Part shown: in pieces, positions 1 through 64,000 of the stretch
Layout: each line of letters opens with the position of its first letter
Position numbering within the stretch: position 1 is the first letter of the stretch
From: an uncultured Rhodocyclaceae bacterium
GTDB lineage: Bacteria; Pseudomonadota; Gammaproteobacteria; Burkholderiales; Rhodocyclaceae
DNA: 64,000 bases
Direction: 5' to 3'
Assembly: GCA_964602565.1 (NCBI GenBank)
Contig: CAZRRI010000004.1
Span: 4,668-68,667 of the forward strand
Made by a program: the position numbers and the translations under genes
The notes under the pieces: model-generated
Told to the model about the DNA's origin: nothing
The model's database searches: none
What the model saw: the letters and a program-made list of their open reading frames with translations, nothing else

Positions 1-104
1 GAGACCCGCACCATGCAGCCGCAGCCACGCGGAAACCGCCACGACCGCGAGAGTCAGCCCCCCCAATACGGCGGCTTCCAGCCGGATGAAGGAATTTCCT
101 GGCG

Positions 105-1148
105 TCACGCCAACGCTGGCGCGACGCGCAACTCGTGGTTAAGCCAGAGCAGGATGCCGAACACGACCATCGAACCTCCCTGATGCGCGGCGCCCAGCGC
201 CACCGGCACGGCCAGGAGCAACGTTGCGATGCCGAGCGCGATCTGCACGGCGACAGCCAGGAGCAGGAGACTGGCGGCAAGGCGGGCCCTAGGCGACGCC
301 GCCGAACAGGCGCGGATTTTCCACCAGAACCAGGGCACCAGGAACGCCAGCGCCCAGGCGCCAAGCCGATGGTCGAACTGAACGGTCGCCATGTTGTTGA
401 AGAAGTTGAGGTACCACGGATCGATCATGAAAATTTCCGGCGGCACGACGTGGCCATTCATCAGCGGGAACGTGTTGTATGCCTTGCCAGCCCGGATGCC
501 CGCCACGAAGCCGCCGGTGACGATCATGTAGAAGACGAGGGCCAGGAGCCAGAAACCCGCGCGCCGCAGGCCGGCGAGCGTCGCGTCGAAAGCCTGTCGG
601 GTCCGTTCGGCGAGCACGTCCAACGCCACCCATACCATCGCGGCGAAAATCAGGAATGCCAGGGACAGGTGAGCCGTCAACCGGTACTGGCTGACTCGCG
701 GGTCGTCCACCAAGCCGCTCTTGACCATGTACCAGCCCATGGCACCCTGAAGTCCCCCCAGGATGAAGATACCGACCAATTTCGGCGTCAGGGATCGATC
801 GAACTTGCCTTTCCAGAGGAAATACAGGAACGGCAGCAGGAAGACCAAGCCGATGGTGCGCCCCAACACGCGATGCCAATACTCCCACCAGAAAATGCCC
901 TTGAACTCATCGAGGTCCATTCGATGGTTGACTTTTTGGTACTCGGGCGTTTTCTTGTACTTTTCGAAGGTTTCCTCCCACTCGGCCTGATTCAGGGGCG
1001 GAAGCGTGCCGACGATCGGCTGCCATTCGACGATCGACAGCCCCGAATGCGTAAGGCGGGTCACACCGCCAACGACCAGCGTCGCAAAAACCATCAGGCT
1101 GCAAATGAACAGCCATAGGGCAATGTGACGACGGGTATGGGCATTCAT
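105..1148 (-). CDS. ctaA: Heme A synthase (COX15/CtaA family)
   Basis: ORF 105..1175. Polytopic membrane protein with the COX15/CtaA N-terminal signature VGGVTRLTHSGLSIVEWQPIVG. Start is ambiguous: TTG at 1175, or ATG at 1148 preceded by GGAAAG. Divergent from a heme-copper oxidase operon. Confidence 0.85.
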   Translation of the reverse strand: MNAHTRRHIALWLFICSLMVFATLVVGGVTRLTHSGLSIVEWQPIVGTLPPLNQAEWEETFEKYKKTPEYQKVNHRMDLDEFKGIFWWEYWHRVLGRTIGLVFLLPFLYFLWKGKFDRSLTPKLVGIFILGGLQGAMGWYMVKSGLVDDPRVSQYRLTAHLSLAFLIFAAMVWVALDVLAERTRQAFDATLAGLRRAGFWLLALVFYMIVTGGFVAGIRAGKAYNTFPLMNGHVVPPEIFMIDPWYLNFFNNMATVQFDHRLGAWALAFLVPWFWWKIRACSAASPRARLAASLLLLAVAVQIALGIATLLLAVPVALGAAHQGGSMVVFGILLWLNHELRVAPALA

Positions 1149-1479
1149 GAGCAACGGCTTTCCGGAAAAATCCAAGGCAACTGTTTCGGCAACCAGACGA
1201 TATCGCGAACCGACGGCGACACGGGAGAATTATATGCGACCGCTTGTCGCGGCAGACAGATGGGTTAGCATGCGGCTACTTGTCGCAGGCCGGTAGTTAA
1301 GTCTGTGCTGATATTGGCGTTTCTTAACCCAGATCAATTGTCGGCATCGAGCACTACGGGTACCATCTTGAGCGTTTAAGCCGGAAAGTCCGCTCAAAGC
1401 ATTCTCCGGCCATTAAACGGCGATCGTCGGTGCGCGACGAGTGCTGACGTTGATTGTTAACCGATGGAGGATATTGGGT

Positions 1480-1623
1480 ATGGCTGACAAAGAAGAAGTG
1501 CCGTTGATGCAGCGGATACTGGACAATCATTTCCTGCTGTTGGCGCTCGGTGTGGTGGTGCCCACGGTCCTTTACACGCTGTGGGGAATCATTGACATCG
1601 TCAGTATTCCCCTCGCCAAGTAA
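1480..1623 (+). CDS. Small single-TM protein, possible ba3-type oxidase small subunit (IIa-like)
   Basis: In-frame ATG at 1480 preceded by GGAGGA. The 47-aa product has one hydrophobic helix (FLLLALGVVVPTVLYTLWGIIDIV). It lies immediately upstream of oxidase subunit II. Function is inferred from position only. Confidence 0.4.
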   Translation: MADKEEVPLMQRILDNHFLLLALGVVVPTVLYTLWGIIDIVSIPLAK

Positions 1624-1650
1624 CCGATCCGTCATACAGGGAGAAAGTAA

Positions 1651-2190
1651 ATGAGCGCAATCCTGCCGCCCGCAGACCGGCTCTGGTGGAAGCAGTCCAT
1701 CGACAAGACCGAGTGGATGTGGATTTTCCTGGCATTCACTTGGGCCATGATCATGTTCTTCATGATGATTTACTGGCACATCAACGGCAAGCAGAACCTT
1801 TCCAACGAGGTTTACAAGACCACGCCGGAAGCTTTCGCGGCGAAGGCGGAAAAGTTCATCGCCGCCAACACCGTCCGAACCGAGACCGACCAGAACATCC
1901 CGGTCGTGACCGTGCCGGATGGCGGCGATGCCTACTTGGTCGCCAGCCTCTGGAAATGGTCTCCGATCCTGGAACTCGAGAAGGGCAAGACCTACAAGAT
2001 TCACCTGTCCTCGATGGACTATCAGCACGGATTCTCCTTGCAGCCGGTTAACATCAACATCCAGGTTCTGCCGGGTTATGAGCACGTCGTCAAGATGACA
2101 CCGACGCAGTCCGGCACCTACGCGATCGTCTGTAACGAATATTGCGGCATCGGCCATCACACGATGCTTGGCCGCATCTATGTGAAATAA
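1651..2190 (+). CDS. Cytochrome c oxidase subunit II, B-family (ba3-type), CuA cupredoxin
   Basis: 179 aa with one N-terminal TM helix. CuA site H-x34-CNEYCGIGHHTM (C-x-E-x-C-x3-H-x2-M). No fused cytochrome c domain. SD GGGAGAAAG precedes the ATG. Confidence 0.9.
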   Translation: MSAILPPADRLWWKQSIDKTEWMWIFLAFTWAMIMFFMMIYWHINGKQNLSNEVYKTTPEAFAAKAEKFIAANTVRTETDQNIPVVTVPDGGDAYLVASLWKWSPILELEKGKTYKIHLSSMDYQHGFSLQPVNINIQVLPGYEHVVKMTPTQSGTYAIVCNEYCGIGHHTMLGRIYVK

Positions 2191-2203
2191 GGGGAACACA
2201 CAG

Positions 2204-3904
2204 ATGGCAACCACTTACCGTACCTGCCCGCGCACCGGGCTGCAATTCGACACCGAGGCCGAAAAGCTGATGCGATGGAATGCCGTGGCTGGCGTTCTTG
2301 CCCTGCTGGTTGGCGGCATCATGGCGCTCGGCGTCATCCTCACTCGCTGGCCGGCAATCAAGCTGCTGCCGCCCGACTGGTTCTACCTGGTGCTGACGGC
2401 GCATGGCGTCGACATGCTGCTGGTCTGGATCATCTTCTTCGAAATGGCCGTTCTGTACTTCGCCTCGTCCACATTATTGCGCTGCCGCCTCGCCACGCCG
2501 AAGATCGCCTGGCTTGGCTTCTGGCTGATGGCGATTGGCGCGGTGATCGGCAACTATGCGGTTCTGGCCGGTGAATCGAGCGTCATGTTCACGTCCTACG
2601 TGCCGATGCAGGCTTCTCCCTGGTTCTACCTCGGGCTGATCCTGTTCGCCGTCGGCGCGTTGATCGGCTGCTTCGTGTTCCTCGGCACCCTGGTCGTGGC
2701 CAAGAAGGAAAGGAGCTACGAAGGCTCGATTCCGCTGGTGACGTTCGGCGCCCTGACTGCCTGCATCATCGCGGTCTTTACCATCCTCACCGGCGCCGGC
2801 ATCCTGGTTCCCACGTTGTTCTGGTCGATGGGGCTGATCAAGGAAATTGATCCGCAACTCTACCGCATGGTCTGGTGGGGCTTGGGGCACTCATCCCAGC
2901 AGATCAACGTGTCCGCCCATGTGGCGATCTGGTATCTGATCGCGGCGGTGGTATTCAACGCGAAGCCGCTGTCGGAGAAGGTCTCCCGCTTCGCTTTCTT
3001 CCTGTACATCCTCTTCCTGCAACTGGCCAGTGCCCACCACCTGCTGTCCGACCCGGGCATGAGCGCGGAGTGGAAGGTTCTCAATACTTCCTACTTCATG
3101 TATTTCGCGGTGTTGGCATCGATGATCCATGGCTTCACGGTTCCCGGCGCCATCGAGGCTGCTCAGCGCAAGAAGGGTTACACCAATGGCATGTTCGAGT
3201 GGCTGCGCAAGGCACCCTGGGGCAACCCGGTGTTCTCCGGCATGTTCCTGTCGCTGGTCAACTTCGGCTTCCTCGGCGGCATTTCCGGGGTCGTGCTGGG
3301 CACCGAACAGTTGAACATGCTGATGCACAACACGTTCTATGTGCCGGGCCATTTCCACGCGACAGTCGTTTCGGGAACCACGCTCGCCTTCATGGCCGTG
3401 ACCTATCTGCTCGTTCCGACGCTGTTCAAGCGCGAGATGATCTCGCCGGGACTTTGCAAGATCCAGCCTTATCTGTTCGGTCTCAGCATGGCCGTCCTGA
3501 CGCTGGTGATGATGGGTGCCGGAACACTTGGCGTCTCGCGCCGGCACTGGGACATGGCGTTCTCGGGCGCACCGTTCCAGTATGAATGGCCGGGCGCCGC
3601 CCACCTGATGATGAGCCTCACCGGTATCTTCGGTGTTCTGGCGATCATCGGTGGCGCGCTGTGGATCTGGCTGGTAGTCGGTTCCCTGCTGTGGGGCAAG
3701 AAGCTGGATGAAGGCAAGCTCAGCGACAAGCCGGTGCCACACGCACCCTTGGACAGCGTCGCCGCCAGCGCCTCGCATACTGGCAGCGCCGAGCATGTCG
3801 CGGTGCCGGGCACTGTGGTCCTGGCAATGCTGCTGCTGGTTTCCTTCGTGCTCTACTACTTCGTGAACTGGAAGTATCTCTCCGAAGTCTGGGCGTTGAG
3901 TTGA
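2204..3904 (+). CDS. Cytochrome c oxidase subunit I, B-family (ba3-type)
   Basis: 566-aa polytopic protein with the heme-copper oxidase histidine set: TAHGVDML (helix II), WGLGHSSQQ (helix VI), SAHHLL (CuB pair), PGHFHATV (helix X H-x-H). Size matches ba3 subunit I. Confidence 0.9.
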   Translation: MATTYRTCPRTGLQFDTEAEKLMRWNAVAGVLALLVGGIMALGVILTRWPAIKLLPPDWFYLVLTAHGVDMLLVWIIFFEMAVLYFASSTLLRCRLATPKIAWLGFWLMAIGAVIGNYAVLAGESSVMFTSYVPMQASPWFYLGLILFAVGALIGCFVFLGTLVVAKKERSYEGSIPLVTFGALTACIIAVFTILTGAGILVPTLFWSMGLIKEIDPQLYRMVWWGLGHSSQQINVSAHVAIWYLIAAVVFNAKPLSEKVSRFAFFLYILFLQLASAHHLLSDPGMSAEWKVLNTSYFMYFAVLASMIHGFTVPGAIEAAQRKKGYTNGMFEWLRKAPWGNPVFSGMFLSLVNFGFLGGISGVVLGTEQLNMLMHNTFYVPGHFHATVVSGTTLAFMAVTYLLVPTLFKREMISPGLCKIQPYLFGLSMAVLTLVMMGAGTLGVSRRHWDMAFSGAPFQYEWPGAAHLMMSLTGIFGVLAIIGGALWIWLVVGSLLWGKKLDEGKLSDKPVPHAPLDSVAASASHTGSAEHVAVPGTVVLAMLLLVSFVLYYFVNWKYLSEVWALS

Positions 3905-3918
3905 CGTTTGCCTGACTT

Positions 3919-3999
3919 CCCCGCCGGCGTCGTACCACCGCCGGCGGGGAGTCTGCTTGAATCGGACTTGAAGAGGAAGTCCGATTCAAGCAGACTCCC
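3919..3999 (+). terminator. Two adjacent strong hairpins downstream of oxidase subunit I
   Basis: Hairpin 1: CCCCGCCGGCG (3919-3929) pairs with CGCCGGCGGGG (3939-3949). Hairpin 2: a perfect 23-bp stem, GGGAGTCTGCTTGAATCGGACTT (3947-3969) with AAGTCCGATTCAAGCAGACTCCC (3977-3999), and a 7-nt loop. No T-tract follows. Confidence 0.5.
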
Positions 4000-4043
4000 A
4001 CTGTTCGCGACCAGTTGGAGCAAGAACATTTACCGCGCACCCC

Positions 4044-4940
4044 ATGGAATCGACATTGCCTAACCTGTCACCCAAAGCATCCCGGCTGTCTCTTCGGGCC
4101 ATTCTCGGGGTATTCAAGCTGCGTATCGGCATCGTGATTACCTTTACGGCACTTGCCGGGCTGGCTGTCGCCGGCGGGCCAGGACTGACTTCTCTGCAAC
4201 TAGCGGTGTTAACGCTCGCAGTCCTGCTCTCCTCGGCAAGCGCCGGCGCTTTCAACCAGTACTACGAACATGACATCGACCCCTTGATGTCGCGCACCCG
4301 CAAACGCGTCTTCGCCACTGGCGAAGTCGCTCATGGTCCGATCTGGCTCGTTGTGATCGTCGGACTCATGGCCTTGTCGGTGATGGCCGCGTGGCTTGCC
4401 CTGAATGCGTGGTCGGCACTGTTCGTTTTCCTCGGCGCCTTCTTCTATGCCATCGTATACACGGTCTGGCTGAAGCGACGCACGTGGCTCAATATCGTTT
4501 TTGGTGGGTTGGCCGGTAGTTGGGCGGTCCTGGCTGGCGCCACGGCAGCCGCTCCCGATATCGGGGCATTGCCCCTGGCGCTGGCCTTCATATTGTTTCT
4601 ATGGACCCCCCCCCATTTCTGGAGCTTGGCGATCGCTTTCCGCGACGACTATGCGGCGGCCAAGGTGCCGATGCTTCCCGTGGTCGTCGGCGATAAGCGT
4701 GCCGCGCAAACTGTGTTCGCCAGCACGATTGCCCTCGTCGCTGTCTCCTTGCTGCCGGCGATCCTTGGTTTGGGGTCAATCTATCTTGCTGGCGCATGCA
4801 TCGGCGGCGCATGGTTCATTTACAAGGCATGGCATCTGTCGCGCAATCCGACGCGCGCGACGGCAATGAGTTGCTTTCATGCATCACTGGCACAATTGAC
4901 GCTGGTGTTGACCGCCGCCATCATCGACGCCCGCTTCTAG
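4044..4940 (+). CDS. ctaB: Protoheme IX farnesyltransferase (heme O synthase)
   Basis: 298-aa UbiA-family polytopic protein with the motif NQYYEHDIDPLMSRTRKR. Located in an oxidase/heme A context. Confidence 0.9.
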   Translation: MESTLPNLSPKASRLSLRAILGVFKLRIGIVITFTALAGLAVAGGPGLTSLQLAVLTLAVLLSSASAGAFNQYYEHDIDPLMSRTRKRVFATGEVAHGPIWLVVIVGLMALSVMAAWLALNAWSALFVFLGAFFYAIVYTVWLKRRTWLNIVFGGLAGSWAVLAGATAAAPDIGALPLALAFILFLWTPPHFWSLAIAFRDDYAAAKVPMLPVVVGDKRAAQTVFASTIALVAVSLLPAILGLGSIYLAGACIGGAWFIYKAWHLSRNPTRATAMSCFHASLAQLTLVLTAAIIDARF

Positions 4941-4959
4941 GCGCAAAACAGGTATTTCG

Positions 4960-5835
4960 GTGTTTCTTCGTTTGCTCCGCATCGCAAGGATCGCGGTTCC
5001 GTTTTGCTGCGCATGCTTTGTCAGCCCGCTGCTGGGAAATACGGACAGCGATCCGAAAGTCACGGCGCGATCCCTGGGCTCCGTAGCCGATGCCACACTC
5101 ACCGTTCTCGACGAGAGAGCGGCGTTGGAACGGTCGCAAGCCGCGGTAGGGCGGCAGGTCGGTGATTTCACCCTGCTCGACCGACAAGGACGCCCCGTCC
5201 CGCTGTCACGCTTCAAGGGCAAGCCGCTCCTGGTGAGTTTTATCTACACCGCCTGCTTTCAGGTCTGCCCCACCACCACCCGGAATCTCCAGAAGGCGGT
5301 CGAGGGCACCGTCGTGACCCTCGGACCAGAGCGCTTCAACATCATCAGCATCGGTTTCAATCAGCCGTTCGATTCTCCCGAGGCGATGAAGTCGTTTTCC
5401 AGGCAATACGGCATACACTTGCCGAACTGGGAGTTCCTGAGCCCTTCACCCGCCATCGTAGCCGACCTTACCAGCAACTTCGGTTTCAGCTACGTCGCCA
5501 GCGTGGCTGGTTTCGATCACATCAATCAAGTAACGATCGTCGATCCCGACGGAAAGATCGTCCGACAGGTATACGGCGAAACGTTCACACCCGATGCCTT
5601 GGTCGAGCCGCTCAAGACCCTCGTCGCCGGTGCACCGATCCCCCCGAACGTGAGCACGGTCGAAGAACTGCTGGAACGTTTCCGCATCCTCTGCTCGGTT
5701 TATGATCCTCTTACTGGAAAATACCGAACCAACTATGCCGTCTATTTCGAGATCGCCGGAGTATTGACGTTCCTCGCATGGCTCGCTTGGTATTTTTGGC
5801 AGGATCGTCGCCACCGCAAGGCCAAGTCCGGTTGA
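4960..5835 (+). CDS. SCO1/SenC family copper chaperone / thiol-disulfide oxidoreductase
   Basis: Thioredoxin-like fold with motif FIYTACFQVCPTTT (CxxxCP). N-terminal signal/anchor and an extra C-terminal TM helix. GTG start. Confidence 0.8.
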   Translation: MFLRLLRIARIAVPFCCACFVSPLLGNTDSDPKVTARSLGSVADATLTVLDERAALERSQAAVGRQVGDFTLLDRQGRPVPLSRFKGKPLLVSFIYTACFQVCPTTTRNLQKAVEGTVVTLGPERFNIISIGFNQPFDSPEAMKSFSRQYGIHLPNWEFLSPSPAIVADLTSNFGFSYVASVAGFDHINQVTIVDPDGKIVRQVYGETFTPDALVEPLKTLVAGAPIPPNVSTVEELLERFRILCSVYDPLTGKYRTNYAVYFEIAGVLTFLAWLAWYFWQDRRHRKAKSG

Positions 5836-5857
5836 TGCCAGTCAATTCAACTGGCTC

Positions 5858-7486
5858 GTGATCTCTATATCATCGATCTCTAATAGTCGTCCCGTCGGGG
5901 CGACTCAACGGACGATTTCCCAGTTGAGCATTCACGACGCCCTGCGAAGGAGCACACAGAGTCTTTTTCAGCATGCCGAGGAAACCTTCGACGGGATCTT
6001 CGACGGCAATAACAATCCATGGCGTCATCTAGGCGCGATGGCATTCTTCTTTCTCTGGATAGTGACGAGCAGCGGCCTTTATCTCTATACCGTGCTCGAT
6101 ACCAGCATTGCCGGCGTCTATGAATCCATCGATTGGCTCACCAACCAGCAATGGTATCTGGGCGGTGTGCTGCGCAGCCTGCATCGATACTCCTCGGATG
6201 CCTTCATCCTGACCACCCTGCTGCACCTCGTCCGCGAATGGGCCTTTGGCCGGTATTACGGTTTTCGCCTGTACTCCTGGGTCACGGGCGTGCCATTGCT
6301 CTGGCTCATGTTCTTTTCCGGCATTGGCGGCTACTGGATCGTTTGGGACCGCCTCGCCCAGTTCTCGGCGGTAGCCTCGACCGAGTTGCTCGACTGGCTG
6401 CCCATTTTCAGTACCCCAGCCGCGCGAAATTTTCTCACCCCCGATGCAATCAGCGACCGGTTCTTCACGGTGTTGGTGTTCATCCATCTCGGCGTACCGC
6501 TGCTACTGATTCTCGGCCTGTGGGCTCATGTACACCGCATCAGCCGTGTCGATCACTTTCCAGCAAGGCGACTGGCGCTGGGAACCCTTGCCGCGTTGCT
6601 GGTCCTTGCTCTCGTGAAACCAGCCATCAGCGACGCACCGGCCGACCTTGCCATCCTTGCCACCGGATTGCGGCTGGACTGGTTCATTCTTTTCATCCAC
6701 CCGCTCACCGACGTCACGTCGCCTGGGTTCGTCTGGGCCCTGCTGCTTGGCGGTACGGTATTGCTGTTCATCTTGCCGCTGCTGCCACACCCCGCGTCCA
6801 GGCCGGTGGCGGTCGTCGACCCACCCAACTGCAACGGTTGCAGCCGCTGCCTCGTCGACTGCCCGTATGCGGCAGTCACCATGGAACCGCATCCCGACAA
6901 ACCAGGCCACAAGATCGCCATCGTCGACGCTGACCTATGCGCCAGTTGTGGTATTTGCGCGGGCTCCTGCCCCTCCTCGACGCCTTTCCGCAGCCAGGAG
7001 GCACTGGTCACCGGTATCGACATGCCGCAGTTGCCCGTTACCGTTCTGCGCCGAACTCTCGAGGAAAAAATCCGTCGCCTCGGAGGAACGACTCGAATCG
7101 TCGTCTTCGGTTGTGACCACGGTGTCGACGTCAAGGCACTCGAGAGCGCCGATACCGCCGTGATGAGCCTGATCTGCGCCGGTATGCTGCCGCCAGCCTT
7201 TGTCGAATACGCCCTGCGTGGCGGCGCCGATGGTGTCCTGGTTGCCGGGTGCCGCGTCGGCGGCTGCGAGTATCGTCTGGGCGACCGATGGACTGCGGAG
7301 CGCCTCGCTCGCCAAAGAGAGCCTCATCTACGCCACAACGTACCCGCCGACCGGCTATGTTTGGCGCATGCCTCAAGTCATGACAGCGCAATGCTGGCCG
7401 AGGAACTACGTCAGTTCAAAATCCGACTCGAAACCCAAGCAGCCGCACGGCCGCTTCCTTACCACCGGAGAAGTGCATCATCATGA
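5858..7486 (+). CDS. Fusion protein: di-heme cytochrome b (N-terminal type) + 2x[4Fe-4S] ferredoxin + MvhD/FlpD-like domain
   Basis: Two H-x13-H pairs in TM helices (SLHRYSSDAFILTTLLH; IHLGVPLLLILGLWAH). CNGCSRCLVDCP and CASCGICAGSCP clusters. C-terminal VVFGCDHGVD...LICAGMLPP...AGCRVGGCEYRLGDRW resembles the methyl-viologen-reducing hydrogenase delta subunit. The GTG start at 5858 is uncertain. Confidence 0.8.
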   Translation: MISISSISNSRPVGATQRTISQLSIHDALRRSTQSLFQHAEETFDGIFDGNNNPWRHLGAMAFFFLWIVTSSGLYLYTVLDTSIAGVYESIDWLTNQQWYLGGVLRSLHRYSSDAFILTTLLHLVREWAFGRYYGFRLYSWVTGVPLLWLMFFSGIGGYWIVWDRLAQFSAVASTELLDWLPIFSTPAARNFLTPDAISDRFFTVLVFIHLGVPLLLILGLWAHVHRISRVDHFPARRLALGTLAALLVLALVKPAISDAPADLAILATGLRLDWFILFIHPLTDVTSPGFVWALLLGGTVLLFILPLLPHPASRPVAVVDPPNCNGCSRCLVDCPYAAVTMEPHPDKPGHKIAIVDADLCASCGICAGSCPSSTPFRSQEALVTGIDMPQLPVTVLRRTLEEKIRRLGGTTRIVVFGCDHGVDVKALESADTAVMSLICAGMLPPAFVEYALRGGADGVLVAGCRVGGCEYRLGDRWTAERLARQREPHLRHNVPADRLCLAHASSHDSAMLAEELRQFKIRLETQAAARPLPYHRRSASS

Positions 7487-7980
7487 TCAAACCCACCGCC
7501 ATTGTCGGCCAGATAATCTTGTATGGCGCGTTTGCCGCTTTCATTGGTTACTTTGCCACTTCGCCGACATACCATCAGATTCCCGATGACACCGCGTTGA
7601 TCAAGCTTTCCATCAACCATCTTGGTGATCGTGAATGCCGCAAGCGCACGCCGGAAGAACTGGAAAAATTGCCCCGCAACATGCGAGCGCCCATGGAATG
7701 TCCGCGCGAACGGTCCGATATCATCCTAGAAGTCGATATCGACGGCCAGACCGCCCTGCGTACCGTCATGCATCCGACCGGCATTGCCAAGGATGGCATC
7801 GCAACGATCTACAAGCGATTCGAGGTCAAGGCCGGCGAGCATATGTTGTCGGTCAGGATGAGCGATAACGTCACCCAGCCCGGCTTCAAGTTCGTGAAGG
7901 AAGGCAAGGTCACGCTCAAGCCGGCGCAAGTACTTGTGATCGACTTCAACCCGGACAAGGGCGGACTGTTCTTCCAATAA
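7483..7980 (+). CDS. Hypothetical membrane-anchored protein
   Basis: ATGA overlap with the upstream stop. 165 aa with an N-terminal TM helix (IVGQIILYGAFAAFIGYFA) followed by a soluble domain. No family recognised. Confidence 0.6.
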   Translation: MIKPTAIVGQIILYGAFAAFIGYFATSPTYHQIPDDTALIKLSINHLGDRECRKRTPEELEKLPRNMRAPMECPRERSDIILEVDIDGQTALRTVMHPTGIAKDGIATIYKRFEVKAGEHMLSVRMSDNVTQPGFKFVKEGKVTLKPAQVLVIDFNPDKGGLFFQ

Positions 7981-8025
7981 CAACACTCCCCCACCGAGAA
8001 ACCATTTCGAGCGCGAATCACGACT

Positions 8026-9939
8026 ATGATCAAATTTCTCCAAAAGATGGTGCGCTGGTTCTTCATGCGTGCCGAAAACCTCTTCAACGTGGCCTTCGGC
8101 GACAAGTTGAACCCCTTCTATCATCTTGGCACCATCACCTTCTGGCAGTTCTGGCTGCTGGTAGTAACGGGGCTTTACCTGTACATCTTCGCCGACACCG
8201 GAGTACACGATGCCTACGAGTCGGTCGAGGCCATCACACACGACCAATGGTGGGCAGGCGGCATCATGCGCAGCGTGCATCGCTATGCCACGGACGGCAT
8301 GATCCTGACGATGATGCTCCACATGCTGCGTCACTTCGCCTACGACCGATACCGGGGTTTTCGCTGGTTCTCGTGGATGACCGGCATCGCGCTTATTTGG
8401 ATGGTATACATCGCCGGCATCAATGGTTTCATGCTGGTCTGGGACAAGCTTGCCCAATTCGTCGTGATCGCCACCGCCGAGTGGTTTGACGCAATCCCCC
8501 TGTTCAACGGCACGGTGATCCGCAATTTCCTTTACCCGGACAGCGTCAATAGCCGCTTGTTTACGCTGCTGGCCTTCATACACATCGGCTTACCCCTAGT
8601 GGTGGTCTTCGTCATGTGGGTGCACGTTCAACGCGTTCCCCGCGCCCACATCAATCCTCCCCGTCCGGTCGCGGTGGCGGTCACGCTCATGTTCCTCGTG
8701 CTATCGCTAGTGAAGCCTATTCACAGCCAGGGCGGTGAAGCCGACATGCTGGTCGTGCCCACCAACATCGCATTCGACTGGTTCGAACTACCGGTACTGT
8801 CGCTGGTCTATGTCATCGACCCGATCAAGCTTTGGCTTATCGTAATCGGACTGACGATCCTGTTGTTCCTCGTTCCCTGGCTGCCACCACAGCGCCGAGG
8901 CGCCGCCAAGGCGGAATCGACCGTCACCTACCACCCGGGACACAAGGCGGTGGCAGCGCGTTTCGGCGAAACGCTGCTCGACGCCGGTCTGCGCCAGGGC
9001 GTGGACCTGCCCTATGAATGCCGCAATGGTGGTTGCGGTGTCTGCAAGTGCACCGTCCTGCAAGGCGATGTGGACCCAGGCGTCTATCAGCCCAACGCCC
9101 TGTCGGCCGATGAACGGGCTCAAGGCAAGGTGCTGATGTGTTGCGCGACGGTGACGGGCGATGCGATCGTCGAATTCCAGCCCGGGGCCGCGACATCGAA
9201 CATCCGGGAATACACGGCCCGTGTTGTCAAGATGGAGCGGCTTTCCGCCGACATCATGCGCCTGATCCTCAAGCTTCCGGAGGGTCAGCACATCGACTTC
9301 GTGGCGGGCCAGTACATCAACATCATTCTGGATGACGGCCAGCGGAGACCCTTCTCCTTCGCCAATCCACCGCATGAAGCCGGTCAGATAGAACTCCAAC
9401 TCCGCCTGATGCCGGGCGGTGCCTTCACCCCCCATGTCTTCGACGGCATGAAGGAAGGTGACGAGATTCGCTTCGAGGGACCGATGGGCGATTTCACTTT
9501 GCGCGAATCGGCTCGCCCGATCATTTTCGTGGCGGGTGCCACCGGTTTCGCACCGGTCAAGAGCATGGTCGAGGATGCCTTCCATCGGAAGCTCAAGAGA
9601 CCAATCCACCTCTACTGGGGCGTCCGCAAGCGCGCCGACCTCTACATGCCCGAACTGCCGGAGCAATGGGCACGCGAGCACCCCAACTTCAAGTTCATTC
9701 CGGTGCTTCAGGAACCCGAGCCCGCCGACGCATGGACGGGACGTACCGGCCTGGTACACGAAGCCATATTGCAGGATTTCCCTTCCCTTGCCGGACAGGA
9801 AATCTATGCTTGCGGGTCCGTACGCATGGTCGAGGCGGTATTCCCGTCCTTCAAGGCACAGGGCGCGGAAGAAGGTATGTGCTTCTCGGATGCCTTTACG
9901 CTATCGGCACGCTCGATGGCGCTCCAACCCAAGGAGTGA
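8026..9939 (+). CDS. Fusion protein: di-heme cytochrome b + plant-type [2Fe-2S] ferredoxin + FNR-like FAD/NAD(P)-binding reductase
   Basis: H-x13-H pairs (SVHRYATDGMILTMMLH; IHIGLPLVVVFVMWVH). CRNGGCGVCKC...C [2Fe-2S] motif. RPFSFAN (flavin R-x-Y/F-S), GPMGDF and FVAGATGFAPVKSM (NAD(P) binding). Confidence 0.85.
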   Translation: MIKFLQKMVRWFFMRAENLFNVAFGDKLNPFYHLGTITFWQFWLLVVTGLYLYIFADTGVHDAYESVEAITHDQWWAGGIMRSVHRYATDGMILTMMLHMLRHFAYDRYRGFRWFSWMTGIALIWMVYIAGINGFMLVWDKLAQFVVIATAEWFDAIPLFNGTVIRNFLYPDSVNSRLFTLLAFIHIGLPLVVVFVMWVHVQRVPRAHINPPRPVAVAVTLMFLVLSLVKPIHSQGGEADMLVVPTNIAFDWFELPVLSLVYVIDPIKLWLIVIGLTILLFLVPWLPPQRRGAAKAESTVTYHPGHKAVAARFGETLLDAGLRQGVDLPYECRNGGCGVCKCTVLQGDVDPGVYQPNALSADERAQGKVLMCCATVTGDAIVEFQPGAATSNIREYTARVVKMERLSADIMRLILKLPEGQHIDFVAGQYINIILDDGQRRPFSFANPPHEAGQIELQLRLMPGGAFTPHVFDGMKEGDEIRFEGPMGDFTLRESARPIIFVAGATGFAPVKSMVEDAFHRKLKRPIHLYWGVRKRADLYMPELPEQWAREHPNFKFIPVLQEPEPADAWTGRTGLVHEAILQDFPSLAGQEIYACGSVRMVEAVFPSFKAQGAEEGMCFSDAFTLSARSMALQPKE

Positions 9940-9947
9940 TGCTAGCC

Positions 9948-10478
9948 TTACAACTGATCCAGCAGTTCAACCAGAGCGGCCCTGGACACTCGACCAAGGG
10001 CCGCGGCCCGAGGTTGCCCGGCGTGGTCGAGGACGATAGTGAACGGCACGGCAAGCGGGAGGTTGCCCAATGGCTTGGTCGGCTCGATGGCCTCCTCGCC
10101 TCCTGCCAGCAGCGCATACGACACCGGCATCGTCCGAGCAAACACTCGGACTTTCTCCGCGCTGTCGGCTGCAATTCCAACAAACTGCACGCGGCCTCGG
10201 TAATGCTCCGCCAAGTCGGAGAGGATGGGCATTTCTTCCCGGCAAGGCGCGCACCAGGTCGCCCAGAAATTGAGCACCAATACCCTGCCACGCCACTGGT
10301 CCAGCGCCTGCCTGCGTCCATCGAGGTCATACAAGACCAGGGCGTTCAGTGCTGCCATGTCGGCCGCGGAGACCGGCGGAGGAACCGATAGGGGCCGATC
10401 CCGCTCGACATCGGGTCTCAACAACCAAGCCATCGCCGCCAAGGCTAGCAGACCTGCTGCCAGCCACCATCGGGTCAT
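9948..10478 (-). CDS. TlpA-family periplasmic thiol-disulfide oxidoreductase
   Basis: The internal ATG at 10478 gives MTRWWLAAGLLALAAMAWLL (signal/anchor). Motif FWATWCAPCREEMP (CxxC thioredoxin). The start overlaps the stop of the upstream gene. Confidence 0.8.
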   Translation of the reverse strand: MTRWWLAAGLLALAAMAWLLRPDVERDRPLSVPPPVSAADMAALNALVLYDLDGRRQALDQWRGRVLVLNFWATWCAPCREEMPILSDLAEHYRGRVQFVGIAADSAEKVRVFARTMPVSYALLAGGEEAIEPTKPLGNLPLAVPFTIVLDHAGQPRAAALGRVSRAALVELLDQL

Positions 10479-11785
10479 TGCCGGCGGGGCCACATTGCCT
10501 TCAGGCAGACAACGATGAACATGATCCCGCCGATCACGGCAATCAGCCCACCCAGGCCCATCATGCCCATGCCGATCTTCTGTGGCAATGTGGTCAGCAT
10601 CTGTTCGGCACCGGCCACCTTGCGCTGCACGCCATAACCGCCAGACCACGCCAGTCCGAGCACATGGATCAGCTGACCGCCGCCATAGACATAGGCCTGC
10701 CACTTGGCCATGCGACCGACAGGTTCGCCATACCCCAGTCTCGGCAACAAGACATAGGCCAGCCCCATGAAAGCGAGGGTAACCCCCACCGTGGAACCAT
10801 GATAATGGGCTGGAATGACGACGTTGGCGCCACGAATCATATAGCCTAGAACACCGCCGATCGCGAACAGGACGAAAGAGGCAATGAAAGCAGCCTTCGC
10901 GGGATACGAGTCGATTCCACGATTACGCCAAAGCGTAACCAGACCGACCAGAATAAGCGGGCCCATGTAAGGGTGCCCCCATTCCATCAGCTTGGCAAAC
11001 AGCTCCATGTGCGGCAACGAACCCGCCGGCACCATCAGATAGATGGCCGGAACCGCCAGCAGCGGTACGGCGGCGATCCAGAACAGCGCCGAGAGCGCGC
11101 GTCGCGACAACGGCACGGGCCGGCCCCGCGCCTCGGCAATCCAGAACCACGCGACGGCCATCAAGAGCGCATGCTGAAACTGCAACGCATGGCCGCCTCC
11201 CCAGAATAGAACCTCGTGATAGAACTTGTCGTCATCGATGCGAGGGACTGCCCACCAGGACCAGAAAAAGGCACCCAGGGCCAACAGCCCGGCGATGGCG
11301 CCAAGGAAGCTGCCGGTTTTCAATGCGTGATCAAGCTTGATGGTTGCGACGGCCCTAAGCACGGCAAGCAAAAAACCCGCACCCAACAGCCAGAGCGATG
11401 CATAGAACAACGGCTGTTGCAGGACCGGTATGTAGTTGTTCAGCAGCGGATGTGCGCCAGGAAAAAATGGCGACACCATCATCACCATCGTCCCGGCCGC
11501 CGCCGCGCCAAGGCCAGCCCAGCCCAGCCAGGGCATGGCGCCACTGCCAACGGCGCTCCAGATGACCGCCGCGAAAGCCATGAACCAGACAGCGACGGAC
11601 AGATCGACATGCACCACCAGTGCGGCGCGGAAAAAATCCTTGAGCGGGAAGACATCCTGTATGCCGGGCGTCCGGGAAAAGACCAGCAACATCGCCAGCA
11701 AACCGGAGCCGATCAACGCCGTCAAACCTAGCCACAGCCAAGCTCGCGCAAGTTTTCGGGAGGAGTCGGAAACAATTTCGATCAT
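10475..11785 (-). CDS. Divergent heme-copper-oxidase subunit I-like membrane protein (orphan)
   Basis: Start taken at ATG 11785 (MIEIVSD), about 436 aa, polytopic. Oxidase-like histidines VVHVDLS, FWGGGHALQF and PAHYHGS (H-x-H). No adjacent HH pair and no subunit II nearby. Confidence 0.55.
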   Translation of the reverse strand: MIEIVSDSSRKLARAWLWLGLTALIGSGLLAMLLVFSRTPGIQDVFPLKDFFRAALVVHVDLSVAVWFMAFAAVIWSAVGSGAMPWLGWAGLGAAAAGTMVMMVSPFFPGAHPLLNNYIPVLQQPLFYASLWLLGAGFLLAVLRAVATIKLDHALKTGSFLGAIAGLLALGAFFWSWWAVPRIDDDKFYHEVLFWGGGHALQFQHALLMAVAWFWIAEARGRPVPLSRRALSALFWIAAVPLLAVPAIYLMVPAGSLPHMELFAKLMEWGHPYMGPLILVGLVTLWRNRGIDSYPAKAAFIASFVLFAIGGVLGYMIRGANVVIPAHYHGSTVGVTLAFMGLAYVLLPRLGYGEPVGRMAKWQAYVYGGGQLIHVLGLAWSGGYGVQRKVAGAEQMLTTLPQKIGMGMMGLGGLIAVIGGIMFIVVCLKAMWPRRQ

Positions 11786-12143
11786 CGTCGAGCCTGGGTG
11801 TTTAGAGCCTGCGAACTTGCAAACCATCGGAGTATAACGGTGAAGCCCCGTGATAAAATTTGCGGATGAGAATTGTCGCCGCGCTTGCGCTCGCCCACTT
11901 TCCGAGGCAAGACCGTAGTGCTCTCGCGTGGCCATACCCGATGCCCGGATGCCTGTCCGACGGCCTTGGTGTCGGATGCACGATACCAGACTCCATTTGC
12001 CCTGCTCGGCCAGAGCAGCCATGCATCCGACCGGCAATGCAGGCTATGCCGGCTAATAGGACATGGCGAAACCCCGGATCGTATCGCCGCCCACCCGCGA
12101 TTGCTGTCGGCCGGCCAGTCACATTGATTTCATGAGGCATTCC

Positions 12144-12572
12144 ATGAAGAAGACCTTCCTTCTGCTCGCTACCCTGCTGGTTCTTCCCTTGCCACCCGCC
12201 TTGGCCGAACCCGTCGACATCGATATCGGCACCCCTCCCGTCATCGTCATCCGACATTCGATGACCCAGCGCTACTCCCGACTCGTGAGAATGTATGATG
12301 CCGGAATCATCGGACTGGGTAATGACGGCATGCTGCAAAAGCGCGACACTGGCAAGCAGCTGACACTGGTGCAGCGCCAGATCGCCGAAAAACTGATCGA
12401 CCAGGACAACAACGATCGTCAGGCGCTGGTATACGCCATCGCCTACAACCATGAGGGCCGGCTCGCCCGGGTGCCGGAAATCCGGACGGCCCTGTTGAAG
12501 CGCTGGCAGGAGCAATTCAAATCGGGCTGGTGGATGCAGGACAGCGCGGGCAACTGGTTCCAGAAACCCTGA
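12144..12572 (+). CDS. Periplasmic YdbL/DUF1318-like protein
   Basis: ATG at 12144 gives the signal peptide MKKTFLLLATLLVLPLPPALA. The C-terminal region (DRQALVYAIA...WQEQFKSGWWMQDSAGNWFQKP) resembles the YdbL family. Confidence 0.45.
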   Translation: MKKTFLLLATLLVLPLPPALAEPVDIDIGTPPVIVIRHSMTQRYSRLVRMYDAGIIGLGNDGMLQKRDTGKQLTLVQRQIAEKLIDQDNNDRQALVYAIAYNHEGRLARVPEIRTALLKRWQEQFKSGWWMQDSAGNWFQKP

Positions 12573-12588
12573 AGCCCGCGATCGGCGA

Positions 12589-13188
12589 CTAGCCCGGCGG
12601 TATCAGCGCCGGCAGCTTGGCACGCAGAGCCTGGGCGATCTGCTCGGGCGTGAGATTCTCATTGAGCGCGGAAACGAAATGTCCGACCGCGTTCACCAGA
12701 TAAATCGGACGATTGTGGTCGACCCGGTAGCTGCCATCGGCAGCCGCCGGCATCTTCCGATACGCCGCGGCAAAGCTCTCCGCAAAGATATTGAGGTCTT
12801 CAGGCTTTGCCGTGGCGCCGATCATGTCGGCCTGGAAGCGTCGCACATAGTCAGCCATGCTGGCGGGCGTGTCGCGGTCGGGATCGACCGAGACGACGAT
12901 CACGCGCACCAAGGACCGGTCTCGCGGAGACAGCAAGCGAAGACCGGCCGCGAGGCGCGCCAGCCGGTCGGAGCATTCATCCTCGCAATGAGCGTAGGCG
13001 AATGAAATCGCCAGGACATTGCCCCGCAGGTTCCTGCTGTCCAGCGCACCGCTCGCCGTGTCGAGCACGAAATCATTGGTGATCGGCGCGGCGTTGAACA
13101 GGCGGGAAAGCGGCTGCCAAACGAAAACCAGAAGCAGCAGCAGCACAAGTACGATCAGGGCATTCTTCAGGGTGTTGTCGGACATCAA
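12589..13188 (-). CDS. SCO family protein (second copy, atypical CxxxC)
   Basis: N-terminal TM anchor. Motif FAYAHCEDECSDRL (CxxxC without the usual Pro) and a downstream VDHNRPIYLV His. Confidence 0.7.
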   Translation of the reverse strand: MMSDNTLKNALIVLVLLLLLVFVWQPLSRLFNAAPITNDFVLDTASGALDSRNLRGNVLAISFAYAHCEDECSDRLARLAAGLRLLSPRDRSLVRVIVVSVDPDRDTPASMADYVRRFQADMIGATAKPEDLNIFAESFAAAYRKMPAAADGSYRVDHNRPIYLVNAVGHFVSALNENLTPEQIAQALRAKLPALIPPG

Positions 13189-13308
13189 ACGTCTCCGGAT
13201 TGAAAGGCCATGCAGCAGCCACGCTGGGGGCCTGGAAGCTGACGATATTATCGCGCCGTAAAGCCCTTAGAATCGAACGAGTTCCCGTCCGCCCCAAGGA
13301 GACACGCC

Positions 13309-13899
13309 ATGCCATCGCGCCTGCCCGATGCCGCGCTTGACCAATTGTTCCGCAGTGCCCGCAGTCACAACGGTTTCGTCGACGAACCGGTCGACGACGA
13401 AACCCTGGCCCAATTGCACGAGCTTATCAAATGGGGGCCAACCGCCGCCAACTCGTGCCCGCTGCGTATCGTCTTCGTGCGCAGCGCCGAGGCCAAGGAA
13501 CGGCTGCGTCCCGCCCTGGCGCCGGGCAACGTGGCCAAGGCCATGGCCGCGCCGGTCATCGCCCTGCTCGGCCGCGACATGAGCTTTTACGAACATCTGC
13601 CGCGCCTGTTTCCACACGTCGATGCGAGATCGTGGTTCGTTGGCAACCAACCCTTCATCGAAGAATCGGCCCGACTCAATGCCTCCCTGCAGGCGGGCTA
13701 TCTCATCTTGGCTGCGCGCGCCCTGGGGCTTGATTGCGGGCCGATGTCCGGTTTCCAGCCGGAAATCGCCGACCAGGCATTTTTCGCCGGTACGCCGGTC
13801 AAGTCCTTCATGCTCGTTGCACTGGGCCGTGGCGATCCGAACAAGCTATTCCCGCGGAACCCACGGTTCGACTTTGCCGATGTCTGCCGCATCGAATAA
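13309..13899 (+). CDS. Nitroreductase-family NAD(P)H oxidoreductase (RutE/YdjA-like)
   Basis: 196 aa. N-terminus [19 protein letters not shown]...[19 protein letters not shown] is typical of malonic semialdehyde reductase RutE-like nitroreductases. Confidence 0.75.
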
Positions 13900-13902
13900 G
13901 CG

Positions 13903-14925
13903 ATGGATCGCAGCGAACGTTTCTATCGCATCGAACAACTGCTTCACGATCGCGGCACCGCGACGTTCGAGGAGATCCGAGAGGTATTGGAAGTCTCCCG
14001 CGCGACGCTGAAGCGCGATTTTCAGTACCTGCGCGACCGGCTCAACGCGCCCATCGTCTACGATCGCGACGCTGGCGGCTACCGCTTCCAGGCTCGGAGC
14101 AGCGGCCCGGCATTTCAGTTGCCGGGCCTTTGGTTCAACGCCTCGGAAATACACGCGCTGCTGATGATGCAGAACCTCCTGAGCGAGGTGCAGCCCGGCC
14201 TGCTCGGCCCGCAGATCGCACCGCTGAAAACCAGGCTGCAAAGTCTGCTTGGCAGTCGGGACAACGAGCCGGAGGAAGTCGCGCGCCGTATCCGGATCGT
14301 TCACGCGGCGAAGCGTCATGCCGACCTCAAGTACTTCGAGATCATCGCCACCGCCCTGCTGAAGCGCCGGCGCCTCGTGCTCCGTCACTGGAATCGCGGC
14401 CGAGACGACGAGACGACGCGGGAAATCTCGCCTCAGCGGCTGGTGTTCTATCGCGACAACTGGTATCTCGACGCTTGGTGCCATCTGCGTGACGAGATCC
14501 GCAGTTTCGGCGTCGATGCCATTCGTCACGCCACGCTGCTCGAACGGAAGGCGAAGGATGTCGCCACGAGACGCCTCGATGAGACGCTCGGCGCCGGCTA
14601 CGGAATATTCTCGGGTGCGGCCGTGACTTGGGCGAAGCTGCGCTTTACGCCCGAGCGCTCACGCTGGGTCGCATCGGAGCAGTGGCATCCGCAGCAAAGG
14701 ACCTCAACCACGGCCGACGGCCATCTCCTGCTGGAAATTCCTTACTCGAACCCGACCGAACTGATCATGGACATTCTGCGTCACGGCGCCGGCGCGGAAG
14801 TGCTCGCACCCAAGTCATTGCGTGACGCGGTGCACAAGGAACTGCGCGGGGCGCTTGCGGCATATGACCAACATCGGCCGACGGTCCGGGGCACTTCCCC
14901 TCGACCGCGACAACCGCTACCATAG
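13903..14925 (+). CDS. WYL-domain transcriptional regulator
   Basis: N-terminal HTH (FEEIREVLEVSRATLKRDFQYL) and a WYL motif (YRDNWYLDAWCHLRDEIRSFGVDAI). Confidence 0.8.
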   Translation: MDRSERFYRIEQLLHDRGTATFEEIREVLEVSRATLKRDFQYLRDRLNAPIVYDRDAGGYRFQARSSGPAFQLPGLWFNASEIHALLMMQNLLSEVQPGLLGPQIAPLKTRLQSLLGSRDNEPEEVARRIRIVHAAKRHADLKYFEIIATALLKRRRLVLRHWNRGRDDETTREISPQRLVFYRDNWYLDAWCHLRDEIRSFGVDAIRHATLLERKAKDVATRRLDETLGAGYGIFSGAAVTWAKLRFTPERSRWVASEQWHPQQRTSTTADGHLLLEIPYSNPTELIMDILRHGAGAEVLAPKSLRDAVHKELRGALAAYDQHRPTVRGTSPRPRQPLP

Positions 14926-14932
14926 TCGGGCC

Positions 14933-15145
14933 ATGCAACCCGCGAACGACGAACCCGAAACCCTGCGTGTCCAACTCCAGGAGTTGCGCATCGAGCACCG
15001 CGACCTGGACGAAGCCATCGAGCGTCTCGAAGCTGCTCCGCCGCACGATGAACTGCTGCTGCGCCGAATGAAGAAGCGCAAGTTGCAGATCAAGGACCGA
15101 ATCACCGCCGTCGAGCATCTTCTCGAACCGAACGAACTGGCCTGA
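14933..15145 (+). CDS. DUF465 (YdcH-like) small coiled-coil protein
   Basis: ATG at 14933 gives a 70-aa product. LQELRIEHRDLDEAIERL...LLLRRMKKRKLQIKDRI is the DUF465 pattern. Confidence 0.6.
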   Translation: MQPANDEPETLRVQLQELRIEHRDLDEAIERLEAAPPHDELLLRRMKKRKLQIKDRITAVEHLLEPNELA

Positions 15146-15164
15146 CCGCCGGCCACCATTCGGT

Positions 15165-15962
15165 TCAGGAAAACTCGCACGACCACGGCACGCAGGGGTC
15201 GAATGCCATCGCCAGGCGCGATGCCTGTTGCTTGGCTTCTGCTTTTCTCGCTCCCTTCAACCGTTGAAGCCAGTCTGCGACATCGCCACCGGGGGCGAAA
15301 TGCACGTCGGTCGGCGCGATGATGACGTAGTCTGCGACCTCGTCGCCATCCAGCGTCAGCCGATGCATCAGCGTGCCACGTGCTGTTTCCACTGTCGCGA
15401 TACCGACACCGGCTGAAGGCGACGTCGCCGTCACGGTACCAAGCGCCTGCTGCCGGCCCATCAGCCAATCCGCCAACGCCGAGACCCGCGCGGCGATGCA
15501 TCTGCGCAACAGCCGATCGATCTCCGTGTCGCCCAGCGCTCCGGCCAGCGCCGCGGGCAGCTCGTGCGCCGCCAGCAATCTCGCCAGATCGGCCCGCTCC
15601 GATGACGCTGCGCGCACTGATTGCACGAATAAGGTTTCATCGGGGGGCAAGCCGAATTGCCGCGGCCAATCGACGAACAGCTTCCAGGCATGCTCGCGTG
15701 CCGCCTCCGACTGGACCTCGGGGTCGACATATGCCTCGACAGGACTGCCGCGCGCCGCCGCCAGCGCCGCCCGCGCCGCGACGTCCTGCGCCTTGCCGCA
15801 TAGCGAGTAGATCAGCGGCACGGTTGCCACGACCTGCGCGGCCTGGCGGCCATTCAGCAGATGCGCGATGTCAGGACGCTGGCAGCTGACGGCGGCCGCC
15901 GTAACTTCATCGTCACGAACCATGAAGGACAGGACGACCCGGCCCGGCTCGAACGTGGCCAT
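15165..15962 (-). CDS. Short HupK/HoxV-like [NiFe]-hydrogenase large-subunit-related scaffold protein
   Basis: 265 aa with remnants of large-subunit motifs: YSLCGKAQ, ETARGTLMH, IIAPTDVHFAPGG and C-terminal FDPCVPWSC. Follows the nickel permease gene with a 3-nt gap. Confidence 0.5.
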   Translation of the reverse strand: MATFEPGRVVLSFMVRDDEVTAAAVSCQRPDIAHLLNGRQAAQVVATVPLIYSLCGKAQDVAARAALAAARGSPVEAYVDPEVQSEAAREHAWKLFVDWPRQFGLPPDETLFVQSVRAASSERADLARLLAAHELPAALAGALGDTEIDRLLRRCIAARVSALADWLMGRQQALGTVTATSPSAGVGIATVETARGTLMHRLTLDGDEVADYVIIAPTDVHFAPGGDVADWLQRLKGARKAEAKQQASRLAMAFDPCVPWSCEFS

Positions 15963-15965
15963 CGC

Positions 15966-16787
15966 TCAGCGTGCCGACACCGCCAGCGGTCGCCGCGCGA
16001 GCCACATCGAATAGAGGAAACTCAGGCCGACGAGACCGACGAGCACGAGGCCGAAAACCAGTTCCTTGCCCTCGCTCCAGTCATCGACCGCCGGCCAGGT
16101 CCATTTGGCGATGCCGAGGCCGGCCACCGCCAAGCTCAGCAGCGAAACGACGAGGCCCATGGTGCGCGAAGCGATGCGCGCCGAGCGGTCGGCACGCCGG
16201 ATCAGGTGCGAGATCCAGAGGCCGTTGATGCCGTCGGTAATGAACATGCCGAGCAGGAACAGCAGACCCAGCGACAGGGAGGCGCGCCAGCCGCCGAACT
16301 GCTCCGCCGCCAGCGCGAACAAGGTCGCCTGGCTGATGGTGTCGAAGGAAATCGCGAACAGGCCGCCGATGGCCATGATGGCCGCCGGCCGGTGCGTGCG
16401 CGCTAGGCCACCCAGCATGCGGCTCTTGACGCCGACCGGACGAACCATCTCATCCGGCGCCGTGGCCAGCACGGCGCGCAGGTTGAGCAGCCCCAGCGCC
16501 ACCAGCACCAGCACCGACACCATCATGCCCGAGACTTGCAGCCATCCCGGCGCCTGCCAGCGCGCCGCGACCATGCTGACCGCGAGGGCGACGATGACCA
16601 CGACCAGGCCATGCCCCAGAGAGAAGAGAACACCGCAGAACCTGGCCAGGCGCGGCCGCGCGCTGGCGTTGAAGCGTGTCAGGCCATCGATCGTGGCCAG
16701 ATGGTCGGCGTCGAAGCCGTGTCGCATGCCCAGCACCAGTACCAGCAGGCACAGGGCGTACCACTCGTGGGGCAGCGCGACATCCAT
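15966..16787 (-). CDS. NiCoT-family nickel/cobalt permease (HoxN/HupN/NixA type)
   Basis: Polytopic protein with the signature RHGFDADHLATIDG (H-x4-D-H). Confidence 0.8.
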   Translation of the reverse strand: MDVALPHEWYALCLLVLVLGMRHGFDADHLATIDGLTRFNASARPRLARFCGVLFSLGHGLVVVIVALAVSMVAARWQAPGWLQVSGMMVSVLVLVALGLLNLRAVLATAPDEMVRPVGVKSRMLGGLARTHRPAAIMAIGGLFAISFDTISQATLFALAAEQFGGWRASLSLGLLFLLGMFITDGINGLWISHLIRRADRSARIASRTMGLVVSLLSLAVAGLGIAKWTWPAVDDWSEGKELVFGLVLVGLVGLSFLYSMWLARRPLAVSAR

Positions 16788-16880
16788 GTAAGAAGATTAC
16801 ACGATTTCATCCTAATCTGTCCATTTCGACAGACCGGAATCAGCGCGGTGCCACGGGAAGCAGGACAGGCGGCATCATGC

Positions 16881-17354
16881 TCACGACACGACGTAGGAGC
16901 CGGCCCCGGTGGCGATCATCTCGCCGGCTTCGTTTTCCAGCGTCATTTGCAGCGAGGCAATGCGGCCGCCCAGGCGGATCACCCGACCGGTGGCGACGAA
17001 CTCCTTGCCTTTTCCCGGACGCAGGTAATCGACGCGCAGGTCGATGGTGCCGACGCGAGCGAAACGATGGCCGATTTCCTCGGCACTGTCGCCGGGATGC
17101 TTCTCGGCCAGGGCGACGGCGACGGCCAGGCCGCCGACGGTGTCCAGTGCCGCGGAAACGACGCCGCCGTGCAGCCGGTAATGAACGAAGTTGCCGACGA
17201 GATCGTCACGCATGGCGAACGCGAGTTGCGGTCCACCGGGGGCCAGTGACGCCACTTTCAGGCCGAGAATGTCGTTGAACTGAATCTGTCTCTCGAACAG
17301 ATCGCGCAGCATGGCCTCGCATCTGGCCTGCTCCTCGGCGGACCGCACCCTCAT
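16881..17354 (-). CDS. Hotdog-fold thioesterase (PaaI/YigI-like)
   Basis: 157 aa. Motif LHGGVVSAALDTVGG. ATGA overlap with the upstream gene. Confidence 0.7.
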   Translation of the reverse strand: MRVRSAEEQARCEAMLRDLFERQIQFNDILGLKVASLAPGGPQLAFAMRDDLVGNFVHYRLHGGVVSAALDTVGGLAVAVALAEKHPGDSAEEIGHRFARVGTIDLRVDYLRPGKGKEFVATGRVIRLGGRIASLQMTLENEAGEMIATGAGSYVVS

Positions 17355-19768
17355 GTCTTGAACATGGCCTCGAAAATCGGGGCGGGCACCGGTTGGCCGA
17401 ACAGATAGCCCTGGTACTCGGGGCAGTGATTCGATCGCAGGAACTGATGCTGTCCTTCCTTCTCCACCCCTTCGGCGATGACGTCGAGACCCAGGCTGCG
17501 CGCCATGCCGATGATGGTCTGGACGATGGCCGCGTCACCGGAATTCGATTCGATTTCGCTGATGAACGAGCGGTCGATCTTCAACTGATCGAGCGGCAGG
17601 CGGCGCAGGTAGAGCAGCGACGAATAGCCCGTACCGAAGTCATCCATCGAAAAGGCGATGCCCAGGCTCTTCAGGATCTTCATCTTTTCGACGGCATCCG
17701 CCATATCGTTGATCACCACGCTTTCCGTCAATTCGAGCTTGAGTCGCCTCGGGTTGATGCCCGTTTCATCGAGGACCCGTCGCACCAGATCGACGAAGTC
17801 GGGCTGGTGAAACTGCTTGGCGCTGACATTGACCGCCAGCACGAGATGGCGCATCGCCGGTCGCTTGTCCCACTCACGCAACCTCCGGCACGCCGTTTCG
17901 AGCACCCAGGTGCCGATGGGCACGATGAGGCCGGTTTCCTCGGCTAGTGGAATGAAGTCGCCGGGCGGCACAATACCGCGTACCGGATGTTCCCAGCGCA
18001 GCAGCGCCTCGGCGCCGACGACGCGGCGATGGTCATCGAACTGCGGCTGATAATGGAGGACCAGTTCCTCGCGCTCGACCACACGACGCAGATCGTTCTG
18101 CATCGAGGCCCGTTCGACCAGCGCCTCCTGCATCTGCGGGTCGAAGAAGCACAAGGCGTTCCGGCCGTTGGTCTTGGCCTGGTACATGGCGACATCGGCG
18201 CGCCGCAGCAGCTCATCGGCGCCATGATGATCGGCGTTGAACAGGCCGATGCCGATGCTGAAGGTGCTGTGATGCTCGCGACCCTTGAGCCGGTAGGGCT
18301 GGGCGCCCAGTTCGAGGATCTTCTTCGCCACCAACTCCGCCTGGGACGCGGCCTCGGCCTCGTCCTGGCTCAAGTCCTCGAGCATGACCACGAACTCGTC
18401 CCCGCCCAGGCGCGCCACGGTGTCGCCTTCCCGAACGCATGACTTCAGTCGCCCGGCCACCTCGACGAGCATCTGGTCGCCAGCCTCGTGACCCAGGGTA
18501 TCGTTGAGATTCTTGAAGTAATCGAGATCCAGGAACAGCAGGGCGCCATGCTTGCGGTAGCGCGTGGTGGCCGCCAGGGCCAGACCGAGGCGATCGATCA
18601 GCAGACGGCGGTTCGGCAGTTGGGTCAGCGGATCGAAGAACGCGAGATTGCGGATCTGTTCCTCCGCCTCCTTGCGTTGCGAAATGTCGCTGAAGGCGAC
18701 GACGTAATGGCTGATATGACCCTCGGGGGCAACCACCGCCGATATCGTCTGCCATACCGGATAAACACGGCCTTTCTTGTGGCGATACCACAGTTCGCCC
18801 TGCCAGAACTTGTCATTGCCGACAGCGAGCCAGATCTGCCGGTAAGCCTCGTCGTCGTGGTGGCCCGAAAGCAGCACCCGGGGCGCCTGGCCAAGCACTT
18901 CGTCGGACTGGTAGCCGGTGGTGCCGACGAACGCGCGATTCACCCTCAGCATGACCTGATCGGCGTCGGTCACCAGCATCGGCTCCTCCGACTCGAACGC
19001 CGTCGCGGCGATGCGCAACTCCTCGCTGCTGCGCTGGATCTCGGTCATCATCCGGTCGAGTTTGTCGGCCATGCCGTTGAACGCGGTGATGGTCTCGCGC
19101 ATTTCCGGGCCGCCGCTCGGCGGAATGCGCGTGGACAGGTCGCCATCGCCGAAGCGTTGCGCGCCGTCCATCAAGGCGCCAAGCGGCCGCAAGCCGGACC
19201 GCAGGATCAGCATGATGCCGAGAAACTCCAGCCCGACCACCAGCGCCAAAAGATTCAGGTTGCTGAGAAACGCGCTCCACAAGCGGTCGATTCCCGCGAT
19301 GGTGGACATCATGACCGTCAACACGCCTCGTTCCCGACCATCGACGACCACCGGGCGCGACGCCAGCGGCGCCGCCACGCCGGCCGCCGCCGCGAACCAT
19401 GCCGGCGCCTTGGCGGTCGGCGGTGCCGCGACCGCATCGATGACGAGTCCGTCGGCGCCTCGCCAGATCAGCCGCCGGATGTTGATCTGGCCAGCCCTCG
19501 CCTTGAGCGCGCCAGCCAGGCCATCATGGTTGCCCGCCCGGCTGAATGCGGCGATGGCGGCCTCCTGCGCGGAGAGTTCCGCCTGAAGCTGCCGTTCGAG
19601 CTCCCCATTCACCGACAGCGCGTCGCGGACGGTCGCGGTGACGACCAGGATCGCCGTTGCGGCGAGCATCACCAAGGCGGCGCCCAACATGAGCCGGGCG
19701 CCGAAGCTCAGGCGCGACCAAAGAGACATCCGGGGGGACATCGGGGACATCGGCGGGATATCGCTCAA
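17351..19768 (-). CDS. Membrane sensor HAMP-PAS-GGDEF-EAL protein (c-di-GMP turnover)
   Basis: 805 aa with two TM segments. PAS region present. RLGGDEFVVML (GGDEF) and an EAL domain (LKLELTES...DDFGTGYSSL). Confidence 0.85.
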   Translation of the reverse strand: MSDIPPMSPMSPRMSLWSRLSFGARLMLGAALVMLAATAILVVTATVRDALSVNGELERQLQAELSAQEAAIAAFSRAGNHDGLAGALKARAGQINIRRLIWRGADGLVIDAVAAPPTAKAPAWFAAAAGVAAPLASRPVVVDGRERGVLTVMMSTIAGIDRLWSAFLSNLNLLALVVGLEFLGIMLILRSGLRPLGALMDGAQRFGDGDLSTRIPPSGGPEMRETITAFNGMADKLDRMMTEIQRSSEELRIAATAFESEEPMLVTDADQVMLRVNRAFVGTTGYQSDEVLGQAPRVLLSGHHDDEAYRQIWLAVGNDKFWQGELWYRHKKGRVYPVWQTISAVVAPEGHISHYVVAFSDISQRKEAEEQIRNLAFFDPLTQLPNRRLLIDRLGLALAATTRYRKHGALLFLDLDYFKNLNDTLGHEAGDQMLVEVAGRLKSCVREGDTVARLGGDEFVVMLEDLSQDEAEAASQAELVAKKILELGAQPYRLKGREHHSTFSIGIGLFNADHHGADELLRRADVAMYQAKTNGRNALCFFDPQMQEALVERASMQNDLRRVVEREELVLHYQPQFDDHRRVVGAEALLRWEHPVRGIVPPGDFIPLAEETGLIVPIGTWVLETACRRLREWDKRPAMRHLVLAVNVSAKQFHQPDFVDLVRRVLDETGINPRRLKLELTESVVINDMADAVEKMKILKSLGIAFSMDDFGTGYSSLLYLRRLPLDQLKIDRSFISEIESNSGDAAIVQTIIGMARSLGLDVIAEGVEKEGQHQFLRSNHCPEYQGYLFGQPVPAPIFEAMFKT

Positions 19769-19937
19769 ATCTCCTCCTCATGACAGGCCAATGCCGGAAC
19801 AGCGGCAAGGGCCATGGTTACGAAGAATGCTACGCCGCCCCGGCAAGAAGAATATCGACGTTAAGTGGGCTGAAACGATGGTTATTCGGGCGATAAGCAT
19901 GCAGACAGCATGACGGCGCCGCTCGCCCGCGCCGGGA

Positions 19938-20417
19938 TCAGTTGCGTGGCTTGAGGTGCAAATGCGCCACGGCCTTGCCGCGCGGTGTGTAGCCGTGGCC
20001 ATGGCGGCTCTGGTCGACGTCGACCGAGACGATGTTCAGGCTGCCATGGCGCACGCCGCGCTCGGCGACCAGGGCATCGGCGAAGCCGCGCACGGCCGCG
20101 ACCGGACCTTTCAGGATCACGCTTTCCAGGCAATTGTCATGGTCGAGATGGGCATGCAGGGTCGCCACGGTCAGGTCGTGGTGGCCGTGCTGGAGTTCGG
20201 TCAGGCGCTCGGCGAGGTCGCGCTCGTGGTGGTTGTAGACGTAGGAAAGGTTGGCGACGCAGTAGTCGCCGGTCGCCGCCGACTGGCGGGCGGCTTCGAT
20301 CTGGCCGCGCAACAGGTCGCGGATCGCCTCCGAGCGGTTCCGGTAGCCGCACCTGGCGATCAGTTCGTCGAATTCGCGCGCCAGGTCTTCGGCCAGTGAA
20401 ATGGTGAAGCGTTCCAC
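19938..20417 (-). CDS. nikR: Nickel-responsive regulator NikR
   Basis: Ribbon-helix-helix N-terminus MERFTISLAEDLAREFDELI...RNRSEAIRDLLR. The C-terminal domain has the His/Cys nickel ligands (HHERD...HAHLDHDNC). Confidence 0.85.
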   Translation of the reverse strand: MERFTISLAEDLAREFDELIARCGYRNRSEAIRDLLRGQIEAARQSAATGDYCVANLSYVYNHHERDLAERLTELQHGHHDLTVATLHAHLDHDNCLESVILKGPVAAVRGFADALVAERGVRHGSLNIVSVDVDQSRHGHGYTPRGKAVAHLHLKPRN

Positions 20418-20420
20418 GGA

Positions 20421-20741
20421 TCAGTAGCCGAGCGTGTGGTCGATCAGGTTGATGGTCACCACGGGCGCATCGAGCGCCGCTGCCGTGGCGGCGAAGAAGT
20501 CGCGCACCCAGGGCGAGGCGCTTTCATAAACGGCGCGGGTCCGCGTCTTGGCCAGCGAGAGAATCTTGTCCGCGGCCAGCAGCTTGCCCATGGGATTGCT
20601 CGGCACGCAACCGGCCTCCTCGAACTCGCGGCCCAACCATTGATGGGCGGACGAGTGTGTAAAGCGGGCGATTTCGGCGTCGGCCACCAGGGTCTCGACT
20701 TCCTGGCCATCGCTGAACAGCACGGTGATCCGGCAGGGCAT
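20421..20741 (-). CDS. Hypothetical 106-aa protein between hypX and nikR
   Basis: The internal ATG at 20741 (MPCRITVLFSDGQEVE...) gives a compact ORF with plausible composition. The upstream part of ORF 20421..21092 is Pro/Arg-rich and overlaps hypX, so it is rejected. No family recognised. Confidence 0.4.
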   Translation of the reverse strand: MPCRITVLFSDGQEVETLVADAEIARFTHSSAHQWLGREFEEAGCVPSNPMGKLLAADKILSLAKTRTRAVYESASPWVRDFFAATAAALDAPVVTINLIDHTLGY

Positions 20742-20781
20742 GTTCTTCTCCGTCGTGATTGCCTGGACGGATGGTATCCGG

Positions 20782-22497
20782 TCAGGCGGGAATCTTCCAG
20801 CCGAGATCGCGGTGCCGCGCCAGATGGCGCGGCGTCCATGATGCCGGCGACTTGCGCACGAAGTGCCAGCGGGCGACGTGGTAGCTCGGATCGAAGCCGA
20901 AGAAGTTGCGCCGCATGTGCGCCAGTTCCTCGGCGCGCCAGGCGGCGAGCGGCTTGGCGGCCTCGTCGGCGGCGCGGCGGGCCTGCTTGGCGGCAAGGCG
21001 GGAAGCGAAATCGGCGGCGGACGCCAGTTCGGCGGACCGACGGGCGACATCGGCCAGGAAGGCGGCGCGGTCGCCGGCCAGGCAGGCGTCATAGAAGCCG
21101 GACTTCACGGACGCCCGCGCGGTCATCGGCAGGCGGTGCTGCATGATCGCGGCCGCGCCCTCGGCGCCGACGCGCGGCGGCAGCAGGTAGGTCCAGAACT
21201 CCGAGCCGAAGAGGTTGCCCATGTTCTTGTAGTGCGGATTGAGCATGACGCCGTCGCGCACCCAGACCTGATCGGCGGCGCGAGCCAGGAAGCAGCCGCC
21301 GGCGCCGGCGTTGCCGCGCAGCGCCGCCACCGTCAGCTTGTCGTCGCAGCGCAGGATGGCTTCGGCCAGGTCGTCGATAGCGTTGATGTTGGCCCAGGAT
21401 TCGTCGGCCGGGCTGGCGGCCTGCTCGATCAGATTCAGGTGGATGCCGTTCGACCAGAAGTCGTCGCCGCCCATCAGCACCAGCACGCGGGTGGGGCGGC
21501 TCTTCGCCCACTCGAAGGCGGCGCGCAGGCGCTGGCAATGCGCCGTGCCCATGGCGCCGTTGTAGAACTCGAAGTACAGGAAACCGGCCTCGCCGGCTTC
21601 CTCGTAGCGGATGTCCCGCCATGTGGCGTGATCGGCGCTCCACCAGCCTTCCAGCGGCAGTTCCGGCAGACTCGCCGCCTGCTCGGCGAAAGCGATCGTG
21701 GCCGGCAGCTTGATGCCGTCCTTGCGCTTGACGTGGCCGATCCAGACCGCGCCGTCGGCCGTGGCGCGCAGCAAGGCGGTCTCGCGGCGGCCGATGAGCG
21801 CGCCGGGTGGCGTGTCGCCATGGCTGACTTTTGCGCCATTGGCTTCGGGCCAGGCGTCGAACAGGTGGCAGGGCTCGCCGAACAGCTCGTCGGCGACGCC
21901 GGGAAAGCCGTCGGCGGCGTCGATCTTCCTCAGCACGATATCGCTGGTATCGCGCCGCCAGTCGATGGCGCGGTCGGCCTGGCGCATCAGTAGGCGCAAC
22001 CGGCCGCGCCCGCGGGCTTCGGCGAGCGGCGTCGGCTTGCCGCCGGCCGCGAATCTTTCCACCGCCTCGATCAGGGCCTGCGCCGCCGCCTCGGTCACTT
22101 CGTTGCGATAGAGGCTGGCCTTGCGGCCGCGATGCATCGGAAAGTTCGCCGTGGCCCAGACCGGCCCCGCGTCCATCCCGGCTTCGGCCTGCAACACCGT
22201 CACGCCCCACTCCGCCTCGCCCTCCTGGATCGCCCAGTCGAGCGCCGAGGGTCCGCGGTCGCCGACGATGCCCGGATGCACGACGAGACAGACATGCTTC
22301 GACCAAATGCTTTCGGGAATCGCCCGGCGCAGGTAGGGCGCGACGATCAGGTCCGGCCGGAACAGTTCGACCGCCTGTTCGGCGACGGCATCGTTGATGT
22401 CGAACTCGATGGATATTTCGTGGCCGCGCGCCGACAGCTCGGCATGGAGCCGTTGCGTCAGGCTGTTGAAGCCGTGGGTCAGGAACAGGATGCGCAT
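20782..22497 (-). CDS. hypX: Hydrogenase maturation factor HypX/HoxX (formyltransferase + crotonase-like domains)
   Basis: MRILFLTHGFNSLTQRLH...VVHPGIVGDRGPSALDWAI is a formyl-transferase-like N-terminus, with an enoyl-CoA hydratase-like C-terminus. The ATG at 22497 overlaps the hypE stop (ATGA). Confidence 0.85.
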   Translation of the reverse strand: MRILFLTHGFNSLTQRLHAELSARGHEISIEFDINDAVAEQAVELFRPDLIVAPYLRRAIPESIWSKHVCLVVHPGIVGDRGPSALDWAIQEGEAEWGVTVLQAEAGMDAGPVWATANFPMHRGRKASLYRNEVTEAAAQALIEAVERFAAGGKPTPLAEARGRGRLRLLMRQADRAIDWRRDTSDIVLRKIDAADGFPGVADELFGEPCHLFDAWPEANGAKVSHGDTPPGALIGRRETALLRATADGAVWIGHVKRKDGIKLPATIAFAEQAASLPELPLEGWWSADHATWRDIRYEEAGEAGFLYFEFYNGAMGTAHCQRLRAAFEWAKSRPTRVLVLMGGDDFWSNGIHLNLIEQAASPADESWANINAIDDLAEAILRCDDKLTVAALRGNAGAGGCFLARAADQVWVRDGVMLNPHYKNMGNLFGSEFWTYLLPPRVGAEGAAAIMQHRLPMTARASVKSGFYDACLAGDRAAFLADVARRSAELASAADFASRLAAKQARRAADEAAKPLAAWRAEELAHMRRNFFGFDPSYHVARWHFVRKSPASWTPRHLARHRDLGWKIPA

Positions 22498-23555
22498 CAA
22501 CAAATCCTTGGCAGCTGTTCCCCGGTCAGCCAGTCGACAATGCGCCGGCCGCCGAATCCCGTCGTCATCTGCACGAAGTGGTGGTCGTCGGCGAGCACGG
22601 CGCCGATCCGCGCGGTGCGCGCGCCTTGCGGATGGGCGCGCATCGCCGCCAGCAGCTTGTCCGCATCGGCCGCGGCGACGATGGCGATCAGCTTGCCCTC
22701 GTTGGCGACGTAGAGCGGGTCGAGGCCGAGGAATTCGCAGGCCGCCGCGACTTCCGGGTTCACTGGAATGGCCGCCTCGTCGAGCATCATGCCGACGCCG
22801 GACTGGCGGGCGATCTCGTTGAGCGTGGTGGCCAGGCCGCCGCGCGTCGGGTCGCGCAGGCAGCGGATGTCGGCGCCGGTGGCGAGCATCGTTTCGACCA
22901 AGCCGTGCAGCGCCGCCGTGTCCGAGACGATGGGCGCCGAAAAACCAAGACTTTCCCGCTGCGCCATGATCGCCATGCCGTGGTCGCCGATGGTGCCGGA
23001 GAGCAGGATGACGTCGCCCGGCCGCGCGCGGTCGCCCGAGAGCACGACACCCTCGGGCAGCACGCCGACGCCGGTGGTGGTGATGAACACGCCGTCGGCC
23101 TTGCCCGCCTCGACCACCTTGGTGTCGCCGGTCACCACCGCCACGCCCGCCGCCTTCGCGGCCTTCGCCATCGACTCGACGATCCTCGCCAGATCGGCGA
23201 GCGGAAAACCCTCTTCGAGGATGAAGCCCGCCGCCAGATAGAGCGGCTTCGCGCCCATCACCGCCACGTCGTTGACTGTGCCATGCACCGACAGGCAGCC
23301 GATGTCGCCGCCGGGAAAGAACAGCGGCGAGACGACGTGGCCGTCGCAGGACATCACCAGCCGGCCGCCCAAAGTCAGTGGTGGCAGGACGCCACCGTCG
23401 TTGCCCTGGCGCAGGAACTCGTTGTCGAGGTGCCTGGCGAACAGCTCCTCGATCAGCTGGGCCATCGCCCGGCCGCCGGAGCCGTGCGTCATGTCGACGC
23501 GGCCATGCTTGAGATCGAGGGGACGGACGTAGTTTTCTCTGATTGGTTTAGACAT
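22497..23555 (-). CDS. hypE: Hydrogenase maturation protein HypE
   Basis: Start at ATG 23555 (MSKPIRENY...HGSGGRAM). PurM-like fold. C-terminal PRIC motif. Confidence 0.9.
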   Translation of the reverse strand: MSKPIRENYVRPLDLKHGRVDMTHGSGGRAMAQLIEELFARHLDNEFLRQGNDGGVLPPLTLGGRLVMSCDGHVVSPLFFPGGDIGCLSVHGTVNDVAVMGAKPLYLAAGFILEEGFPLADLARIVESMAKAAKAAGVAVVTGDTKVVEAGKADGVFITTTGVGVLPEGVVLSGDRARPGDVILLSGTIGDHGMAIMAQRESLGFSAPIVSDTAALHGLVETMLATGADIRCLRDPTRGGLATTLNEIARQSGVGMMLDEAAIPVNPEVAAACEFLGLDPLYVANEGKLIAIVAAADADKLLAAMRAHPQGARTARIGAVLADDHHFVQMTTGFGGRRIVDWLTGEQLPRIC

Positions 23556-24684
23556 TCTTATAGCGGCCGTAGGTGTAGTGGGCCGCGCAGGCGCCCTCGG
23601 AAGACACCATGCACGAGCCGATCGGATTCTCGGGCGTGCACACGGTGCCGAACAGTTTGCAGTCCTGCGGGCGCTTGACACCGCGCAGGATCGCGCCGCA
23701 TTCGCAGGCCTTGTTGTCGGCGACGCTGCGGTAGCCGAGCGGAAAGCGCGTCTCGGCGTCGAAGCGCGCGTATCCGGCGCGGATCTTCAGCGCCGAATAC
23801 GGCACCAGGCCAAGGCCGCGCCACTCGAACTCGCGGCGCAGCTCGAAGATTTCCGACACCAGGTTCTGTGCCTTCAGGTTGCCGTCGCGCGTCACCGCGC
23901 GCGTGAATTCGTTCTCGACCTCGGCGCGGCCTTCGTTCACCTGCCGCACCAGCATCAGGATCGCCTGCATGACGTCGAGCGGCTCGAAGCCGGCGATCAC
24001 CACCGGCTTCCTGAACTCCTCGGCGAAGAACTCGTAGGGCCGGCTGCCGATCACCGTGGATACGTGGGCCGGGCCGATGAAGCCGTCGAGCGGCACGGTG
24101 CCCAGATCGCGCACCTCGGGCGATTCGAGGATGTTGCTGATCGCCGAAGGCGTCAGCACGTGGCAGCAGAGCACCGAGAAATTGTCGAGCCCGAGCGCCG
24201 CCGCCTGCTTGATAACCACCGCCGTCGGCGGCGTGGTCGTCTCGAAGCCGATGGCGAAGAACACCACCTGCCGGCCCGGATTGTCCTGCGCGATCTTCAG
24301 CGCGTCGGCGCTCGAATAGACCATGCGCACGTCGCCCCGCATGTTGCCAACCCCGGCCTTCGCCTTCATCAGCGACAGGCCGCCGGAGGCGGGCACGCGC
24401 AGGCAGTCGCCGTAGGTGCACAGGATCACACCGTGCCTGAGCGCCAGCTCGATGGCCATGTCGACGCGGCCGATCGGCAGCACGCAGACAGGGCAGCCGG
24501 GCCCATGCACCATGCGCACCTTGGCCGGCAGCAGGTCGGTGACGCCGTAGCGCGAGATCGCATGCGTGTGGCCGCCGCAGAACTCCATGAAGCTGTAGCT
24601 GCGCGCCGGATTCGCCTCGGCGGCGATGGCCGCCGCCAGCCCTTTCGCCAGCTTGCCATCGCGGAACTCGTCAATGAATTTCAC
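23548..24684 (-). CDS. hypD: Hydrogenase maturation protein HypD
   Basis: [18 protein letters not shown] and GPGCPVCV motifs. GTG start overlaps the hypC stop. Confidence 0.9.
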
Positions 24685-24923
24685 GGTCCGCCCACTTGCT
24701 CGCCCGCCTGCTCACCCATTTCCGCGAACAGGGCGAGCGTGCGCTGCGCCTCGTCGGGATCGAGCTTGTTCAGCGCGTAGCCGACATGGATGATCACGTA
24801 GTCGCCGACCTGGACGCCGTCGAGCAGCGCCAGCGAAACGTCCTTCCTTACGCCGCCGAGATCGACGATCGCCTGGTCGCCTTCAAGGATTTCCGCGACC
24901 CGCGCGGGTATTGCCAGACACAT
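24681..24923 (-). CDS. hypC: Hydrogenase maturation chaperone HypC
   Basis: The internal ATG at 24923 gives the [10 protein letters not shown]-terminus (essential Cys2). 80 aa. Confidence 0.85.
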
Positions 24924-24924
24924 G

Positions 24925-26034
24925 TCAGTTCTCCAGGGAGATTCGGGCGACCCAGGCCTGGCCGAGCGCGATGCCGGCATCGCCGGGCGACACCTTCGCC
25001 GCCGCGTGCATGCTCAGGCCGGCCGCTTCGAGCCGGCCGCGCAAGCCGGATGAAAGCAGGCGGTTCAGGAAACAACCGCCGCCGCAGGCGACGATGCCGA
25101 TGCCGCTGTGTTCGGCGGCCCTCGTCGCCCAGTCGGCCAGCGCGGCGACCAGCGTGGCGTGGAAGATCGCGGCGCCGAGGCCGGCGTCAGCGACATCGAT
25201 CAGTTTCCCCAGCACCGGCAGCAGGTCGAGTTGCCCGTCCGCGTCGATGCGCCATTCGCCCGGCGCCGGCCAGCCGTGCGCGTCGATGTGTTGCGTGGCC
25301 GCCTTCTCGAGCGCGATCGCCGCCTCGGCCTCGAAAGTCAGGCGTCGCGAGACGCCGAGCAGGCCGGCCGCCGCGTCGAAAAGACGCCCGGCGCTCGATG
25401 TTCTGGGGCAGTTGAGTTCCCTGTCCATCATGGTCACCAGCGTCGCCGCGCCCGCCTCGTCGGCAAAGCGGCGGGTGATCTCCGCGCTGCGATCCAGGGC
25501 ATGCAGCACGCTGGCCGCAACGCGCCACGGCTCGCGCGCCGCGCGGTCGCCGCCGGGCAGCGCGATGCGCCGGAAATGCCCGAGCCGCTCGAAGCGTGCG
25601 CCATCGACGCGCAGCAGCTCGCCGCCCCAGGCTGTCCTGTCGGTGCCCAGGCCGACGCCGTCGAGCGCCAGGCCGATCACCGGACCGTCGATGCCATGCT
25701 CCGCGCATAGGGAAGCGATATGGGCATGGTGGTGCTGGACCTCGATCAGCGGCACGCCGAACTCGCCCGCGAGTCGTGCCGCCGCCCGGCTTGAATAGAA
25801 GTCGGGATGGAGGTCGCGGGCGATTGCGGCCGGCCGTTCGCCCAGCCAGCCGAGCATCTCGTCGCACGCCCGGTCGAAGCCTGTGCACGCCTCCGGCGTC
25901 TCGAGGTCGCCCACCGTCGCCGACACGCGCGCCTCGCCATCCCGAAACGCGCAAACGGTGCTCTTGAACCAGGCGCCGGTGGCAAGCACCGGCCGTCCCG
26001 CCGCCGGCAGGTTCAGTGCCGCTGTTCCAGCCAT
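24925..26034 (-). CDS. hypF: N-terminally truncated HypF (YrdC/Kae1-like carbamoyltransferase part only)
   Basis: The first in-frame ATG compatible with the hypB end is at 26034, giving 369 aa. Contains DLHPDFYSS...[10 protein letters not shown] (HypF C-terminal domain). No acylphosphatase or Zn-finger CxxC repeats are present. ORF sequence upstream of 26034 is Arg/Pro-rich and overlaps hypB. Confidence 0.75.
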
Positions 26035-26819
26035 GCCAGCCAGTCGCCCATGCCCTCGCCGGTGGTCGCGGAAACGCGCATCACCCGGATCGCCGGATTG
26101 ACGCGCCGCGCCGACTCGATGGCCTGGTCGACATCGAAGTCCAGGTGCGGCAGCAGGTCGCACTTGTTGAGCAGCATCAGGTCGGCGGCGCGGAACATGT
26201 CCGGGTACTTGAGCGGCTTGTCCTCGCCCTCCGTCACCGACAGGATCACCACCTTGTGCGCCTCGCCGAGATCGAAGGCCGCCGGGCAGACCAGGTTGCC
26301 GACGTTCTCGATCATCAGCAGCGAGCGCTCGGGCAGATCGAGCTGCCGCATGGCGTGGCCGACCATGTGCGCGTCGAGGTGGCAGCCCTTGCCGGTATTG
26401 ATCTGAATCGCCGGCGCGCCCGTCGCCCGGATGCGCTCGGCGTCGTTGCTGGTCTGCTGGTCGCCCTCGATCACCGCCACGGCAGACTTGCCCTTGAGCA
26501 TCCCGATGGTCTTGCACAAGAGCGTGGTCTTGCCCGAGCCGGGGCTGGAGACGAGATTGAGCGCAAAGACGCGGCGGCCGGCCAGGAAGGCGCGGTTCTC
26601 GCGGGCGTAGGCATCGTTCTTGGAGAGGATGTCCTGCTCGATCTTGAGCATGCGCGACTGGGTCATGCCCGGCGCGTGGCTGTGACCATGGCGCCGGGCG
26701 GGCGCATAGGGGTTGTGGTCGTGGCCATGATGATGATCGTGACCATGTTCGTGGTCATGGTCGTGAGCATGGCCTTCGATCTTCGTTTCGCCGTGGCCGC
26801 AGCCGCAAGTGGTGCACAT
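26013..26819 (-). CDS. hypB: Hydrogenase nickel-incorporation GTPase HypB (His-rich N-terminus)
   Basis: The ATG at 26819 gives [10 protein letters not shown] followed by a His-rich stretch [28 protein letters not shown]-loop. Confidence 0.9.
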
Positions 26820-26830
26820 CGCAATGTTCC

Positions 26831-27172
26831 CTATTCGATTTCCAGTTCCTTGACGCGCATCTCGGTGCCGCCGGTCACCTGCACGCGGTAGCCTCCGCAG
26901 CGCGGACAGCCGGAAAGCTTGTCCGTCATCGGCACCGCCTCGCTGCAATCGAGGCACCAACCCGTGCCCGGCACGTCGATGATCTCCAGCCTCGCGCCGT
27001 CGGCAACGCTGCCCTTGACCACGGCGTCGAAGCAGAAACGCAAGGATTCGACCTCGACGCTCGCCAGTTGCCCGATCTCCAGGCAGACCGCGCTGACGCG
27101 GTTCACCTGCTCGCGCCGGGCAGTCTCTTCGATCAATTGGAGGATGCCCTCGGCGAGGGACATTTCATGCAT
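26831..27172 (-). CDS. hypA: Hydrogenase nickel insertion protein HypA/HybF
   Basis: [12 protein letters not shown]-terminus and a Zn site (CLDC...CPRCG). 113 aa. Confidence 0.9.
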
Positions 27173-27205
27173 GGCCGCGGCGACACCGAACGAGATGGCG
27201 GAATC

Positions 27206-27748
27206 TTACCGGGCTCGCCCACCGTCGGGGGAGGAGTCCGCCTGCATGGCGCCGACCGCCGCGTCGACGGCGGGCACGGATTCGCCACGCAGGATGCGGC
27301 CGAGCAGTTCCTCGTCCACCAGGTCCTGCCGCGCCTCCGGCTGCACCGGGGTCAGCACGCGCTCGAGAAATCCGGCGGCCTCCGCCAGGGCCGCCGAGTG
27401 GCTCGGGAAACCCCGCATCGGCGAATGCACGGAATGCATCTGGAAGGTGCCGAGATCATCCACGCGATTGACCAGAAAGCGGAATATTCCGCCGGGGAAG
27501 CCGTGCGCCTGCTTGTCGCCAAGCGCCATGGATGCCCAGTCGTCATCCGGCCCGGGGAACAGCACGAGGCTCATCATCCAGGGCGTCACCAGCATGCCGA
27601 GGGTACGTCCCTGCCAGGACTGGAAGCCGAGCGTCGCGACTTCGAGCGCCTCGTTGAGCAGCGGCAGGCCGGCCATCTGCTCGCGATGGATGCGCTCGAA
27701 GGACGCCGCGACGCCCGCCGCCCGCACCTCCGGTGATATTGCCATCAT
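27206..27748 (-). CDS. hybE: HybE-like hydrogenase assembly chaperone
   Basis: ATG at 27748. Motif LVTPWMMSLVLFPGPDDDW matches the E. coli HybE ITPWMLSAVIFPGPD region. Confidence 0.65.
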   Translation of the reverse strand: MMAISPEVRAAGVAASFERIHREQMAGLPLLNEALEVATLGFQSWQGRTLGMLVTPWMMSLVLFPGPDDDWASMALGDKQAHGFPGGIFRFLVNRVDDLGTFQMHSVHSPMRGFPSHSAALAEAAGFLERVLTPVQPEARQDLVDEELLGRILRGESVPAVDAAVGAMQADSSPDGGRAR

Positions 27749-28026
27749 GCCTGCACCTCGCGGCCGAAGCCGGGAAAGTGGAGGTCGACGTCGATGTTCT
27801 CGACGCCGTCCATGATCTTCTGCAAACCGTCCAGCGCCAGGTCGATCTCGCGCGCATGCTCCTCGCTGATCACTTCGCGCGCCCAGCCGAGGAAGTTCAG
27901 CACCCATGCGCCGGCCGGCTGCTGGCCGACGAGCAGCATGTTGACCTCTTCCTCGCCGTTGCGGCCCCGGCACAAGGCCGTGAATTCGCCGGCGCGGACG
28001 ATCTGCATGGGCAGCGCTATGCACAT
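27745..28026 (-). CDS. hybG: HypC/HybG-family chaperone (operon-specific)
   Basis: MCIALPMQIV N-terminus. 93 aa. Located directly after the protease gene. Confidence 0.8.
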   Translation of the reverse strand: MCIALPMQIVRAGEFTALCRGRNGEEEVNMLLVGQQPAGAWVLNFLGWAREVISEEHAREIDLALDGLQKIMDGVENIDVDLHFPGFGREVQA

Positions 28027-28595
28027 GCCGCCACGCCCTCCGCAAGCTCCAGTTCGGCCTGGCGGCGCCAGTGGCCGGCATGCACTTCATCGCGCGGCGT
28101 GACGATGATGCCGAGGCGCGCGAGTTCATCCACGAGCATCCGCACCATGTCGTCCAGGCCCGCCGCCGCCGGAGCGCTCAAGCCCAGGCGGTTCTCCAGC
28201 ACATGCGGCACCATGCCGATGATGGCGACATGACGCGGCGTTTCGCCCTTGAACGCCAGCAGGGCGAGCAGGTCCGAGAGTCCCAACTGGTGATTGGACA
28301 GCTTGGTCTGGAAGAAGGCGCGGATTTCCTCGTTGGCGATGCGCACCAGCGTTCCCGCCGGACGATCGGCGTTCACGGCGTCGGCGATGATCAGGCAATC
28401 GGCGTTGCGCATCGGCTCGAAAAGCTCCATGCCGGTGGTGCCGCCATCCATCAGCCGGACGTTCGCCGGCAGATCGTAGCGCGCCTCCAGTTCCTCGACG
28501 GCGCGCACGCCGATACCCTCGTCCTGCATGAGCACGTTGCCCATGCCGATCACCAGAACACCGGCGTCCCGCCGCGACTGACTTTCGCCAGCCAC
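28017..28595 (-). CDS. hybD: Hydrogenase maturation endopeptidase (HybD/HoxM type)
   Basis: VLVIGMGNVLMQDEGIGVRAVEEL motif. The GTG start immediately follows the large-subunit stop. Confidence 0.85.
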   Translation of the reverse strand: MAGESQSRRDAGVLVIGMGNVLMQDEGIGVRAVEELEARYDLPANVRLMDGGTTGMELFEPMRNADCLIIADAVNADRPAGTLVRIANEEIRAFFQTKLSNHQLGLSDLLALLAFKGETPRHVAIIGMVPHVLENRLGLSAPAAAGLDDMVRMLVDELARLGIIVTPRDEVHAGHWRRQAELELAEGVAACA

Positions 28596-30296
28596 TTAGA
28601 GCGCCTTCACCTTGACGATCGGCCGCTGTTCGTTGTCGAACATATGGATGGCGCAGGCGATGCACGGATCGAAGGAATGCACCGTGCGCAGCACTTCCAG
28701 CGGCCGCTCGGGATCGGCGATCGGGTTGTTCATCAGCGACGACTCGTAGGGACCGATCTGGTCGTTGGCGTCGCGCGGGCCGGCGTTCCAAGTGCTCGGC
28801 ACCACCGCCTGGTAGTTCTTGATCTTGCCGTTCTCGATCACCACCCAGTGCGACAGCGTGCCGCGCGGCGCCTGGTGGAAGCCGACGCCCTTGATCTCGC
28901 CCTTCGGGAACGACGGCGGGTTGAACGTCGTCTGCTCCTTGCCGATGTTGTCGACCAGCTTCTGCCACTGATCCTTCAGCGTGTCCATCATCACCGCGCA
29001 GCGGATGGCGCGCGCCGCATGGCGGCCGATGGTCGATTGCAGCGCCGTCAGCGGCACGTCGTTGAGCTTGCCCACCGCCTTGAGCGTGCCGATCGCATGG
29101 TTGAGATACTTGACGTAACGCTTGTTGCCGGCGGCCACGCCGTTATGCACGTCGGCCAGCGGCCCCACTTCGCAGCGCTTGCCGTAGAAGGTCGGCGCCT
29201 TGACCCAGGAGTACTTGCCGTTTTCCTGGAAGTCGGTGTACTGCGGTTCGGTCTCGCCCTGCCAGGGATGCAGCGCCTTCTCGCCGGTGTACCACGCGTG
29301 CTTGGAACTCTCCTCGACGCCATCGCGGAAGTATTCGTCGTTGAATGTCGAGATCGGCTTGAAGGTCTTCAGATCGCCGCCGGCGATGTAGCCGCCGGGC
29401 AGGTCGAACACCGTGCCCTTGGTGTCCTGCGGGCAATCCGGCACGGTCAGGTAATTGGTGACGCCGCCGCCGTATTTCGTCCAGTCGAGATAGAACGCGC
29501 CGATCGCCGGCACGTCGGTCAGGTAGGTCGACTTGACGAACTGGTCGAGCTTGTCGATGAAACCCTTGACCAGCATCAGGCGCTCGATGTTGAGCACCGA
29601 GGGCGCGTCGTGGCTGACCGAATTCGACACGCCGCCGACCGCCACGTTCTGGATGTGCGGGCTCTTGCCGCCGAGGATGGCGACGATCTTGTTGGCCAGG
29701 TTCTGCACGTCGAGCGCCTGCATGTAATGGGCGACGGCGAGCAGATTGACGTCCGGCGGCAGCTTCATCGCCGGATGTCCCCAGAAGCCGCTGGCGAACG
29801 GCCCCAGCTGGCCGCTGCCGACGAAGGTCTTGAGGCGTTCCTGGACCGCCTTCATCTCGTGCGGGCCGTTGAGCGGCCAGTCGGAGAGCGACTCGGCCAG
29901 CTTCGCGGTGGTCACCGGGTCGGCCTTGAGCGCGGAGGTCACATCCACCCAATCCACCGCCGACAGGTGGTAGAAGTGCACGATATGGTCCTGGATCGCG
30001 TGCGCCGTCTGGATGATGTTGCGGATCAGCTGCGCATTGACCGGAATCTCCAGCTGCAGGGCGTTCTCCACCGCGCGCACCGACGTGATGGCGTGCACCG
30101 TGGTGCACACGCCGCAGAAGCGCTGCGTGTAGGACCAGGCCTCGCGCGGGTCGCGGCCCACCAGGATCTTCTCGATGCCGCGCCACATCTGGCCCGACGA
30201 CCAGGCCTTGGTGACTCGACCGTTATCGACTTCGACGTCGATGCGCAGGTGACCCTCGATGCGGGTGATGGGATCGACAGTGATGCGTTTTGCCAC
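28596..30296 (-). CDS. hybC: [NiFe] uptake hydrogenase large subunit (Hyb/group 1 type)
   Basis: RITVDPITRIEGH, RFCGVCTTVH and C-terminal DPCIACAIH followed by a 15-aa cleavable extension. I prefer the GTG start at 30296, preceded by AAGGAG, over the longer ORF start at 30344, which overlaps hybB. Confidence 0.9.
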   Translation of the reverse strand: MAKRITVDPITRIEGHLRIDVEVDNGRVTKAWSSGQMWRGIEKILVGRDPREAWSYTQRFCGVCTTVHAITSVRAVENALQLEIPVNAQLIRNIIQTAHAIQDHIVHFYHLSAVDWVDVTSALKADPVTTAKLAESLSDWPLNGPHEMKAVQERLKTFVGSGQLGPFASGFWGHPAMKLPPDVNLLAVAHYMQALDVQNLANKIVAILGGKSPHIQNVAVGGVSNSVSHDAPSVLNIERLMLVKGFIDKLDQFVKSTYLTDVPAIGAFYLDWTKYGGGVTNYLTVPDCPQDTKGTVFDLPGGYIAGGDLKTFKPISTFNDEYFRDGVEESSKHAWYTGEKALHPWQGETEPQYTDFQENGKYSWVKAPTFYGKRCEVGPLADVHNGVAAGNKRYVKYLNHAIGTLKAVGKLNDVPLTALQSTIGRHAARAIRCAVMMDTLKDQWQKLVDNIGKEQTTFNPPSFPKGEIKGVGFHQAPRGTLSHWVVIENGKIKNYQAVVPSTWNAGPRDANDQIGPYESSLMNNPIADPERPLEVLRTVHSFDPCIACAIHMFDNEQRPIVKVKAL

Positions 30297-30321
30297 GGAA
30301 GTCTCCTTTGCGTTGTCTGGT

Positions 30322-31497
30322 TCAGGCGGCGGCGTGCTCTTCACGCGGCAGCACCGGGAATTTCTTGATGATGAAGAGGTAAAGGGCGATCTCCGTCGCG
30401 ATCGTCGCCACCGTCATGATCAGTTCCGGCAGGGCCGGGAAGTAGCTGTAGCCCGGGCCGGGGTTGTAGGTGATCAGGAAGGCGTCGAATCGGTAGAGCG
30501 AGCCGGCGAGGAGCATGCTGACCGCGGCAAAGAGCAGGTGCCTGCCGTTCTCGCGCTTCACCGGGGACGCCAGCACGGCCAGCGGATAGGCGAACAGCGC
30601 GGTCTCGATCCAGAACATCAGGCTGCCGAGGTCGAGGGCGAACATCGCGCCGAGCTTGCCGGCGATCGCCAGGTAGGCGAAGCGGATCACCAGGAAGGCG
30701 GAGATCAGCCCCATGATGATCCTGCCCAGGCCGGAGAACAGATGCGTCTCCGGATGGCGCTTGAAGCCGGTGGTCAGGAGCGAGCCCTCGAAGATGACGA
30801 TGGCGAAGCCCATGGTGAAGGCCGACAGCACGGCCAGCAGCGGCTGGATGTGCAGGGTCTGCCAGAGCGGATGCACCTTGTAGCCCATGGCGATCAGGAA
30901 GCTGCCCAGCGAGGACTGGTGCATGGTCGGCAGCAGGATGCCGAGGGCGATGAAGAAGAACAGCATCTTGTCGAGCCGGCCGCGCCAGGCGTCCGCCTTC
31001 ATTTGCCACCCGGTCTGCCTGCGCAGCCACTCGAGCACCGTCGGCGAGAACTCGATCGCCAGCACGAGCACGTAGGTCGCCACGCAAAGGCCGACCTCCA
31101 GCATCACGGAATGCGTGTTCATCTGCCAGGGCAGGAACATGTTGTAGGCATTCCAGTAGCGCCCCATGTCCACGAACGCGCCGAGGGCCGCGAAGCCGTA
31201 GCCGAGCAGGCTGGTCGCCAGCGCGGGACGGATCAGCGGATGGTACTTGCCCTTGTTGAAGAGATAGACGGTCACCGCCAGCGCATAGCCGCCGCAGGCC
31301 AGCGCCGTGCCGACGACGATGTCGTAGACCACCCAGATCCCCCACGGATAGCCGCCGCTCAGGTTGGCGACGGTACCGATGCCGGTGACGAAACGTATCA
31401 CCAGGAATACCGCGCCGATCGCCGCGATGGCGAGCATGAGCAGGAAGAAGGGCGTGAACAGCGGCCGGTTGTCGAGCGCCTGATAACGGTGGTTCAT
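30322..31497 (-). CDS. hybB: Hydrogenase membrane anchor (HybB/NrfD-like polytopic subunit)
   Basis: Start at ATG 31497 (MNHRYQALDNRPLF), about 391 aa, roughly 10 TM helices. Positioned between hybA and hybC as in Hyd-2 operons. Confidence 0.8.
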   Translation of the reverse strand: MNHRYQALDNRPLFTPFFLLMLAIAAIGAVFLVIRFVTGIGTVANLSGGYPWGIWVVYDIVVGTALACGGYALAVTVYLFNKGKYHPLIRPALATSLLGYGFAALGAFVDMGRYWNAYNMFLPWQMNTHSVMLEVGLCVATYVLVLAIEFSPTVLEWLRRQTGWQMKADAWRGRLDKMLFFFIALGILLPTMHQSSLGSFLIAMGYKVHPLWQTLHIQPLLAVLSAFTMGFAIVIFEGSLLTTGFKRHPETHLFSGLGRIIMGLISAFLVIRFAYLAIAGKLGAMFALDLGSLMFWIETALFAYPLAVLASPVKRENGRHLLFAAVSMLLAGSLYRFDAFLITYNPGPGYSYFPALPELIMTVATIATEIALYLFIIKKFPVLPREEHAAA

Positions 31498-32477
31498 TCC
31501 TGGCCCCCTTTCCTGTCGCTTTCCGTGTTGCGCTTCACCAGCCACGTGAAGCCGCCGAGCGCGATCGCCGGCAGGGCGAGGTAGCTGTAGAGCGTGCTTT
31601 GCACGCCTTCCGAGATCGAGGCGTAGGAGCGCTCGGGCAGCGGCGGCATGCCGAGCTTATCGTAGGGAATGGACGAGAGGTGCATGACATTGGTACCGCC
31701 GGCCTCCTTCTCTCCCCAGACGGTCCGCTGATACTCCGGCGCGGCCTTCTCGTGGAAACTGTCCGGCTTGCGGATGTCGCCGCGCGGATAGTTGTAGACC
31801 TCGCCCGGCTTGAGCGCCATCCGCCGTTTGGCCTCTTCCAGCAGCGCCGTGCGCGTGCCGAACAGCGTCGCGCCGGTGGGACAGGCTTCCGCGCAGCCGG
31901 TCATCATGCCCTTGTCGATGCGCTCCACGCCCTTCTGGTTGCACATCTGGCACTTGTGGATCTTGCCGAAGGCGTCGTTGTAGTCGTACTGCGGCACGTT
32001 GTAGGGGCAGCCGGTCATGCAGGTGCGGCAGCCGATGCAGACATCCGCGTCGTAGCCGACGATGCCGGTCCTGGGATGGCGGATCAGCGCCTTCACGGGA
32101 CAAACCGAGACGCAGCCCGGATCGACGCAGTGCATGCAACTGCGCTTCTCGAAGGCGAAGCCGTCGGCCAGGGCATCCTTGACGGCGCCCTTGCCCTCGG
32201 TGTGGATCTTGATGACGTTGAGCGTCTGCGCCGAGAGGTCGAGGGCGAAATCGGCATGAACGTCGCCGCCCATCGGCACCGGGGGCATGCCATTGACTTC
32301 CTTGCACTTCGTCACGCAGGCCTTGCAGCCGACGCACAGCGTCGCGTCGAAGAGCATGCCGACGGCTTCCGGCGCCGGATCGAGATTAGGCCTGGCCCGC
32401 GCGCCCGTGCTCGCCACCGCCGCCGCCGACGCCACGGTGGCGCCCAGCGAGGCTTTGAAAAAGTTTCGGCGGTCCAT
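31494..32477 (-). CDS. hybA: Hydrogenase 4x[4Fe-4S] ferredoxin-type subunit (HybA-like), Tat-exported
   Basis: The ATG at 32477 gives the Tat signal MDRRNFFKASLGA. Multiple CxxCxxCxxxCP motifs and a C-terminal TM anchor. Confidence 0.85.
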   Translation of the reverse strand: MDRRNFFKASLGATVASAAAVASTGARARPNLDPAPEAVGMLFDATLCVGCKACVTKCKEVNGMPPVPMGGDVHADFALDLSAQTLNVIKIHTEGKGAVKDALADGFAFEKRSCMHCVDPGCVSVCPVKALIRHPRTGIVGYDADVCIGCRTCMTGCPYNVPQYDYNDAFGKIHKCQMCNQKGVERIDKGMMTGCAEACPTGATLFGTRTALLEEAKRRMALKPGEVYNYPRGDIRKPDSFHEKAAPEYQRTVWGEKEAGGTNVMHLSSIPYDKLGMPPLPERSYASISEGVQSTLYSYLALPAIALGGFTWLVKRNTESDRKGGQE

Positions 32478-32479
32478 GA

Positions 32480-33640
32480 TCAGGCTCCCTTGTCGCCCGA
32501 TTGACTCGTCTCCTGCTTGCCATCCAGTTTCTTGCCGGTCGCGGCCGTCGCGCCCAGCAGGACGCCCACCACCGCGCCGGCCACGGCCGCGGCGGCGGCC
32601 ACGGTGGACGACGCCGGCTCCTGCCGATCGGCGATGTTCGGGAAGGCGTTGGGCGGCGTATGGGTCTTGACCTCGGCGAGGCTGAACATCGGCTTGTTGA
32701 AGCCCGTGCCCTGCTCGGAGCAGCCGAAGCACGGATGCCCGACGCCGATCGGCCACACGTTGCCGCCGATGTTGTTGTATTCGAGGCTCGGACAGTTGTT
32801 GTAGGTTTCCGGCCCCTTGCAGCCGAGCTTGTACAGGCACCAGCCCTGGCGATGGCCTTCGTCGCCGAACTGCGTGGCGAAGCGGCCGGCGTCGAAGTGC
32901 GGACGGCGGTAGCAGTTCTCGTGGATCAGCCTGCCATAGGCCCACTTCGGCCGGCCCTTGTCGTCGATGGGCGGCAGCTTGCCGTACGTGACGAAGTAGA
33001 GCACCGTGCCGAGGAAGTTGGCCGGATTGGGCGGGCAGCCGGGGATGGTCACCACCGTCTTGCCCTGGAGGAACTGTGGCGCGCCGGTGGCGCCGGTCGG
33101 GTTTGGCGAAGCGGATTGCACGCCGCCCCAGCTGGCGCAGGAACCGAAGGCGACGATGGCGGCGGCCCCCTCGGCCGCCTCGCGCGTGGCGTCCATCATG
33201 GTCTGGCCGCCGATCTTGCAGAAGATGCCGTTCTGCGCCGTCGGAATCGCGCCCTCGATCACGAGCAGGTACTTGCCGTGGTGCTTCTTCATGGCCTCGC
33301 GCTTGATCTCCTCGACGCGATGACCGGCGCCGGCATCGAGCGTCTGGTGGTAGTCGAGCGAAATGAGATCGAGGATCAGGTGCTCGAAGCTCGGCTGCTC
33401 GGAACGCAGCAGAGACTCGGTCGGACCGGTGCACTCCTGGCCGTGCAGCCAGATCACCGGCGGCCGCATCGGGCTGGCGATGGCCTTGGCCATGGCCATG
33501 GCCGCCTGGGTGCCGAGCCCGAAGGAGGCGGCAATGCCGGTGCAGAACTTCAGGAAAGTACGGCGCGATACGCCGAGCCGACGCTCGACAGCCGAAAAAT
33601 CAGTGGGATCGTCGATTGCCACATCCGGTTTTCTGGTCAC
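32480..33640 (-). CDS. hybO: [NiFe] uptake hydrogenase small subunit, Tat signal
   Basis: GTG start preceded by AAGGAGG. Twin-arginine SRRTFLKF, WLHGQECTG and a C-terminal TM anchor. Confidence 0.9.
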   Translation of the reverse strand: MTRKPDVAIDDPTDFSAVERRLGVSRRTFLKFCTGIAASFGLGTQAAMAMAKAIASPMRPPVIWLHGQECTGPTESLLRSEQPSFEHLILDLISLDYHQTLDAGAGHRVEEIKREAMKKHHGKYLLVIEGAIPTAQNGIFCKIGGQTMMDATREAAEGAAAIVAFGSCASWGGVQSASPNPTGATGAPQFLQGKTVVTIPGCPPNPANFLGTVLYFVTYGKLPPIDDKGRPKWAYGRLIHENCYRRPHFDAGRFATQFGDEGHRQGWCLYKLGCKGPETYNNCPSLEYNNIGGNVWPIGVGHPCFGCSEQGTGFNKPMFSLAEVKTHTPPNAFPNIADRQEPASSTVAAAAAVAGAVVGVLLGATAATGKKLDGKQETSQSGDKGA

Positions 33641-33745
33641 GGGAATGTTCCTCCTTGAATCCCTGCATGGTGGTTGTCAGTTCGTGTGGATGACAGGGCG
33701 CGTCGTCAGATGGACGGTTTCCGACCGAACGCTTGAGAAAGCCCG

Positions 33746-33761
33746 TGCAAGTTGGATGCCA
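33746..33761 (-). promoter_or_regulatory. Sigma-54 (-24/-12) promoter upstream of hybO
   Basis: The minus strand reads TGGCAT-CCAAC-TTGCA, against the consensus TGGCAC-N5-TTGCW. It lies about 105 nt upstream of the hybO start. A sigma-54 activator (hoxA) is encoded nearby. Confidence 0.55.
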
Positions 33762-33835
33762 CTGCGCCGCAGCATCGCCAAGCCCATGATCCGGCGATGA
33801 ATTACTAAGGGAAGGCAGCCGAAACAAATGACGAA

Positions 33836-33888
33836 GGTGGAATTTAACCTTCCATCTTTACACGCAGAATGGAAGGAGTTATTCCACC
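33836..33888 (-). terminator. Imperfect long hairpin overlapping the hoxJ stop codon
   Basis: GGTGGAAT-TTAA-CCTTCCAT pairs with ATGGAAGG-AGTT-ATTCCACC, with a 13-nt loop. A moderately T-rich tract follows on the minus strand. It could be a terminator or an activator binding site. Confidence 0.3.
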
Positions 33889-35252
33889 CGCTGCCCGGAT
33901 GGCCGCAACACCGGCAACACCAGGGTGAACACCGCGCCGCCGCCGGGCGCGTTCTCGACGCTCAAGGTGCCGCCATGCCGCTCGACGATGCCGTAGCTGA
34001 TGGCAAGCCCGAGACCGGTGCCCTTGCCGACGGGCTTGGTGGTGAAGAACGGATCGAAGATGCGGCCAAGATTCGCCGGCGCGATGCCGGGGCCATTGTC
34101 GGCGAAGCGGATGCGCACGACCTTGCCCGCGACTTCCGCCGACACCTCCAGGCGGCCGTCGGCCCGGCCGGTGGTGGCGTCGCAGGCGTTATGCACCAGG
34201 TTCATCATCACCTGTTGCAGTTGTCCGGCGGAACCATTGACCTTGATGGAAGCCGGCAACTTCATGGTCACGCCAAAACTGCCGGGCGCCACCTTGCTGA
34301 CCCAATGCACGGCCCGCTCGACCACCGGCACCAGGTCGATCGGCTCCGGCAGGTCGCGATCGACGGCGGAAAAGCGCTTCAGGCCGTCGACGATTTCGCG
34401 CGTGCGCTCCGCGCCCTCGGCCGTGCCCTCGATCAGCGACGGCAGGTCGGCCAGCAGGCGGTCGATGCCCAGTTCCTCGCGCAGCGCGTCGATGCGTTCC
34501 CACGATTCCTTGCGCCGCACGGCGCCGAGGTATTCGTTCAGGCGGGTCGAGTAGCGCTTGAGCGCCAGCACGTTGCCGAACACGAAGCTGATCGGGTTGT
34601 TCAACTCGTGCGCGACGCCGGCGACCAGCCGGCCGAGGGACGCCATCTTCTCGGAATGCAGGAGCTGCTGCTGGGTACGCTTCAGGTCTTCGTGCGTCAG
34701 CCGCAGCGCCTTGTAGGCGCGCTGCAACTCGCCCACCGGCCGCCCCGTGATGACCACGCCGAGCATCTTGCCCATGGCGCTGTAGCGCGGCGTGCAATTG
34801 AGCGACACGGGAATCGCGCTGCCGTCCGCCGCGCGCAGCTGCATCTCGCAGTCGTGCAGCGTTTCGCCGACATGGCCGGCAAAGAAATGTTGCGCCTGCT
34901 GGCGCGAGCCCTCGTCGGCGAACAGGTCGAAGATGCGCCTGCCCTTGAGCGTTCCCTCGTCCTGGCCGGTCAGCTGCTGCAAGGACTGATTGACGTCCTC
35001 GATCACGCCGGCGCGGTTGCAGACCAGCAGCACGTCCGACATGGACGTCAGCACGGAAACGATGAACTGCTGCGACTCCTCGAGCGCCGCGTTCTTGTCC
35101 TCGAGCGCCACTTCGTATTGCAGCAGGTCGCTATAGACCTCGTCCATCTTCTGGATCACGTCCAGCCAGACGTCCTCGCTGGCGCCCGCACGCGCCGCCG
35201 CCACCAGCTGCTCGATACCCTCCGGTTTGGTTTTCTCGTCGCCCGTCGTCAT
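33879..35252 (-). CDS. hoxJ: PAS histidine kinase of the H2-sensing system (HoxJ/HupT-like)
   Basis: Start at ATG 35252 (MTTGDEKTK). PAS region, H-box AGVAHELNNPISF and a HATPase domain (GTGLGLAISY). The assignment to H2 sensing rests on the neighbourhood. Confidence 0.7.
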   Translation of the reverse strand: MTTGDEKTKPEGIEQLVAAARAGASEDVWLDVIQKMDEVYSDLLQYEVALEDKNAALEESQQFIVSVLTSMSDVLLVCNRAGVIEDVNQSLQQLTGQDEGTLKGRRIFDLFADEGSRQQAQHFFAGHVGETLHDCEMQLRAADGSAIPVSLNCTPRYSAMGKMLGVVITGRPVGELQRAYKALRLTHEDLKRTQQQLLHSEKMASLGRLVAGVAHELNNPISFVFGNVLALKRYSTRLNEYLGAVRRKESWERIDALREELGIDRLLADLPSLIEGTAEGAERTREIVDGLKRFSAVDRDLPEPIDLVPVVERAVHWVSKVAPGSFGVTMKLPASIKVNGSAGQLQQVMMNLVHNACDATTGRADGRLEVSAEVAGKVVRIRFADNGPGIAPANLGRIFDPFFTTKPVGKGTGLGLAISYGIVERHGGTLSVENAPGGGAVFTLVLPVLRPSGQRVE

Positions 35253-35305
35253 GCGGCGATTGTGGCACCCATTCGCCGCATGCGCCAAATCCCCGCCGCT
35301 GCTGA

Positions 35306-36082
35306 CTACCGATCGATCATTCCTAAGGCAAACCCGGCCAGCAGACCTTCGCCGATCCACTGCCCGAGCAGCGACGCGACCCAGGCGGCATCGCAACCGT
35401 TCCGCGCCTCGACCGCGGCGCAGACATCGGCGAAGCTGCCGCCTTCGGCCAGCGTTCGCAGCGCGGTCGCTTCGTCCTCGGCCGCCGTGCGCCAGCGGAT
35501 TTCCAGGCCCGCGCACCAGACGATCATCGCATGGACGTGCCGTTGCGGCTCCTCGGTTTCGGCGTTCTCGTCGGCGTTCAGCGCATGCCAGAGGGCCTCG
35601 ATGCCCCACTCCAGCGCCAGCATCCGGAACGAGGGGCAGAGCGTGAAGCGCAACTCCGGCCATTGCTCCGGCGCGATGCCGGCCAGATCCTCGAAGCGGA
35701 GCGGCGTCGCATCAGCGGCGTCGAATGCGCCGCGCATCGCCCAGTCCAGGCGAGCGATGTCGAGCAGCGCGGGGTGCGGAACGCTGCCGGGGTTGTCGCC
35801 GATGAACTCCGCGAGTCGGTCGCCGAACCAGCGGATCGAGCGGAAGCGGGAGGGATGGGCGTTCAGGTAGGCAGCGGCGAGTTCGCGGAAGGCGTCGTCG
35901 CCGAGCGCACGGTAGAGCACCGGGTAATTGTCGGCCAGCGCTTCGCGCAGCCGGCTCCAGTAGGCGTTGACATAGACCTCCAGGTGCCCGCACACGTCGT
36001 CCCGGAGGCCGTCCGCCGCCGCGTCCGGGCTGCCCGTCACATGGTCCTGGAAACGCTGTTGCAGCTCGGCGAGCCTGTTCAT
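35306..36082 (-). CDS. DUF2063 protein (BufC-like partner of the MNIO enzyme)
   Basis: The ATG at 36082 overlaps the upstream stop (ATGA). MNRLAELQQRFQDHV...YVNAYWSRLREAL...YLNAHPSRFRSIRWFG is the DUF2063 pattern. Confidence 0.75.
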   Translation of the reverse strand: MNRLAELQQRFQDHVTGSPDAAADGLRDDVCGHLEVYVNAYWSRLREALADNYPVLYRALGDDAFRELAAAYLNAHPSRFRSIRWFGDRLAEFIGDNPGSVPHPALLDIARLDWAMRGAFDAADATPLRFEDLAGIAPEQWPELRFTLCPSFRMLALEWGIEALWHALNADENAETEEPQRHVHAMIVWCAGLEIRWRTAAEDEATALRTLAEGGSFADVCAAVEARNGCDAAWVASLLGQWIGEGLLAGFALGMIDR

Positions 36083-36969
36083 GCGCAGGCCGCCTCCCGC
36101 TCCGGCCGGCAGACCGCCGCGGCGATGCGCCGGACCTGATCGAGTTCGGCGACCAGATCGGCCAGCGGCGGGATGTGGTCGTCGCGCTCGATCATGGTCG
36201 GCGCCCAGCCGATGCGCCGCAGGGTGTGGGCGTAGAGATCCCATACCGGATCGACGATCGGGTGGTCGTGGGTGTCGATGATGTAGTCGCCGTGGTCCTC
36301 GTGGCCGGCGAGGTGGATCTGGCGCACCGCCGCGGCCGGCACGGCATCGATGTAGTCGCGCGGCGCGAAGCCGTGGTTCACGCTGCTGACATAGACGTTG
36401 TTGACGTCGAGCAGCAGTTCGCAGCCGCTGCGCTTCACCAGTTCGCCGACGAAGTCCCACTCCGTGAGTTCGTCGCGGTGGAAGCTCACGTAGGTCGAGG
36501 CGTTTTCCAGGACCAGCGGGCGGCCGAGGAAATCCTGCACCTGCCCGACCCGCGCGACGAGGTGGTCCAGCGCCTGCCGCGTGCAGGGCATGGGCAGCAG
36601 GTCGTGCATGTTCAGCGAACGCGTGCCGGTCCAGCAGATGTGGTCGGAAATCCAGGCCGGCTCGATCCGTTGCGCGAGCCCGCGGATCTTCGCCAGATAA
36701 TCCATGTCGAGCGGATCGCTGCTGCCGATCGACAACGAGACGCCGTGCATCACCATCGGGTAGTCGCGGCGGATGCGATCGAGGTAATACAGCGGCTTGC
36801 CGCCGTCGACCAGATAGTTCTCGGAAATGATCTCCAGCCAATCGACCCGCTGCGGTGCGTCGATGAAGCCCTGGTAGTGCGGAATCCGCAAGCCAAGGCC
36901 GAAGCCGTCGAGCGTGCCGTTCCTGGTCGCCGGGCGAGCCGGCGCAGGGAAACCCTTCGCGGAATTCAT
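36079..36969 (-). CDS. DUF692 / MNIO-family (MbnB-like) multinuclear non-heme iron oxidase (BufB-like)
   Basis: GLGLRIPHY...DWLEIISENYL...MHGVSLSIGS is the UPF0276/DUF692 TIM-barrel signature. Confidence 0.85.
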   Translation of the reverse strand: MNSAKGFPAPARPATRNGTLDGFGLGLRIPHYQGFIDAPQRVDWLEIISENYLVDGGKPLYYLDRIRRDYPMVMHGVSLSIGSSDPLDMDYLAKIRGLAQRIEPAWISDHICWTGTRSLNMHDLLPMPCTRQALDHLVARVGQVQDFLGRPLVLENASTYVSFHRDELTEWDFVGELVKRSGCELLLDVNNVYVSSVNHGFAPRDYIDAVPAAAVRQIHLAGHEDHGDYIIDTHDHPIVDPVWDLYAHTLRRIGWAPTMIERDDHIPPLADLVAELDQVRRIAAAVCRPEREAACA

Positions 36970-37005
36970 GTCGTGTCTCCCTGGCCGTCGTCGCGAGGAT
37001 TGAAA

Positions 37006-37266
37006 TTACATGCCCTTGACGGTGCCGCCGGCCGCCTTGCATTCCTTCTCGTTGGCCTTGGTGACCCAGCCCTGGCCCTTGCAGGCGTTCATGCCCTTGC
37101 AGTCGTTCTTCGCGCTCTTGCATTCCGATTTGCCCTTGCAGGCATTGGCGCCGACGCAATGCACAGCTTCTCCCGCCGCGTAAACAGGGGTAGTCGAAAT
37201 GGCGCCCATCGCGAAGATGGTGGCGGCGGCGGTGGCCAGGGCGATGCCGGAAGTCTTGGTCGTCAT
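37006..37266 (-). CDS. DUF2282 Cys-rich secreted precursor peptide (bufferin BufA1-like)
   Basis: 86 aa. Sec signal peptide ending VYAAGE. The core has six Cys in repeated C-K-G/S contexts (HCVGANACKGKSECKSAKNDCKGMNACKGQGW...KECKAAGG). SD AGGAGA. Confidence 0.8.
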   Translation of the reverse strand: MTTKTSGIALATAAATIFAMGAISTTPVYAAGEAVHCVGANACKGKSECKSAKNDCKGMNACKGQGWVTKANEKECKAAGGTVKGM

Positions 37267-37408
37267 GTTGAGTCTCCTGAGGTTGTAAAGGGGTGCCCGA
37301 TCGTTCCGGCGCCGGAGGTTTGCTGCTGCCCGACGCCGGTCAGGTACCGAATAGTCGTGCGTGCCGGAAATTTCTTACACGATTGCGCAGGAGGCGGTCG
37401 CTTCCCCA

Positions 37409-38017
37409 TCACTTGCCCAGCCACTGCGCCAACTGGTCGAAGAAGACCACGTAAAGCGCAATCGGCAGCGGCAGCCCCAGCAGCGTGCCCAGCAGGTAAT
37501 CGCGGAAGCGGATGCCCGACAGGGCCAGCGCGCCGTTCAGCGCCGGCAGGGTCTGAAACAGCATGCGCAGGGTCACCACGCTGCGTAGCGGCGCCGTGTC
37601 GAGCCGGCGGAATATCCGCAGCGCCAGCGGATTCTTTAGGCGGCGCAGCGCATCGCCGCCCAGCAGGCGAACCAACAGGAAGGTGACCACGCACGACACG
37701 CTGGCCGCCACGTAGGTGGCCAGCCCGCCGAGCGGTGCGCCGAACGCGTAGACCGCCGACGCCAGAAACACCCAGCCGGGAATCAGCAGCAGGTTGCCCA
37801 GCGAAAACAGCACGACGAAGAACAGCACCCCGCCCAACGGATGACCGGCGATGCTTCGCTGCAAGGTCGCCAGCTCGAACTGCTCGCCCAGGCCGCTGAG
37901 CCGGAAGGCAAGCAGCAGCACCAGCACGAACGCCACCACCACCAGCAGGCGTCCGTAGGTTTTGATCCAGACTTGGGCCGTGGCAAACTGGCTCACGACA
38001 ACATACCTCCCTTGCAT
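37409..38017 (-). CDS. TVP38/TMEM64 (DedA-related) family membrane protein
   Basis: Polytopic. Motif LGNLLLIPGWVFLASAVYAFG...RLLGGD. Start is ambiguous among GTG 38041, ATG 38017 and GTG 37996, the last preceded by GGGAGG. Confidence 0.7.
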   Translation of the reverse strand: MQGRYVVVSQFATAQVWIKTYGRLLVVVAFVLVLLLAFRLSGLGEQFELATLQRSIAGHPLGGVLFFVVLFSLGNLLLIPGWVFLASAVYAFGAPLGGLATYVAASVSCVVTFLLVRLLGGDALRRLKNPLALRIFRRLDTAPLRSVVTLRMLFQTLPALNGALALSGIRFRDYLLGTLLGLPLPIALYVVFFDQLAQWLGK

Positions 38018-38095
38018 TGCGCCCCTCGGTGGGACGGGCACGCGAATTAGTCGGAGACAAGGAGGGAAAGCTTACAACGGTGGGCGCCGTAGCCT

Positions 38096-38171
38096 GGCGT
38101 ATCGCCGCGGCTGACTTTCGAAAGGACTGGCCCGGCGTATCGCCACGGCTGACTTTCGGTAGGAATGGGCC
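38096..38171 (+). repeat. 38-bp tandem repeat (2 full copies plus a degenerate third) in the divergent intergenic region
   Basis: Unit 1 at 38096-38133 is GGCGTATCGCCGCGGCTGACTTTCGAAAGGACTGGCCC. Unit 2 at 38134-38171 is GGCGTATCGCCACGGCTGACTTTCGGTAGGAATGGGCC. A roughly 50%-identical third unit follows. Confidence 0.85.
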
Positions 38172-38472
38172 GACGTATTCAAACGGTACTGTAAGGAAAT
38201 ACCTGGGTCTCCGACCAATCGCTCAGCGGGCCAACACCTGCATGACCGCGAACCCACCACGAGAAAACTCACCATGAACAGGACCCTGACCGCTGCTTCC
38301 CTCGGCGGCGCCCTCGCCGACGCCTACCCGACGCACGGCGTCCGGGCGGCCGTGCTGCTCTATCTCGTCGCCCGGGGGCCGGGTACGACGTCGCTGGATC
38401 ATTTGCTTGCATGGCGGCTGCATGCTTTGTGAAATAATGGCCGCTCCGCCGGCCTGCCCGTCGTCGCCCGCC

Positions 38473-39060
38473 ATGACCGCCGCCTTCGATGCCGAGACCC
38501 TGAGTTCGATCCGCCAGGACATGCTGCGCTTCGCGCGCTTGCAGTTGCGCGACGATGCGCTGGCCGAGGACGCGGTGCAGGACGCCATCGCCAGCGCGCT
38601 GGCCGGCGGCCGCGAGTTCGCCGGCCGCTCGGCGCTGAAGACCTGGGTGTTCGCCATCCTGCGCAACAAGATCGTCGACGCCATCCGCGAGCGCAGCCGC
38701 TCGATCAACATCTCGGCGCTCTCGGCCGACGAAGAGGCGATGGACGAAACCTTCGACAGCCTGTTCAAGCCGAACGCGCACTGGCAGCCGGAGACACGCC
38801 CGGCCGACTGGGGCAACCCCGAGGCGGCGCTCCACCAGGAGCAGTTCTGGGCGGTGTTCGAGGCCTGCCTGGAGCACCTGCCGGCCAACACGGCGCGCGT
38901 CTTCATGATGCGCGAGTTCCTCGAATTCGATACCGACGAGGTGTGCGCGGAGCTGTCGATCAGCGCCGGCAACTGCCACGTCATCCTCCACCGTGCACGC
39001 AACGGCCTGCGCCGCTGCCTGGAACAGAACTGGTTCGCCAGCGGAGGCGCAGCATGCTGA
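38473..39060 (+). CDS. ECF-type sigma-70 family RNA polymerase sigma factor
   Basis: Start taken at ATG 38473 (MTAAFDAE). Region 2 (DAVQDAIASAL...TWVFAILRNKIVD) and region 4 (ARVFMMREFLEFDTDEVCAELSISAGNCHVILHRAR). Confidence 0.85.
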   Translation: MTAAFDAETLSSIRQDMLRFARLQLRDDALAEDAVQDAIASALAGGREFAGRSALKTWVFAILRNKIVDAIRERSRSINISALSADEEAMDETFDSLFKPNAHWQPETRPADWGNPEAALHQEQFWAVFEACLEHLPANTARVFMMREFLEFDTDEVCAELSISAGNCHVILHRARNGLRRCLEQNWFASGGAAC

Positions 39061-39245
39061 CCTGCAAGGAAGTCACCCACCTGCTCTCGGAAGGGCAGGA
39101 CCGCAAGCTGACGGTGGGCGAGCGGGCGCGCCTGGAGATGCATCTGCTGATTTGTGCCGGGTGTTCCAACTTCAGCAAGCAGATGGACTTTCTGCGCAGC
39201 GCCTGCCGGCGCTACGTCGACACTCGATCATCCGGAAAAAAATAG
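39054..39245 (+). CDS. Small zf-HC2 anti-sigma factor
   Basis: The ATG at 39054 overlaps the sigma stop. 63 aa. H-x3-C-x2-C motif (MHLLICAGC). No TM segment. Confidence 0.65.
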   Translation: MLTCKEVTHLLSEGQDRKLTVGERARLEMHLLICAGCSNFSKQMDFLRSACRRYVDTRSSGKK

Positions 39246-39263
39246 CGGGACGGCCGGCCGCGA

Positions 39264-40715
39264 TCAGTGCACGGTACAGACCATGCAGGGATCGAAGGAG
39301 CGGACGACGTGCTGGACGGCGACCGGCGCCCTGCCATCGGCGCCGAGCGGAATGCCGGCCAGCGCGCGTTCGAGCGCGCCGGGCTTGCCCGCGCTGTCGC
39401 GCGGCGAGAAATTCCACGTGGTGGGCGCGATGATCTGGTAGTTGTGGATGCGGCCACGCCGGATGGACAGCCAATGGCCGAGTGAGCCGCGCGCGGCTTC
39501 GACGAGGCCGGCGCTCTCGGCCTCGGCGGGCAATTCGCCCTCGACGGAGAAGGCTTCTCCCGGACGCAGGGCCGCGGCCCAGGTTTCCATGGCGGGAAGC
39601 AGGCGCGCGACTTCGAGCAGGCGCGCGACGACGCGCGCTTCGACGCCACCGCCATCGCGGGCAACGAGGTCGCGGGCAAGCGGATGACCGGCGACGAGCT
39701 GCCGCGCCAGCGCGCCGGTCTCGACCACCTCGCCGCCCAGGCGTGGCGCCTTGCACCAGGTGTAGGCGGATTCCTTGTCGGCGATGGGCAGCGTCGAGCC
39801 GCGCGCGGGTTCGAGCGGCGCCCCGGCGTCGGCATACCAGGCGTGGCTGACGTCCTCGGCGATCCGCGCCGGGTCGAGCAGCGCCGGGCCGCCGGCCCAG
39901 ACGCCCGCCGGCCACCAGCGGCCGCCGCCTGTCCCCTCCTGCTCGTAGGCGCCGTAGCTCATGAAGGCGACGCCGGCATGGCCGAGCGCCGAAAGGTTCA
40001 GCGCCCGCGAGGCGCGCAGGAACAGGCCGAAGTCGCTCCCGCCATGCCGGTCGGCCCAGGCCGCCAGTTCGTCCGCCGAGGCGATGGCCGCGACGGCTTC
40101 GAGCACGTCACCGAAGGTCGTGCGTTCGAGAAAGCGGCGGAAGTCGCGCAACACGCGCAGCAGGCGCAGGCGCTCGGAGGCATTGACCGGATGCGTCGAG
40201 CCACCCGGCTGCAATGTCAGGGTATGCGGCCACTTGCCGGCCAAAAGGCCCATGGCGCGCATCCAGCCGGCACGCGCGGGCAGGAAATCGGCGGCCGCGC
40301 TGCCGGTCACGGCCTTGAAGCGCGCCGAGGTGGCGTGCCACCACGGCTGACTTTCGTAGCAGTCGCGCGCGAAGTCGGGCATGAAGAACAGATAGAAATG
40401 GGTGACGTGGTCGGCAAGGTTCTCGACCGCGTGGATCAGGTTCGCCGCCAGCCTGCCGTTGTCCGGCGGCTTGATGCCCATGGCGGCGGCCAGCGCCCGT
40501 GACGCGGCGGCCGACTGCGACACCGAGCAGATGCCGCAGATGCGCGGCACGAAGACCAGCGCATCCATGGGCGCCTTGCCTTGCAGGATCTGCTCGAAGC
40601 CCCGATAGAGCGAGCTTTTCACGCGCGCCTCGCGCACGCGCCCGTCGGCGATATCGAGGATCACTTCGAGATCGCCCTCGACACGGTTGAACGGTCCCAC
40701 CACCAATCGGCTCAT
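39264..40715 (-). CDS. hoxC: Regulatory (H2-sensing) [NiFe] hydrogenase large subunit HoxC/HupV
   Basis: VGPFNRVEGDLEV and RICGICSVSQ. The protein ends exactly at DPCMVCTVH with no C-terminal extension, typical of sensor hydrogenases. Start at ATG 40715; the alternative GTG at 40757 lies inside the duplicated junction. Confidence 0.85.
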   Translation of the reverse strand: MSRLVVGPFNRVEGDLEVILDIADGRVREARVKSSLYRGFEQILQGKAPMDALVFVPRICGICSVSQSAAASRALAAAMGIKPPDNGRLAANLIHAVENLADHVTHFYLFFMPDFARDCYESQPWWHATSARFKAVTGSAAADFLPARAGWMRAMGLLAGKWPHTLTLQPGGSTHPVNASERLRLLRVLRDFRRFLERTTFGDVLEAVAAIASADELAAWADRHGGSDFGLFLRASRALNLSALGHAGVAFMSYGAYEQEGTGGGRWWPAGVWAGGPALLDPARIAEDVSHAWYADAGAPLEPARGSTLPIADKESAYTWCKAPRLGGEVVETGALARQLVAGHPLARDLVARDGGGVEARVVARLLEVARLLPAMETWAAALRPGEAFSVEGELPAEAESAGLVEAARGSLGHWLSIRRGRIHNYQIIAPTTWNFSPRDSAGKPGALERALAGIPLGADGRAPVAVQHVVRSFDPCMVCTVH

Positions 40716-40809
40716 GGCTTCTTCATGGAACGCGGCCAGTACGTCCACAACAACCACGGCACGCTAACGCTTCCAATCGGCTCATGGCTTCTTCATGGAA
40801 CGCGGCCAG
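40703..40809. repeat. 37-bp perfect direct repeat (period 70 bp) duplicating the hoxB-stop/hoxC-start junction
   Basis: CCAATCGGCTCATGGCTTCTTCATGGAACGCGGCCAG occurs at 40703-40739 and again at 40773-40809. Confidence 0.9.
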
Positions 40810-41771
40810 GGGATGATGTGATCGGAGGTGGAATTCCGGCGCACCCGCGCCGGCGTCGCGGACTTCGACAGGGCCGCCAGGGCGACGAACCAGGCCTTCG
40901 GCATGTCCAGCGGCAGCCCGATCGGAATGCCGGCGACCTTCGGCGTGCTGTTGAACAGGTGGCCGGGTTCCTCGAAACCGGGCTCGGTGCAGCTGATGCA
41001 GGCATAACCGCCATCGGTACAGGAACCGCCGCCGTTCCAGGGCCGCAGGTTGCAGTCGGCATGCGCCTGCGTGCCCTTGCAGCCGAGATGCTCCATCAGG
41101 CAGCCCTGCTCGCCGCCCTTCTGGGCGCTGGCCTTGAATTCGTAGAACTCGTTGCGCTTGCAGCCGTGATGAACGAGCACGTCGGCGTAGAAGCGCGGTC
41201 GCGCCAGTTCATCGAGCGCTTCCCGACCCATCTCGTTGCGTGCGAGCGACAGCAGCGTCTCGGTCACCCAGTCCGGGTGCGTCGGACAACCGGCGACGTT
41301 GACGACCGGAAGTCCCGATGGCGAGCAAAATCCGCTGCCGAGCAGGCCGCCCGGGTTGGCGCCGTCGTACTGCAGACCGCAGGCATCGGTGGGATTGCTG
41401 CCCGCCGCGGTGATGCCGCCAAAGGCCGCGCACGAGCCGATCGCCACGACATGCCGGGCACGCGCCGCCAGCAGCCTCACCCACTCGATCATCGGCCTTT
41501 CGGTACCGGCCATGACATGGAAGCGGCCGCTGCCGCCCGGCCCGAGCAGCATGGAACCCTCGACGCAGAGCACGTCGAATGGCAGGCTGCCATCGGCGCA
41601 GGCATCGAGGATGGCAAGCGATTCGTCGGCGCTGGCCTCGGACACGCTCGGATGCCAGACGATCTCGATGCCCGCGTCCGCCAGCGTGGCGAACAGCGCG
41701 GACCATTCGCTGCCCAGCCAGGATAGCGTGCAACCGCCGCAACCGCCCGATTGCAACCATATCAGCTTCAT
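40782..41771 (-). CDS. hoxB: Regulatory [NiFe] hydrogenase small subunit HoxB/HupU (no Tat signal)
   Basis: The ATG at 41771 gives MKLIWLQSGGCGGCTLS. There is no twin-arginine leader. Fe-S Cys ligands are present. Confidence 0.85.
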   Translation of the reverse strand: MKLIWLQSGGCGGCTLSWLGSEWSALFATLADAGIEIVWHPSVSEASADESLAILDACADGSLPFDVLCVEGSMLLGPGGSGRFHVMAGTERPMIEWVRLLAARARHVVAIGSCAAFGGITAAGSNPTDACGLQYDGANPGGLLGSGFCSPSGLPVVNVAGCPTHPDWVTETLLSLARNEMGREALDELARPRFYADVLVHHGCKRNEFYEFKASAQKGGEQGCLMEHLGCKGTQAHADCNLRPWNGGGSCTDGGYACISCTEPGFEEPGHLFNSTPKVAGIPIGLPLDMPKAWFVALAALSKSATPARVRRNSTSDHIIPWPRSMKKP

Positions 41772-41824
41772 GCGCCCTCCACCTCCCGTCACCTCCGCCC
41801 TTGGGGCGGCCCGGCGGATGGCGC

Positions 41825-43261
41825 TCATTCGGAACGCTCCAGCCCGTAGCGGGCAAGCTTGGCGCGCAGACCGACGCGCGACAGGCCTAGCTCCTCGGCG
41901 GCGCGGCTCTTGTTGCCGCGCAAACGCGCCATCGTTTCCCGAATGACGTCGGCCTCGATGCGCTCGACGCGATCCTTCAGCGTGCCATTGGCAACCACGT
42001 CCACGGCAGCGTGGTTGCCGTTCACTACGCGAACCGCCGGCGAAAGCAGCTCCACACCCAGGACGTCGTCATCCGCCAGCGCCAGCATGCGCATGATTTC
42101 GTTCTGCAACTCCCGCACATTGCCCGGCCAGGCATAGCGTTCCAGACAACGCAGCGCCTCCGGCGCGAGCAACGCGCCTTGCCTGGCGGCCTGCGTCCGG
42201 CGCAGGTCCAGCAACTCGGCGGCGATCAGGGCGATGTCCTGCGGACGCTCGCGCAGCGGCGGCAGGCGCAGCGTCATGCCCGCCAGGCGGTAATAGAGAT
42301 CCTCGCGAAAGCGGCCGCTGCGCACGTCGGCTTCCAGGTCGCGGTTGGTCGCGGCAATCACGCGCACGTCGATCGAGACCGGCCGGGGGCTGCCGAGCGG
42401 ACGGATCTCGCCTTCCTGTAGCGCCCGCAGCAGTTTGACCTGGAAGGCCGGCGAAGTCTCGCCGATCTCGTCGAGGAAGATCGTGCCGCCATCGGCCTGC
42501 TGGAAGAGCCCGATGCGATCCTCGAAGGCGCCCGTGTAGGCGCCGCGCTTGTGGCCGAACAGTTCGGATTCGAGCAGGGTATCCGGCAGCGCGCCGCAGT
42601 TCTCGACGATGAATGCGCCGTCGGCGCGGCGGCTCGCGTAATGCACCGCGCGCGCCAGCAGTTCCTTGCCGGTTCCGGATTCACCGGTGATCAGGATGGA
42701 CATTTCGTGCGCCGCGACGCGCTCGGCGATGCGGCACACGTCGTTGAGCGGACTGTCGGCCGATCGCGCCAGCCGGCTGAAGGCGGCTTCCGCACGCGCG
42801 CGGCCCTGTTTCTCCTTGACGCGCGTCTTGAGCACTTCGGGACTGGAACGCAACTCCAGCGTCAGCCGCTGGTGGGCCTGCTGCAAGCGCCAGAGTTCGG
42901 CGGCGCCGCGCAGCGTCAGCAACAACTGCTCGGGATGCCACGGCTTGAGGATGTATTGCCAGATGCCGGCTTCGTTGATGCCGGCGATGATGTCTTCGGC
43001 CTCGGTAAAGCCCGAGATGATGATGCGCACCGTGTCGGGCCATTGCACGCACACCTGCTTGAGGAACTCGACGCCCGACGTCCCCGGCATGCGCTGGTCG
43101 CACAGGAGGATATGCACGAACTCGCGTGCCATCAGCGCCGCCGCTTCGTCGGCCGAGCCCGCGGTCAGGACGGCAAACTCCTCGTCCAGCGTGCGTCGCA
43201 GCGCCTCCTGCGAACGCACCTCGTCGTCTACGACGAGAACCACTGCCTTGGCAACCGTCAC
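41825..43261 (-). CDS. hoxA: Sigma-54-dependent response regulator HoxA/HupR (NtrC family)
   Basis: Receiver domain (VLVVDDE...LLCDQRMPG). AAA+ domain with GESGTGKE and GAFTGA-like GAYTGA. C-terminal Fis-type HTH. Confidence 0.85.
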   Translation of the reverse strand: MTVAKAVVLVVDDEVRSQEALRRTLDEEFAVLTAGSADEAAALMAREFVHILLCDQRMPGTSGVEFLKQVCVQWPDTVRIIISGFTEAEDIIAGINEAGIWQYILKPWHPEQLLLTLRGAAELWRLQQAHQRLTLELRSSPEVLKTRVKEKQGRARAEAAFSRLARSADSPLNDVCRIAERVAAHEMSILITGESGTGKELLARAVHYASRRADGAFIVENCGALPDTLLESELFGHKRGAYTGAFEDRIGLFQQADGGTIFLDEIGETSPAFQVKLLRALQEGEIRPLGSPRPVSIDVRVIAATNRDLEADVRSGRFREDLYYRLAGMTLRLPPLRERPQDIALIAAELLDLRRTQAARQGALLAPEALRCLERYAWPGNVRELQNEIMRMLALADDDVLGVELLSPAVRVVNGNHAAVDVVANGTLKDRVERIEADVIRETMARLRGNKSRAAEELGLSRVGLRAKLARYGLERSE

Positions 43262-43455
43262 CGATGATCCCCCGTGAAAGGGGGCATTTCAAGCGGCGGG
43301 CCCCGCCTTGTCAAGCCGCGACCGGGAAATGCCGCCCGCGAGGCGCGCGCACCGGACGGACCCGGCATGGCGATGCGTCGAAATTGACCTGACGCAATAT
43401 CACCACGACAGTAAACTGCCGGATTGTCCAATTCGCCGCCTTACCGGAGCACGCA

Positions 43456-45345
43456 ATGACCGACGCACGGTCCAGCCCGTTGATCGACATTCTCGACCGC
43501 CACCGCCACGACGGCACCCGGCTGATGCAGATCCTGCGCGAGGCGCAGGAGGCATTGGGTTGGCTGTCGCCCGAGACGATCACCGCGATCGCGGCCGACA
43601 TCGGCTGGCCGCGCGCCAAGGTGGAAGGCACGGCCGGCTTCTACAGCTTCTTCCACACGCGGCCGATGGGCGAGTACCGCGTGCTCTGGAGCGACAACAT
43701 CACCGATCGCATGCTCGGCAACCTGGACCTCATGCAGGCGATGTGCCAGAAGCTCTGGCTGGAACCGGGCCGCGTCTCGGAGGATGGCCTGGTCAGTGTC
43801 GACACCACATCCTGCACGGGCATGTGCGACCAGGGCCCGGCGGTGCTGGTCAATTACCGCGCCATCCCGCGCATGACGCCCGCCCGCGTCGAGCACATGG
43901 TCGAACTCATCCGCACGCGCACGCCGCTCGCCGAATGGCCGGTGGAGTGGTTCGCCATCGAGGACAACATCCGCCGCGCCGACGTTCTGCTTGGCAACGA
44001 CATGATGCCCGGCGATGCGCTCAAGGTCTGCCTGGCGCGCGGCGCCGATCAGCCCAGGATCGAGACCGCCTCCAACGAGCGCTCCTTCCGCGAAGCCATC
44101 CACACCGGCGATGCCGGGCCGGGCGCGACGCTGGACGAGATCAAGAGATCCGGACTGCGCGGTCGCGGCGGCGCCGGATTCACCACCGGCCTCAAGTGGG
44201 AAGCCTGCCGCAACGCGCGCGGAACGGGGGAAAACGCGGCGCACTATGTCATCTGCAATGCCGACGAGGGCGAGCCCGGTACCTTCAAGGACCGCGTGCT
44301 GCTGACGCGGCAGGCGAATCTCGTCTTCGAGGGCATGACGGTCGCCGCCTACGTCATCGGCGCCGGCAAGGGCTACCTCTATCTGCGCGGCGAATACCGC
44401 TACCTGCTGGAGCCGCTGGAGTCAGTCCTGGCGACACGCCGGCGCGCGGGGCTGCTGGGCAGGAACATCCTCGACGTTCCGGGCTTCGACTTCGACATCG
44501 AGATCCACCTCGGTGCCGGCGCCTATGTCTGCGGCGAGGAATCAGCGCTGATCGAATCGCTCGAAGGCAAGCGCGGCGTGCCGCGCAACCGGCCGCCGTA
44601 TCCCGTCACCAACGGCTTCCTCAACCAACCGACCGTGGTGAACAACGTCGAGACCTTCGCCGCCGCGGCGCTGGTCGCGCTCAACGGCGGCGACTGGTAC
44701 CGGAGCCTGGGCACGCCCCGCTCCACCGGCACCAAGATCCTGTCGGTCTCCGGCGATTGCGAACGGCCGGGCATCTACGAATACCCCTTCGGTGTCACGG
44801 TGCGCCAGGTGCTCGCCGACTGCGGGGCCAGGGATTCGCAAGCCGTGCAGATTTCCGGCCCGTCGGGCATCTGTATCGGCCCGGACGAATTCGACCGCCG
44901 CATCGCCTTCGAGGACATCCCGACGGCCGGCGCTTTCATGATCTTCGACATCCGGCGCGACATCTTCGAAGTCGTGCGCAATTTCGTTCACTTCTTCGCG
45001 CACGAATCCTGCGGCTTCTGCACGCCCTGCCGCGTCGGCACGACGCTGCTCAAGAACCTGATGGACAAGATCGCGGCCGGCCACGGCACGCGCTACGACA
45101 TCAACGAGATCTACAACCTGAACCGCGTGCTGCAATCGGCCGCTCACTGCGGCCTCGGCCACACGGCCTGCAATCCGCTCGTGCATACGCTGGAGAAGTT
45201 CCGCCCGGCCTACGAGCGCCGCCTGAAGTCGCTCGAATTCCAGCCCGCCTTCGACCTCGACGCGGCACTATCGGAAGCGCGCCAGATGACCGGGCGCGAC
45301 GACGCCGCGGCCCACCTGGCGACCGAACCGGAGACCTCGCGATGA
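43456..45345 (+). CDS. hoxF: NAD-reducing hydrogenase diaphorase subunit HoxF (NuoE+NuoF-like)
   Basis: 629 aa. NuoE-like N-terminus. GLRGRGGAGFTTGLKWE (FMN/NADH site). ESCGFCTPCRVG [4Fe-4S]. Confidence 0.9.
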   Translation: MTDARSSPLIDILDRHRHDGTRLMQILREAQEALGWLSPETITAIAADIGWPRAKVEGTAGFYSFFHTRPMGEYRVLWSDNITDRMLGNLDLMQAMCQKLWLEPGRVSEDGLVSVDTTSCTGMCDQGPAVLVNYRAIPRMTPARVEHMVELIRTRTPLAEWPVEWFAIEDNIRRADVLLGNDMMPGDALKVCLARGADQPRIETASNERSFREAIHTGDAGPGATLDEIKRSGLRGRGGAGFTTGLKWEACRNARGTGENAAHYVICNADEGEPGTFKDRVLLTRQANLVFEGMTVAAYVIGAGKGYLYLRGEYRYLLEPLESVLATRRRAGLLGRNILDVPGFDFDIEIHLGAGAYVCGEESALIESLEGKRGVPRNRPPYPVTNGFLNQPTVVNNVETFAAAALVALNGGDWYRSLGTPRSTGTKILSVSGDCERPGIYEYPFGVTVRQVLADCGARDSQAVQISGPSGICIGPDEFDRRIAFEDIPTAGAFMIFDIRRDIFEVVRNFVHFFAHESCGFCTPCRVGTTLLKNLMDKIAAGHGTRYDINEIYNLNRVLQSAAHCGLGHTACNPLVHTLEKFRPAYERRLKSLEFQPAFDLDAALSEARQMTGRDDAAAHLATEPETSR

Positions 45346-46076
45346 GCGAACAAACCTTCAACCTCGACGGCCAGGAAATTCCCTTCGCGGCCGGCCAAAG
45401 CGTCATGCAGGCAGCACTGTCGGCGGGCGTGTTCATCCCGCATCTGTGTTATCACCCCGAATTCCGGCCGCATGGCAGTTGCAAGCTGTGCACGGTCAAG
45501 ATCAACGGCCGGCCGGCGACATCCTGCACCACGCCGGCCTGCGCGGGCATGGAAGTCGAGAGCAACACGCAGGAAGTCCTCGACAAGCGGCGGACGCTCT
45601 TGCAGATGCTGCTGGTCGAAGGCAACCATTTCTGTCCGAGCTGCGAGAAGAGCGGCCACTGCAAGTTGCAGGCGCTCGGCTACGAACTCGGCGTGATGAC
45701 GCCGCACTTCAACCACTTCTATCCGGACCGTCCGGTCGACGCGTCGCATCCCGACGTCCTGCTCGACTTCAACCGCTGCATCCTCTGCGAGCTGTGCATC
45801 CGCGCCAGCGCCGAAGTGGATGGCAAAAACGTCTTCGCGCTGTCGGGCCGCGGCATCGGGAAACACCTGATCGTCAATGCCGAATCCGGCAGGCTCGGCG
45901 ACACGGACTTCGCGCTCACCGACAAGGCGGCGCAGGTCTGCCCCGTGGGCGTCATTCTGCCCAAGCGCAAGGGCTTCGCCGTGCCGATCGGCCAGCGCCG
46001 CTTCGACGCCGAGCCGATTTCCGCCCATGTCGACGAATTCAAGCCGGTAACGCCCGGGGCCGGAGGCAGGCCATGA
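45342..46076 (+). CDS. hoxU: NAD-reducing hydrogenase diaphorase Fe-S subunit HoxU (NuoG N-terminal-like)
   Basis: The ATG at 45342 overlaps the hoxF stop. [2Fe-2S] CKLCTV...C, HFCPSCEKSGHC and CILCELCIR. Confidence 0.85.
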   Translation: MSEQTFNLDGQEIPFAAGQSVMQAALSAGVFIPHLCYHPEFRPHGSCKLCTVKINGRPATSCTTPACAGMEVESNTQEVLDKRRTLLQMLLVEGNHFCPSCEKSGHCKLQALGYELGVMTPHFNHFYPDRPVDASHPDVLLDFNRCILCELCIRASAEVDGKNVFALSGRGIGKHLIVNAESGRLGDTDFALTDKAAQVCPVGVILPKRKGFAVPIGQRRFDAEPISAHVDEFKPVTPGAGGRP

Positions 46077-46627
46077 CCGAAGCGCGCAAGTTCCGCATCG
46101 CGACAGCGAGCCTCGCCGGCTGTTTCGGCTGTCACATGTCGTTCCTCGACATCGACGAGCGCCTGCTCGACCTGCTGCAACTGGTCGAATTCGACCGTAC
46201 GCCGCTCACGGACATCAAGACCATCGGCGCGCACGGCCTTTGCGACATCGGCCTCATCGAGGGCGGCGTCTGCAACGCGGAGAACGTGCATGTGTTGCGC
46301 GAGTTCCGGGCCAATTGCAAGATCCTCGTCGCCATGGGCGCCTGCGCGGTCAATGGCGGCCTGCCGGCGCAGCGCAACCATCTCGACCTGCGGGATATCC
46401 TCAGCGAGGTCTATAACACCGAGGCCGGCCTTGCCCACGGCGGCATCCCCAACGATCCGGAACTGCCGCTGCCGCTCAACGAAGTGCATCCGATCCACGA
46501 GGTGGTGAAGGTCGATTACTTCCTGCCCGGCTGCCCGCCCTCCGCCGACGCGATCTGGAAGTTCCTCACCGACCTCCTGGCCGGCCGTACGCCACACCTT
46601 GCGCACGGTCTGCTCCACTACGACTGA
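46073..46627 (+). CDS. hoxY: NAD-reducing hydrogenase small subunit HoxY
   Basis: The ATG at 46073 overlaps the hoxU stop. SLAGCFGCHMSFLD and GCPP motifs. 184 aa. Confidence 0.85.
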   Translation: MTEARKFRIATASLAGCFGCHMSFLDIDERLLDLLQLVEFDRTPLTDIKTIGAHGLCDIGLIEGGVCNAENVHVLREFRANCKILVAMGACAVNGGLPAQRNHLDLRDILSEVYNTEAGLAHGGIPNDPELPLPLNEVHPIHEVVKVDYFLPGCPPSADAIWKFLTDLLAGRTPHLAHGLLHYD

Positions 46628-46638
46628 CAAAGACCGCC

Positions 46639-48120
46639 ATGAGCTCCGATCTCGAAACCGCCGCCCATCCCGAACAACTGAAGCGCGTCGCCATCGACCC
46701 GGTATCGCGCGTCGAGGGCCACGGCAAGGTCACGCTGCTATTGGACGAGAACAACAAGGTGCACCAGGTGCGCCTGCACATCGTCGAATTCCGCGGCTTC
46801 GAAAAATTCATCCAGGGCCGCCCGTACTGGGAAGTGCCGGTGATGGTGCAGCGGCTGTGCGGCATCTGCCCCGTTTCGCATCACCTCGCCGCCTCGAAGG
46901 CGCTCGACATGATCGTCGGCGCCACGCAACTGACGCCGACGGCGGAGAAGATCCGCCGCCTGATGCACTACGGCCAGATCCTGCAATCGCACGCGCTGCA
47001 CTTCTTCCACCTTTCCTCGCCCGACCTGCTGTTCGGCTTCGACGCCGAAGTGGCCAGGCGCAACGTGGTCGGCGTCATCGCCGCCTATCCCGAAACGGCG
47101 AAGAAGGGCGTGCTGCTGCGCAAATACGGGCAGGAAGTGATCCGCATGACGGCCGGCAAGCGCGTGCACGGCACCGGTTCCATTCCCGGCGGCGTGAACA
47201 AGTCGCTCGGCGCCGAGGAGCGCGCAGCCTTGCTGAAGGACGCCTACCAGATGGTGGCCTGGAGCCGCGAGGCGGTGGGCCTGGCGAGGCAGCTGTTCGA
47301 GCAGAACGCCGACTTCAACAACGCCTTCGGCCGCTTCGATGCCCATTGCATGAGCCTGGTGCGCGCCGACGGCGCCATGGACCTGTACCACGGCGGCCTG
47401 CGCGCACGCGACATGACCGGCGGGATTCTGTTCGACCACTTCGACTACAGCCGCTACTGGGACGTCATCGTCGAGGACGTCAAGCCGTGGTCGTACATGA
47501 AGTTCCCCTTCCTGCGCTCCCTCGGGCCCGAAACAGGCTGGTATCGCGTCGGCCCGCTGGCACGCGTCGCCAATTGCGACCACATCCCGACGCCGCTCGC
47601 CGACAAGGAACGCGCGGCCTTCATGGCCTTCCCCGGCGCGGCGGGCGCGACGCTCGGCTATCACTGGGCGCGCATGATCGAGATGCTGCACGCCGCCGAG
47701 AGCATCAAGGATCTGCTGCACGACGACGACATCGAAGGCAGCGACCTCGTCGTCACGGGCGAGCGGGCGGAGCGCGGCGTCGGCGTCATCGAGGCGCCGC
47801 GCGGCACCCTGATCCACCACTACCGGGTCAACGAAAACGACGAGGTCATCCGCGCCAATCTGATCGTCTCGACCACGCACAACAACCAGGCGATGAACGA
47901 GGCGATCCGCCAGGTGGCGAGACAGTACTTCGACGGCAGGGAAGTCACCGAGGGCCTGCTCAACCATATCGAGGTCGCCATCCGCGCCTTCGACCCCTGT
48001 CTGTCGTGCGCCACGCACGCGCTCGGTCGCATGCCGCTCGAAGTCGCCATAGTCAGCCATGGCGGCACGCCAATCGACCGCATGTTCCGCGACGAACACG
48101 GCCGCTGCTCGCGCGAGTGA
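46639..48120 (+). CDS. hoxH: NAD-reducing [NiFe] hydrogenase large subunit HoxH (group 3d-like)
   Basis: IDPVSRVEGHGKV, RLCGICPVSH and C-terminal DPCLSCATH followed by an extension. Confidence 0.9.
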   Translation: MSSDLETAAHPEQLKRVAIDPVSRVEGHGKVTLLLDENNKVHQVRLHIVEFRGFEKFIQGRPYWEVPVMVQRLCGICPVSHHLAASKALDMIVGATQLTPTAEKIRRLMHYGQILQSHALHFFHLSSPDLLFGFDAEVARRNVVGVIAAYPETAKKGVLLRKYGQEVIRMTAGKRVHGTGSIPGGVNKSLGAEERAALLKDAYQMVAWSREAVGLARQLFEQNADFNNAFGRFDAHCMSLVRADGAMDLYHGGLRARDMTGGILFDHFDYSRYWDVIVEDVKPWSYMKFPFLRSLGPETGWYRVGPLARVANCDHIPTPLADKERAAFMAFPGAAGATLGYHWARMIEMLHAAESIKDLLHDDDIEGSDLVVTGERAERGVGVIEAPRGTLIHHYRVNENDEVIRANLIVSTTHNNQAMNEAIRQVARQYFDGREVTEGLLNHIEVAIRAFDPCLSCATHALGRMPLEVAIVSHGGTPIDRMFRDEHGRCSRE

Positions 48121-48581
48121 CGGCGCCGATCCTCGTCTTCGGCTGGGGCAATCCGTCGCGCGGCGACGATGCGCTCGGGCCCTTGTTCGTCGAGCGCATC
48201 GAGGCGCTGGGCCTGCCCGGCGTCGAGTGCCTGACGGATTTCCAGTTGCAGGTCGAGCACGCGCTCGATCTTCGGGATCGACGAGCGGTGCTTTTTGTCG
48301 ATGCCAGCGTCAGCGCGGCGGCTCCCTTCGAGGTCGGCGAGATTCAGGCATCGCCTGACGCCAGCTTCACCACCCATGCGCTGTCGCCGCGGGCGGTACT
48401 GCAAGTCTATGTCGAACTCAACGACGAGCAGCCGCCGCCCTGCCGGCTGCTGGCGATTCGGGGGGAAACATTCGAGCTCGGCGCGCCGCCCGGCAGGGAA
48501 GCTTCGGCCAATCTCGACGCGGCCGTCCTGTGGGCGCGCGACTGGCTTCAGGCCGGCGCGCCGGATGGCGAGCCCGGCTAG
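48117..48581 (+). CDS. hoxW: HoxW-type hydrogenase maturation endopeptidase
   Basis: The GTG at 48117 overlaps the hoxH stop. ILVFGWGNPSRGDDALGP motif. 154 aa. Confidence 0.75.
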   Translation: MTAPILVFGWGNPSRGDDALGPLFVERIEALGLPGVECLTDFQLQVEHALDLRDRRAVLFVDASVSAAAPFEVGEIQASPDASFTTHALSPRAVLQVYVELNDEQPPPCRLLAIRGETFELGAPPGREASANLDAAVLWARDWLQAGAPDGEPG

Positions 48582-51286
48582 CCCGCCGAGCCCTGGCGCC
48601 GGCGCGCCAGGTAAAGGCTCAATTCCTCGGCCGGCAACGGCCGGCTGAAGTGATAGCCCTGCGCCAGGTCGCAGCCGAGGCCACGCAGGTGCTCCAGCTG
48701 CGCCCCGGTTTCGACGCCTTCCGCGACCACTTTCAGCCCGAGGCTGTGCGCCATGGCGATCGCCGCCGCGCAGATGGCGGCGTCGTTGGCGTCGATTTCG
48801 ATGTCGCCGACCAGGGAGCGGTCGAGCTTGAGGCCATGAATCGGCAGCAGCTTCAGCCGGGCAAGCGACGAATAGCCGATGCCGAAGTCATCGACCGACA
48901 ACAGCACGCCCAATGCGCGCAATTGCCTGAGCACGCCGATGGTGGTTTCCGGCGCGTCCATGGTCACCGTCTCCGTCACTTCCAGTTCCAGTTGACCCGG
49001 CGCGATCCGGTTGTCCTGCAACACGCGCCGCACGACGGCGACGATGTCGCGCTTGCGCAATTGCCGCATCGACAGATTGACCGCGACGCGGATGCCCGGA
49101 TAGCCGCCCGCCACCAGGCGTTCGCATTCGCGGCCGGCTTGCTCCAGCACCCAGCCGCCGATGGCCTCGATCAGGCCGACCTCCTCCGCCAGCGGAATGA
49201 ACTTGTCCGGCGGCACCAGGCCCTTGGTCGGGCTTTGCCAGCGGATCAGCGCCTCGACCGCGACCACCGCGCCCGTGGCGATATCGATCTGCGGCTGAAA
49301 ATGCAGCCGGAACTTCTCCCGCGCCAGCGCCTGACGCAGCGCATTCTCCAGTTGCAGGCGCTCGGCGGCGGCCTTGTTCATCGCTTCCGTGAAGAACTGG
49401 TAATTGGCCCGCCCCTGCGACTTGGCGTGATACATGGCGGTATCGGCCGCCTTCATCAAGGCCCCGGCATCCTCGCCGTCGGACGGAAAGATGGCGATGC
49501 CGATGCTGGGCGTCGAGCGTAGCTCGTGGCCGTCGATCCGATGGGTCTGCGACAGTTGCCGGACGATCTTGCCGGCCATCAGCGGCACAGCGTGCGTGGC
49601 GCCGTCGGTCAGGTCGGTCATGACGACGACGAATTCATCGCCACCCGGGCGGGCGACGATGTCGCTGGCCCGCACGCAGGCGCGCAAACGCTCGGCGACA
49701 TTCCGCAGCAACTGGTCGCCGACCGGATGGCCGAGCGTGTCGTTGATCGCCTTGAAGCGGTCGAGGTCGATGAACATCACCGCCAGTTGCTGGTTCTCGC
49801 GCCGCGCCGCGACGATGGCCTGGGCCAGGCGCTGGTCGAGGCTGAAGCGGTTCGCCAGGCCGGTCAGCGCGTCGTTGTGGGCCAGCTCGTGGATGCGCTG
49901 CTCGGCCAGCTTGCGATCCGATATGTCGGTGAAGCTGCCGATGTAGTGGGTGGGCGCCCCGTCGGCGTCGCGCAGCGTCGAAATGGCCAGCCACTTGGGG
50001 TAGCAACTGCCATCCTTGCGGCGGTCCCAGATCTCGCCCTGCCAGTCGCCACTCTCATTGATGGCGCGCCACATCTCGGCGTATTCCCCGGGCAAGGTGC
50101 GGCCCGCCGAGAGCAGGCTGGGATTCCTGCCCTGAACGTCGGCCAGCGCGTAGCCGGTCAGCGTGGTGAAGGCGCGGTTGATCGAGACGATGCGCTTGTC
50201 GGCGTCGGTGACCAGGATGGCCTCGCTGGTGTGCTCATACACGCTGGCCATCAGTTTCAACCGTTCCTCCGCCGACTGGGCCAGGGCGGTCGCGTGCGCC
50301 ACGCTGCTCTTGCTTTCCTTGAGCAGGCCGCGCATCAGCCAGAGCAGCACCAGCAACAGCATGCCGGCCAGGACGAACACCAGCCGCTTGGTCCGCCACG
50401 GAGCCAGCACCTCCTCCTCCGCCAGGCCGGCCGTCACGTAGAACGGGGCGTCGGCCAGGACGCGCACGCCGAGGATGCGGGACTGGCCATCGACGTAGGC
50501 CAGCGTCCGGACCACGCCTTCGCGCAAGCCGCTGGCGATGACGCCGCGCATCGGGTGATCGGCGGGCAGGCGGCGCGCAAGTTCCGGCGGCAGGGGCGGC
50601 CGGCGCAGCACCAGGCTGAAGTCGTCGCTGCGCCAGATGGTCAGGAATCCCCGCGCGCCCACCTCGAGCGAGCCCAGCAGCCGTTCGAAGTAGGCCAGGT
50701 CGATCTGCGCGCCCAGGGCGCCCAGGAACACGCCATTGGCCGCCCGCAGCGGCAGCAGCACCATGAAGGATTCGACCTGGTCGGCGCCGTGCCTCATCAC
50801 GCCGGAATAGGCGATCTCCTGCCGGGGATCCTCGCGCAGCTTGCGGAAACAGGACGCCTCGGTCATATTGAGCCGCCAGGGATCGTCCACCTCGGAGGTG
50901 TACATGAGACCGCCGTCGGCGCCGAAAACATGGAACGCCTTGATTTCCGGAAATCCCTTGCCCTCGATGGTCAGTTCGGTGTTCAGATACTGCTCGTACC
51001 GGTGCAGTTCCGCCTGGCGCATGGCGTCGGGCCGAACCTTGCCGGCCAGATTGTCGAGCGACGAACGGGCACGGTCGAGCGAAGCGCTCCAGCGAGCCTC
51101 CGTCAGCCACGCCAGGTTCCGCACGTTGGTCTGCGCGGCCTGGATCGCCTGCTGATGGCTGAACCAGAGCGAATAGGCCAGCAACACCACCGCCGTGACG
51201 AACACGACCAACAATGGCGGCAAGATGCGATGGCGATGAAAGCCCTTGAATCTACCGATGTTCACCACATCATCCCGACGAAACAT
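48578..51286 (-). CDS. Membrane Cache/PAS-GGDEF-EAL signalling protein
   Basis: Start at ATG 51286 (MFRRDDVV). TM helix, periplasmic sensor region and second TM helix, then PAS, RPGGDEFVVVM and an EAL domain (ELEVTET...DDFGIGYSSL). Confidence 0.85.
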   Translation of the reverse strand: MFRRDDVVNIGRFKGFHRHRILPPLLVVFVTAVVLLAYSLWFSHQQAIQAAQTNVRNLAWLTEARWSASLDRARSSLDNLAGKVRPDAMRQAELHRYEQYLNTELTIEGKGFPEIKAFHVFGADGGLMYTSEVDDPWRLNMTEASCFRKLREDPRQEIAYSGVMRHGADQVESFMVLLPLRAANGVFLGALGAQIDLAYFERLLGSLEVGARGFLTIWRSDDFSLVLRRPPLPPELARRLPADHPMRGVIASGLREGVVRTLAYVDGQSRILGVRVLADAPFYVTAGLAEEEVLAPWRTKRLVFVLAGMLLLVLLWLMRGLLKESKSSVAHATALAQSAEERLKLMASVYEHTSEAILVTDADKRIVSINRAFTTLTGYALADVQGRNPSLLSAGRTLPGEYAEMWRAINESGDWQGEIWDRRKDGSCYPKWLAISTLRDADGAPTHYIGSFTDISDRKLAEQRIHELAHNDALTGLANRFSLDQRLAQAIVAARRENQQLAVMFIDLDRFKAINDTLGHPVGDQLLRNVAERLRACVRASDIVARPGGDEFVVVMTDLTDGATHAVPLMAGKIVRQLSQTHRIDGHELRSTPSIGIAIFPSDGEDAGALMKAADTAMYHAKSQGRANYQFFTEAMNKAAAERLQLENALRQALAREKFRLHFQPQIDIATGAVVAVEALIRWQSPTKGLVPPDKFIPLAEEVGLIEAIGGWVLEQAGRECERLVAGGYPGIRVAVNLSMRQLRKRDIVAVVRRVLQDNRIAPGQLELEVTETVTMDAPETTIGVLRQLRALGVLLSVDDFGIGYSSLARLKLLPIHGLKLDRSLVGDIEIDANDAAICAAAIAMAHSLGLKVVAEGVETGAQLEHLRGLGCDLAQGYHFSRPLPAEELSLYLARRRQGSAG

Positions 51287-51409
51287 GCGGAAAATGCTAA
51301 TTCTGACCAAGCTCGGCTCCCCCCGCAAGTTCCGGTGTCGATCAGCGGCGCGAAGGGTGTAACATTCCCCCCAATATCCGAGCACTGTCGTGATGGCAAG
51401 GCAAGCGAA

Positions 51410-52108
51410 GTGAGAATTGCACTGTTGGAAGACGATGCCGCGCAGGCCGAGACGCTGGCCGAGTGGCTGCACGAGGCCGGACACGACGTTCATGTCTTCG
51501 GTCTCGCCCGCGATCTGGTGCGCCATGTCAGCCGCGAAAGCTTCGACACGTTCCTGATCGACTGGATGCTGCCCGACCAGAACGGGCGCGACGTGCTGCG
51601 CTGGCTGCGCCAGGACAAGGGCGAGACGGCGCCGGCGATCTTCGTCACCTCGCGCAATACCGAGGAAGACATCGTCAGCGGACTCAGCGCCGGGGCCGAC
51701 GACTACATGATCAAGCCGATACGGCGGCGCGAACTGCTCTCCCGGCTGGAGGCCATCTGGCGGCGCAACCGGCTGCACGAGGCCGGCCAGGAGATCATCG
51801 ATGCCGCGCCCTACCGGCTCGACCTCAAGCATCGCACGGTCTCGCGCGACGGCAGGCCCCTGGAAAACCTGACCGACAAGGAGTTCAGCCTGGCGGTATT
51901 CCTGTTCCAGAACCCCGGCCGCCTGCTGTCGCGCGGCCACCTGCTGGAAGCGATCTGGGGGCTCAACGCCACCATCCCGACCCGCACGCTCGACACCCAC
52001 ATCAGCCGCCTGCGCAAGAAACTGGAACTCTATCCAGTCAACGGTTTCCGCCTGCTTCCCGCCTACAACTACGGTTATCGCCTCGACCGGTTGGAACGAA
52101 CCGCGTAG
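51410..52108 (+). CDS. OmpR-family response regulator
   Basis: GTG start. Receiver domain (IALLEDD...LIDWMLPDQNG). Winged-helix domain (LTDKEFSLAVFLFQNPGRLLSR...TLDTHISRLRKKL). Confidence 0.8.
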   Translation: MRIALLEDDAAQAETLAEWLHEAGHDVHVFGLARDLVRHVSRESFDTFLIDWMLPDQNGRDVLRWLRQDKGETAPAIFVTSRNTEEDIVSGLSAGADDYMIKPIRRRELLSRLEAIWRRNRLHEAGQEIIDAAPYRLDLKHRTVSRDGRPLENLTDKEFSLAVFLFQNPGRLLSRGHLLEAIWGLNATIPTRTLDTHISRLRKKLELYPVNGFRLLPAYNYGYRLDRLERTA

Positions 52109-52148
52109 GCCGTGGTGCCCGCCAACATCTGCCGACGAGGACGTCCCG

Positions 52149-53795
52149 ATGCCACAGTCGCTTCCAATGCCCCCCTGGCGCCCGCGCCTGGCCCCGCTGT
52201 GTCTTGCCTGCCTGCTCGGCCTGGGCGTCGCCCACGCGGCCGACGATCGCGCCGACGATTATCGTTACCGGGTCCGGCCCGGCGACACCCTGATCGGCAT
52301 CGGCAAGCGCGTGCTGGAAACTCCGCGCGACTGGCGCGCGGTCGGGCGGCACAACCGGATAGCGGAGCCGAATCGACTGATTCCCGGCTCCACCCTGCGC
52401 ATTCCCGTGCCGCTGCTGCGCCGCGAAGCCGTCAATGCGCGCATCGTCGCCGTCACCGGCCACGTCACCGCCAATGACGCGAAGGTCGCGGCCGGCACCG
52501 ATGTCGGCGGCGGCACGCACATCGCCACCGGCGCGGACAGCTTCGCCACCCTCGAACTGGTCGACGGCTCGCGCCTGGTCTTGCAGCCGGACAGCCGGGT
52601 CAAGCTCGACGAACTGAGCCGCCACCGCCACGCCGGAACCACGGAAACGCGCCTGCGCCTCGAACGCGGCCGCATGGAATCGGTGGTGGTCAAGACGCCG
52701 CGCGCGCGCTCCCGTTTCTCGGTGATCATGCCCACCGCCACGGTCGGCGTGCGCGGCACGCGCTTCCGCGTCGCCGCCGAGGAAACCGGTTCGGCAAGCC
52801 GCGCCGAGGTCACCGACGGCACCGTCGCCGTCGGCGGCGGCAAGGGCGGTAAGAGCACCGCCGTGCCGGCCGGCTATGGCGTCATCGCCGAGGCCGGCGG
52901 CAAGATATCGCCGCCCGTCGCCCTGTTGCCGGCGCCCGACCTGGGCGGCCTGCCGGCCGTGCAGGACCGCACCATCGCCCGCTTCGCCTTTCCGCCGCTG
53001 GCCGGCGCCCGGCAATACCGGATACAGGTCGGCGCCGACGCCGAGATGCGCACGGTTCTCGCCGAGGTCCGCTCGGCGAAGCCGGAGGCCAAATTCGCCG
53101 ACCTGCCCGACGGCCAATACACCCTGCGCGTGCGCGGCATCGACGACCGCGGCCTCGAGGGCCGCGACGCCGACGCACCCTTCAAGTTGAAGGCGCGTCC
53201 CGAACCGCCCTTCGCGCTTTCCCCGGTGGGCGGCGCCAAGCTGCGGGGGGAATCGGTCGAGCTCGCCTGGTCGAGCAATCCCGATGCCAGCCACTACCAG
53301 GTCCAACTGGCCGACGCCGCGGGCTTCGACCGGCCGCTCCTGGAAATCGAACGCGTCGACGGCACGGCCGTTTCCCCGGCGCGCAAGCTGCCGCCCGGGG
53401 ACTATCGCTGGCGCGCGCGCAGCGTCCGCGCCGACGGCGACCGCGGCCCGTGGGGCGATCCGCAGCACTTCGTCCTGAAACCGCTGCCGGCCGATCCGGA
53501 GTCGCCGAAGGTCGCCGAGGAGGAAATCGCCTTCGCCTGGTCGGGCGAACCCGGCCAGACCTTCCTGTTCCAGTTGGCCCGGGACGCCGGATTCACCGAT
53601 CTGGTGGCCGAACAACAGTTGAGCCAGCCCTCGGTCGCCATCGCGCGGCCGGACGGCGGCGGCTATTTCATGCGGGTGCGCGCCACCGACGCCGACGGCT
53701 TCGTCGGCCCCTTCACCCGCCCGCAACGGATCGAGGTGCCGCCGCGGCCGTGGCCCTGGTGGCCGCTGATGTTGCTGCTGCCGGCGCTGATGTGA
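52149..53795 (+). CDS. Secreted LysM + FecR-domain protein with Ig/Fn3-like repeats
   Basis: Signal peptide. LysM (YRVRPGDTLIGIGKRV...IPGSTLRIP). FecR-like region (GTRFRV). Confidence 0.65.
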   Translation: MPQSLPMPPWRPRLAPLCLACLLGLGVAHAADDRADDYRYRVRPGDTLIGIGKRVLETPRDWRAVGRHNRIAEPNRLIPGSTLRIPVPLLRREAVNARIVAVTGHVTANDAKVAAGTDVGGGTHIATGADSFATLELVDGSRLVLQPDSRVKLDELSRHRHAGTTETRLRLERGRMESVVVKTPRARSRFSVIMPTATVGVRGTRFRVAAEETGSASRAEVTDGTVAVGGGKGGKSTAVPAGYGVIAEAGGKISPPVALLPAPDLGGLPAVQDRTIARFAFPPLAGARQYRIQVGADAEMRTVLAEVRSAKPEAKFADLPDGQYTLRVRGIDDRGLEGRDADAPFKLKARPEPPFALSPVGGAKLRGESVELAWSSNPDASHYQVQLADAAGFDRPLLEIERVDGTAVSPARKLPPGDYRWRARSVRADGDRGPWGDPQHFVLKPLPADPESPKVAEEEIAFAWSGEPGQTFLFQLARDAGFTDLVAEQQLSQPSVAIARPDGGGYFMRVRATDADGFVGPFTRPQRIEVPPRPWPWWPLMLLLPALM

Positions 53796-53802
53796 CCCGG
53801 CG

Positions 53803-55779
53803 ATGACGCTGCGCGGCCGCACGCTGACCGAGTGGTCGCTGCTTTGCCTCCTGCTGGTCGGGCTGGCGGGCCTGTCGGCCTGGCAGGGCTGGCTGTGGCG
53901 GGTCGACCACCTGCTGTATGACGCCGGGCTGCCGCTGCTGTCCCGGCAGGCGCCCGCCGACATCGTCATCGTCGCCATCGACGAAGCCAGCCTGGCGCGC
54001 ATCGGCCGCTGGCCATGGCGGCGGGCGGTGCACGCCACCCTGCTGCACAAGCTGGTCCAGGCCGAGGTGGCGGTCATCGGCTTCGACATCATCCTCAACG
54101 AGCCCGACACCGACGATCCCGATGGCGGAGCCTTGCTGGCGGCGGCCATCGCCCGCCATGGCCGCGTCGCGCTGCCCGTGATCCCGGCGCCGACCGGCGC
54201 CGCCCAGATCGGCACGGGGCGGCCGCTGGCCACCTTTTCCCGGGCGGCGGCGGCGCTCGGGCACATCGAAATGCCCATCGACGCCGACGGCATCATTCGC
54301 GGCCTGTATCTGCGGGCGGGCGACGGCGCGACGATACATTCGCACCTGGCGCTGGCGATGCTGTCGCTCGCCGACCCGGCGCGCGCCGCCCCCTACCTGT
54401 CCGCCGCGGCCGCGGGCGACGTCCCGGGGCCGGCCGACTGGCGGCGCGACAGTTGGCGCCACCTGCGTTTTGCCGGGCCGCCGGGCAGCTATCGGACCGT
54501 TTCCTACGTGGATGTCCTCACCGGCGCGGTCGACGCCCAACAGTTGCGTGGCGCGCTGGTCATCGTCGGCGCCACCGCCGCCGGACTCGGCGATCTCCAC
54601 GCCACCCCCATGTCGGCTTCCGGCCAGCCGATGGCCGGGGCCGAGATCATCGCCAACGCGCTGAATGCCCTGCGTGCCGGCGAAACCATCGTCTGGCTCG
54701 ACCGCGCCACCACCACGGCGATCTCGGCATTCATGGTTCTGCTGTTGCTGATCGGCCTGCTCTACCTGTCGCCACGCACCGGCCTTGCCTGGTCGGCCGG
54801 CGTCGGCCTCGCCGCCGTCGCCGTCGGCGTGCTCCAGCTGCGCTGGGGCCAGCCCTGGCTGCCGCCCGGCGCCATCCTGCTCGGCGCCGCGCTGGCCTAC
54901 CCGCTGTGGAGCTGGCGGCGGCTCGAGGCGACCCAGCGCTTCATGGACGAGGAACTGCGCCTGCTGCGCGACACCGACCCGGCCACCCCCGCCGCCGAGG
55001 TCATCGGGGTCACCGAGGCCGCCGAGGCCGGCCTCGATCCGATCGACCACCGCATCGCCATCATCCGCGCCGCCGCCGAGCGGCAACGCCTGACACAGAA
55101 GGCGCGCGAGGACATGGTGCGCTTCATCTCGCACGACATCCGGTCGGTGCTGGTGTCGATCATCACCCTCATCGAGGGCGCCGCCGGGCGCGACGGCAAG
55201 GACCGCGGCCTCGAGCGCATCGGCCGCTACGCCCAGTACGCGCTGGACCTGGCCGACGACTTTTCCCGGCTGAAAAAGGCCGAGACCGTCGATCCGCAGA
55301 CGTTCCGCGAAGTCGATCTCGCCGCGCTGGCGCAGGAGGCGGCCGACGAAATGTGGCCGCAGGCCGATGCCAGGCGCATCACCATCGCCGTCGACGACGC
55401 CGGCGGCCAGGACGCGCTGGTGCTGGGCGACCCGTCGCTGCTGCGGCGGGTATTGACCAATCTGGTCGGCAATGCCATCAAGTACAGCCCGCCGGACACG
55501 ACCGTGCGGCTGGTGCTTGCCGAGGACGGCAAGTGGCGCGAGATCGCCGTCGTCGACGAAGGCTACGGCATTCCGGCCAGCCAGATGGACAGGCTGTTCA
55601 CCCGGCATGCGCGCATTTCCCGTCCCGGCCAGCCCGACCAGCCGGGCATCGGCCTCGGCCTGGTGATCGTCAAGACCATCGTCGATCGCCACGGCGGCGG
55701 CGTCTCGGTCGAAAGCACGCCCGGCGCGGGCTCCACGTTCCGCGTCCGCCTGCCGCGCGCGGCGTCCCGCCACGGCTGA
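53803..55779 (+). CDS. CHASE2-domain sensor histidine kinase
   Basis: CHASE2 region (IVIVAIDEASLARIGRWPWRR), TM helices, H-box FISHDIRS and a HATPase domain (GIGLGLVIV). Confidence 0.85.
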   Translation: MTLRGRTLTEWSLLCLLLVGLAGLSAWQGWLWRVDHLLYDAGLPLLSRQAPADIVIVAIDEASLARIGRWPWRRAVHATLLHKLVQAEVAVIGFDIILNEPDTDDPDGGALLAAAIARHGRVALPVIPAPTGAAQIGTGRPLATFSRAAAALGHIEMPIDADGIIRGLYLRAGDGATIHSHLALAMLSLADPARAAPYLSAAAAGDVPGPADWRRDSWRHLRFAGPPGSYRTVSYVDVLTGAVDAQQLRGALVIVGATAAGLGDLHATPMSASGQPMAGAEIIANALNALRAGETIVWLDRATTTAISAFMVLLLLIGLLYLSPRTGLAWSAGVGLAAVAVGVLQLRWGQPWLPPGAILLGAALAYPLWSWRRLEATQRFMDEELRLLRDTDPATPAAEVIGVTEAAEAGLDPIDHRIAIIRAAAERQRLTQKAREDMVRFISHDIRSVLVSIITLIEGAAGRDGKDRGLERIGRYAQYALDLADDFSRLKKAETVDPQTFREVDLAALAQEAADEMWPQADARRITIAVDDAGGQDALVLGDPSLLRRVLTNLVGNAIKYSPPDTTVRLVLAEDGKWREIAVVDEGYGIPASQMDRLFTRHARISRPGQPDQPGIGLGLVIVKTIVDRHGGGVSVESTPGAGSTFRVRLPRAASRHG

Positions 55780-55815
55780 CTTTCGCGCCCCGATGGCGGC
55801 CACGAGGAAACGACC

Positions 55816-57222
55816 ATGACGCAGGACACCGGCGGCATCGACATCATCGAGAACCGCGGCTATGACGAAATCGCCGTCGGCGACAGCGCCGTGCTGACGC
55901 GCACGCTGCGTCCCGAGGATATCCGCGCGTTCGCAACCATGGCCGGCGAGGTGAATCCGGCCCATGTCGATCCCGAATACGCGCGCTCGGCGCAGTTCCG
56001 CGACCTTGCCGCCCACGGCATGTGGGGCAGCGCCATGATCGCCAACCTGCTCGGCACGCAGTTTCCCGGCCCGGGCACGGTCCTGGTCGGCCAGAACCTG
56101 CGTTTCGCCGGCGAAGTACGCATCGGCGACACCATCACCGCCACCGTCACCTGCCGGAGCAAGTCCGCCCATGACCGGCACATCCTGTTCGATTGCGTCT
56201 GCGTCAACCAGGAAGGCACGCGCGTCATCGACGGCCAGGCCGAAGTGGCGGCGCCGGCGATGAAGATCCGCCGCCCGCGCGCCGCCCTGGCGCCCGACGC
56301 GACGCCCGGCGCGCGCCACCGGCATCTGCTGTCGATCACCCGCGGCCTGCCGCCGATCGCCATGGCCATGGTGCACCCCTGCGACACCGAATCGCTGCGC
56401 GGCGCGCTGATGGCCCGTGACGCCGGCCTGGCCCTGCCCATGCTGGTCGGCCCGGAGGCGCGCATCCGCGCCCTCGCCGAGCAGCTGACGCTCGACCTGG
56501 CCGGCTGCCGGCTGCTCGACGTGCCCCACAGCCACGCCGCCGCCGGCGCCGCCGTCGCCCTGGCGCGCGAAGGCGAAGTCGCCGCGCTGATGAAAGGCTC
56601 GCTGCATACCGACGAATTGATGGCGGAAGTGGTCGACAAGGCCACCGGCCTGCGCACGGCGCGGCGCATCAGCCATGTCTTCCTGATGGACGTGCCCACC
56701 TATCCGCGGCCGCTGCTGATCACCGACGCGGCGGTGAACGTCCAGCCGGCGCTGGAAGACAAGGTCGACATCGTGCAGAACGCCATCGACCTGGCGCGCG
56801 TGCTGCGCATCGCCGAGCCGAAAGTCGCCATCCTCGCCGCCGTCGAGACGGTGACGCCCAAGATGCCGGCCACTCTCGACGCCGCCGCGCTGTGCAAGAT
56901 GGCCGAGCGCGGCCAGATCACCGGCGGCATCCTCGACGGGCCGCTCGCCTTCGACAACGCCGTTTCCGCCGTCGCCGCCGCGACCAAGGGCATACGCTCG
57001 GCCGTCGCCGGCCAGGCCGACATCCTGCTGGTGCCGGACATCGAATCCGGCAACATGCTGGCCAAGCAGCTGGAATACCTGGCCGACGCGCGGGCCGCCG
57101 GCATCGTGCTCGGCGCCCGCGTGCCCATCGTGCTCACTTCCCGCGCCGACCCGGCGGAAGCGCGCGTCGCCTCGGCCGCCATCGCGGCCGCCATGGTGCA
57201 CGCCCGCGGCGGCAAGGCCTGA
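55816..57222 (+). CDS. Bifunctional MaoC-like enoyl-CoA hydratase / phosphate acyl(acetyl/butyryl)transferase
   Basis: N-terminal hotdog MaoC region (AHVDPEYA...GMWGSAMI). C-terminal Pta/Ptb region (MKGSLHTDE...DAAVN...PDIESGNML). Confidence 0.85.
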   Translation: MTQDTGGIDIIENRGYDEIAVGDSAVLTRTLRPEDIRAFATMAGEVNPAHVDPEYARSAQFRDLAAHGMWGSAMIANLLGTQFPGPGTVLVGQNLRFAGEVRIGDTITATVTCRSKSAHDRHILFDCVCVNQEGTRVIDGQAEVAAPAMKIRRPRAALAPDATPGARHRHLLSITRGLPPIAMAMVHPCDTESLRGALMARDAGLALPMLVGPEARIRALAEQLTLDLAGCRLLDVPHSHAAAGAAVALAREGEVAALMKGSLHTDELMAEVVDKATGLRTARRISHVFLMDVPTYPRPLLITDAAVNVQPALEDKVDIVQNAIDLARVLRIAEPKVAILAAVETVTPKMPATLDAAALCKMAERGQITGGILDGPLAFDNAVSAVAAATKGIRSAVAGQADILLVPDIESGNMLAKQLEYLADARAAGIVLGARVPIVLTSRADPAEARVASAAIAAAMVHARGGKA

Positions 57223-57224
57223 CC

Positions 57225-58418
57225 ATGGCCGACGCCATCCTGACCCTCAACGCCGGTTCCAGCTCGATCAAGTTCGCCTTGTTCGAGCGCGGCGCCGGCG
57301 AAATTCCCGAACAGCCCAGGCTGCTGGGCCAGATCGACGGGCTGGGCACTCGTCCGCACCTTTCGGCGCGCGAAGCGTCGGGCCGGGCCGTGGCGGATGT
57401 CGACCCGCCGCTGGCCGGCGCCGCGCCGCATCGCGAGGCCCTGTCGTTCCTGGTCGACTGGCTCGACCGGCACGCCGGCGGACGGCGCATCGGCGGCGTC
57501 GGCCATCGCGTCGTGCACGGCGGCGAGCGGTATGCCCGGCCCATCCGGCTCGACCCCGTGTCGATCGACCTGCTGCGCGACCTGATACCGCTCGCGCCGC
57601 TGCACCAGCCGCACAACCTGGCCGGCATCGAGGCCATGGCCGCCGCCCTGCCGGGCGTGCCGCAGGTCGCCTGTTTCGACACGGCCTTTCATCGCGGCCA
57701 GCCCGATCTGGCCCAGCGCTTCGCCCTGCCGCGCCGGATCACCGAGCAGGGCGTGCGGCGCTACGGCTTCCACGGCCTGTCCTACGAGTTCATCGCCGAG
57801 ACCCTGCCGCGCCATCTCGCCGACGGCCGCGCCGAGGGCCGCGTCATCGTCGCCCATCTCGGCAACGGCGCCTCCATGTGCGCCATGCTCGGCCGCCGCA
57901 GCATGGCCACCACCATGGGCTTCACCGCCGTCGACGGCCTGATGATGGGCACGCGCAGCGGCGCCGTCGATCCGGGCGTCCTGCTCTACCTGATGGATTA
58001 CCGGAACATGGACGCCCGGGCGCTCGAACGGCTGCTCTACAAGGAATCGGGCCTGCTCGGCGTCTCCGGCATCAGCCAGGACATGCGCGAACTGCTGGCC
58101 TCCGGACAGCCGGCGGCGCGCGAGGCCGTCGATCTGTTCTGTTATCGCATCGTCCGCGAGATCGGCTCGCTGGCCGCCGCCATCGGCGGCCTCGACGCGC
58201 TCGTGTTCACCGGCGGCATCGGCGAACACGCCGCGCCGGTGCGCCAGCGGGTCTGCGCCGCGCTCGGCTGGCTGGGCGTGACGCTCGACGAGGCCGCCAA
58301 CGCCGCGCACGCCCGGCGTGTCGCCACGGCTGACTCTGGCGTCGACGTGCTGGTGCTGCCGACCAACGAGGAATGGATCATCGCCCGCCACGCGGCGGCC
58401 CTGATCGGCGCGGGCTGA
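57225..58418 (+). CDS. ackA: Acetate/propionate kinase
   Basis: The ATG at 57225 gives ILTLNAGSSSIKFALF. GHRVVHGG and PTNEEWIIA motifs. Confidence 0.9.
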   Translation: MADAILTLNAGSSSIKFALFERGAGEIPEQPRLLGQIDGLGTRPHLSAREASGRAVADVDPPLAGAAPHREALSFLVDWLDRHAGGRRIGGVGHRVVHGGERYARPIRLDPVSIDLLRDLIPLAPLHQPHNLAGIEAMAAALPGVPQVACFDTAFHRGQPDLAQRFALPRRITEQGVRRYGFHGLSYEFIAETLPRHLADGRAEGRVIVAHLGNGASMCAMLGRRSMATTMGFTAVDGLMMGTRSGAVDPGVLLYLMDYRNMDARALERLLYKESGLLGVSGISQDMRELLASGQPAAREAVDLFCYRIVREIGSLAAAIGGLDALVFTGGIGEHAAPVRQRVCAALGWLGVTLDEAANAAHARRVATADSGVDVLVLPTNEEWIIARHAAALIGAG

Positions 58419-58475
58419 AGCCGGCGCGGCGTTAGAATCGCGGCTCGACATCCCGCTGGCATTGCGTCGGCAACC

Positions 58476-60023
58476 ATGGCCCACCCCGCGAAAACAGAGC
58501 TCGCTTCGCTGCACTTCCTCATCCTGTCCGCCGAACCGGCGGAGGCGGAAGCGATGGCCGCCAGCCTGGCCGAGGCCGAAGGCACGGCGCGGCCGCGGTT
58601 TCGCGCCGCCAGCGACGCCGCCGGCCTGCGCGCCGCCCTGCGCGACGGCCCGTGGGACATGCTGCTCTACCTCCACGGCCGGCCGGCGCTGACCGCGCTC
58701 GCCGCGATGAAAATCCTCGACGCCCGGGGACTGGACCTGCCCTTCATCATCGTCGCCGACCCGGCCGACGAAAAGGCCGCCCTGCGCACCATGCGCGCCG
58801 GCGCCCACGACGTGGTGTTCCGCGACCGGCTCGACCGCCTGCTGCCCGCCATCGACCGCGAGGTGCGGGAAGCGCGTCAGCGCGCCGACCACCGCGCCGC
58901 GCTGGCGATGGCCCACGACGGCGACGCCCGCTTTCGCGGCCTGGCCTCCAGCCTGCCCGGCATGGTCTTCCACCTGCAGCGGCTCGCCGCCGGCGACTAC
59001 CGCTTCCTCTACGTCAGCGAAGGCAGCCAGCCCTTGTTCGGCCTCAAGCAGCATGAACTGCTGGCGTCGCCGCGCAAGTTCTTCGAAACCTTCGAGACGG
59101 AGGACCGCCGCGCCCTCGAGGCGGCGCTCGACGCCTCGGCCGCCACCGGCGCGCCGCTGGACTGGGCCGGCCGCCTGCGCGGCCGCGGCCGCGGCAAGTG
59201 GGTGGACCTGCGTTCGATGCCGCGCCGCGGCGACGACGGGGCCCCCGGCATCGTCAGCTGGCAGGGCATCGCCACCAACATCACCGCGATCAAGGAAACC
59301 GAGGCGGCGCTGCGCGCCTCGCGCGAGCAGTTGTCGGAACTCTCCTTCCATCTCGAAGCCGCGCGCGAGCAGGAGCGCGAGCGCATCGCCCGCGACATCC
59401 ACGACGAACTGGGCAGCCTGCTGGTGCGGCTGAAGATCGAGGCGACCCTGATGGCCGGCAAGCTGCCGGCGGAAACACCGGCGCTGCGCGAGAAGGCCCG
59501 TTCCATCGAGGCGCTGCTCGACCAGGCGATGGGCGCCGCCAGCCGGGTGGCGCGCGAACTGCGGCCGGGCATCCTCAAGGAGTTCGGCCTGCCGGCGGCC
59601 ATCGAATCGCTGGCCGAGGACTTCTCCCAGCACTTCGGCATCGCCTGCCGCGTCCACTGCGCCGACGACCTGGAGCCGGACGCCGACACCTCGCTGGCGC
59701 TGTTCCGCATCGTCCAGGAGACGCTCACCAACATCGCCAAGCATGCCCACGCCTCGCTGGTGGTGGTGCGGCTGACGCGGGAAAAAGGTAGCATTGCGCT
59801 CGAACTGCGCGACAATGGCCGCGGCATTTCCGAGGCGGACATGACGAAGCCGAAATCCTTCGGCCTGCGCGGCATCCGCGAGCGGGTGCACAGCCTGGCG
59901 GGCGAGTTTTCCATCGCTTCCGGCGAGCATGGCGGCACGCACGTCCGCCTGAAGGTGCCGGAGCGCCGCGGCCTGGAGCCGGCGGCCGACGAGGCGGACG
60001 AGGTGCAGCGCAAGCTGTTTTGA
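58476..60023 (+). CDS. Hybrid-looking sensor kinase: receiver-like domain + PAS + HisKA_3 + HATPase
   Basis: H-box ERERIARDIHDELGS (NarX/LiaS type). GRGISE...FGLRGIRERV. The N-terminal about 120 aa has a receiver-like fold pattern. Confidence 0.8.
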   Translation: MAHPAKTELASLHFLILSAEPAEAEAMAASLAEAEGTARPRFRAASDAAGLRAALRDGPWDMLLYLHGRPALTALAAMKILDARGLDLPFIIVADPADEKAALRTMRAGAHDVVFRDRLDRLLPAIDREVREARQRADHRAALAMAHDGDARFRGLASSLPGMVFHLQRLAAGDYRFLYVSEGSQPLFGLKQHELLASPRKFFETFETEDRRALEAALDASAATGAPLDWAGRLRGRGRGKWVDLRSMPRRGDDGAPGIVSWQGIATNITAIKETEAALRASREQLSELSFHLEAAREQERERIARDIHDELGSLLVRLKIEATLMAGKLPAETPALREKARSIEALLDQAMGAASRVARELRPGILKEFGLPAAIESLAEDFSQHFGIACRVHCADDLEPDADTSLALFRIVQETLTNIAKHAHASLVVVRLTREKGSIALELRDNGRGISEADMTKPKSFGLRGIRERVHSLAGEFSIASGEHGGTHVRLKVPERRGLEPAADEADEVQRKLF

Positions 60024-60025
60024 AC

Positions 60026-60664
60026 ATGACCGACAGAATTCACGTACTCATCGCCGACGACCACGCCATCGTGCGTCAGGGGCTCAAGCAGATACTTTCG
60101 GAAACGGAGGACCTGGTGGTCACCGGCGAGGCCGACGACGGCGTCGAGGCCCTGCAACTGGCCCGCCAGCAACCCTGGGACGTCGTCCTGCTCGATGTCT
60201 CGATGCCCAACCGCAACGGCATCGACACCCTCAAGCAGTTGAAGCGGGAATTCCCCAGGCTGCCGGTGCTGATCCTCTCGATGCACCCCGAGGAGCAATA
60301 CGCCATCCGCGCGCTCAAGGCCGGCGCCTCGGGCTACCTGACCAAGCAGAGCGCGCCCGAACAACTGGTGACGGCGATCCGCCAGGTCGCCTGCGGCAAG
60401 AAATATGTCAGCCCCACCGTGGCCATGCAGCTGGCCGACGCCATCGCCAACGACACCGAGCAGCCGCCGCACGAGCTGCTCTCGGACCGCGAGTACGAAG
60501 TGCTCAAGCTGATCTCCGCCGGCAAGACGCTGACCCAGATCGCCGAGGAACTGAATCTCGCCGTCGCCACCATCAGCACCTTCCGCGCCCGCATCCTCGC
60601 CAAGCTCGGCTTGTCCAGCACCGCCGAGCTGATCCGCTACGGCCTCGAGCGCGGCCTCGTTTGA
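60026..60664 (+). CDS. NarL/FixJ-family response regulator (LuxR HTH)
   Basis: VLIADDHAIVRQGL...LLDVSMPNRNG. C-terminal LSDREYEVLKLISAGKTLTQIAEELNLAVATISTFR. Confidence 0.9.
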   Translation: MTDRIHVLIADDHAIVRQGLKQILSETEDLVVTGEADDGVEALQLARQQPWDVVLLDVSMPNRNGIDTLKQLKREFPRLPVLILSMHPEEQYAIRALKAGASGYLTKQSAPEQLVTAIRQVACGKKYVSPTVAMQLADAIANDTEQPPHELLSDREYEVLKLISAGKTLTQIAEELNLAVATISTFRARILAKLGLSSTAELIRYGLERGLV

Positions 60665-60671
60665 AACGACC

Positions 60672-62411
60672 ATGGCCGACGTCAAGCATCCCTCCGAACT
60701 CGCCCGCGAAACCCTGCGCCAGCTGGCCATGCGCCGGGTGCCGCCGACGCCGGACAACTATCGCATGCTGTACCACGAGATCGCCGGCACCACCGCCGCC
60801 GAGGCTTTTCCCGAACGCGCGCTCAAGCACCTCGTCGCCGGCCTGCCGAAGACCACGCCCGAGCAGCTGCGCTTCGGCCGGCAGTTCGAGGCGGCCGTCG
60901 GCGAAGGCAGCTGGGATGGGCTGAAGACCTCGCTGGCCGACCTGCTGGCCAAGGGCGCGGCGGCGCCGCCGAACTGGGGCGGCCTCATCCGCGACCTGGT
61001 CGGCCAGTACGAAGCCCGCCACGCCGGCGTCACCGGCGCCAAGAAGCGCGAAGCGCTCGACCACGTCCTGTCGGCCTCGGGCACGCCCGAGGTCCTGTTC
61101 GGCCGCTTGCAGGCGATGGTACGAAACTGGTCGCAAAGCGCCGCGGCCGAACCGGCGGAGAGCGGCGCCGGCGACGACGGGGCCGGCGCAAAGTCAGCCG
61201 TGGCGGCACGCCAGCTCAACCCCGAATTGCAGGAACTGGTCGCCAGCCTGCTCGACAACGCCCTCGGGGTCATACTGGCCGACGCGCCCGACCTGGCCGG
61301 CGAGGCCGGCGGCCTGGCCGCCGACATCCGCGCCGCCGCCTCCGCCGACCAGATCGGCGCCTGCGCCGGCCGGCTGAAGAAGTTCGGCTACCGCCTGCAG
61401 TTCGTCGCCGAGGACAAGACCGAGCTGCGCGGCGCGCTGGTTCATCTGCTGCAACTGATCGTCGAGAACATCGGCGAGCTGGTGGTGGACGACCAGTGGC
61501 TGCAAGGACAGGTGTCGCTGGTGCGCGACCTGCTCGGCCAGCCGCTCGACCTGCGCCGGCTCGACGATGTCGAGCGCCGGCTCAAGGACCTGATCTACAA
61601 GCAGAGCGCGCTGAAGAAGAGCCTCACCGACGCCCAGGCGCAACTGAAGGACATGCTGGCGACCTTCGTGGACCGGCTGGCCGGCTTCGCCTCCACCACC
61701 GGCGATTACCACGACCGCATCGGCGCCTGCGCCCAAAAGATCAGCAAGGCCAGCGACATCGGCCAGCTTTCCGACGTGCTGCAAGTGGTCATGCAGGAAA
61801 CCCGCGCCGTGCAGCTCGCGGCGCAGCGCTCGCGCGACGAGTTGATCGAGATGCGCGACCGCGTGCGCGAGGCGGAACGCGAAGTCGTCCGCCTGCGGGA
61901 GGAACTGGCCCATGCCAGCGAGATGGTGCGCACCGACGCACTGACCGGCGCGCTCAATCGCCAGGGCATGGACGAGGCGATCGAGCGCGAAGTGGCGCGC
62001 GCCCGCCGCAGGAACTCGCCGCTGTCGGTGGCGCTGCTCGACATCGACAACTTCAAGAAGCTCAACGACACCCATGGCCACGATGCCGGCGACCAGGCGC
62101 TGGTGCATCTGGCCCAGGTGGTGAGCGAAACCCTGCGCCCGACCGACACCCTGGCCCGCTACGGCGGCGAGGAATTCGTCATCGTGCTGGCCGACACCCG
62201 CCTCGACGACGGCGTGCAGGCGATGGTGCGCGTCCAGCGCGAACTGACACGCAAGTTCTTCCTGCACAGAAACGAGAAGATGCTGATCACCTTCAGTTGC
62301 GGCGTCGCCGAACTCGCCGCCGGCGAATCGCCCGCCGACGCCGTCAAGCGCGCCGACCAGGCCATGTACCTGGCCAAGCGCGCCGGCAAGAACCGCGTCG
62401 TGGCGGCCTGA
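60672..62411 (+). CDS. Diguanylate cyclase (GGDEF) with long coiled-coil N-terminal region
   Basis: RYGGEEFVIVL active site. RxxD-like I-site context. No EAL domain. Confidence 0.85.
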   Translation: MADVKHPSELARETLRQLAMRRVPPTPDNYRMLYHEIAGTTAAEAFPERALKHLVAGLPKTTPEQLRFGRQFEAAVGEGSWDGLKTSLADLLAKGAAAPPNWGGLIRDLVGQYEARHAGVTGAKKREALDHVLSASGTPEVLFGRLQAMVRNWSQSAAAEPAESGAGDDGAGAKSAVAARQLNPELQELVASLLDNALGVILADAPDLAGEAGGLAADIRAAASADQIGACAGRLKKFGYRLQFVAEDKTELRGALVHLLQLIVENIGELVVDDQWLQGQVSLVRDLLGQPLDLRRLDDVERRLKDLIYKQSALKKSLTDAQAQLKDMLATFVDRLAGFASTTGDYHDRIGACAQKISKASDIGQLSDVLQVVMQETRAVQLAAQRSRDELIEMRDRVREAEREVVRLREELAHASEMVRTDALTGALNRQGMDEAIEREVARARRRNSPLSVALLDIDNFKKLNDTHGHDAGDQALVHLAQVVSETLRPTDTLARYGGEEFVIVLADTRLDDGVQAMVRVQRELTRKFFLHRNEKMLITFSCGVAELAAGESPADAVKRADQAMYLAKRAGKNRVVAA

Positions 62412-62456
62412 GGCGCGCCGCGCGCATCTCCTCGCAAAACCTGCAACAGAACTTCC

Positions 62457-62483
62457 TAAAGTTTCCTTCCGGGGTCCCGATAA
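62457..62483 (+). promoter_or_regulatory. Sigma-28 (FliA) type promoter upstream of fliC
   Basis: TAAA-N15-CCCGATAA, against the consensus TAAA-N15-GCCGATAA. It lies about 100 nt upstream of the flagellin ATG. Confidence 0.5.
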
Positions 62484-62580
62484 AGGGACTGTGCGCGGCA
62501 ATTGCCGCACCGAACCCCCAAGCTGGCGCCAGGGAATACCGAAAGGCCAGTAAGGCTAACCCCCTGAAAGGAGTTATAAA

Positions 62581-63306
62581 ATGGCACAAGTAATCAACAC
62601 CAACGTTGCTTCCCTGTTCGCTGGCGCCGCCCTGAACAAGTCCGCCAACGCGCTGCAAGTCGCCCAGCAGCGCCTGTCCTCCGGCCTGCGCATCAACAGC
62701 GTCGCGGACGATTCGACCGGCCTCGCGATCGCCTCCGGCTACGACACGCAAATTCGCGGCACGAACGTCGCCATCCGCAACGCCAACGACGCGATCACCC
62801 AGGCGCAAACGCTGGACGGCTATGCCGGCCAGGTGCTGTCCAACCTGCAGCGCCTCTATGAAATTTTCGTGCAGACCGGCGATGTCACCAACGACGAATC
62901 CGACGCGCTGGTCGCGGAAAACGCCCGTATCGCCACCTTGTCCGGGACCTCCGATCTGATTGGCGCCGATGTCACGGTCGATGGCAGCGGCACCACTGTC
63001 GCCGCCCAAAGCACGGCAATCGCCACCCTCTCGGGCGCCACTGCCGCGGACGTACTGGATGACATCGATGACCTGATCGCCACACGTTCCCTCTTCGGTG
63101 CGGACATTGCGACCTTCTCCTCCGCGGTCGCGACGATGCAGACCACTTCGGTCAACCTGTCCGCCTCTTACAGCCGGATCATGGATACGGACTACGCCGC
63201 GGAAACCACGTCGATGACCCGCAACCAGATTCTGCAACAGGCCGGTATCGCGTCCCTGGCGCAGTCGAACCAGAACCCCAGCATGGTGCTGAGCCTGCTC
63301 CGCTAA
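62581..63306 (+). CDS. fliC: Flagellin (short, 241 aa)
   Basis: MAQVINTNVASL...RLSSGLRINSVADDSTGLAIA N-terminal D0/D1 and C-terminal ...QILQQAGIASLAQSNQNPSMVLSLLR. SD GAAAGGAG. Confidence 0.9.
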   Translation: MAQVINTNVASLFAGAALNKSANALQVAQQRLSSGLRINSVADDSTGLAIASGYDTQIRGTNVAIRNANDAITQAQTLDGYAGQVLSNLQRLYEIFVQTGDVTNDESDALVAENARIATLSGTSDLIGADVTVDGSGTTVAAQSTAIATLSGATAADVLDDIDDLIATRSLFGADIATFSSAVATMQTTSVNLSASYSRIMDTDYAAETTSMTRNQILQQAGIASLAQSNQNPSMVLSLLR

Positions 63307-63376
63307 GGTCGAAAAAAAGCCTCAACGACGCTCGACCGGATGACCGGTCGGGCGTTGGTGACTGAAGGATGCGAAC

Positions 63377-63724
63377 ATGAACATCCAAAGTGTCATCAAT
63401 CTCGGTCAGACCAGCGCGCAACCGGAACCGCGCGCGGCGGATGCCGCGCGCGGCTTGCCGCCCGCTCCCGGCATTCAACCAAAATCCGAGCCAACGCCCC
63501 AGCAGGTGCGGCAGGCCGTGGAACACATCAACCTGGCCTTGAACGCCTCGAAGAACACGGCGCTGCAATTCACGGTCGACCCCGGTACCCGATCCACCGT
63601 GGTCAGATTGGTGGATACCGAGTCGGGCGAACTGATCCGCCAGTACCCGTCCGAGGCCGCGCTGGCCATCGCCGAGTCCATCGACAACTTCCAGAAGGGC
63701 CTGCTGATCGGTCAGGAAGCGTAG
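63377..63724 (+). CDS. flaG: Flagellar protein FlaG
   Basis: 115 aa. LQFTVDPGTRSTVVRLVDTESGELIRQYPSEAALAIAE is the FlaG pattern. Positioned between fliC and fliD. Confidence 0.75.
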   Translation: MNIQSVINLGQTSAQPEPRAADAARGLPPAPGIQPKSEPTPQQVRQAVEHINLALNASKNTALQFTVDPGTRSTVVRLVDTESGELIRQYPSEAALAIAESIDNFQKGLLIGQEA

Positions 63725-63782
63725 TAAAGTTCTCGCGTCGCGCGCCGTTATGGAATCATCCCGGTAGCGCAGGAGACGACTT

Positions 63783-64000
63783 ATGGCAACCACTTCCTCG
63801 ATCCTCGACGTTCCATCGCTGGTGTCCCAGTTGATGTCGATCGAGCGCAAGCCCATCGACAAGCTCAACGCCAAGGTCACGGACATCCAGGCGCGGATTT
63901 CGTCCTTCGGCACCCTGAGCAGCTTGGTGTCGTCGCTGCAAACATCGCTGGACAGCCTGAAGACGGCGCTGAAAAGCTACGGCGCCACGCCTTCCGACGC
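63783..64000 (+). CDS. fliD: Flagellar filament cap protein FliD (5' partial, runs off the window)
   Basis: My own translation from the ATG at 63783: MATTSSILDVPSLVSQLMSIERKPIDKLNAKVTDIQARISSFGTLSSLVSSLQTSLDSL. This is a typical FliD N-terminus. It is absent from the ORF track because no stop falls within the window. Confidence 0.75.
   Translation, partial: MATTSSILDVPSLVSQLMSIERKPIDKLNAKVTDIQARISSFGTLSSLVSSLQTSLDSLKTALKSYGATPSD

Follow-up and report, generated by a model that had tools for sequence, protein, structure and literature searches.

The 64-kb stretch of DNA analysed here (the window) carries copies of a 25-nt word that our comparative analysis suggests, with moderate confidence, to be one dialect of a lineage-specific and genome-wide recognition word, most likely serving DNA uptake, or 'self-recognition', in natural transformation. 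Its genomic signature matches that of the uptake sequences of Neisseriaceae (DUS) and Pasteurellaceae (USS).

The word and its copies in the window

The over-representation that the initial annotation had noticed in the window is real and stronger than stated there, with 10 to 12 copies versus 0 in shuffled sequences. Allowing up to three mismatches, GGCGTRYCGCCACGGCTGACTTTCG has 10 matches in the 64-kb window versus 0.00 in 100 dinucleotide shuffles; the 13-mer with up to one mismatch is found 6 times versus 0.15 expected, and its exact form, when recounted, 4 times as claimed. A position weight matrix (PWM, acceptance threshold of 12 bits) retains 12 real copies, and a count of mismatches over 20 core positions likewise gives 12: 4 perfect, 4 one-off, 2 two-off and 2 three-off. 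The main copies previously listed are among them, but the one in ackA had been misplaced (about 58315-58339, not 58325-58349) and two good copies on the minus strand had been missed, in hypF (about 25332-25356) and close to the 3' end of hoxH (about 48047-48071). The two weaker copies proposed at 48-72 and 26468-26492 fall under the 12-bit threshold and, since real and shuffled sequences are alike at 6 core mismatches (107 versus 86), they were treated as chance matches.

Pfam agrees with the genes assigned previously (hypX, hypE, hybD/hupD, hoxC, hoxF, CHASE2 kinase, ackA and GGDEF). The dialect-1 copy in hypX (20782-22497, minus strand), TGGCGTGTCGCCATGGCTGACTTTT (21808..21832, plus strand, PWM score 41.8), is read antisense as KVSHGDTP, in a linker that is six codons longer than in motif-free genomes. 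Two copies on the minus strand are read in sense: a degenerate one in hypE, TGGCGTCCTGCCACCACTGACTTTG (23370..23394, 27.1), as GVLPPLTL, and CGGCGTCTCGCGACGCCTGACTTTC (25333..25357, 30.0) as GVSRRLTF in the short-form hypF, where there is no indel relative to the hypF of Denitratisoma. The copy of the hupL/hupD junction, CGGCGTCCCGCCGCGACTGACTTTC (28562..28586, plus strand, 31.8), lies in an N-terminal extension of the hupD ORF and has an orthologous copy in another sequence, L104. Both intergenic copies, TGGCGTATCGCCGCGGCTGACTTTC (38095..38119, plus strand, 37.4) and CGGCGTATCGCCACGGCTGACTTTC (38133..38157, plus strand, 40.9; the reference of the initial annotation), lie in units 1 and 2 of a local duplication, a tandem repeat (38092..38178) in which a 38-nt unit occurs 2.3 times. 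The three hox copies are TGGCGTGCCACCACGGCTGACTTTC (40331..40355, plus strand, 38.1), read antisense as ESQPWWHA in hoxC (39264-40748, minus strand), a decayed copy in hoxF, CGGCGTGTCGCCAGGACTGACTCCA (44417..44441, minus strand, 21.5), with orthologous copies of varying quality in L103, L104 and L106, and TGGCGTGCCGCCATGGCTGACTATG (48048..48072, minus strand, 34.1), antisense near the 3' end of hoxH (46639-48120, plus strand), with an orthologous copy in L104. Further downstream, the 3' end of the gene for the CHASE2 histidine kinase carries CGGCGTCCCGCCACGGCTGACTTTC (55760..55784, plus strand, 37.7), whose TGA (55777-55779) does serve as stop codon for the ORF (53803-55779). In ackA, CGGCGTGTCGCCACGGCTGACTCTG (58314..58338, plus strand, 35.3), read in sense as RRVATADS, aligns residue for residue, without insertion, with a segment that varies among acetate kinases of known structure. 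Lastly, TGGCGTGCCGCCACGGCTGACTTTG (61189..61213, minus strand, 39.5) is antisense in the GGDEF gene (60672-62411, plus strand).

On the scale of genomes, about 10 species-level MAGs yielded 218 copies in 689 kb, versus approximately none in triplet shuffles. From zero to four mismatches, the counts are 92/57/28/20/16 in real and 0/0/0/0/1.4 in shuffled sequences; as for USS, perfect and one-off copies dominate this spectrum. The frequency is therefore orders of magnitude above the shuffled expectation, and copies occur throughout these genomes, which argues against the local duplication history that had been envisaged. The dialect-1 consensus is Y-GGCGT-RY-CGCC-AC-GGCTGACTTT-y. Its edges are sharp at about 25 nt, with flanks devoid of conservation; its information content is at least about 29 bits over 24-25 bp, and 95% of the GGCTGACTT 9-mers fall within the full word. 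Across 154-218 copies, variation falls on positions 0, 6, 7, 13 and 24, with consistent purine/pyrimidine preferences, and not on every third base as previously thought; the coding ancestry implied by that pattern is not supported either. In 8-kb MAG blocks picked for carrying at least one copy, the density is about one dialect-1 copy per 4-9 kb (about every 5 kb), which extrapolates to some 600-1,200 copies per genome.

Lineages and dialects

In a scan of species-representative genomes, nearly all the matches listed are found in about 10 MAG species of Rhodocyclaceae/Sterolibacteriaceae and share a single consensus. These carriers are a group of environmental Betaproteobacteria. A second dialect, YGCCGTCYCGCCAGCGCCGACTTTY, identical to the first in length and boundaries, is found in a neighbouring lineage that includes a genome named Sulfurisoma sediminicola, and is frequent among the metagenome matches listed. 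The dialects exclude each other (202 versus 0 copies in one set, 5 marginal versus 221 in the other), and each lineage has its own version at the orthologous hypE site (dialect 2 in L119). Several sites are common to species at orthologous positions, and orthologous copies are retained among genomes whose HoxC proteins are 85-99% identical. The conservation at orthologous positions, a check called for by the initial annotation, and the lineage-specific dialects are both as expected for a DUS/USS-type word. Between species, identity reaches 96% at core positions versus 90.4% in flanks. Furthermore, dialect 2 is common in IMG/VR contigs, including within genuine phage genes, at about half of the chromosomal excess density. 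Comparison with known repeat and RNA families, including Rfam, and with published sequences gave no match to the word, which argues against its belonging to a known repeat family.

Such data could also be explained, although we consider this rather improbable, by an array of sites recognised by a lineage-specific DNA-binding system inside the cell (a chromosome organiser or a non-polar 'self' marker for a nuclease or defence system), the sites being selected in cis and without any role in uptake. A 25-bp length and a high information content would be in keeping with a DNA binder that is large or has several domains, the existence of two dialects implies that the word and a protein co-evolved, the core is more conserved than the flanks, and the density of dialect 2 in phage genes would be expected if phages profit from a host 'self' mark. 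However, the word tolerates any frame and orientation without positional logic, which fits drive better than site-by-site selection, and no candidate protein was identified. Known self or organising signals, such as Chi, KOPS, matS, parS and SlmA or Noc sites, are either rare or short, or else polar or palindromic, and we know of no intracellular system with a non-palindromic, non-polar word at about one copy per 5 kb.

Orientation, gene context and structure

Orientation is even, with 108 plus and 110 minus copies (n = 218). There is no polarity relative to GC skew (86 versus 76 copies), within the limits of a test made on 8-kb MAG blocks, and adjacent copies are in the same orientation in 61 cases and in opposite orientations in 59. 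This absence of strand polarity, which the initial annotation had proposed to test, is as expected for a DUS/USS-type word. A polar chromosome signal of Chi or KOPS (FtsK-orienting) type, involved in recombination or segregation, would likewise be lineage-specific, over-represented, present inside genes and in a sense a chromosomal 'self' signal. Nevertheless, Chi and KOPS are 8-mers strongly co-oriented with replication, whereas the word is three times as long and has a random orientation, be it overall, with respect to GC skew or among neighbours of a single 8-kb block; this already disfavoured explanation is the least credible of all.

According to gene calls by a crude home-made finder, 142 of the 218 copies (about 65%) are within genes and the other 76 occupy intergenic positions or gene edges, even though non-coding DNA amounts to only 10%. 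This mixed distribution includes an approximately 3.5-fold enrichment between genes, mainly downstream of gene ends: the density is highest in convergent spacers, followed by co-directional spacers, divergent spacers and coding sequences. Intergenic copies match the consensus better. Intragenic copies use several frames, but never the sense frame that reads TGA. The initial annotation described the word as devoid of dyad symmetry; a 4-bp dyad does exist (GGCG-NNN-CGCC), but its arms do not covary and dialect 2 disrupts it without compensation. About 6 of the 218 copies form close inverted pairs; those in (-,+) arrangement give long hairpins (-45 to -60 kcal/mol) with A and T runs on their sides, and a few look like terminators.

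These hairpins and the enrichment downstream of genes, highest in convergent spacers, are what a transcript-level or structural element (terminator, RNA stabiliser or REP-like hairpin) would produce, its intragenic copies being by-products. This seems very unlikely, since close inverted pairs are so few, 65% of the copies are intragenic in either orientation relative to transcription, the stem of a single copy is limited to 4 bp, lacks covariation and is lost in dialect 2, and Rfam contains no match. REP/BIME/REPIN elements and MITEs are also dispersed short repeats, with some inverted pairs in spacers. However, they lie outside genes, are defined either by a hairpin that is conserved or by inverted repeats at their ends, and spread by insertion, unlike the word, which is mostly intragenic, does not keep its dyad between dialects and has several indel-free copies. 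The cyanobacterial HIP1 (GCGATCGC) is similarly hyper-abundant in coding and non-coding DNA and has no settled function, but it is an 8-bp palindrome whereas the word is asymmetric and 25 bp long.

Origin of the copies and proposed role in DNA uptake

At the hoxC site, the word is present in five related genomes and absent from three outgroups, without any indel. The protein changes there from SQTWWPLV to SQPWWHAT, and the sole non-consensus base of the copy retains a Trp codon. In this clearest orthologous case, the word arose through point substitutions, which changed amino acids. The origin of the word by point substitution overrides amino-acid conservation. At three of the six coding sites examined, the protein exceeds its outgroup counterparts by 2-11 codons. 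These longer proteins count against the uptake explanation.

The extra codons (six in hypX, 5 to 11 at the N-terminus of hupD) could point to a selfish sequence copied to new sites by a dedicated enzyme (HUH/RAYT-like nuclease acting on a hairpin and tail) or by short-patch gene conversion from master copies. The anatomy of the word, a short GC hairpin (GGCG-NNN-CGCC) followed by a conserved 12-nt tail, and local tandem amplification, seen in the 38-nt repeat of the window and in a 316-nt array (L259), are in line with such copying. We nonetheless regard it as unlikely: hoxC, hypF and ackA have no indel and display position-wise compromises with the protein sequence, insertion lengths vary and none equals that of the element, the stem lacks covariation and is broken in dialect 2, purine/pyrimidine preferences are consistent, unlike random decay from a master copy, and most copies (65%) are intragenic.

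Under the preferred uptake explanation, the type IV pilus uptake machinery would have a DNA receptor at the cell surface that preferentially binds double-stranded DNA carrying the word, and such fragments would be taken up and then enter the chromosome by recombination. Any mutation towards a better match would consequently be transmitted more often, and the word would build up wherever coding tolerates it and then be kept against decay. Among the genes on contigs that bear the motif are those for PilT, a type IVa major pilin and a ComF/GntX-like protein, but nearly all Proteobacteria have PilT, PilA and ComF-like genes and their presence is therefore weak evidence. The search for a ComP-like receptor, suggested by the initial annotation, gave only Neisseriaceae-type relatives, none linked to the clade, and our literature search retrieved no paper tying these organisms to competence. 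The initial view of a genome-wide DUS/USS-like word that is neither coding-driven nor REP-like is supported by our data; the uptake function itself is what we infer.

Known uptake sequences are found in and between genes, avoid stop frames, form terminator inverted repeats and have dialects. Like the word, the DUS, whose reader is the minor pilin ComP, is betaproteobacterial, genome-wide, non-palindromic and present in both orientations; it is found in and between genes, with enrichment after genes and terminator-like inverted pairs, avoids stop-creating frames, is conserved at orthologous sites and has mutually exclusive lineage dialects that are a few bases apart. The CTG/CTGA-like core of both is only a superficial resemblance and no sequence homology is demonstrable. 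Known uptake sequences are 9-12 nt long (10-12 bp for DUS), and the word (24-25 bp) is about double the length of any of them; it is also sparser than DUS (about one per 4-9 kb versus about one per kb for DUS). A ComP-type receptor is known for DUS whereas none was found in or linked to the clade of the word. In addition, neisserial DUS is reported to be absent from recently acquired DNA, whereas dialect 2 is common in phage contigs, which a pure uptake model fits less well. USS are also abundant oriented words, mostly intragenic, with reading-frame bias and dialects, and are built by point substitutions within poorly conserved protein segments. They differ by their short core (9 bp), which has AT-rich flanks and belongs to a low-GC genome, versus a uniformly specified GC-rich 25-mer of putative function, and by their lineage, which differs at the phylum level. 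Uptake sequences are so far known from two families only, Neisseriaceae and Pasteurellaceae.

The repeated word and its carriers

The initial annotation had described an over-represented, degenerate 25-mer in this DNA, and this holds: allowing up to three mismatches, it is found 10 times in the window, against 0.00 times in 100 dinucleotide-preserving shuffles. The exact 13-mer CGGCTGACTTTCG does occur four times, as counted before, and six times with at most one mismatch, against 0.15 expected. Copies were scored with a position weight matrix (PWM) derived from related genomes and, secondly, by mismatches over 20 core positions. By both scorings, the window carries 12 genuine copies (four perfect and four, two and two with one, two and three core mismatches, respectively). 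Two of them, both on the minus strand, were missing from the earlier list, one in hypF (25332-25356) and one in hoxH (48047-48071), and the ackA copy, formerly placed at 58325-58349, lies at 58315-58339. The two copies described as weaker (48-72 and 26468-26492) fall under the 12-bit PWM threshold, and matches with six core mismatches are similarly numerous in real and shuffled DNA; both are treated as chance. Pfam agrees with the gene names given at the copies, and the TGA of the copy at 55760 is indeed the stop codon of the CHASE2 kinase gene, for which an exact-sequence look-up returned no record.

The word is not confined to the window. A scan of one genome per species (185,579 species) with GGCGTNNCGCCNNGGCTGACT returned at least 102 stretches. 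Among the matches listed, nearly all belong to MAGs of about 10 species that bear the label Rhodocyclaceae, Rhodocyclales or Betaproteobacteria. Their sources are activated sludge, groundwater, fen, creek and rock biofilm, and many blocks hold two or three copies. Single matches in other phyla score poorly on the positions outside the scan pattern and look like chance. Comparison with a shuffled model, one of the checks proposed at the outset, gave 218 copies by PWM in 688,630 bp of clade DNA plus window (689 kb) and about none in triplet shuffles; copies with 0, 1, 2, 3 and 4 mismatches number 92, 57, 28, 20 and 16, against 0, 0, 0, 0 and 1.4 in shuffles. The analysed DNA consists mostly of MAG blocks chosen for holding at least one copy; once the selecting copy of each block is removed, 0.11-0.27 copies remain per kb, with 0.20 for the window, and this extrapolates to about 600-1,200 copies per genome of 4-5 Mb. 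A regulator site specific to the hydrogenase cluster was rejected, since arbitrary 8-kb blocks from many genomes also contain copies. One consensus is common to all carrier species and differs slightly among them at positions 6, 7 and 24 (numbered 0-24 within the word).

Single high-scoring copies were also seen on four short contigs (L025, L026, L003 and L036) binned as Rhodoferax, Steroidobacter, 'beta proteobacterium' and Burkholderiaceae. Their binning may be mistaken and the carrier clade their true origin, in which case the word could be used to check bins.

The limits of the word were defined on an alignment of 110 copies from lineages with at least four copies each, together with the window copies. 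The 5' boundary is abrupt, with Y (never G) one base ahead of GGCGT; the 3' boundary falls after TTT, and the 30 nt on each side hold no information. Circularity was avoided by anchoring on one half-word and reading the other. Thus, about 95% of the 154 occurrences of GGCTGACTT have the full 5' half ahead, and 139 of the 184 occurrences of GGCGTNNCGCC have the 3' half behind, the remainder being about what chance predicts by our own arithmetic on base composition. The halves taken separately are not above chance. Therefore, the unit is the whole 24-25-mer, with the consensus Y GGCGT R Y CGCC A C GGCTGACTTT y and an information content of at least about 29 bits. We call it dialect 1, and dialect 2 the related word of a neighbouring lineage. 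No paper was found in which the motif strings appear in a relevant context.

Two structural claims were revised. A codon register had been proposed, with variability at every third base; the variable positions in 154-218 copies are 0, 6, 7, 13 and 24, which have no period of three, so the idea fails. Dyad symmetry had been denied: a 4-bp dyad (GGCG-NNN-CGCC) does exist, but no covariation extends or supports the stem. It is not conserved in dialect 2, because the G-to-C change at position 2 is uncompensated at position 10. A functional hairpin was rejected, as the stem is broken there and neither positions 0 and 12 nor any others covary; the associations seen for position 24 seem to reflect interspecies differences.

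Other features of the window deserve mention. A 38-nt tandem repeat (38092-38178; 2.3 units, 85% match) carries one copy per full unit, which shows that the word can be multiplied by local duplication. This repeat lies in about 4 kb (35300-39260) that are extra relative to the syntenic stretch L104, between hoxJ (33879-35252) and hoxC (39264-40748); besides the tandem pair, four or five small genes are found there, one being a flavodoxin-like/FMN-reductase gene (38473-39060). Positions 1-20000 have a GC content of 0.59-0.65, against 0.65-0.72 elsewhere, and no strong copy; they encode cytochrome b and cytochrome oxidase assembly and subunit genes (CtaA, COX1, UbiA/CtaB). The region may have been acquired later than the rest, or just be under stronger constraint. 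It includes two unusual fusion proteins, one of cytochrome b with 4Fe-4S dicluster and FlpD (MvhD-like) domains (5858-7486), another of cytochrome b with a 2Fe-2S domain and an FAD/NAD-binding reductase (8026-9939) and, between the cytochrome genes and a nickel transporter, a WYL/WCX-domain helix-turn-helix regulator (13903-14925). Further on, HypF (24925-26517) is a short form with only the Kae1-like C-terminal domains, lacking acylphosphatase, zinc-finger and YrdC; full-length HypF is encoded by Denitratisoma (L109) and by L121, a motif-free relative.

Location and origin of the copies

Strand and replichore bias, which the initial annotation had suggested examining, was analysed within 8-kb blocks and the 64-kb window, and no polarity was found. 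Copies are 108 in plus and 110 in minus orientation, 86 against 76 relative to local GC skew, and neighbours within a block share orientation in 61 cases and oppose each other in 59. Chi and KOPS are about 8 nt long and strongly co-oriented with replication, whereas the word has 25 nt and no polarity in these blocks. A polar signal of this type was therefore rejected; we consider it the least credible of all readings, ranked well down the list below the intracellular reader discussed under possible function. The uptake sequences of Neisseriaceae (DUS) and Pasteurellaceae (USS) also lack strand polarity.

Genes were called with our own simple codon-usage gene finder, which assigns 90% of the DNA as coding. 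The ratio of intragenic to intergenic copies is mixed: 65% are intragenic and 35% fall in the 10% of non-coding DNA. Within genes, 92 copies are antisense (24, 56 and 12 in frames 0, 1 and 2) and 50 are sense (31, 19 and 0), the other 76 being intergenic or at a gene edge. The empty sense frame is the one that reads the internal TGA, and the sense to antisense ratio is near the 2:3 that, by our own arithmetic, would be expected if only the stop-creating frame is forbidden (chi-square about 1.4). Density reaches 4.3 copies per kb in convergent spacers, 1.1 in co-directional spacers, 0.5 in divergent spacers and 0.23 in coding DNA. Moreover, intergenic copies are nearer the consensus (median 38.7 against about 36 bits), and the genes with the strongest codon bias have the lowest copy density.

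About six close inverted pairs were found; those in (-,+) order form long hairpins between A and T runs and in this respect are like bidirectional terminators. Rfam and tRNA scans of the window were empty, and a known RNA family or tRNA-related element was rejected on these scans. That the word is itself a terminator or an RNA element is very improbable and again ranked below the intracellular reader.

The origin of individual sites was traced by comparing hoxC neighbourhoods across relatives at graded distance. The hoxC copy is kept at the exact orthologous position in five genomes (85-99% HoxC identity) with no indel, and is absent in genomes at 82%, 80%, 79%, 76% and 69% identity. Here, the motif-free relative L108 has GCAAGCCAGACGTGGTGGCCGCTTG and carriers have GAAAGTCAGCCGTGGTGGCACGCCA, which changes the protein segment from SQTWWPLV to SQPWWHAT; the sole non-consensus base of the carriers is the one that keeps the Trp codon. 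Substitution alone also accounts for the sites in hypF (GVSRRLTF vs GIRTVASF) and in ackA, where the copy aligns with a variable segment of solved acetate kinases. The hoxF copy is shared with three related stretches (L104, L103 and L106) and the hoxH copy with L104, with differing quality in both cases, and the copy at the hupL/hupD junction with L104 only. Between species, identity is 96% at core positions and 90.4% in the 200-nt flanks (Fisher p ~0.006, approximate because the comparisons share phylogeny).

Other sites have extra codons. The linker that holds the hypX copy exceeds that of outgroups by six codons, the hupD copy is within a 5-11-codon N-terminal extension, and hypE is two codons longer than in Denitratisoma. 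Since these lengths vary and never equal the element, the extra codons are read as a sign that copies favour unconstrained segments of variable length, and not that a mobile unit was inserted. An in-frame mini-insertion of 24 nt (eight codons) was rejected because ackA, hoxC and hypF have no indel and the extra codons of hypX and hupD are never element-sized. REPs, REPINs and MITEs have conserved hairpins or terminal inverted repeats, are extragenic and spread by insertion, whereas the word has a dyad of 4 bp that is broken in dialect 2, is mostly intragenic and occupies several sites without indel. A selfish word propagated by an enzyme is an unlikely reading, also placed below the intracellular reader. 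Weak PWM hits in HycI (6843 in L103, 6411 in L107) were discarded as coding of the conserved DGGT motif.

A second dialect in a neighbouring lineage

Two loci with 79-80% HoxC identity (L119 and L120) lack the word of the window and instead repeat a related one, YGCCGTCYCGCCAGCGCCGACTTTY. A metagenome scan for dialect 2 returned at least 120 stretches (704 kb). Half-anchoring gave boundaries as sharp as those of dialect 1 and an equal length, and about 92% of 221 GCCGACTTT 9-mers lie within the full word among the matches listed. Frame usage and bias are similar to those of dialect 1, on gene calls that are poorer (82% coding). The dialects differ at positions 2, 6, 13, 14 and 17 and are mutually exclusive: the dialect-1 set (781 kb) has 202 copies of its own word and none of the other, and the dialect-2 set (745 kb) has 221 and five, the latter marginal. 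At a shared orthologous site in hypE, the window has GGCGTCCTGCCACCACTGACTTTG and L119 has GCCGTCCTGCCAACGCCGACTTCC. As each lineage carries its own version there, the dialects go back to one ancestral system and became different by substitution. No third dialect is visible in 21 kb each of L108, L109 and L121.

Two sites bear on how the dialects relate. A genome named Sulfurisoma (L361, ~4364, minus strand) has a hybrid copy, CGGCGTGCCGCCATCGCCGACTTTC, with a dialect-1-like 5' half and a dialect-2-like 3' half, which hints that position 2 defines the dialects less than positions 13, 14 and 17 do. In hypX of L108 (~7230-7320), the dialect-2 halves GCCGTCCTGCCAGC and GCGCCGACTTTC lie 39 nt apart, and L119 and L120 have an intact copy at this site; either an insertion broke an old copy or a deletion made the copy in the other lineages. 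L108 also has, just upstream of its hyp genes, a CRISPR array of about 30 identical repeats (1516-3777) adjoining cas4-cas1-cas2.

GyrB of a dialect-2 contig is 87% identical to that of a Sulfurisoma sp. MAG and of Ca. Nitricoxidivorans perseverans, 86% to Sulfurisoma sediminicola, 84% to a Sterolibacteriaceae MAG, 83% to Sulfuricystis thermophila and 82% to the GyrB putatively assigned to the dialect-1 MAG JAHJPX. Furthermore, in the genome whose GyrB is labelled Sulfurisoma sediminicola by NCBI, four dialect-2 copies were found in 22.5 kb of the dnaA-gyrB region, with 0, 2, 2 and 3 mismatches.

Depletion in recently acquired DNA, phages and plasmids is a trait of uptake sequences, and the dialects were also searched in mobile DNA. 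Among 2.9 million IMG/VR contigs there are nine hits to dialect 1, all with chance-like scores and none of them a true copy. PLSDB plasmids gave no real match to either dialect, and for the hydrogenase region best matches of only 72-77%; isolated phage genomes (INPHARED) gave no real match to dialect 2. In IMG/VR, dialect 2 is frequent: among the matches listed, its excess density of 0.066 per kb is about half the chromosomal value, taken from metagenome contigs (0.135 per kb). Some of these contigs are clearly phage (anti-repressor, endolysin, RecT/RecE) with copies within phage genes; hence, the word is not excluded from resident phages. Five copies lie on one IMG/VR contig (L259, 883-2238). 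The spacing is 316 nt among the first four and 385 nt from the fourth to the fifth, suggesting that a longer unit is repeated here in tandem.

Possible function

According to a late-2025 survey, uptake sequences are known only from Neisseriaceae and Pasteurellaceae, both host-associated. Described traits of DUS and USS include abundance, presence in genes and spacers, avoidance of the stop frame, frame bias, inverted repeats in terminators, build-up in permissive protein segments, persistence at orthologous sites and lineage dialects. Likewise, the word is far above chance, lies in both orientations in coding and intergenic DNA, is enriched after genes, shows frame bias and stop-frame avoidance, arises by substitution, is maintained and has exclusive dialects. 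Since these genomic properties match, we favour a DUS/USS-like uptake word, a reading by analogy to which we give an even prospect. Such a word would be maintained by biased uptake and recombination.

Some features depart from this model. The DUS/USS core is about 9-12 nt, whereas in the word specificity extends over 24-25 nt, or about double that length, which would imply a different or composite receptor. The presence of dialect 2 in phage contigs is a misfit, as is the lack of a ComP-type receptor linked to the clade: the soluble domain of N. meningitidis ComP, used as query in a search whose reach does not extend to distant relatives, retrieved Neisseriaceae-type proteins only, and the dialect-1 DNA analysed had no match to a pilin regex. 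Motif-bearing contigs encode a PilT-family ATPase that passes the NCBIfam cut-off and a typical type IVa major pilin, and JAHJPX has a ComF/GntX-like gene (386-1084 of L012, minus strand), below the cut-off, whose own motif copy reads RRLATADF. As such genes are common in Proteobacteria, they are weak evidence. No comEC, comEA, pilQ or dprA was seen in about 1 Mb of partial genomes per dialect, and the literature yielded no paper tying uptake sequences to Rhodocyclaceae, Sulfurisoma or Sulfuritalea.

The main rival, in our view rather unlikely, is an intracellular reader of a non-polar 'self' mark. In its full form, the word would be, chromosome-wide and in resident phages, the site of an undescribed system that reads a 25-bp mark inside the cell, and not an uptake signal; the dialects would then track a co-evolving reader protein. 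We regard this version as doubtful. To our knowledge, no genome-wide signal combines this length, asymmetry, density and lack of polarity. Should uptake be disproved, the word would represent an as yet undescribed kind of genome-wide signal.

For practical use, the word sharply marks the carrier MAGs, both in binning and in the detection of foreign DNA within them. For the uptake-word reading, the two dialects mean that the receptor could be found by co-variation, and the hypothesis is testable at the bench with S. sediminicola, which we take to be cultured because its record bears a species name and lacks a MAG label. If this reading is true, it would add a third case of natural transformation with sequence-specific recognition of self DNA, in free-living, sulfur- or hydrogen-oxidising Betaproteobacteria of wastewater, groundwater and sediment. 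Uptake-sequence systems would then not be peculiar to mucosal commensals.

Follow-up and report, generated by a model that had tools for sequence, protein, structure and literature searches.

What is the function of two cytochrome b fusion proteins that carry different soluble redox modules, enclose a small membrane protein and lie next to a haem-copper enzyme? The window, by which we mean the whole analysed stretch of 64,000 nucleotides from an uncultured Rhodocyclaceae bacterium, contains three such open reading frames, at the positions and on the strand first assigned to them. The observation on which the original prediction rested is confirmed, and its interpretation is partly supported. 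The three genes probably code for a cytochrome b complex in the membrane.

5858–7486, plus strand: ORF A, cytochrome b (six transmembrane helices, two haems) with two [4Fe-4S] clusters and an MvhD/FlpD [2Fe-2S] domain (Pfam).
7483–7980, plus strand: ORF B, predicted N-terminal transmembrane helix and periplasmic Ig-like β-sandwich with the disulfide pair C52/C73 (AF2 model).
8026–9939, plus strand: ORF C, cytochrome b (six transmembrane helices, two haems) with a plant-type [2Fe-2S] domain and an FNR-like FAD/NAD(P) reductase (Pfam).

Pfam searches on ORFs A and C recover all domains previously assigned by eye, namely cytochrome b, Fer4_7, FlpD, Fer2, FAD and NAD domains. In ORF A every match is above cut-off (Cytochrome_B, 8.9e-13; Fer4_7, 2.7e-09; FlpD, 4e-14). 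Its membrane part contains two H-x13-H pairs (H109/H123 and H210/H224), its [4Fe-4S] part two CxxCxxCxxxCP motifs (C325–P336 and C361–P372), and its FlpD part four more cysteines (C419, C440, C465 and C470); all of these are invariant across 15 homologues. As the homologues are about 520–524 aa long and begin with 'MSLH..', translation of ORF A probably begins at the TTG at 5924, for a product of 520 aa. The FlpD domain matches MvhD structures (9sw2_D, 2.8e-8; 5odc_D, 5.9e-7) and shares four conserved cysteines with the MvhD/FlxD connectors of Hdr complexes. Unlike these, it forms part of a membrane cytochrome b protein, in a cluster without HdrA, Mvh hydrogenase or a Flx partner.

ORF C matches Cytochrome_B (3.6e-18), Fer2 (4.9e-16), FAD_binding_6 (8.5e-17) and NAD_binding_1 (5.1e-23), and carries the motifs RPFSF, GPMGDF and GATGFAP. 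Its soluble part is BenC-like (1.2e-63) and resembles the BenC class of [2Fe-2S]-FNR oxygenase reductases over its full length (5ogx_A, 2.7e-56; 1krh_A, 5.2e-43), but it is fused to cytochrome b and serves no soluble oxygenase. The membrane parts of ORFs A and C are 41% identical over 294 aa (E = 3e-77). ORF C is the ortholog of the Accumulibacter protein described as a "novel cytochrome b/b6" or "novel quinol reductase" (PMC4930944, citing Garcia-Martin 2006), with 76% identity over the full length and all five Pfam domains, gene order and neighbours in common. The link first drawn to an Accumulibacter cytochrome b/b6-flavin protein holds. The function of that fusion is still a suggestion only (PMC4930944). 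Orthologues occur in non-PAO genera as well, e.g. Sulfuritalea, Sulfurisoma and Azospira.

ORF B is, as first described, a membrane-anchored protein of 165 aa whose ATG overlaps the TGA of ORF A (ATGA). Pfam and NCBIfam profile searches gave no match, and the sequence contains no cofactor motif. Among 830 homologues, the best 120 are 73–92% identical and none of them is named; C52 and C73 are either both present or both absent. The AF2 model has a pLDDT of 84.8. In 55 of 150 cluster representatives B is joined to the C-terminus of A-type proteins, and the B domain therefore sits outside the membrane. The A-type fusion is not rare, with 502 clusters at E ≤ 1e-30; its frequency, and the joining of B to A in many of these clusters, had been overlooked in the original prediction. 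ORFs A and B were thought to be undescribed, and the literature searched holds no description of either.

Upstream of ORF A lies a haem-copper cluster, with a divergent context gene at its head and a regulatory site at its end:

105–1175, minus strand: CtaA, haem A synthase (Pfam COX15-CtaA, 5.6e-115).
1651–2190, plus strand: eNOR subunit II, CuA cupredoxin (Pfam COX2; full CuA motif HGFSL...CNEYCGIGHHTM).
2204–3904, plus strand: eNOR subunit I, haem-copper oxidoreductase with Gln replacing the cross-linked Tyr (Pfam COX1, 8.9e-65).
4044–4940, plus strand: CtaB-like haem O synthase of the UbiA family (Pfam UbiA, 2.3e-51; syntenic).
4960–5835, plus strand: SCO1/SenC copper chaperone (Pfam SCO1-SenC, 8.2e-15).
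5832–5845, plus strand: FNR/DNR-type box TTGATGCCAGTCAA, 5′ of ORF A.

This had been read as a ba3 oxidase cluster without a cytochrome c donor. The cluster indeed encodes no cytochrome c in the window, but its enzyme is not a ba3 oxidase. When COX1 is aligned to 1ehk_A, GHSSQQ faces GHPIVY, which puts a Gln at the position of Tyr237 in T. thermophilus ba3. Since this exchange of the cross-linked Tyr for Gln is diagnostic of eNOR (PMC8756737), we assign the enzyme to the eNOR type; a ba3-type O2 reductase is ruled out by this signature, which is retained in 58 of 59 syntenic loci. The biological context moves with it from O2 respiration to NO reduction. Many Accumulibacter strains possess eNOR, in a report that does not discuss its physiological donor (PMC11214002).

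The trio is co-conserved, as expected, and so is its place in the eNOR operon. Across about 80 Rhodocyclales species, COX2, COX1 (eNOR), CtaB, SCO1, A, B and C are colinear in most, and in nearly all loci with enough flank, the genes lying on one strand at short gaps; CtaA is kept upstream. In the gammaproteobacterial-type clade, a COX1 with GH[SAG]SQQ precedes the A/B fusion in 51 of the 51 metagenomic loci with at least 3.6 kb of upstream flank, and 70 of 70 loci have SCO1 as the gene directly before the A-type gene. The eNOR-SCO1 linkage of A/B recurs in more distant contexts (L083, L085, L087, L168, L169 and L172). Two other contexts, L086 and L170, have A/B genes with no haem-copper enzyme inside the available flank, and in Accumulibacter UW-1 (L057) the trio sits apart from eNOR. 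Of 81 Rhodocyclales loci, 48 have a TTGAT-N4-GTCAA box within 260 bp 5′ of codon 29 of A, where 0.02 would be expected in each such window; a promoter and terminator scan found sites no more numerous than in shuffled sequence. Genes for Rrf2, Crp, NirS, NirK, NnrS and hemerythrin lie nearby in other lineages.

Three forms of NAD(P)H-binding module occur with this cytochrome b subfamily: Fer2-FNR (ORF C and P0413), a NuoF-like gene with a cytochrome b gene on either side (L087 and L168) and a diflavin reductase fused to cytochrome b (P0404). The common operons with A and B only have no such module. Two genes lie convergent to ORF C:

9948–10478, minus strand: TlpA-like periplasmic thiol:disulfide oxidoreductase (Pfam AhpC-TSA, Redoxin and Thioredoxin; NCBIfam TlpA, 1.3e-17).
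10475–11785, minus strand: HCO2, divergent haem-copper-oxidase-like protein without the CuB His-His pair (weak Pfam COX1, 1.8e-11).

The TlpA-like gene probably starts at position 10478, where its ATG overlaps its upstream neighbour as ATGA. HCO2 has the motifs HVDLS, GGGHALQF and HYHG and lacks the HH pair.

We tentatively propose, at somewhat less than an even chance, that A, B and C assemble into a single membrane complex, a conserved accessory of the eNOR operon that carries electrons from NAD(P)H and Fe-S carriers to eNOR. The analysis shows the domain content, the orthology, membership of the eNOR operon, the fusion and topology of B and the recurrent pairing with NAD(P)H-binding modules; the heterodimer, the way electrons flow and, most of all, what accepts them on the periplasmic side are inferred. 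A and C, two paralogous di-haem cytochromes b, would pair without a Rieske protein, and the 41% identity of their membrane domains is what one would expect of two halves of a cytochrome-b-type dimer; B would be a single-pass subunit with its β-sandwich toward the periplasm. C would oxidise cytoplasmic NAD(P)H and pass electrons from FAD to its [2Fe-2S] cluster, while A would be a second cytoplasmic entry or relay, from the MvhD-type [2Fe-2S] to the two [4Fe-4S] clusters. Electrons would then arrive at the inner haem b, be handed across the membrane to the outer one and exit on the periplasmic side. The acceptor would be eNOR, via CuA or the low-spin haem, and possibly the HCO2 paralogue too, either directly or through a retained Qo-like quinone pocket.

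The colinear operons and the 51/51 and 70/70 counts favour an eNOR accessory, the three NAD(P)H-binding forms an NAD(P)H donor, and the box 5′ of A with the NO-related neighbours an NO context. A haem-copper partner is favoured by P0453, a single cluster representative in which cytochrome b is fused to an HCO2-type protein 49% identical to the window's HCO2. The general idea of the original prediction, that NAD(P)H and Fe-S carriers are wired to membrane b haems, is still the most plausible. If our proposal is true, NO reduction would be fed directly by the NAD(P)H pool, bypassing bc1 and cytochrome c. The complex is a testable candidate for the electron supply to eNOR; in the literature searched, no paper links the A, B or C proteins to this enzyme.

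Compared with the cytochrome b of bc1/b6f, the membrane parts have the same fold family (best solved match cytochrome b6, 2.5e-18), four His haem ligands, the cd-loop GY..WD, two further helices with DWF at the PEWY position and, presumably, the dimer. In contrast, the module has only six helices, no Rieske protein and no cytochrome c1 or f, its cytoplasmic Fe-S and flavin domains are fused after the inner (Qi) face, and an A-C heterodimer is proposed. SoxC of the Sulfolobus SoxABCD quinol oxidase is likewise a Rieske-less cytochrome b homologue whose gene accompanies those of the B-type haem-copper enzyme that it feeds, but it lacks cytoplasmic Fe-S or flavin domains and the Sox enzyme reduces O2; NCBIfam matches to SoxC, SoxA and SoxB are weak, all far under the family cut-offs. 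NADPH oxidase (NOX) and MsrQ-Fre share the path from an FNR-family NAD(P)H flavoprotein through a transmembrane di-haem b to an acceptor beyond the cytoplasm (FNR part of ORF C against the Fre model, 9.7e-57). Their membrane domain is unrelated, of the ferric-reductase rather than the cytochrome b fold, and C has an additional [2Fe-2S] domain.

Several points argue against our proposal. B has no cofactor motif and thus offers no obvious bridge between CuA and the outer haem b. The eNOR of R. marinus, as purified, has two subunits and is active with TMPD/ascorbate. The A/B-only operons lack an NAD(P)H module, L086 and L170 a haem-copper enzyme in the flank, and the UW-1 trio is detached from eNOR. 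If electrons flowed outward, they would undo the charge separation achieved by a cytoplasm-protonated NOR, and the pathway would conserve little energy.

Conservation across the family is highest in the cd-loop motif GYxxxWD and at the invariant Asp of 'DWF' (PEWY position), which suggests outer-side quinone chemistry rather than a simple wire. The Qo-like pocket would then be a real outer-side site of a quinone-linked enzyme, a reading we consider unlikely. Either electrons from NAD(P)H or Fe-S centres in the cytoplasm would reduce quinone, or quinol oxidation would be bifurcating, one electron going to eNOR as the high-potential acceptor and the other through the b haems to the Fe-S clusters, MvhD and NAD(P)+. 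The nearest solved relatives are the quinol-oxidising cytochromes b6 and b, and low-potential cytoplasmic cofactors are present. Similar bifurcation is proposed for anammox Rieske/cytochrome b complexes with NAD(P) oxidoreductase subunits, and in L087 a Rieske-cytochrome b-GltD-like set resembling these complexes adjoins the module. However, no Rieske or other one-electron centre adjoins the pocket in question, and B brings no cofactor. If the quinone is ubiquinone and the acceptor at the level of CuA, we estimate that the membrane potential keeps the second electron from reaching NAD(P)+; outer-side reduction of quinone by NAD(P)H would dissipate pmf and leave the tight link to the eNOR operon unexplained.

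HCO2 instead of eNOR may be the true partner, with a separate cytochrome b-HCO2 enzyme merely sharing the gene island. P0453, a single polypeptide, speaks for this, as do HCO2 genes inside the A/B operon in L168, L087 and L172 and within 10 kb in many related Rhodocyclales loci. We hold it improbable: HCO2 is detected in only about 8 of 80 gamma-type loci, against 51 of 51 for eNOR, and it lacks two of the three CuB/FeB histidines, so that its catalysis is doubtful.

Equally hard to favour is a role in cofactor biogenesis, in which reducing equivalents would be delivered to the outer face of the membrane for eNOR assembly, either to the O2-dependent CtaA or for Cu/thiol reduction in SCO1/TlpA-dependent CuA assembly. 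The genes that A always comes after are those for assembly, CtaB and SCO1, not the structural ones; CtaA is adjacent in Rhodocyclales and L083, TlpA-like, PCuAC and CtaG genes lie near A/B-type loci, and haem As fills both haem sites of eNOR. C is exactly a reductase plus [2Fe-2S] ferredoxin module; an analogous chain for haem A synthesis in mitochondria runs from NADPH through Arh1 and Yah1 to Cox15. Yet only 5 of 80 metagenomic loci have CtaA within 10 kb, most bacteria assemble haem A and CuA enzymes without such a protein, and for a chaperone a di-haem cytochrome b of six helices with a Qo-like pocket is elaborate.

The Accumulibacter idea, repeated in the literature (PMC4930944, PMC2289847), of a quinol:NAD(P)+ reductase that re-oxidises succinate dehydrogenase quinol in an anaerobic TCA cycle does fit the joining of cytochrome b to an NAD(P)-binding flavin domain in C, but it is very improbable: as cited, it concerns C alone with the opposite electron direction, never accounting for A, B or the eNOR linkage; the orthologues in non-PAO genera, the FNR/DNR box and the NO-related neighbours point elsewhere; and it conflicts with the predicted topology, in which inward flow from an outer quinone pocket to NAD(P) would build pmf yet run about 400 mV uphill, so that pmf could not drive it.

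Beyond HCO2 lie two further genes, the first of which co-occurs with HCO2:

12063–12572, plus strand: DUF1318 protein with a signal-peptide-like N-terminus (Pfam DUF1318, 3.4e-11).
12589–13188, minus strand: second SCO1/SenC paralogue (Pfam SCO1-SenC, 1.8e-28).

Two fusion proteins of the cytochrome b family, A and C, flank a small membrane-anchored protein, B, directly downstream of a haem-copper enzyme encoded in the order COX2-COX1-CtaB-SCO1:

5858-7486, + strand: A, matched by Pfam Cytochrome_B, FlpD and two 4Fe-4S motifs, each match above its curated cut-off
7483-7980, + strand: B, 165 aa, with no match in Pfam or NCBIfam
8026-9939, + strand: C, with Pfam matches to Cytochrome_B, Fer2, FAD_binding_6 and NAD_binding_1

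The cytochrome b domains of A and C both exceed the Pfam Cytochrome_B gathering score and carry four histidine haem ligands on helices B and D; each has the two predicted H-x13-H pairs, and the ligands are invariant among 24 diverse relatives. The two membrane parts share 41% identity across 294 residues (E 3e-77), their match to cytochrome b6 being far weaker (2.5e-18), and on this similarity we class A and C as paralogues. The FlpD part of A (Pfam FlpD, 4e-14) matches solved MvhD subunits (9sw2_D, 2.8e-8; 5odc_D, 5.9e-7), with the cysteine ligands C419, C440, C465 and C470 invariant among homologues. The soluble part of C is similar to reductases of the BenC class over its entire length (NCBIfam, 1.2e-63; PDB 5ogx_A, 2.7e-56, and 1krh_A, 5.2e-43) and contains the plant-type [2Fe-2S] cysteine pattern together with the FAD (RxFS) and NAD (GxGxxP) motifs. 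The two-fusion architecture of the original prediction, with its cytochrome b, Fe-S, MvhD/FlpD, Fer2 and FNR domains, is upheld by these Pfam, NCBIfam and PDB comparisons, and the ATGA overlap that it noted is found at the A/B junction. Since homologues of A are about 520-524 aa long and begin with 'MSLH..', A more probably starts at the TTG at 5924 than at the GTG at 5858.

The upstream enzyme had been read as a ba3 oxidase, an assignment that we revise. Its subunit II (COX2) has a complete CuA motif, the haem and metal histidine ligands are present, and haem A synthesis genes lie nearby. When subunit I (COX1) is aligned to T. thermophilus ba3 (1ehk_A, 4.6e-47), GHSSQQ stands opposite GHPIVY with its cross-linked Tyr237; the same GHSSQQ occurs in 58 of 59 syntenic Rhodocyclales loci. 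Glutamine in place of the cross-linked active-site tyrosine defines subunit I of eNOR, a haem-copper nitric-oxide reductase (PMC8756737). By this signature the window enzyme is of the eNOR type and a predicted NO reductase, and the Accumulibacter enzyme that PMC6446978 calls 'ba3 (cbaAB)' is consequently eNOR as well. According to PMC11214002, O2 is not reduced by haem-copper families without the tyrosine; the eNOR of R. marinus reduces NO, not O2, and has haem As at both haem sites; CtaA is encoded in many eNOR operons; 547 eNORs were counted in GTDB genomes; and many Accumulibacter strains carry eNOR, which is highly expressed there, including in wastewater.

A synteny scan, in which each GTDB species was represented by one genome, gave 80 loci, 79 of them named Rhodocyclales or unclassified Beta-/Pseudomonadota. 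By tblastn with the window proteins, COX2-COX1-CtaB-SCO1-A-B-C runs colinear in almost all loci whose flank is long enough, and none lacks B; the trio is indeed conserved together across the scan. The exceptions, with no oxidase-like genes within 10 kb, include the complete genome of Accumulibacter phosphatis UW-1 (L057, NC_013194), whose cluster is split, with about 800 bp extra between A and B and the eNOR genes absent within 10 kb. One contig of a MAG labelled Chloroflexota (L043) carries an A-B-C-TlpA-HCO2 block 69-80% identical to Rhodocyclales genes and is probably mis-binned. Full-length five-domain homologues of C occur in Accumulibacter (76% identity), Dechloromonas/Azonexus (77%), Sulfuritalea (75%) and 'Ca. 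Nitricoxidivorans' (80%); the homologue sets of A and B parallel those of C, and many share contigs. Within its best 120 matches B is 73-92% identical, and because it is conserved as strongly as its neighbours we regard it as a genuine gene that is under selection.

The SCO1/A junction contains an FNR/DNR-type box, TTGATGCCAGTCAA, at window 5832-5845, and in 48 of 81 Rhodocyclales loci a TTGAT-N4-GTCAA box occurs at the equivalent position upstream of A, against an expectation of 0.02 per search window. Its conservation implies that the trio probably has its own O2- or NO-responsive promoter; spacing alone would also allow read-through from SCO1 into A. A consensus scan for promoters and terminators gave counts no better than chance.

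A second module, often within 10 kb of A-B-C, is centred on HCO2, a divergent haem-copper-oxidase-like protein:

9948-10478, − strand: TlpA-like gene, translationally coupled to HCO2 by ATGA
10475-11785, − strand: HCO2
12063-12572, + strand: DUF1318 gene, flanking the HCO2/TlpA-like pair
12589-13188, − strand: second SCO1, flanking the same pair

HCO2 keeps the histidine ligands for two haems and the first CuB histidine (HVDLS, GGGHALQF, HYHG), and the His-His pair is absent. Its homologues are found inside eNOR/cytochrome b operons of other lineages, one of them fused to cytochrome b.

The small protein B had been described as of no known family, and so it stays. Its confident AF2 model (pLDDT 84.8) predicts an N-terminal transmembrane helix followed by an Ig-like beta-sandwich; Foldseek of this model against the PDB gave no match at E<=1e-3, the best being a CBM20 domain at 8.9e-3. 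The model looks like a generic Ig-like sandwich and offers no functional lead. We rejected B as a degenerate Rieske protein or cupredoxin, as it has no CxH/CxxH or H..C..H..M pattern. C52 and C73 are jointly present or jointly absent in distant members, as in a disulfide, with no conserved metal-binding pattern, and a histidine conserved in the B of other lineages is Asn in the window. An exhaustive search with A yielded 3086 clusters with E<=1e-3, of which 502 reach E<=1e-30. Among the best 150 cluster representatives, 55 have the order cytochrome b-Fer4-FlpD-B on one polypeptide of about 690-720 aa; a further 48 consist of cytochrome b-Fer4-FlpD and 2 of cytochrome b-B. This single-chain fusion (A/B below) shows that B belongs with A; because the B helix comes after the cytoplasmic FlpD in the fusion, the sandwich is placed in the periplasm, and the charge distribution is consistent with this.

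Beyond Rhodocyclales, A/B is likewise accompanied by eNOR genes, as around these distant members:

L083: Crp, A/B, CtaA, cupredoxin, multihaem c, NirS, SCO1, CtaB, COX1, COX2
L085 (Gammaproteobacteria MAG): qNOR ... COX2-COX1-UbiA-SCO1-A/B-hemerythrin
L169: Rrf2, NirK-cytochrome c, COX2, COX1, SCO1, A/B
L168 and L087: COX2-COX1-(HCO2)-UbiA-SCO1 with A/B, a NuoF-like gene and a second cytochrome b-Fe-S gene

Every COX1 listed carries GH[SA]SQQ; two further loci, L086 and L170, have no oxidase-like gene within the available flank. A metagenome scan with a 24-sequence alignment found at least 592 relatives, of which we examined the best 80 loci, a clade-biased sample of best matches to one gammaproteobacterial-type query. 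Within this biased sample an eNOR-type COX1 lies upstream on the same strand in all 51 loci with at least 3.6 kb upstream, and SCO1 is immediately upstream of A/B in 70 of 70. Directly 3' of the fusion, among L088-L167, 52 of 62 loci have a gene of about 130 aa with a hemerythrin domain (PF01814); it is missing from the window and nearly so from the Rhodocyclales loci, where C holds that position.

Other cluster representatives show what this cytochrome b is joined to. P0413 has the same architecture as C, and P0404 combines cytochrome b with flavodoxin, FAD and NAD domains, a diflavin NADPH reductase. With the NuoF-like loci, the NAD(P)H-binding modules that accompany this cytochrome b are thus of three kinds (Fer2-FNR, NuoF-like and diflavin). 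The P0404 locus (L172) reads COX2-COX1(GHSSQQ)-UbiA-A-B-HCO2-PCuAC-CtaG-SCO1-[cytochrome b-diflavin]-NnrS. It contains a perfect direct repeat (L172:3911-4210 and 9935-10234, 6,024 bp apart, at least 300 nt of DNA, 206 identical residues) that makes the cytochrome b parts of its A-type and cytochrome b-diflavin genes 100% identical, for which reason the diflavin example carries less weight; the repeat may be a recent duplication, a gene conversion or an assembly artefact. In P0453 cytochrome b forms one chain with an HCO2-type protein, which shares 49% identity with the HCO2 of the window; in at least one case, then, this cytochrome b is physically linked to an oxidase-like membrane protein.

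The module differs in several respects from known systems. Cytochrome b of bc1 or b6f is encoded with a Rieske [2Fe-2S] protein and a cytochrome c1/f partner, whereas A-B-C has neither: scans of window genes and of the L001 context found no Rieske or cytochrome c domain, in keeping with the observation that the cluster encodes no cytochrome c donor. MvhD/FlpD proteins partner HdrA or an Mvh-type hydrogenase; A keeps FlpD, but no such partner occurs in the A-B-C operon or the related loci examined. As to SoxC-type cytochrome b, the window proteins score only 26-42 bits against an NCBIfam cyt_b_SoxC cut-off of 740 bits. At the position of PEWY an invariant Asp-Trp-Phe lies at the expected place, on two further helices whose sequence matches neither subunit IV nor the C-terminal half of cytochrome b. 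For A, the AF2 model (pLDDT 46.7, from a shallow 15-sequence alignment) was too poor for fold comparison and was left out, so that homology of helices E-F to subunit IV is a motif-level argument. His57 of A occupies the position of b6 Cys35, which binds haem cn; it was rejected as a special ligand, as the residue varies across the family.

A-B-C, with the widespread A/B fusions, could be the missing physiological electron-input complex of eNOR, a Rieske-less heterodimeric cytochrome b leading across the membrane from cytoplasmic NAD(P)H directly to the haem-copper NO reductase; we put this forward as possible rather than probable. The predicted layout has six helices, the soluble domains in the cytoplasm and B outside. 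In the likeliest mode of action A and C would dimerise as the cytochromes b of bc1 do. Reductases of the BenC and diflavin types as a rule oxidise NAD(P)H, and electrons would therefore enter from the cytoplasm. They would cross the membrane on two b haems, favoured by both redox potential and membrane potential, and leave at the outer side for eNOR and/or HCO2. This exit is the weak point of the proposal, B having no cofactor. GYxxxWD and DWF (at the PEWY position) are the most conserved motifs of the family, suggesting that a quinone-type pocket is retained; electrons might leave through this pocket, or it might itself be the true active site.

At 76% identity and 100% coverage, with the same five Pfam domains and the same gene order, C is by these marks the orthologue of the Accumulibacter 'novel cytochrome b/b6', also mentioned in PMC2289847. 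The original prediction had named that gene as a proposed quinol:NAD(P)+ reductase of unverified activity; the kinship stands, and we found no experimental test in the literature searched, while the role itself is disfavoured by the predicted topology. A bifurcating form is kept within a rival, quinone-linked explanation; in it, quinol:NAD(P)+ flow could be pulled by a very high-potential acceptor, and by our own estimate an acceptor at the level of CuA would be insufficient with ubiquinone. Bifurcation would be the only way for that reaction to run. The simple hypothesis of 2006 agrees badly with the topology: given NAD(P) in the cytoplasm and a Qo-like pocket on the outer side, transfer from quinol to NAD(P)+ would be about 400 mV uphill, and on the topology argument it would move negative charge inward and release protons outside, building pmf, not consuming it.

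If the eNOR-donor reading is true, an NAD(P)H:NO oxidoreductase chain would operate without quinone, bc1 or cytochrome c. The natural electron donor of eNOR is not discussed in the main text of PMC11214002; neither there nor in the main text of the preprint is a cytochrome b/Fe-S protein in eNOR operons mentioned, and a targeted literature search was also empty. The only trace found is a table entry in PMC8756737, the Chloroflexi ORF RME88945.1, given as cytochrome c + cytochrome b6 + DMSOR-beta-like + FlpD. C is a known hypothetical; A and B, the proposed heterodimer and the link to eNOR appear to be undescribed in the literature searched, as had been supposed for the MvhD-type fusion and the small protein. 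An operon-encoded, conserved cytochrome b/Fe-S/flavin module is a concrete candidate donor for the widespread eNOR, and is relevant to how N2O forms in treatment plants and to aerobic denitrification there. Metabolic models of EBPR have assumed for 20 years that the 'novel cytochrome b/b6' supplies anaerobic reducing power as a quinol:NAD(P)+ reductase; the gene partners of C point instead to NO metabolism. A large uncharacterised family also emerges from the comparison, cytochrome b-2[4Fe-4S]-MvhD, in which the B domain may be present or absent, and to which a second, CuB-less oxidase-like protein, HCO2, is linked.

Further downstream, window 15165-33434 and 39264-48120 form a large hydrogenase island:

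15165-15962: HupK-like ORF
NicO, NikR, HypD and HycI genes
short HypF, 530 aa, N-terminal domains unmatched
28596-30344: [NiFe] large subunit
30322-31545: 407-aa ORF, no Pfam match
Fer4_11 protein, 646 aa
39264-41828: second hydrogenase pair, small and large subunits, then a sigma-54 response regulator
43456-45345: HoxF-like NuoE/F fusion
46639-48120: further hydrogenase large-subunit-like gene

We presume that the second pair may be of the sensor type. The hydrogenase genes, from about 5 kb (HupK-like ORF) to 19 kb (large subunit) 3' of C, were rejected as partners of the MvhD domain, as the region 3' of C shows no synteny in Accumulibacter. Two ORFs of 1080 aa (56700-59942, − strand) and 279 aa (55860-56699, − strand) have high third-position GC and no Pfam match at 1e-5. 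Finally, a gene at 36079-36969 (− strand) encodes a RiPP precursor-modifying enzyme of the MbnB/TglH/ChrH family (1.5e-110), which hints at a gene cluster for a methanobactin-like or related peptide.

Follow-up and report, generated by a model that had tools for sequence, protein, structure and literature searches.

Bufferins of the second type have been described in Caulobacter vibrioides, where the four central Cys residues of Buf2 are each altered by -4 Da, the outer Cys pair forms a disulfide and the product protects against copper (PMC11626156). According to a published survey, Buf2 clusters do not contain genes for sigma factors (PMC12452194). In Cupriavidus metallidurans, gigPABT, a Buf1 (DUF2282) cluster found with rpoQ-rsqA, is induced by copper and gold (PMC10304878). 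Further close systems are the Neisseria meningitidis sigmaE operon NMB2140-NMB2145 (sigmaE, MseR) and Haemophilus influenzae RpoE2/HrsE with its Hvf (oxazolin) cluster (PMC2893595, PMC7907618). The cytoplasmic anti-sigma factor HrsE, 67 residues long, reacts to HOCl and H2O2 (PMC7907618); Neisseria MseR was unresponsive to the oxidants tried by Hopman et al.

The region described here, part of a 64-kb stretch of Rhodocyclaceae DNA analysed as a whole (the window), is very probably a Buf2-type bufferin cluster controlled by an ECF sigma factor and a zinc-binding anti-sigma factor (ZAS), lying in a variable island at the hoxC-hoxJ junction. Modification, metal specificity, promoter recognition by the sigma factor and co-transcription of hoxJ are all inferred. 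The genes are as follows, with coordinates in the window.

33879..35252, minus strand: hoxJ, H2-sensor histidine kinase (457 residues; PAS, HisKA and HATPase_c domains)
35306..36082, minus strand: bufC2, DUF2063 partner of the MNIO enzyme (258 residues; PF09836)
36079..36969, minus strand: bufB2, multinuclear non-haem iron oxidase (MNIO, formerly DUF692; 296 residues; PF05114)
37006..37266, minus strand: bufA2, Buf2-type (Buf_6/12Cys) bufferin precursor (86 residues; NF050166)
37409..38017, minus strand: TVP38/TMEM64-family membrane protein (VTT domain, DedA superfamily; PF09335)
38473..39060, plus strand: ECF sigma factor, TIGR02943/PRK12532 family (195 residues; Sigma70_r2 and r4_2 domains)
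39054..39245, plus strand: cytoplasmic zinc-binding anti-sigma factor, ZAS (63 residues; zf-HC2)
39264..40757, minus strand: hoxC, large subunit of the regulatory [NiFe] hydrogenase (PF00374)
40782-41828, minus strand: hoxB, small subunit of the regulatory hydrogenase (Pfam domains)
41825-43261, minus strand: hoxA, sigma-54-dependent response regulator (Pfam domains)

Every ORF claimed in the sequence-only reading was found in the sequence on the strand claimed. The arrangement is no assembly artefact, since the island is also covered, hoxC end and hoxJ start included, by an independent contig of 4.9 kb from a metagenome (L001; 99.96% identity).

That reading had seen here a bufferin-class RiPP trio with a DUF2282 precursor. 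The class is upheld at equivalog level for precursor, MNIO and DUF2063 partner, but the subclass is Buf2, not Buf1/DUF2282: placement by HMM put the other two proteins in DUF692/MNIO and DUF2063 as proposed, and did not put the precursor in DUF2282. BufA2 matched no Pfam family at E <= 0.01, DUF2282 included, and scored 90.6 bits against NCBIfam NF050166 (BufA2; cut-off 60). A DUF2282/Buf1 identity was rejected on these two results. As had been claimed, the precursor carries an N-terminal hydrophobic, signal-like segment, with cleavage probably following VYA at residue 30, and six Cys residues (positions 37, 43, 49, 56, 62 and 76), all of them kept in 70/70 relatives. The C-K-G/S repeats ascribed to these Cys hold for the central four of the six, which occur in C-K-G or C-K-S contexts.

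The DUF692 MNIO said to follow the precursor was confirmed by scores of 369 bits against PF05114 and 379 bits against NCBIfam NF050167 (MNIO_BufB; cut-off 310); the solved structures nearest to BufB are 3BWW, TglH and MbnB. BufC scores 72.4 bits against PF09836 (DUF2063), and its start codon does overlap the bufB stop codon, in the ATGA previously noted. For the putative C-terminal (RRE-like) domain of BufC, modelling from the single sequence reached a mean pLDDT of 41. By homology with Caulobacter Buf2, BufB and BufC would together oxidise C43, C49, C56 and C62 of BufA2 to 5-thiooxazoles in the cytoplasm. The peptide would then leave by the Sec pathway, C37 and C76 would form a disulfide and the mature small protein would chelate copper in the periplasm. 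Bufferin-2 copper-binding peptides are a known family, and among them the cluster is ordinary.

A missing DoxX gene had been taken to distinguish the locus from the archetype. This does not hold, DoxX being absent likewise from C. vibrioides buf2 (PMC11626156) and from related loci: a conserved DoxX gene was found downstream of bufC in 0/76 bufA2-bufB-bufC loci, those counted being the loci with more than 600 bp of sequence after bufC. Nonetheless, a trace of doxX persists elsewhere in the island, among these further features.

37351..37379, minus strand: ECF (sigmaE-type) motif upstream of bufA2, TGTAAG-N16-CGACTAT (motif scan)
38047..38076, minus strand: ECF (sigmaE-type) motif upstream of TVP38, TGTAAG-N17-CGACTAA (motif scan)
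38092..38167, no strand assigned: clade-specific dispersed repeat, two tandem 38-nt copies between divergent promoters (repeat family D1)
38190..38218, plus strand: ECF (sigmaE-type) motif upstream of the relic ORF, ECF and ZAS genes (motif scan)
38274..38432, plus strand: relic ORF of 52 codons, bufA1 start fused to doxX 3' end (protein and DNA alignments)

The relic ORF and the three ECF-type promoter motifs had been overlooked in the earlier reading. Repeat family D1 has a 23-nt core present in 10 copies in the window.

Codons 1-15 of the relic ORF correspond to the bufA1 signal peptide, and codon 16 onward to the 3' end of doxX. The doxX protein match extends to about codon 49, with residues 16-49 showing 76-88% identity to the DoxX C-terminus of three related loci (L170, L171 and L172). 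At the DNA level, sequence to the left of a junction at about 38319 aligns with bufA1 and that to the right with doxX. Intact bufA1-bufB1-bufC1-doxX-ECF-ZAS operons are present in the same three loci, and comparison with them shows the relic ORF to be the scar of a ~2-kb deletion that took bufA1, bufB1, bufC1 and doxX. The ancestral island held, in addition, such an operon and an AhpC-like gene; in the window lineage, deletion of the Buf1 and doxX genes left the fused ORF, with the old bufA1 promoter now before ECF-ZAS, which it would drive.

An island that has been shrinking in this way, with the ribosome-binding site of its relic ORF degraded and its AhpC-like gene missing, might be considered a decaying remnant of a larger one whose functional product is gone, the more so as the sister lineage L170 has lost its whole buf2 operon by clean deletion. 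We consider this highly improbable: bufA2, bufB, bufC, TVP38, ECF and ZAS are every one full-length and above their own family cut-offs, neither the six Cys nor the promoter motifs are damaged, and the window sequence is matched at 99.8-100% identity by three independent contigs from metagenomes. A working Buf2 cluster is preferred. The ECF sigma factor scores 283 bits against NF009184 (cut-off 276) and 263 bits against TIGR02943. The ZAS gene begins before the ECF gene has ended; it yields 36.9 bits for zf-HC2 and 80.7 bits for NF052368 (antisigmaE; cut-off 50), and its ligand residues Cys4, His30, Cys34 and Cys37 are at positions identical to those of MseR (PMC2893595). Its description as a zf-HC2 anti-sigma factor free of transmembrane segments was correct, there being no hydrophobic segment (highest 19-residue hydropathy 0.72), and in this it belongs with MseR and HrsE to a type already known.

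The ECF-type motif occurs three times in the window against 0.01 expected, always in the bufferin region, a count that is partly circular since the window, together with L004 and L007, supplied the sequences from which the pattern was first drawn up. Its positions in other loci and its agreement with the Neisseria consensus provide independent support. Across 1.32 Mb of BufB-related loci the scan gave 35 matches compared with 2.35 expected. The motif lies <=260 bp upstream of bufA2 in 21/76 related loci, which share ancestry and do not represent 21 independent events. Within L170, L171, L172 and L177, all fetched independently, 12/14 matches precede bufA1, bufA2, TVP38 or the ahpC-like gene by 48-112 bp. 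In sequence and in spacing the motif is the same as the consensus published for Neisseria sigmaE, GTMAGBWTT-N12/13-CGTCTAAH (PMC2893595). The copy at 38190..38218 is nearly identical to the L004 bufA1 promoter and aligns with the region upstream of bufA1 in L172, L170 and L177; it represents the ancestral bufA1 promoter, and would give the sigma factor autoregulation. We suggest that the adjacent ECF sigma factor reads three promoters, before bufA2, TVP38 and the sigma operon, and that the ZAS, of Neisseria MseR/Haemophilus HrsE type, would keep it inactive until a putative oxidative or thiol-reactive stress sets it free. Control of the cluster appears to lie with a known type of stress sigma factor.

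The TVP38 gene reported ahead of the precursor in the same orientation is real (PF09335, 57.3 bits; four or more hydrophobic segments). Homologues measure 195-202 residues, and translation may actually begin at the GTG at 37996, behind a GGGAGG ribosome-binding site. The gene lies 142 bp upstream of bufA2 and carries the ECF-type promoter here as in five other loci, the motif being kept upstream of TVP38 in L004, L166, L170, L172 and L177. In L171 it is part of the buf1 operon, flanked by doxX and the ECF gene, and in L007, L008 and L012 it adjoins bufA2 divergently. Such associations could point to a four-gene variant of the cluster with TVP38 as a dedicated component, whether as a DoxX substitute, an export aid or a means of cell protection. 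This is unlikely. TVP38 genes occur within 10 kb at only 5/80 BufB-related genome loci; TVP38 accompanies DoxX rather than replacing it in L170, L171, L172 and L177, and DoxX is itself dispensable for Buf1 modification and function (PMC11626156); and a dedicated exporter is unnecessary because the precursor has a Sec signal peptide. Moreover, since orthologues in three other genomes (79-88% identity to the window protein, tblastn) stand beside YhhN, urease or PhoX genes with buf genes absent nearby, TVP38 is best read as a co-regulated member of the regulon rather than a core biosynthetic partner, a membrane protein that would be dispensable for the peptide chemistry.

The separation of hoxJ from hoxABC, by 4,011 bp, was borne out, and comparison of synteny found hoxC and hoxJ joined in relatives. 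The two genes overlap (TGATG) in three related lineages (L173/L174, L176 and L179/L180) and are adjacent on pHG1 and on Acidovorax pEP1, plasmids whose hoxA/B/C order the window matches. Homologues of the window's hoxJ, named HupT/HoxJ at source, are 84-88% identical. The hoxC gene, likely starting at the ATG at 40715, encodes a protein ending ...FDPCMVCTVH with no C-terminal extension. It converges on the ZAS gene, and L172 has the same junction. Bufferin islands occupy the same hoxC-hoxJ site in L170, L172 and L177/L178; in L175 it is instead occupied by unrelated toxin-antitoxin and Fic genes.

Placed here, the peptide might conceivably be a metallophore for nickel or another non-copper metal, serving hydrogenase maturation or H2 sensing. 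The surroundings are rich in nickel and hydrogenase genes (NicO, NikR, HypB, HypD, three [NiFe] hydrogenases and a HypX-like gene), little space separates the island from its hox neighbours (18 bp between the ZAS and hoxC stop codons, 53 bp from bufC to hoxJ downstream) and several relatives share the site. Yet the buf cluster is accompanied by an orthologue of hoxJ or of hoxC, to a distance of 10 kb, in 0/80 loci fetched with BufB relatives; one of these loci, L032, does have a [NiFe] hydrogenase nearby, an unrelated one. In the closest relative (L004) the same island lies beside alaS, and hoxABCJ is uninterrupted on another contig of the same assembly (L174); in L171 a Buf1-TVP38-ECF-ZAS operon has a hox-free context. 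The promoters are of the stress sigmaE type, with NikR-type and sigma-54/HoxA-type features absent, and characterised Buf1 and Buf2 are copper-responsive and copper-protective (PMC11626156). Nothing was found to tie the cluster to nickel, and we attach a very slight probability indeed to such a role. Rather, the insertion is common to a subclade and its cargo is variable, in one relative consisting of the toxin-antitoxin and Fic genes, which argues for a recombination-prone site and not for a functional link to H2 or nickel. On this comparison, a variable bufferin island inserted itself between hoxC and hoxJ within a subclade of the Rhodocyclaceae. The overlap of hoxJ with hoxC has been lost. 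A scan of the bufC-hoxJ gap revealed no terminator-like site, and read-through from the buf promoters may now contribute to hoxJ transcription.

Among known systems, C. vibrioides buf2 (bufA2-bufB2-bufC2, CCNA_02999-03001) has the same three genes as the window, with DoxX absent in both, a precursor with a Sec signal peptide and six Cys, and ECF sigma factor control. Homology leads one to expect in the window four central thiooxazoles, a single disulfide and the chelation of copper (PMC11626156). The regulator differs: Caulobacter employs SigF and the membrane anti-sigma factor NrsF, encoded near buf1, whereas the window has a TIGR02943-type ECF factor and a 63-residue cytoplasmic ZAS, encoded beside the cluster, as well as a co-regulated TVP38 gene.

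The Neisseria and Haemophilus systems resemble the window in having an ECF gene that overlaps the next gene, which encodes a small cytoplasmic ZAS with Cys4, His30, Cys34 and Cys37, and in autoregulation from a promoter of consensus GTAAGG..-N12/13-CGTCTAA. On one reading, their architecture is intact in L170, L171 and L172 and is represented by the scar in the window (PMC2893595, PMC7907618), where the genes between promoter and ECF gene have been deleted. However, their precursor is of the EGKCG (oxazolin) type rather than Buf1 or Buf2, and their regulon includes msrAB, while that of the window would comprise bufA2-bufB-bufC and TVP38, to which relatives add the AhpC-like gene.

The C. metallidurans gig cluster, a betaproteobacterial bufferin cluster, has DUF2282, MNIO, DUF2063 and DoxX genes beside an ECF/anti-sigma pair, the gene content of the Buf1 operon lost from the window; the precursor still present there is Buf2. 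A membrane location is predicted for RsqA, in contrast to the cytoplasmic anti-sigma factor of the window, and gig and rpoQ are divergent, whereas relatives of the window have a single operon. Finally, hoxA-hoxB-hoxC-hoxJ of Cupriavidus necator H16 pHG1 are orthologous to the four hox genes here, in the same order and orientation, with HoxJ 55% identical and HoxC similarly devoid of a C-terminal extension. On pHG1 hoxC and hoxJ are contiguous; in the window the bufferin island stands between them and the hoxJ overlap is gone.

The open reading frames that a sequence-only reading had placed in the hydrogen-sensing locus are present in the sequence, on the strands given there. They are listed below, joined by a relic ORF that this reading had missed, together with the family placement of their products, as assessed through Pfam and NCBIfam profile scans.

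Genes of the interrupted hox locus, with profile scores
41825-43261, minus strand: hoxA, response regulator
40782-41828, minus strand: hoxB, small subunit of the regulatory hydrogenase
39264-40757, minus strand: hoxC, large subunit of the regulatory hydrogenase
39054-39245, plus strand, convergent with hoxC: anti-sigma gene of 63 codons; zf-HC2, 36.9 bits; NF052368 ("antisigmaE"), 80.7 bits (cut-off 50)
38473-39060, plus strand, convergent with hoxC: ECF sigma gene; PRK12532, 283 bits; TIGR02943, 263 bits
38274-38432, plus strand, upstream of the ECF gene: relic ORF of 52 codons
37409-38017, minus strand: TVP38/TMEM64-family gene (DedA superfamily); VTT domain, PF09335, 57.3 bits (cut-off 33.9)
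37006-37266, minus strand: bufA, precursor; NF050166 (BufA2), 90.6 bits (cut-off 60)
36079-36969, minus strand: bufB, MNIO enzyme; PF05114, 369 bits; NCBIfam MNIO_BufB, 379 bits (cut-off 310)
35306-36082, minus strand: bufC; DUF2063, 72.4 bits (cut-off 27.2)
33879-35252, minus strand: hoxJ, kinase

The gene arrangement is real: of three independent metagenome contigs, all matching the window at 99.8-100% identity, one runs from the hoxC end through to the hoxJ start. A scan of the entire window against Rfam gave no matches. The window is dense in hydrogenase and nickel genes (15966-30344 and 43456-48120). They include a hyb-type membrane-bound hydrogenase (small subunit, FeS protein, NrfD-like protein, large subunit and HycI protease), the regulatory hydrogenase, an NAD-reducing HoxFUYH-type hydrogenase, HypB, HypD, NikR and a NicO transporter; a PAS-GGDEF-EAL protein is encoded between NikR and NicO, and the HypX-like gene of the window is a formyltransferase/enoyl-CoA-hydratase fusion.

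The precursor had been assigned to DUF2282, the family of the Buf1 bufferins, and it is here that the earlier assignment has to be replaced. The 86-residue protein matches no Pfam family at E ≤ 0.01, hence not PF10048 (DUF2282), for which the BufA1 of L004, a locus of the closest relative (L-numbers are the genome and metagenome loci compared with the window), served as a positive control at 82 bits. The BufA2 profile (NF050166, "BufA2 family periplasmic bufferin-type metallophore"), in turn, covers residues 8-83. Cys37, 43, 49, 56, 62 and 76 are each kept in 70/70 aligned relatives, 59 of which have exactly six Cys; together with the empty Pfam scan, the six Cys rule out Buf1, where four are conserved. 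The other two placements, of the partner proteins in DUF692 (MNIO) and DUF2063, stand. Residues 1-30 begin basic (K4), continue hydrophobic and end in V-Y-A ahead of A31, and the hydropathy peak is N-terminal; from these features the precursor is predicted to carry an N-terminal Sec signal peptide. In the Buf2 of Caulobacter, which protects against copper, a disulfide joins the first Cys to the last, and each of the four central Cys shows a change of -4.03 Da, assigned to thiooxazoles (PMC11626156). Homology with this characterised example makes C43, C49, C56 and C62 the expected modification sites, and we infer that they would be converted to 5-thiooxazoles, in a product that would bind copper. 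The core cluster is a further member of the known Buf2 (Buf_6/12Cys) bufferin class.

Precursor, MNIO and DUF2063 partner are indeed adjacent as proposed, the ATG of bufC lying inside the ATGA overlap with the bufB stop and both profile scores exceeding their cut-offs. The same bufA2-bufB-bufC core is present in nearly all of 80 genome loci encoding BufB relatives, the exceptions being a few that are truncated by contig ends or have no BufA2 match. A single-sequence AlphaFold2 model of BufC reached a mean pLDDT of 41, too low to read a putative RRE-like C-terminal domain, and PDB sequence searches found no solved homologues of BufC or of the zinc-binding anti-sigma (ZAS) protein. Downstream of bufC the window has no DoxX gene of the kind that completes the canonical four-gene cluster (bufABCD), hoxJ coming next, and its sole doxX sequence is a 3' fragment at 38319-38411. 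This absence had been counted as a departure from the archetype, a view that does not hold: the Caulobacter buf2 operon likewise has no bufD (DoxX) gene, DoxX lying outside the Buf2 archetype (PMC11626156), and no gene family is conserved 3' of bufC in the 76 related loci with enough downstream sequence. In five loci, three or more of which are from Roseateles, a Redoxin-like gene comes next after bufC.

The doxX fragment lies within the relic ORF (38274-38432), an in-frame fusion of bufA1 5' and doxX 3' sequence. Its first 15 residues, MNRTLTAASLGGALA, are similar to the start of the BufA1 signal peptide in relatives, MNKTLTAASLACALG, and residues 16-49 share 76-88% identity with the C-terminal end of DoxX from L170, L171 and L172, the protein match to DoxX running to about codon 49. 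In nucleotide alignments, window 38189-38319 corresponds to the promoter and 5' end of bufA1, and 38317-38416 to the doxX 3' end. The bufA1 gene is thereby reduced to a 15-codon remnant, and the ribosome-binding site of the relic is degraded (GAGAAA instead of AAGGAG). In L170, L171 and L172 the operon is intact, consisting of bufA1 (PF10048), MNIO, DUF2063, DoxX, ECF sigma and a ZAS of 63-64 residues. These intact operons, together with the relic bufA1 and doxX ends, show a deletion in the window lineage that spans about 2 kb, from bufA1 codon 15 to near the end of doxX. It is this deletion that brought the ECF pair to its present position beside the Buf2 cluster, and the old bufA1 promoter would now drive the relic ORF and the ECF-ZAS pair.

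The ECF and anti-sigma genes overlap by 7 nt, the latter directly downstream. As the sequence-only reading had noted, the 63-residue anti-sigma has no membrane segment, its highest hydropathy being 0.72. It contains an H-x3-C-x2-C motif and an extra N-terminal Cys, and the resulting positions, Cys4, His30, Cys34 and Cys37, are exactly those of the Neisseria anti-sigma factor MseR (PMC2893595). The Haemophilus pair, RpoE2 and the 67-residue cytoplasmic anti-sigma HrsE, reacts to HOCl and H2O2, and a cluster with DoxX is under its control (PMC7907618). The match to MseR and HrsE makes the membrane-segment-free anti-sigma a known type, and on its sequence the window ECF-ZAS is a sigmaE/MseR-type pair of known kind, in which the anti-sigma would bind and inhibit the sigma factor until freed by a stress signal.

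Comparison of upstream regions yielded the motif TGTAAG-N16/17-CG(A/T)C(T/C)A(A/T), with exactly three matches in the 64-kb window against 0.01 expected, a count that is partly circular, as these sites themselves contributed to the pattern.

ECF-type promoter motifs in the window
37351-37379: upstream of bufA2
38047-38076: upstream of the TVP38 gene
38190-38218: upstream of the ECF operon

Both sequence and spacing coincide with the Neisseria sigmaE consensus (-35 GTMAGBWTT, spacer of 12-13 nt, -10 CGTCTAAH; PMC2893595). The motif at 38190-38218 suggests that the ECF-ZAS operon is co-transcribed and autoregulated. Because of this partial circularity, the independent evidence for the motif is that from other loci. 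BufB-related loci, 1.32 Mb in all, contain 35 matches where 2.35 would be expected, and 21 of 76 loci have the motif on the coding strand no more than 260 bp upstream of bufA2. In L170, L171, L172 and L177, which were retrieved via proteins other than BufB, 12 of the 14 matches are located 48-112 bp upstream of bufA1, bufA2, TVP38 or an AhpC-like gene. A published survey reported sigma genes in Buf1 clusters, not in Buf2 clusters (PMC12452194); control of Buf2, TVP38 and the AhpC-like gene by a sigmaE/MseR-type promoter, as these sites suggest, would be new and previously undescribed.

The AhpC/Redoxin-family gene encodes 179 residues (L170 1153-1692; L171 4420-4959; L172 1241-1780; L177 7146-7685) and is absent from the window. 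In the bufferin islands of L170, L172 and L177 a sigmaE-type motif lies 59 bp upstream of it; L171 has none closer than 585 bp upstream, and the promoter link is limited to the first three. In L004, a gene of the C92 family (YaeF/YiiX-like permuted papain; 8405-9541, minus strand) sits upstream of ECF-ZAS, at the doxX position of other relatives, with a sigmaE-type promoter motif upstream; its product may be another regulon member.

The TVP38 protein, with four hydrophobic peaks in its hydropathy profile, is encoded in the island of the window, L004, L170, L171, L172 and L177, and in L171 its gene is inside the buf1 operon. The ECF-type promoter is kept at TVP38 in six loci, among them L166, where no buf genes are nearby. 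What survives of the proposed association between TVP38 and the precursor is membership of the island with a shared ECF-type promoter. A dedicated bufferin role is unlikely: a TVP38 gene within 10 kb is a feature of only 5 of the 80 BufB-related genome loci, and TVP38 orthologues (79-88% identical, tblastn) adjoin unrelated genes. Nor does the protein replace DoxX, with which it co-occurs. No link tying TVP38, VTT or DedA to bufferins or to an ECF sigma was found in the two bufferin survey papers with their supplements or in the wider literature searched. We read TVP38 as a probable co-regulated stress-response membrane protein. Its start is ambiguous between 38017 and an in-frame GTG at 37996; the latter has a GGGAGG ribosome-binding site 9 nt upstream and would yield a 195-residue protein, equal in length to the closest homologues.

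On Cupriavidus necator pHG1 and the Acidovorax plasmid pEP1, hoxA, hoxB, hoxC and hoxJ are contiguous, as in a classical hoxABCJ (hupUV/hupT) locus, whereas in the window a gap of 4,011 bp separates hoxC from hoxJ, in agreement with the interruption described from the sequence. The hoxC stop and hoxJ start even overlap (TGATG) in three related Rhodocyclaceae lineages, L173/L174, L176 and L179/L180 (HoxJ 74-86% identical); L174 is from the same assembly as L004, and that genome, which has the closest BufB (88%), carries its bufferin island beside alaS. A metagenome scan with HoxJ contributed only two useful loci, L084 and L085; the protein database proved the better source. The hoxC-hoxJ interval of L170 (HoxJ 92% identical over the portion on the contig) holds a Buf1-DoxX-ECF-ZAS operon, a SEC-C gene, TVP38 and the AhpC-like gene. 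In L172, Buf1 and Buf2 are both next to hoxC and the ZAS-hoxC junction is that of the window, and in L177/L178 (HoxJ 87% identical) bufA2-bufB-bufC is directly upstream of hoxJ, these loci also carrying toxin-antitoxin, RhuM and FokI-like genes and a Buf1 operon. On this comparison the insertion is a derived feature, common to several relatives.

L170, a sister lineage, displays the reciprocal of the window's Buf1-doxX deletion. Its entire bufA2-bufB-bufC operon has been cleanly deleted (L170 1019-1067 and 902-1013), and what is left of the bufA2 promoter, in mutated form (GCAAG...CGAGTA), directly adjoins the stretch preceding hoxJ, which in the window comes after bufC. The Buf1-DoxX-ECF-ZAS operon is retained. 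In L175 (3974-10001; HoxJ 86% identical) the junction is occupied by HipA, PIN, DUF6880 and Fic genes instead of bufferin genes, and in L085 by about 4 kb including a second histidine-kinase-like gene. The variable cargo, namely the reciprocal deletion in L170 and the unrelated genes in L175, makes the hoxC-hoxJ junction a variable, recombination-prone site and seemingly an insertion hot spot. No mobile-element insertion signature was found: the island borders have no flanking direct or inverted repeats, the ORFs include neither tRNA nor IS genes, and there is no base-composition shift at the island, whose GC is within the local range.

The same comparisons bear on whether the bufferin cluster is functionally tied to nickel or H2, as a neighbourhood so rich in nickel and hydrogenase genes might suggest. 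We argue against such a tie, since relatives carry the island at sites without hox genes, the same hoxC-hoxJ site accepts unrelated cargo, and the promoters are of the stress type.

As a consequence of the interruption, hoxJ lies 53 bp after bufC, its overlap with hoxC is lost, and the convergent ECF-ZAS pair stands between hoxJ and hoxABC. A promoter scan found no sigma-70-like promoter anywhere in 33700-39500. A terminator scan found no terminator-like site in the bufC-hoxJ gap, which makes read-through from the buf promoter into hoxJ possible, nothing more. A more ambitious joint reading would have the insertion rewire H2 sensing through stress-driven hoxJ, in combination with a single ZAS/ECF envelope-protection regulon in Rhodocyclaceae. 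The kinase gene would then be transcribed mainly from the sigmaE-type TVP38 and bufA2 stress promoters, and two bufferin classes, the TVP38 membrane protein and a peroxiredoxin would be jointly under one cytoplasmic ZAS/ECF switch. Both the HoxJ level and, through HoxA, the H2 dependence of hydrogenase expression would then hinge on oxidative or copper stress. We consider this combination improbable.

Two copies of a 23-nt element, AAAGTCAGCCGYGGCGRYACGCC, lie near the promoters. At up to 3 mismatches it has 10 copies in the window, against 0 expected.

Copies of the 23-nt element in the window
21809-21831
25334-25356
28563-28585
38096-38118
38134-38156
40332-40354
48049-48071
55761-55783
58315-58337
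61190-61212

The element is in part inside coding regions, the hoxC copy encoding ...ESQPWWHA..., with further copies at the hoxH 3' end and in the HypX-like gene. Its 16-nt core is confined to close Rhodocyclaceae relatives (20 of 181 sequences), where it occurs 1-9 times per 10 kb. A regulator binding site was ruled out, the element being a genome-dispersed repeat, and it could be REP-like or DNA-uptake-signal-like.

Overall, the observation made from the sequence is largely confirmed and its interpretation partly supported. The core cluster alone is of little weight, as the bufferin family already numbers thousands; what is added is the deletion scar, the putative promoter regulon with TVP38, the variable hoxC-hoxJ island and the corrected family assignment. 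Recurrent gain and loss of the island at this junction, with reciprocal Buf1 and Buf2 deletions in sister lineages, provides a small but clear case of reductive island evolution, and cautions against inferring function from adjacency to hydrogenase genes. As candidate regulon members, TVP38 and the AhpC-like peroxiredoxin offer a testable lead on a poorly understood membrane protein family. Compared with known systems, the predicted sigmaE/MseR-type promoters at Buf2 clusters in many Betaproteobacteria would extend bufferin regulation beyond SigF/NrsF, and they qualify the published view of Buf2 clusters as lacking associated sigma factors.
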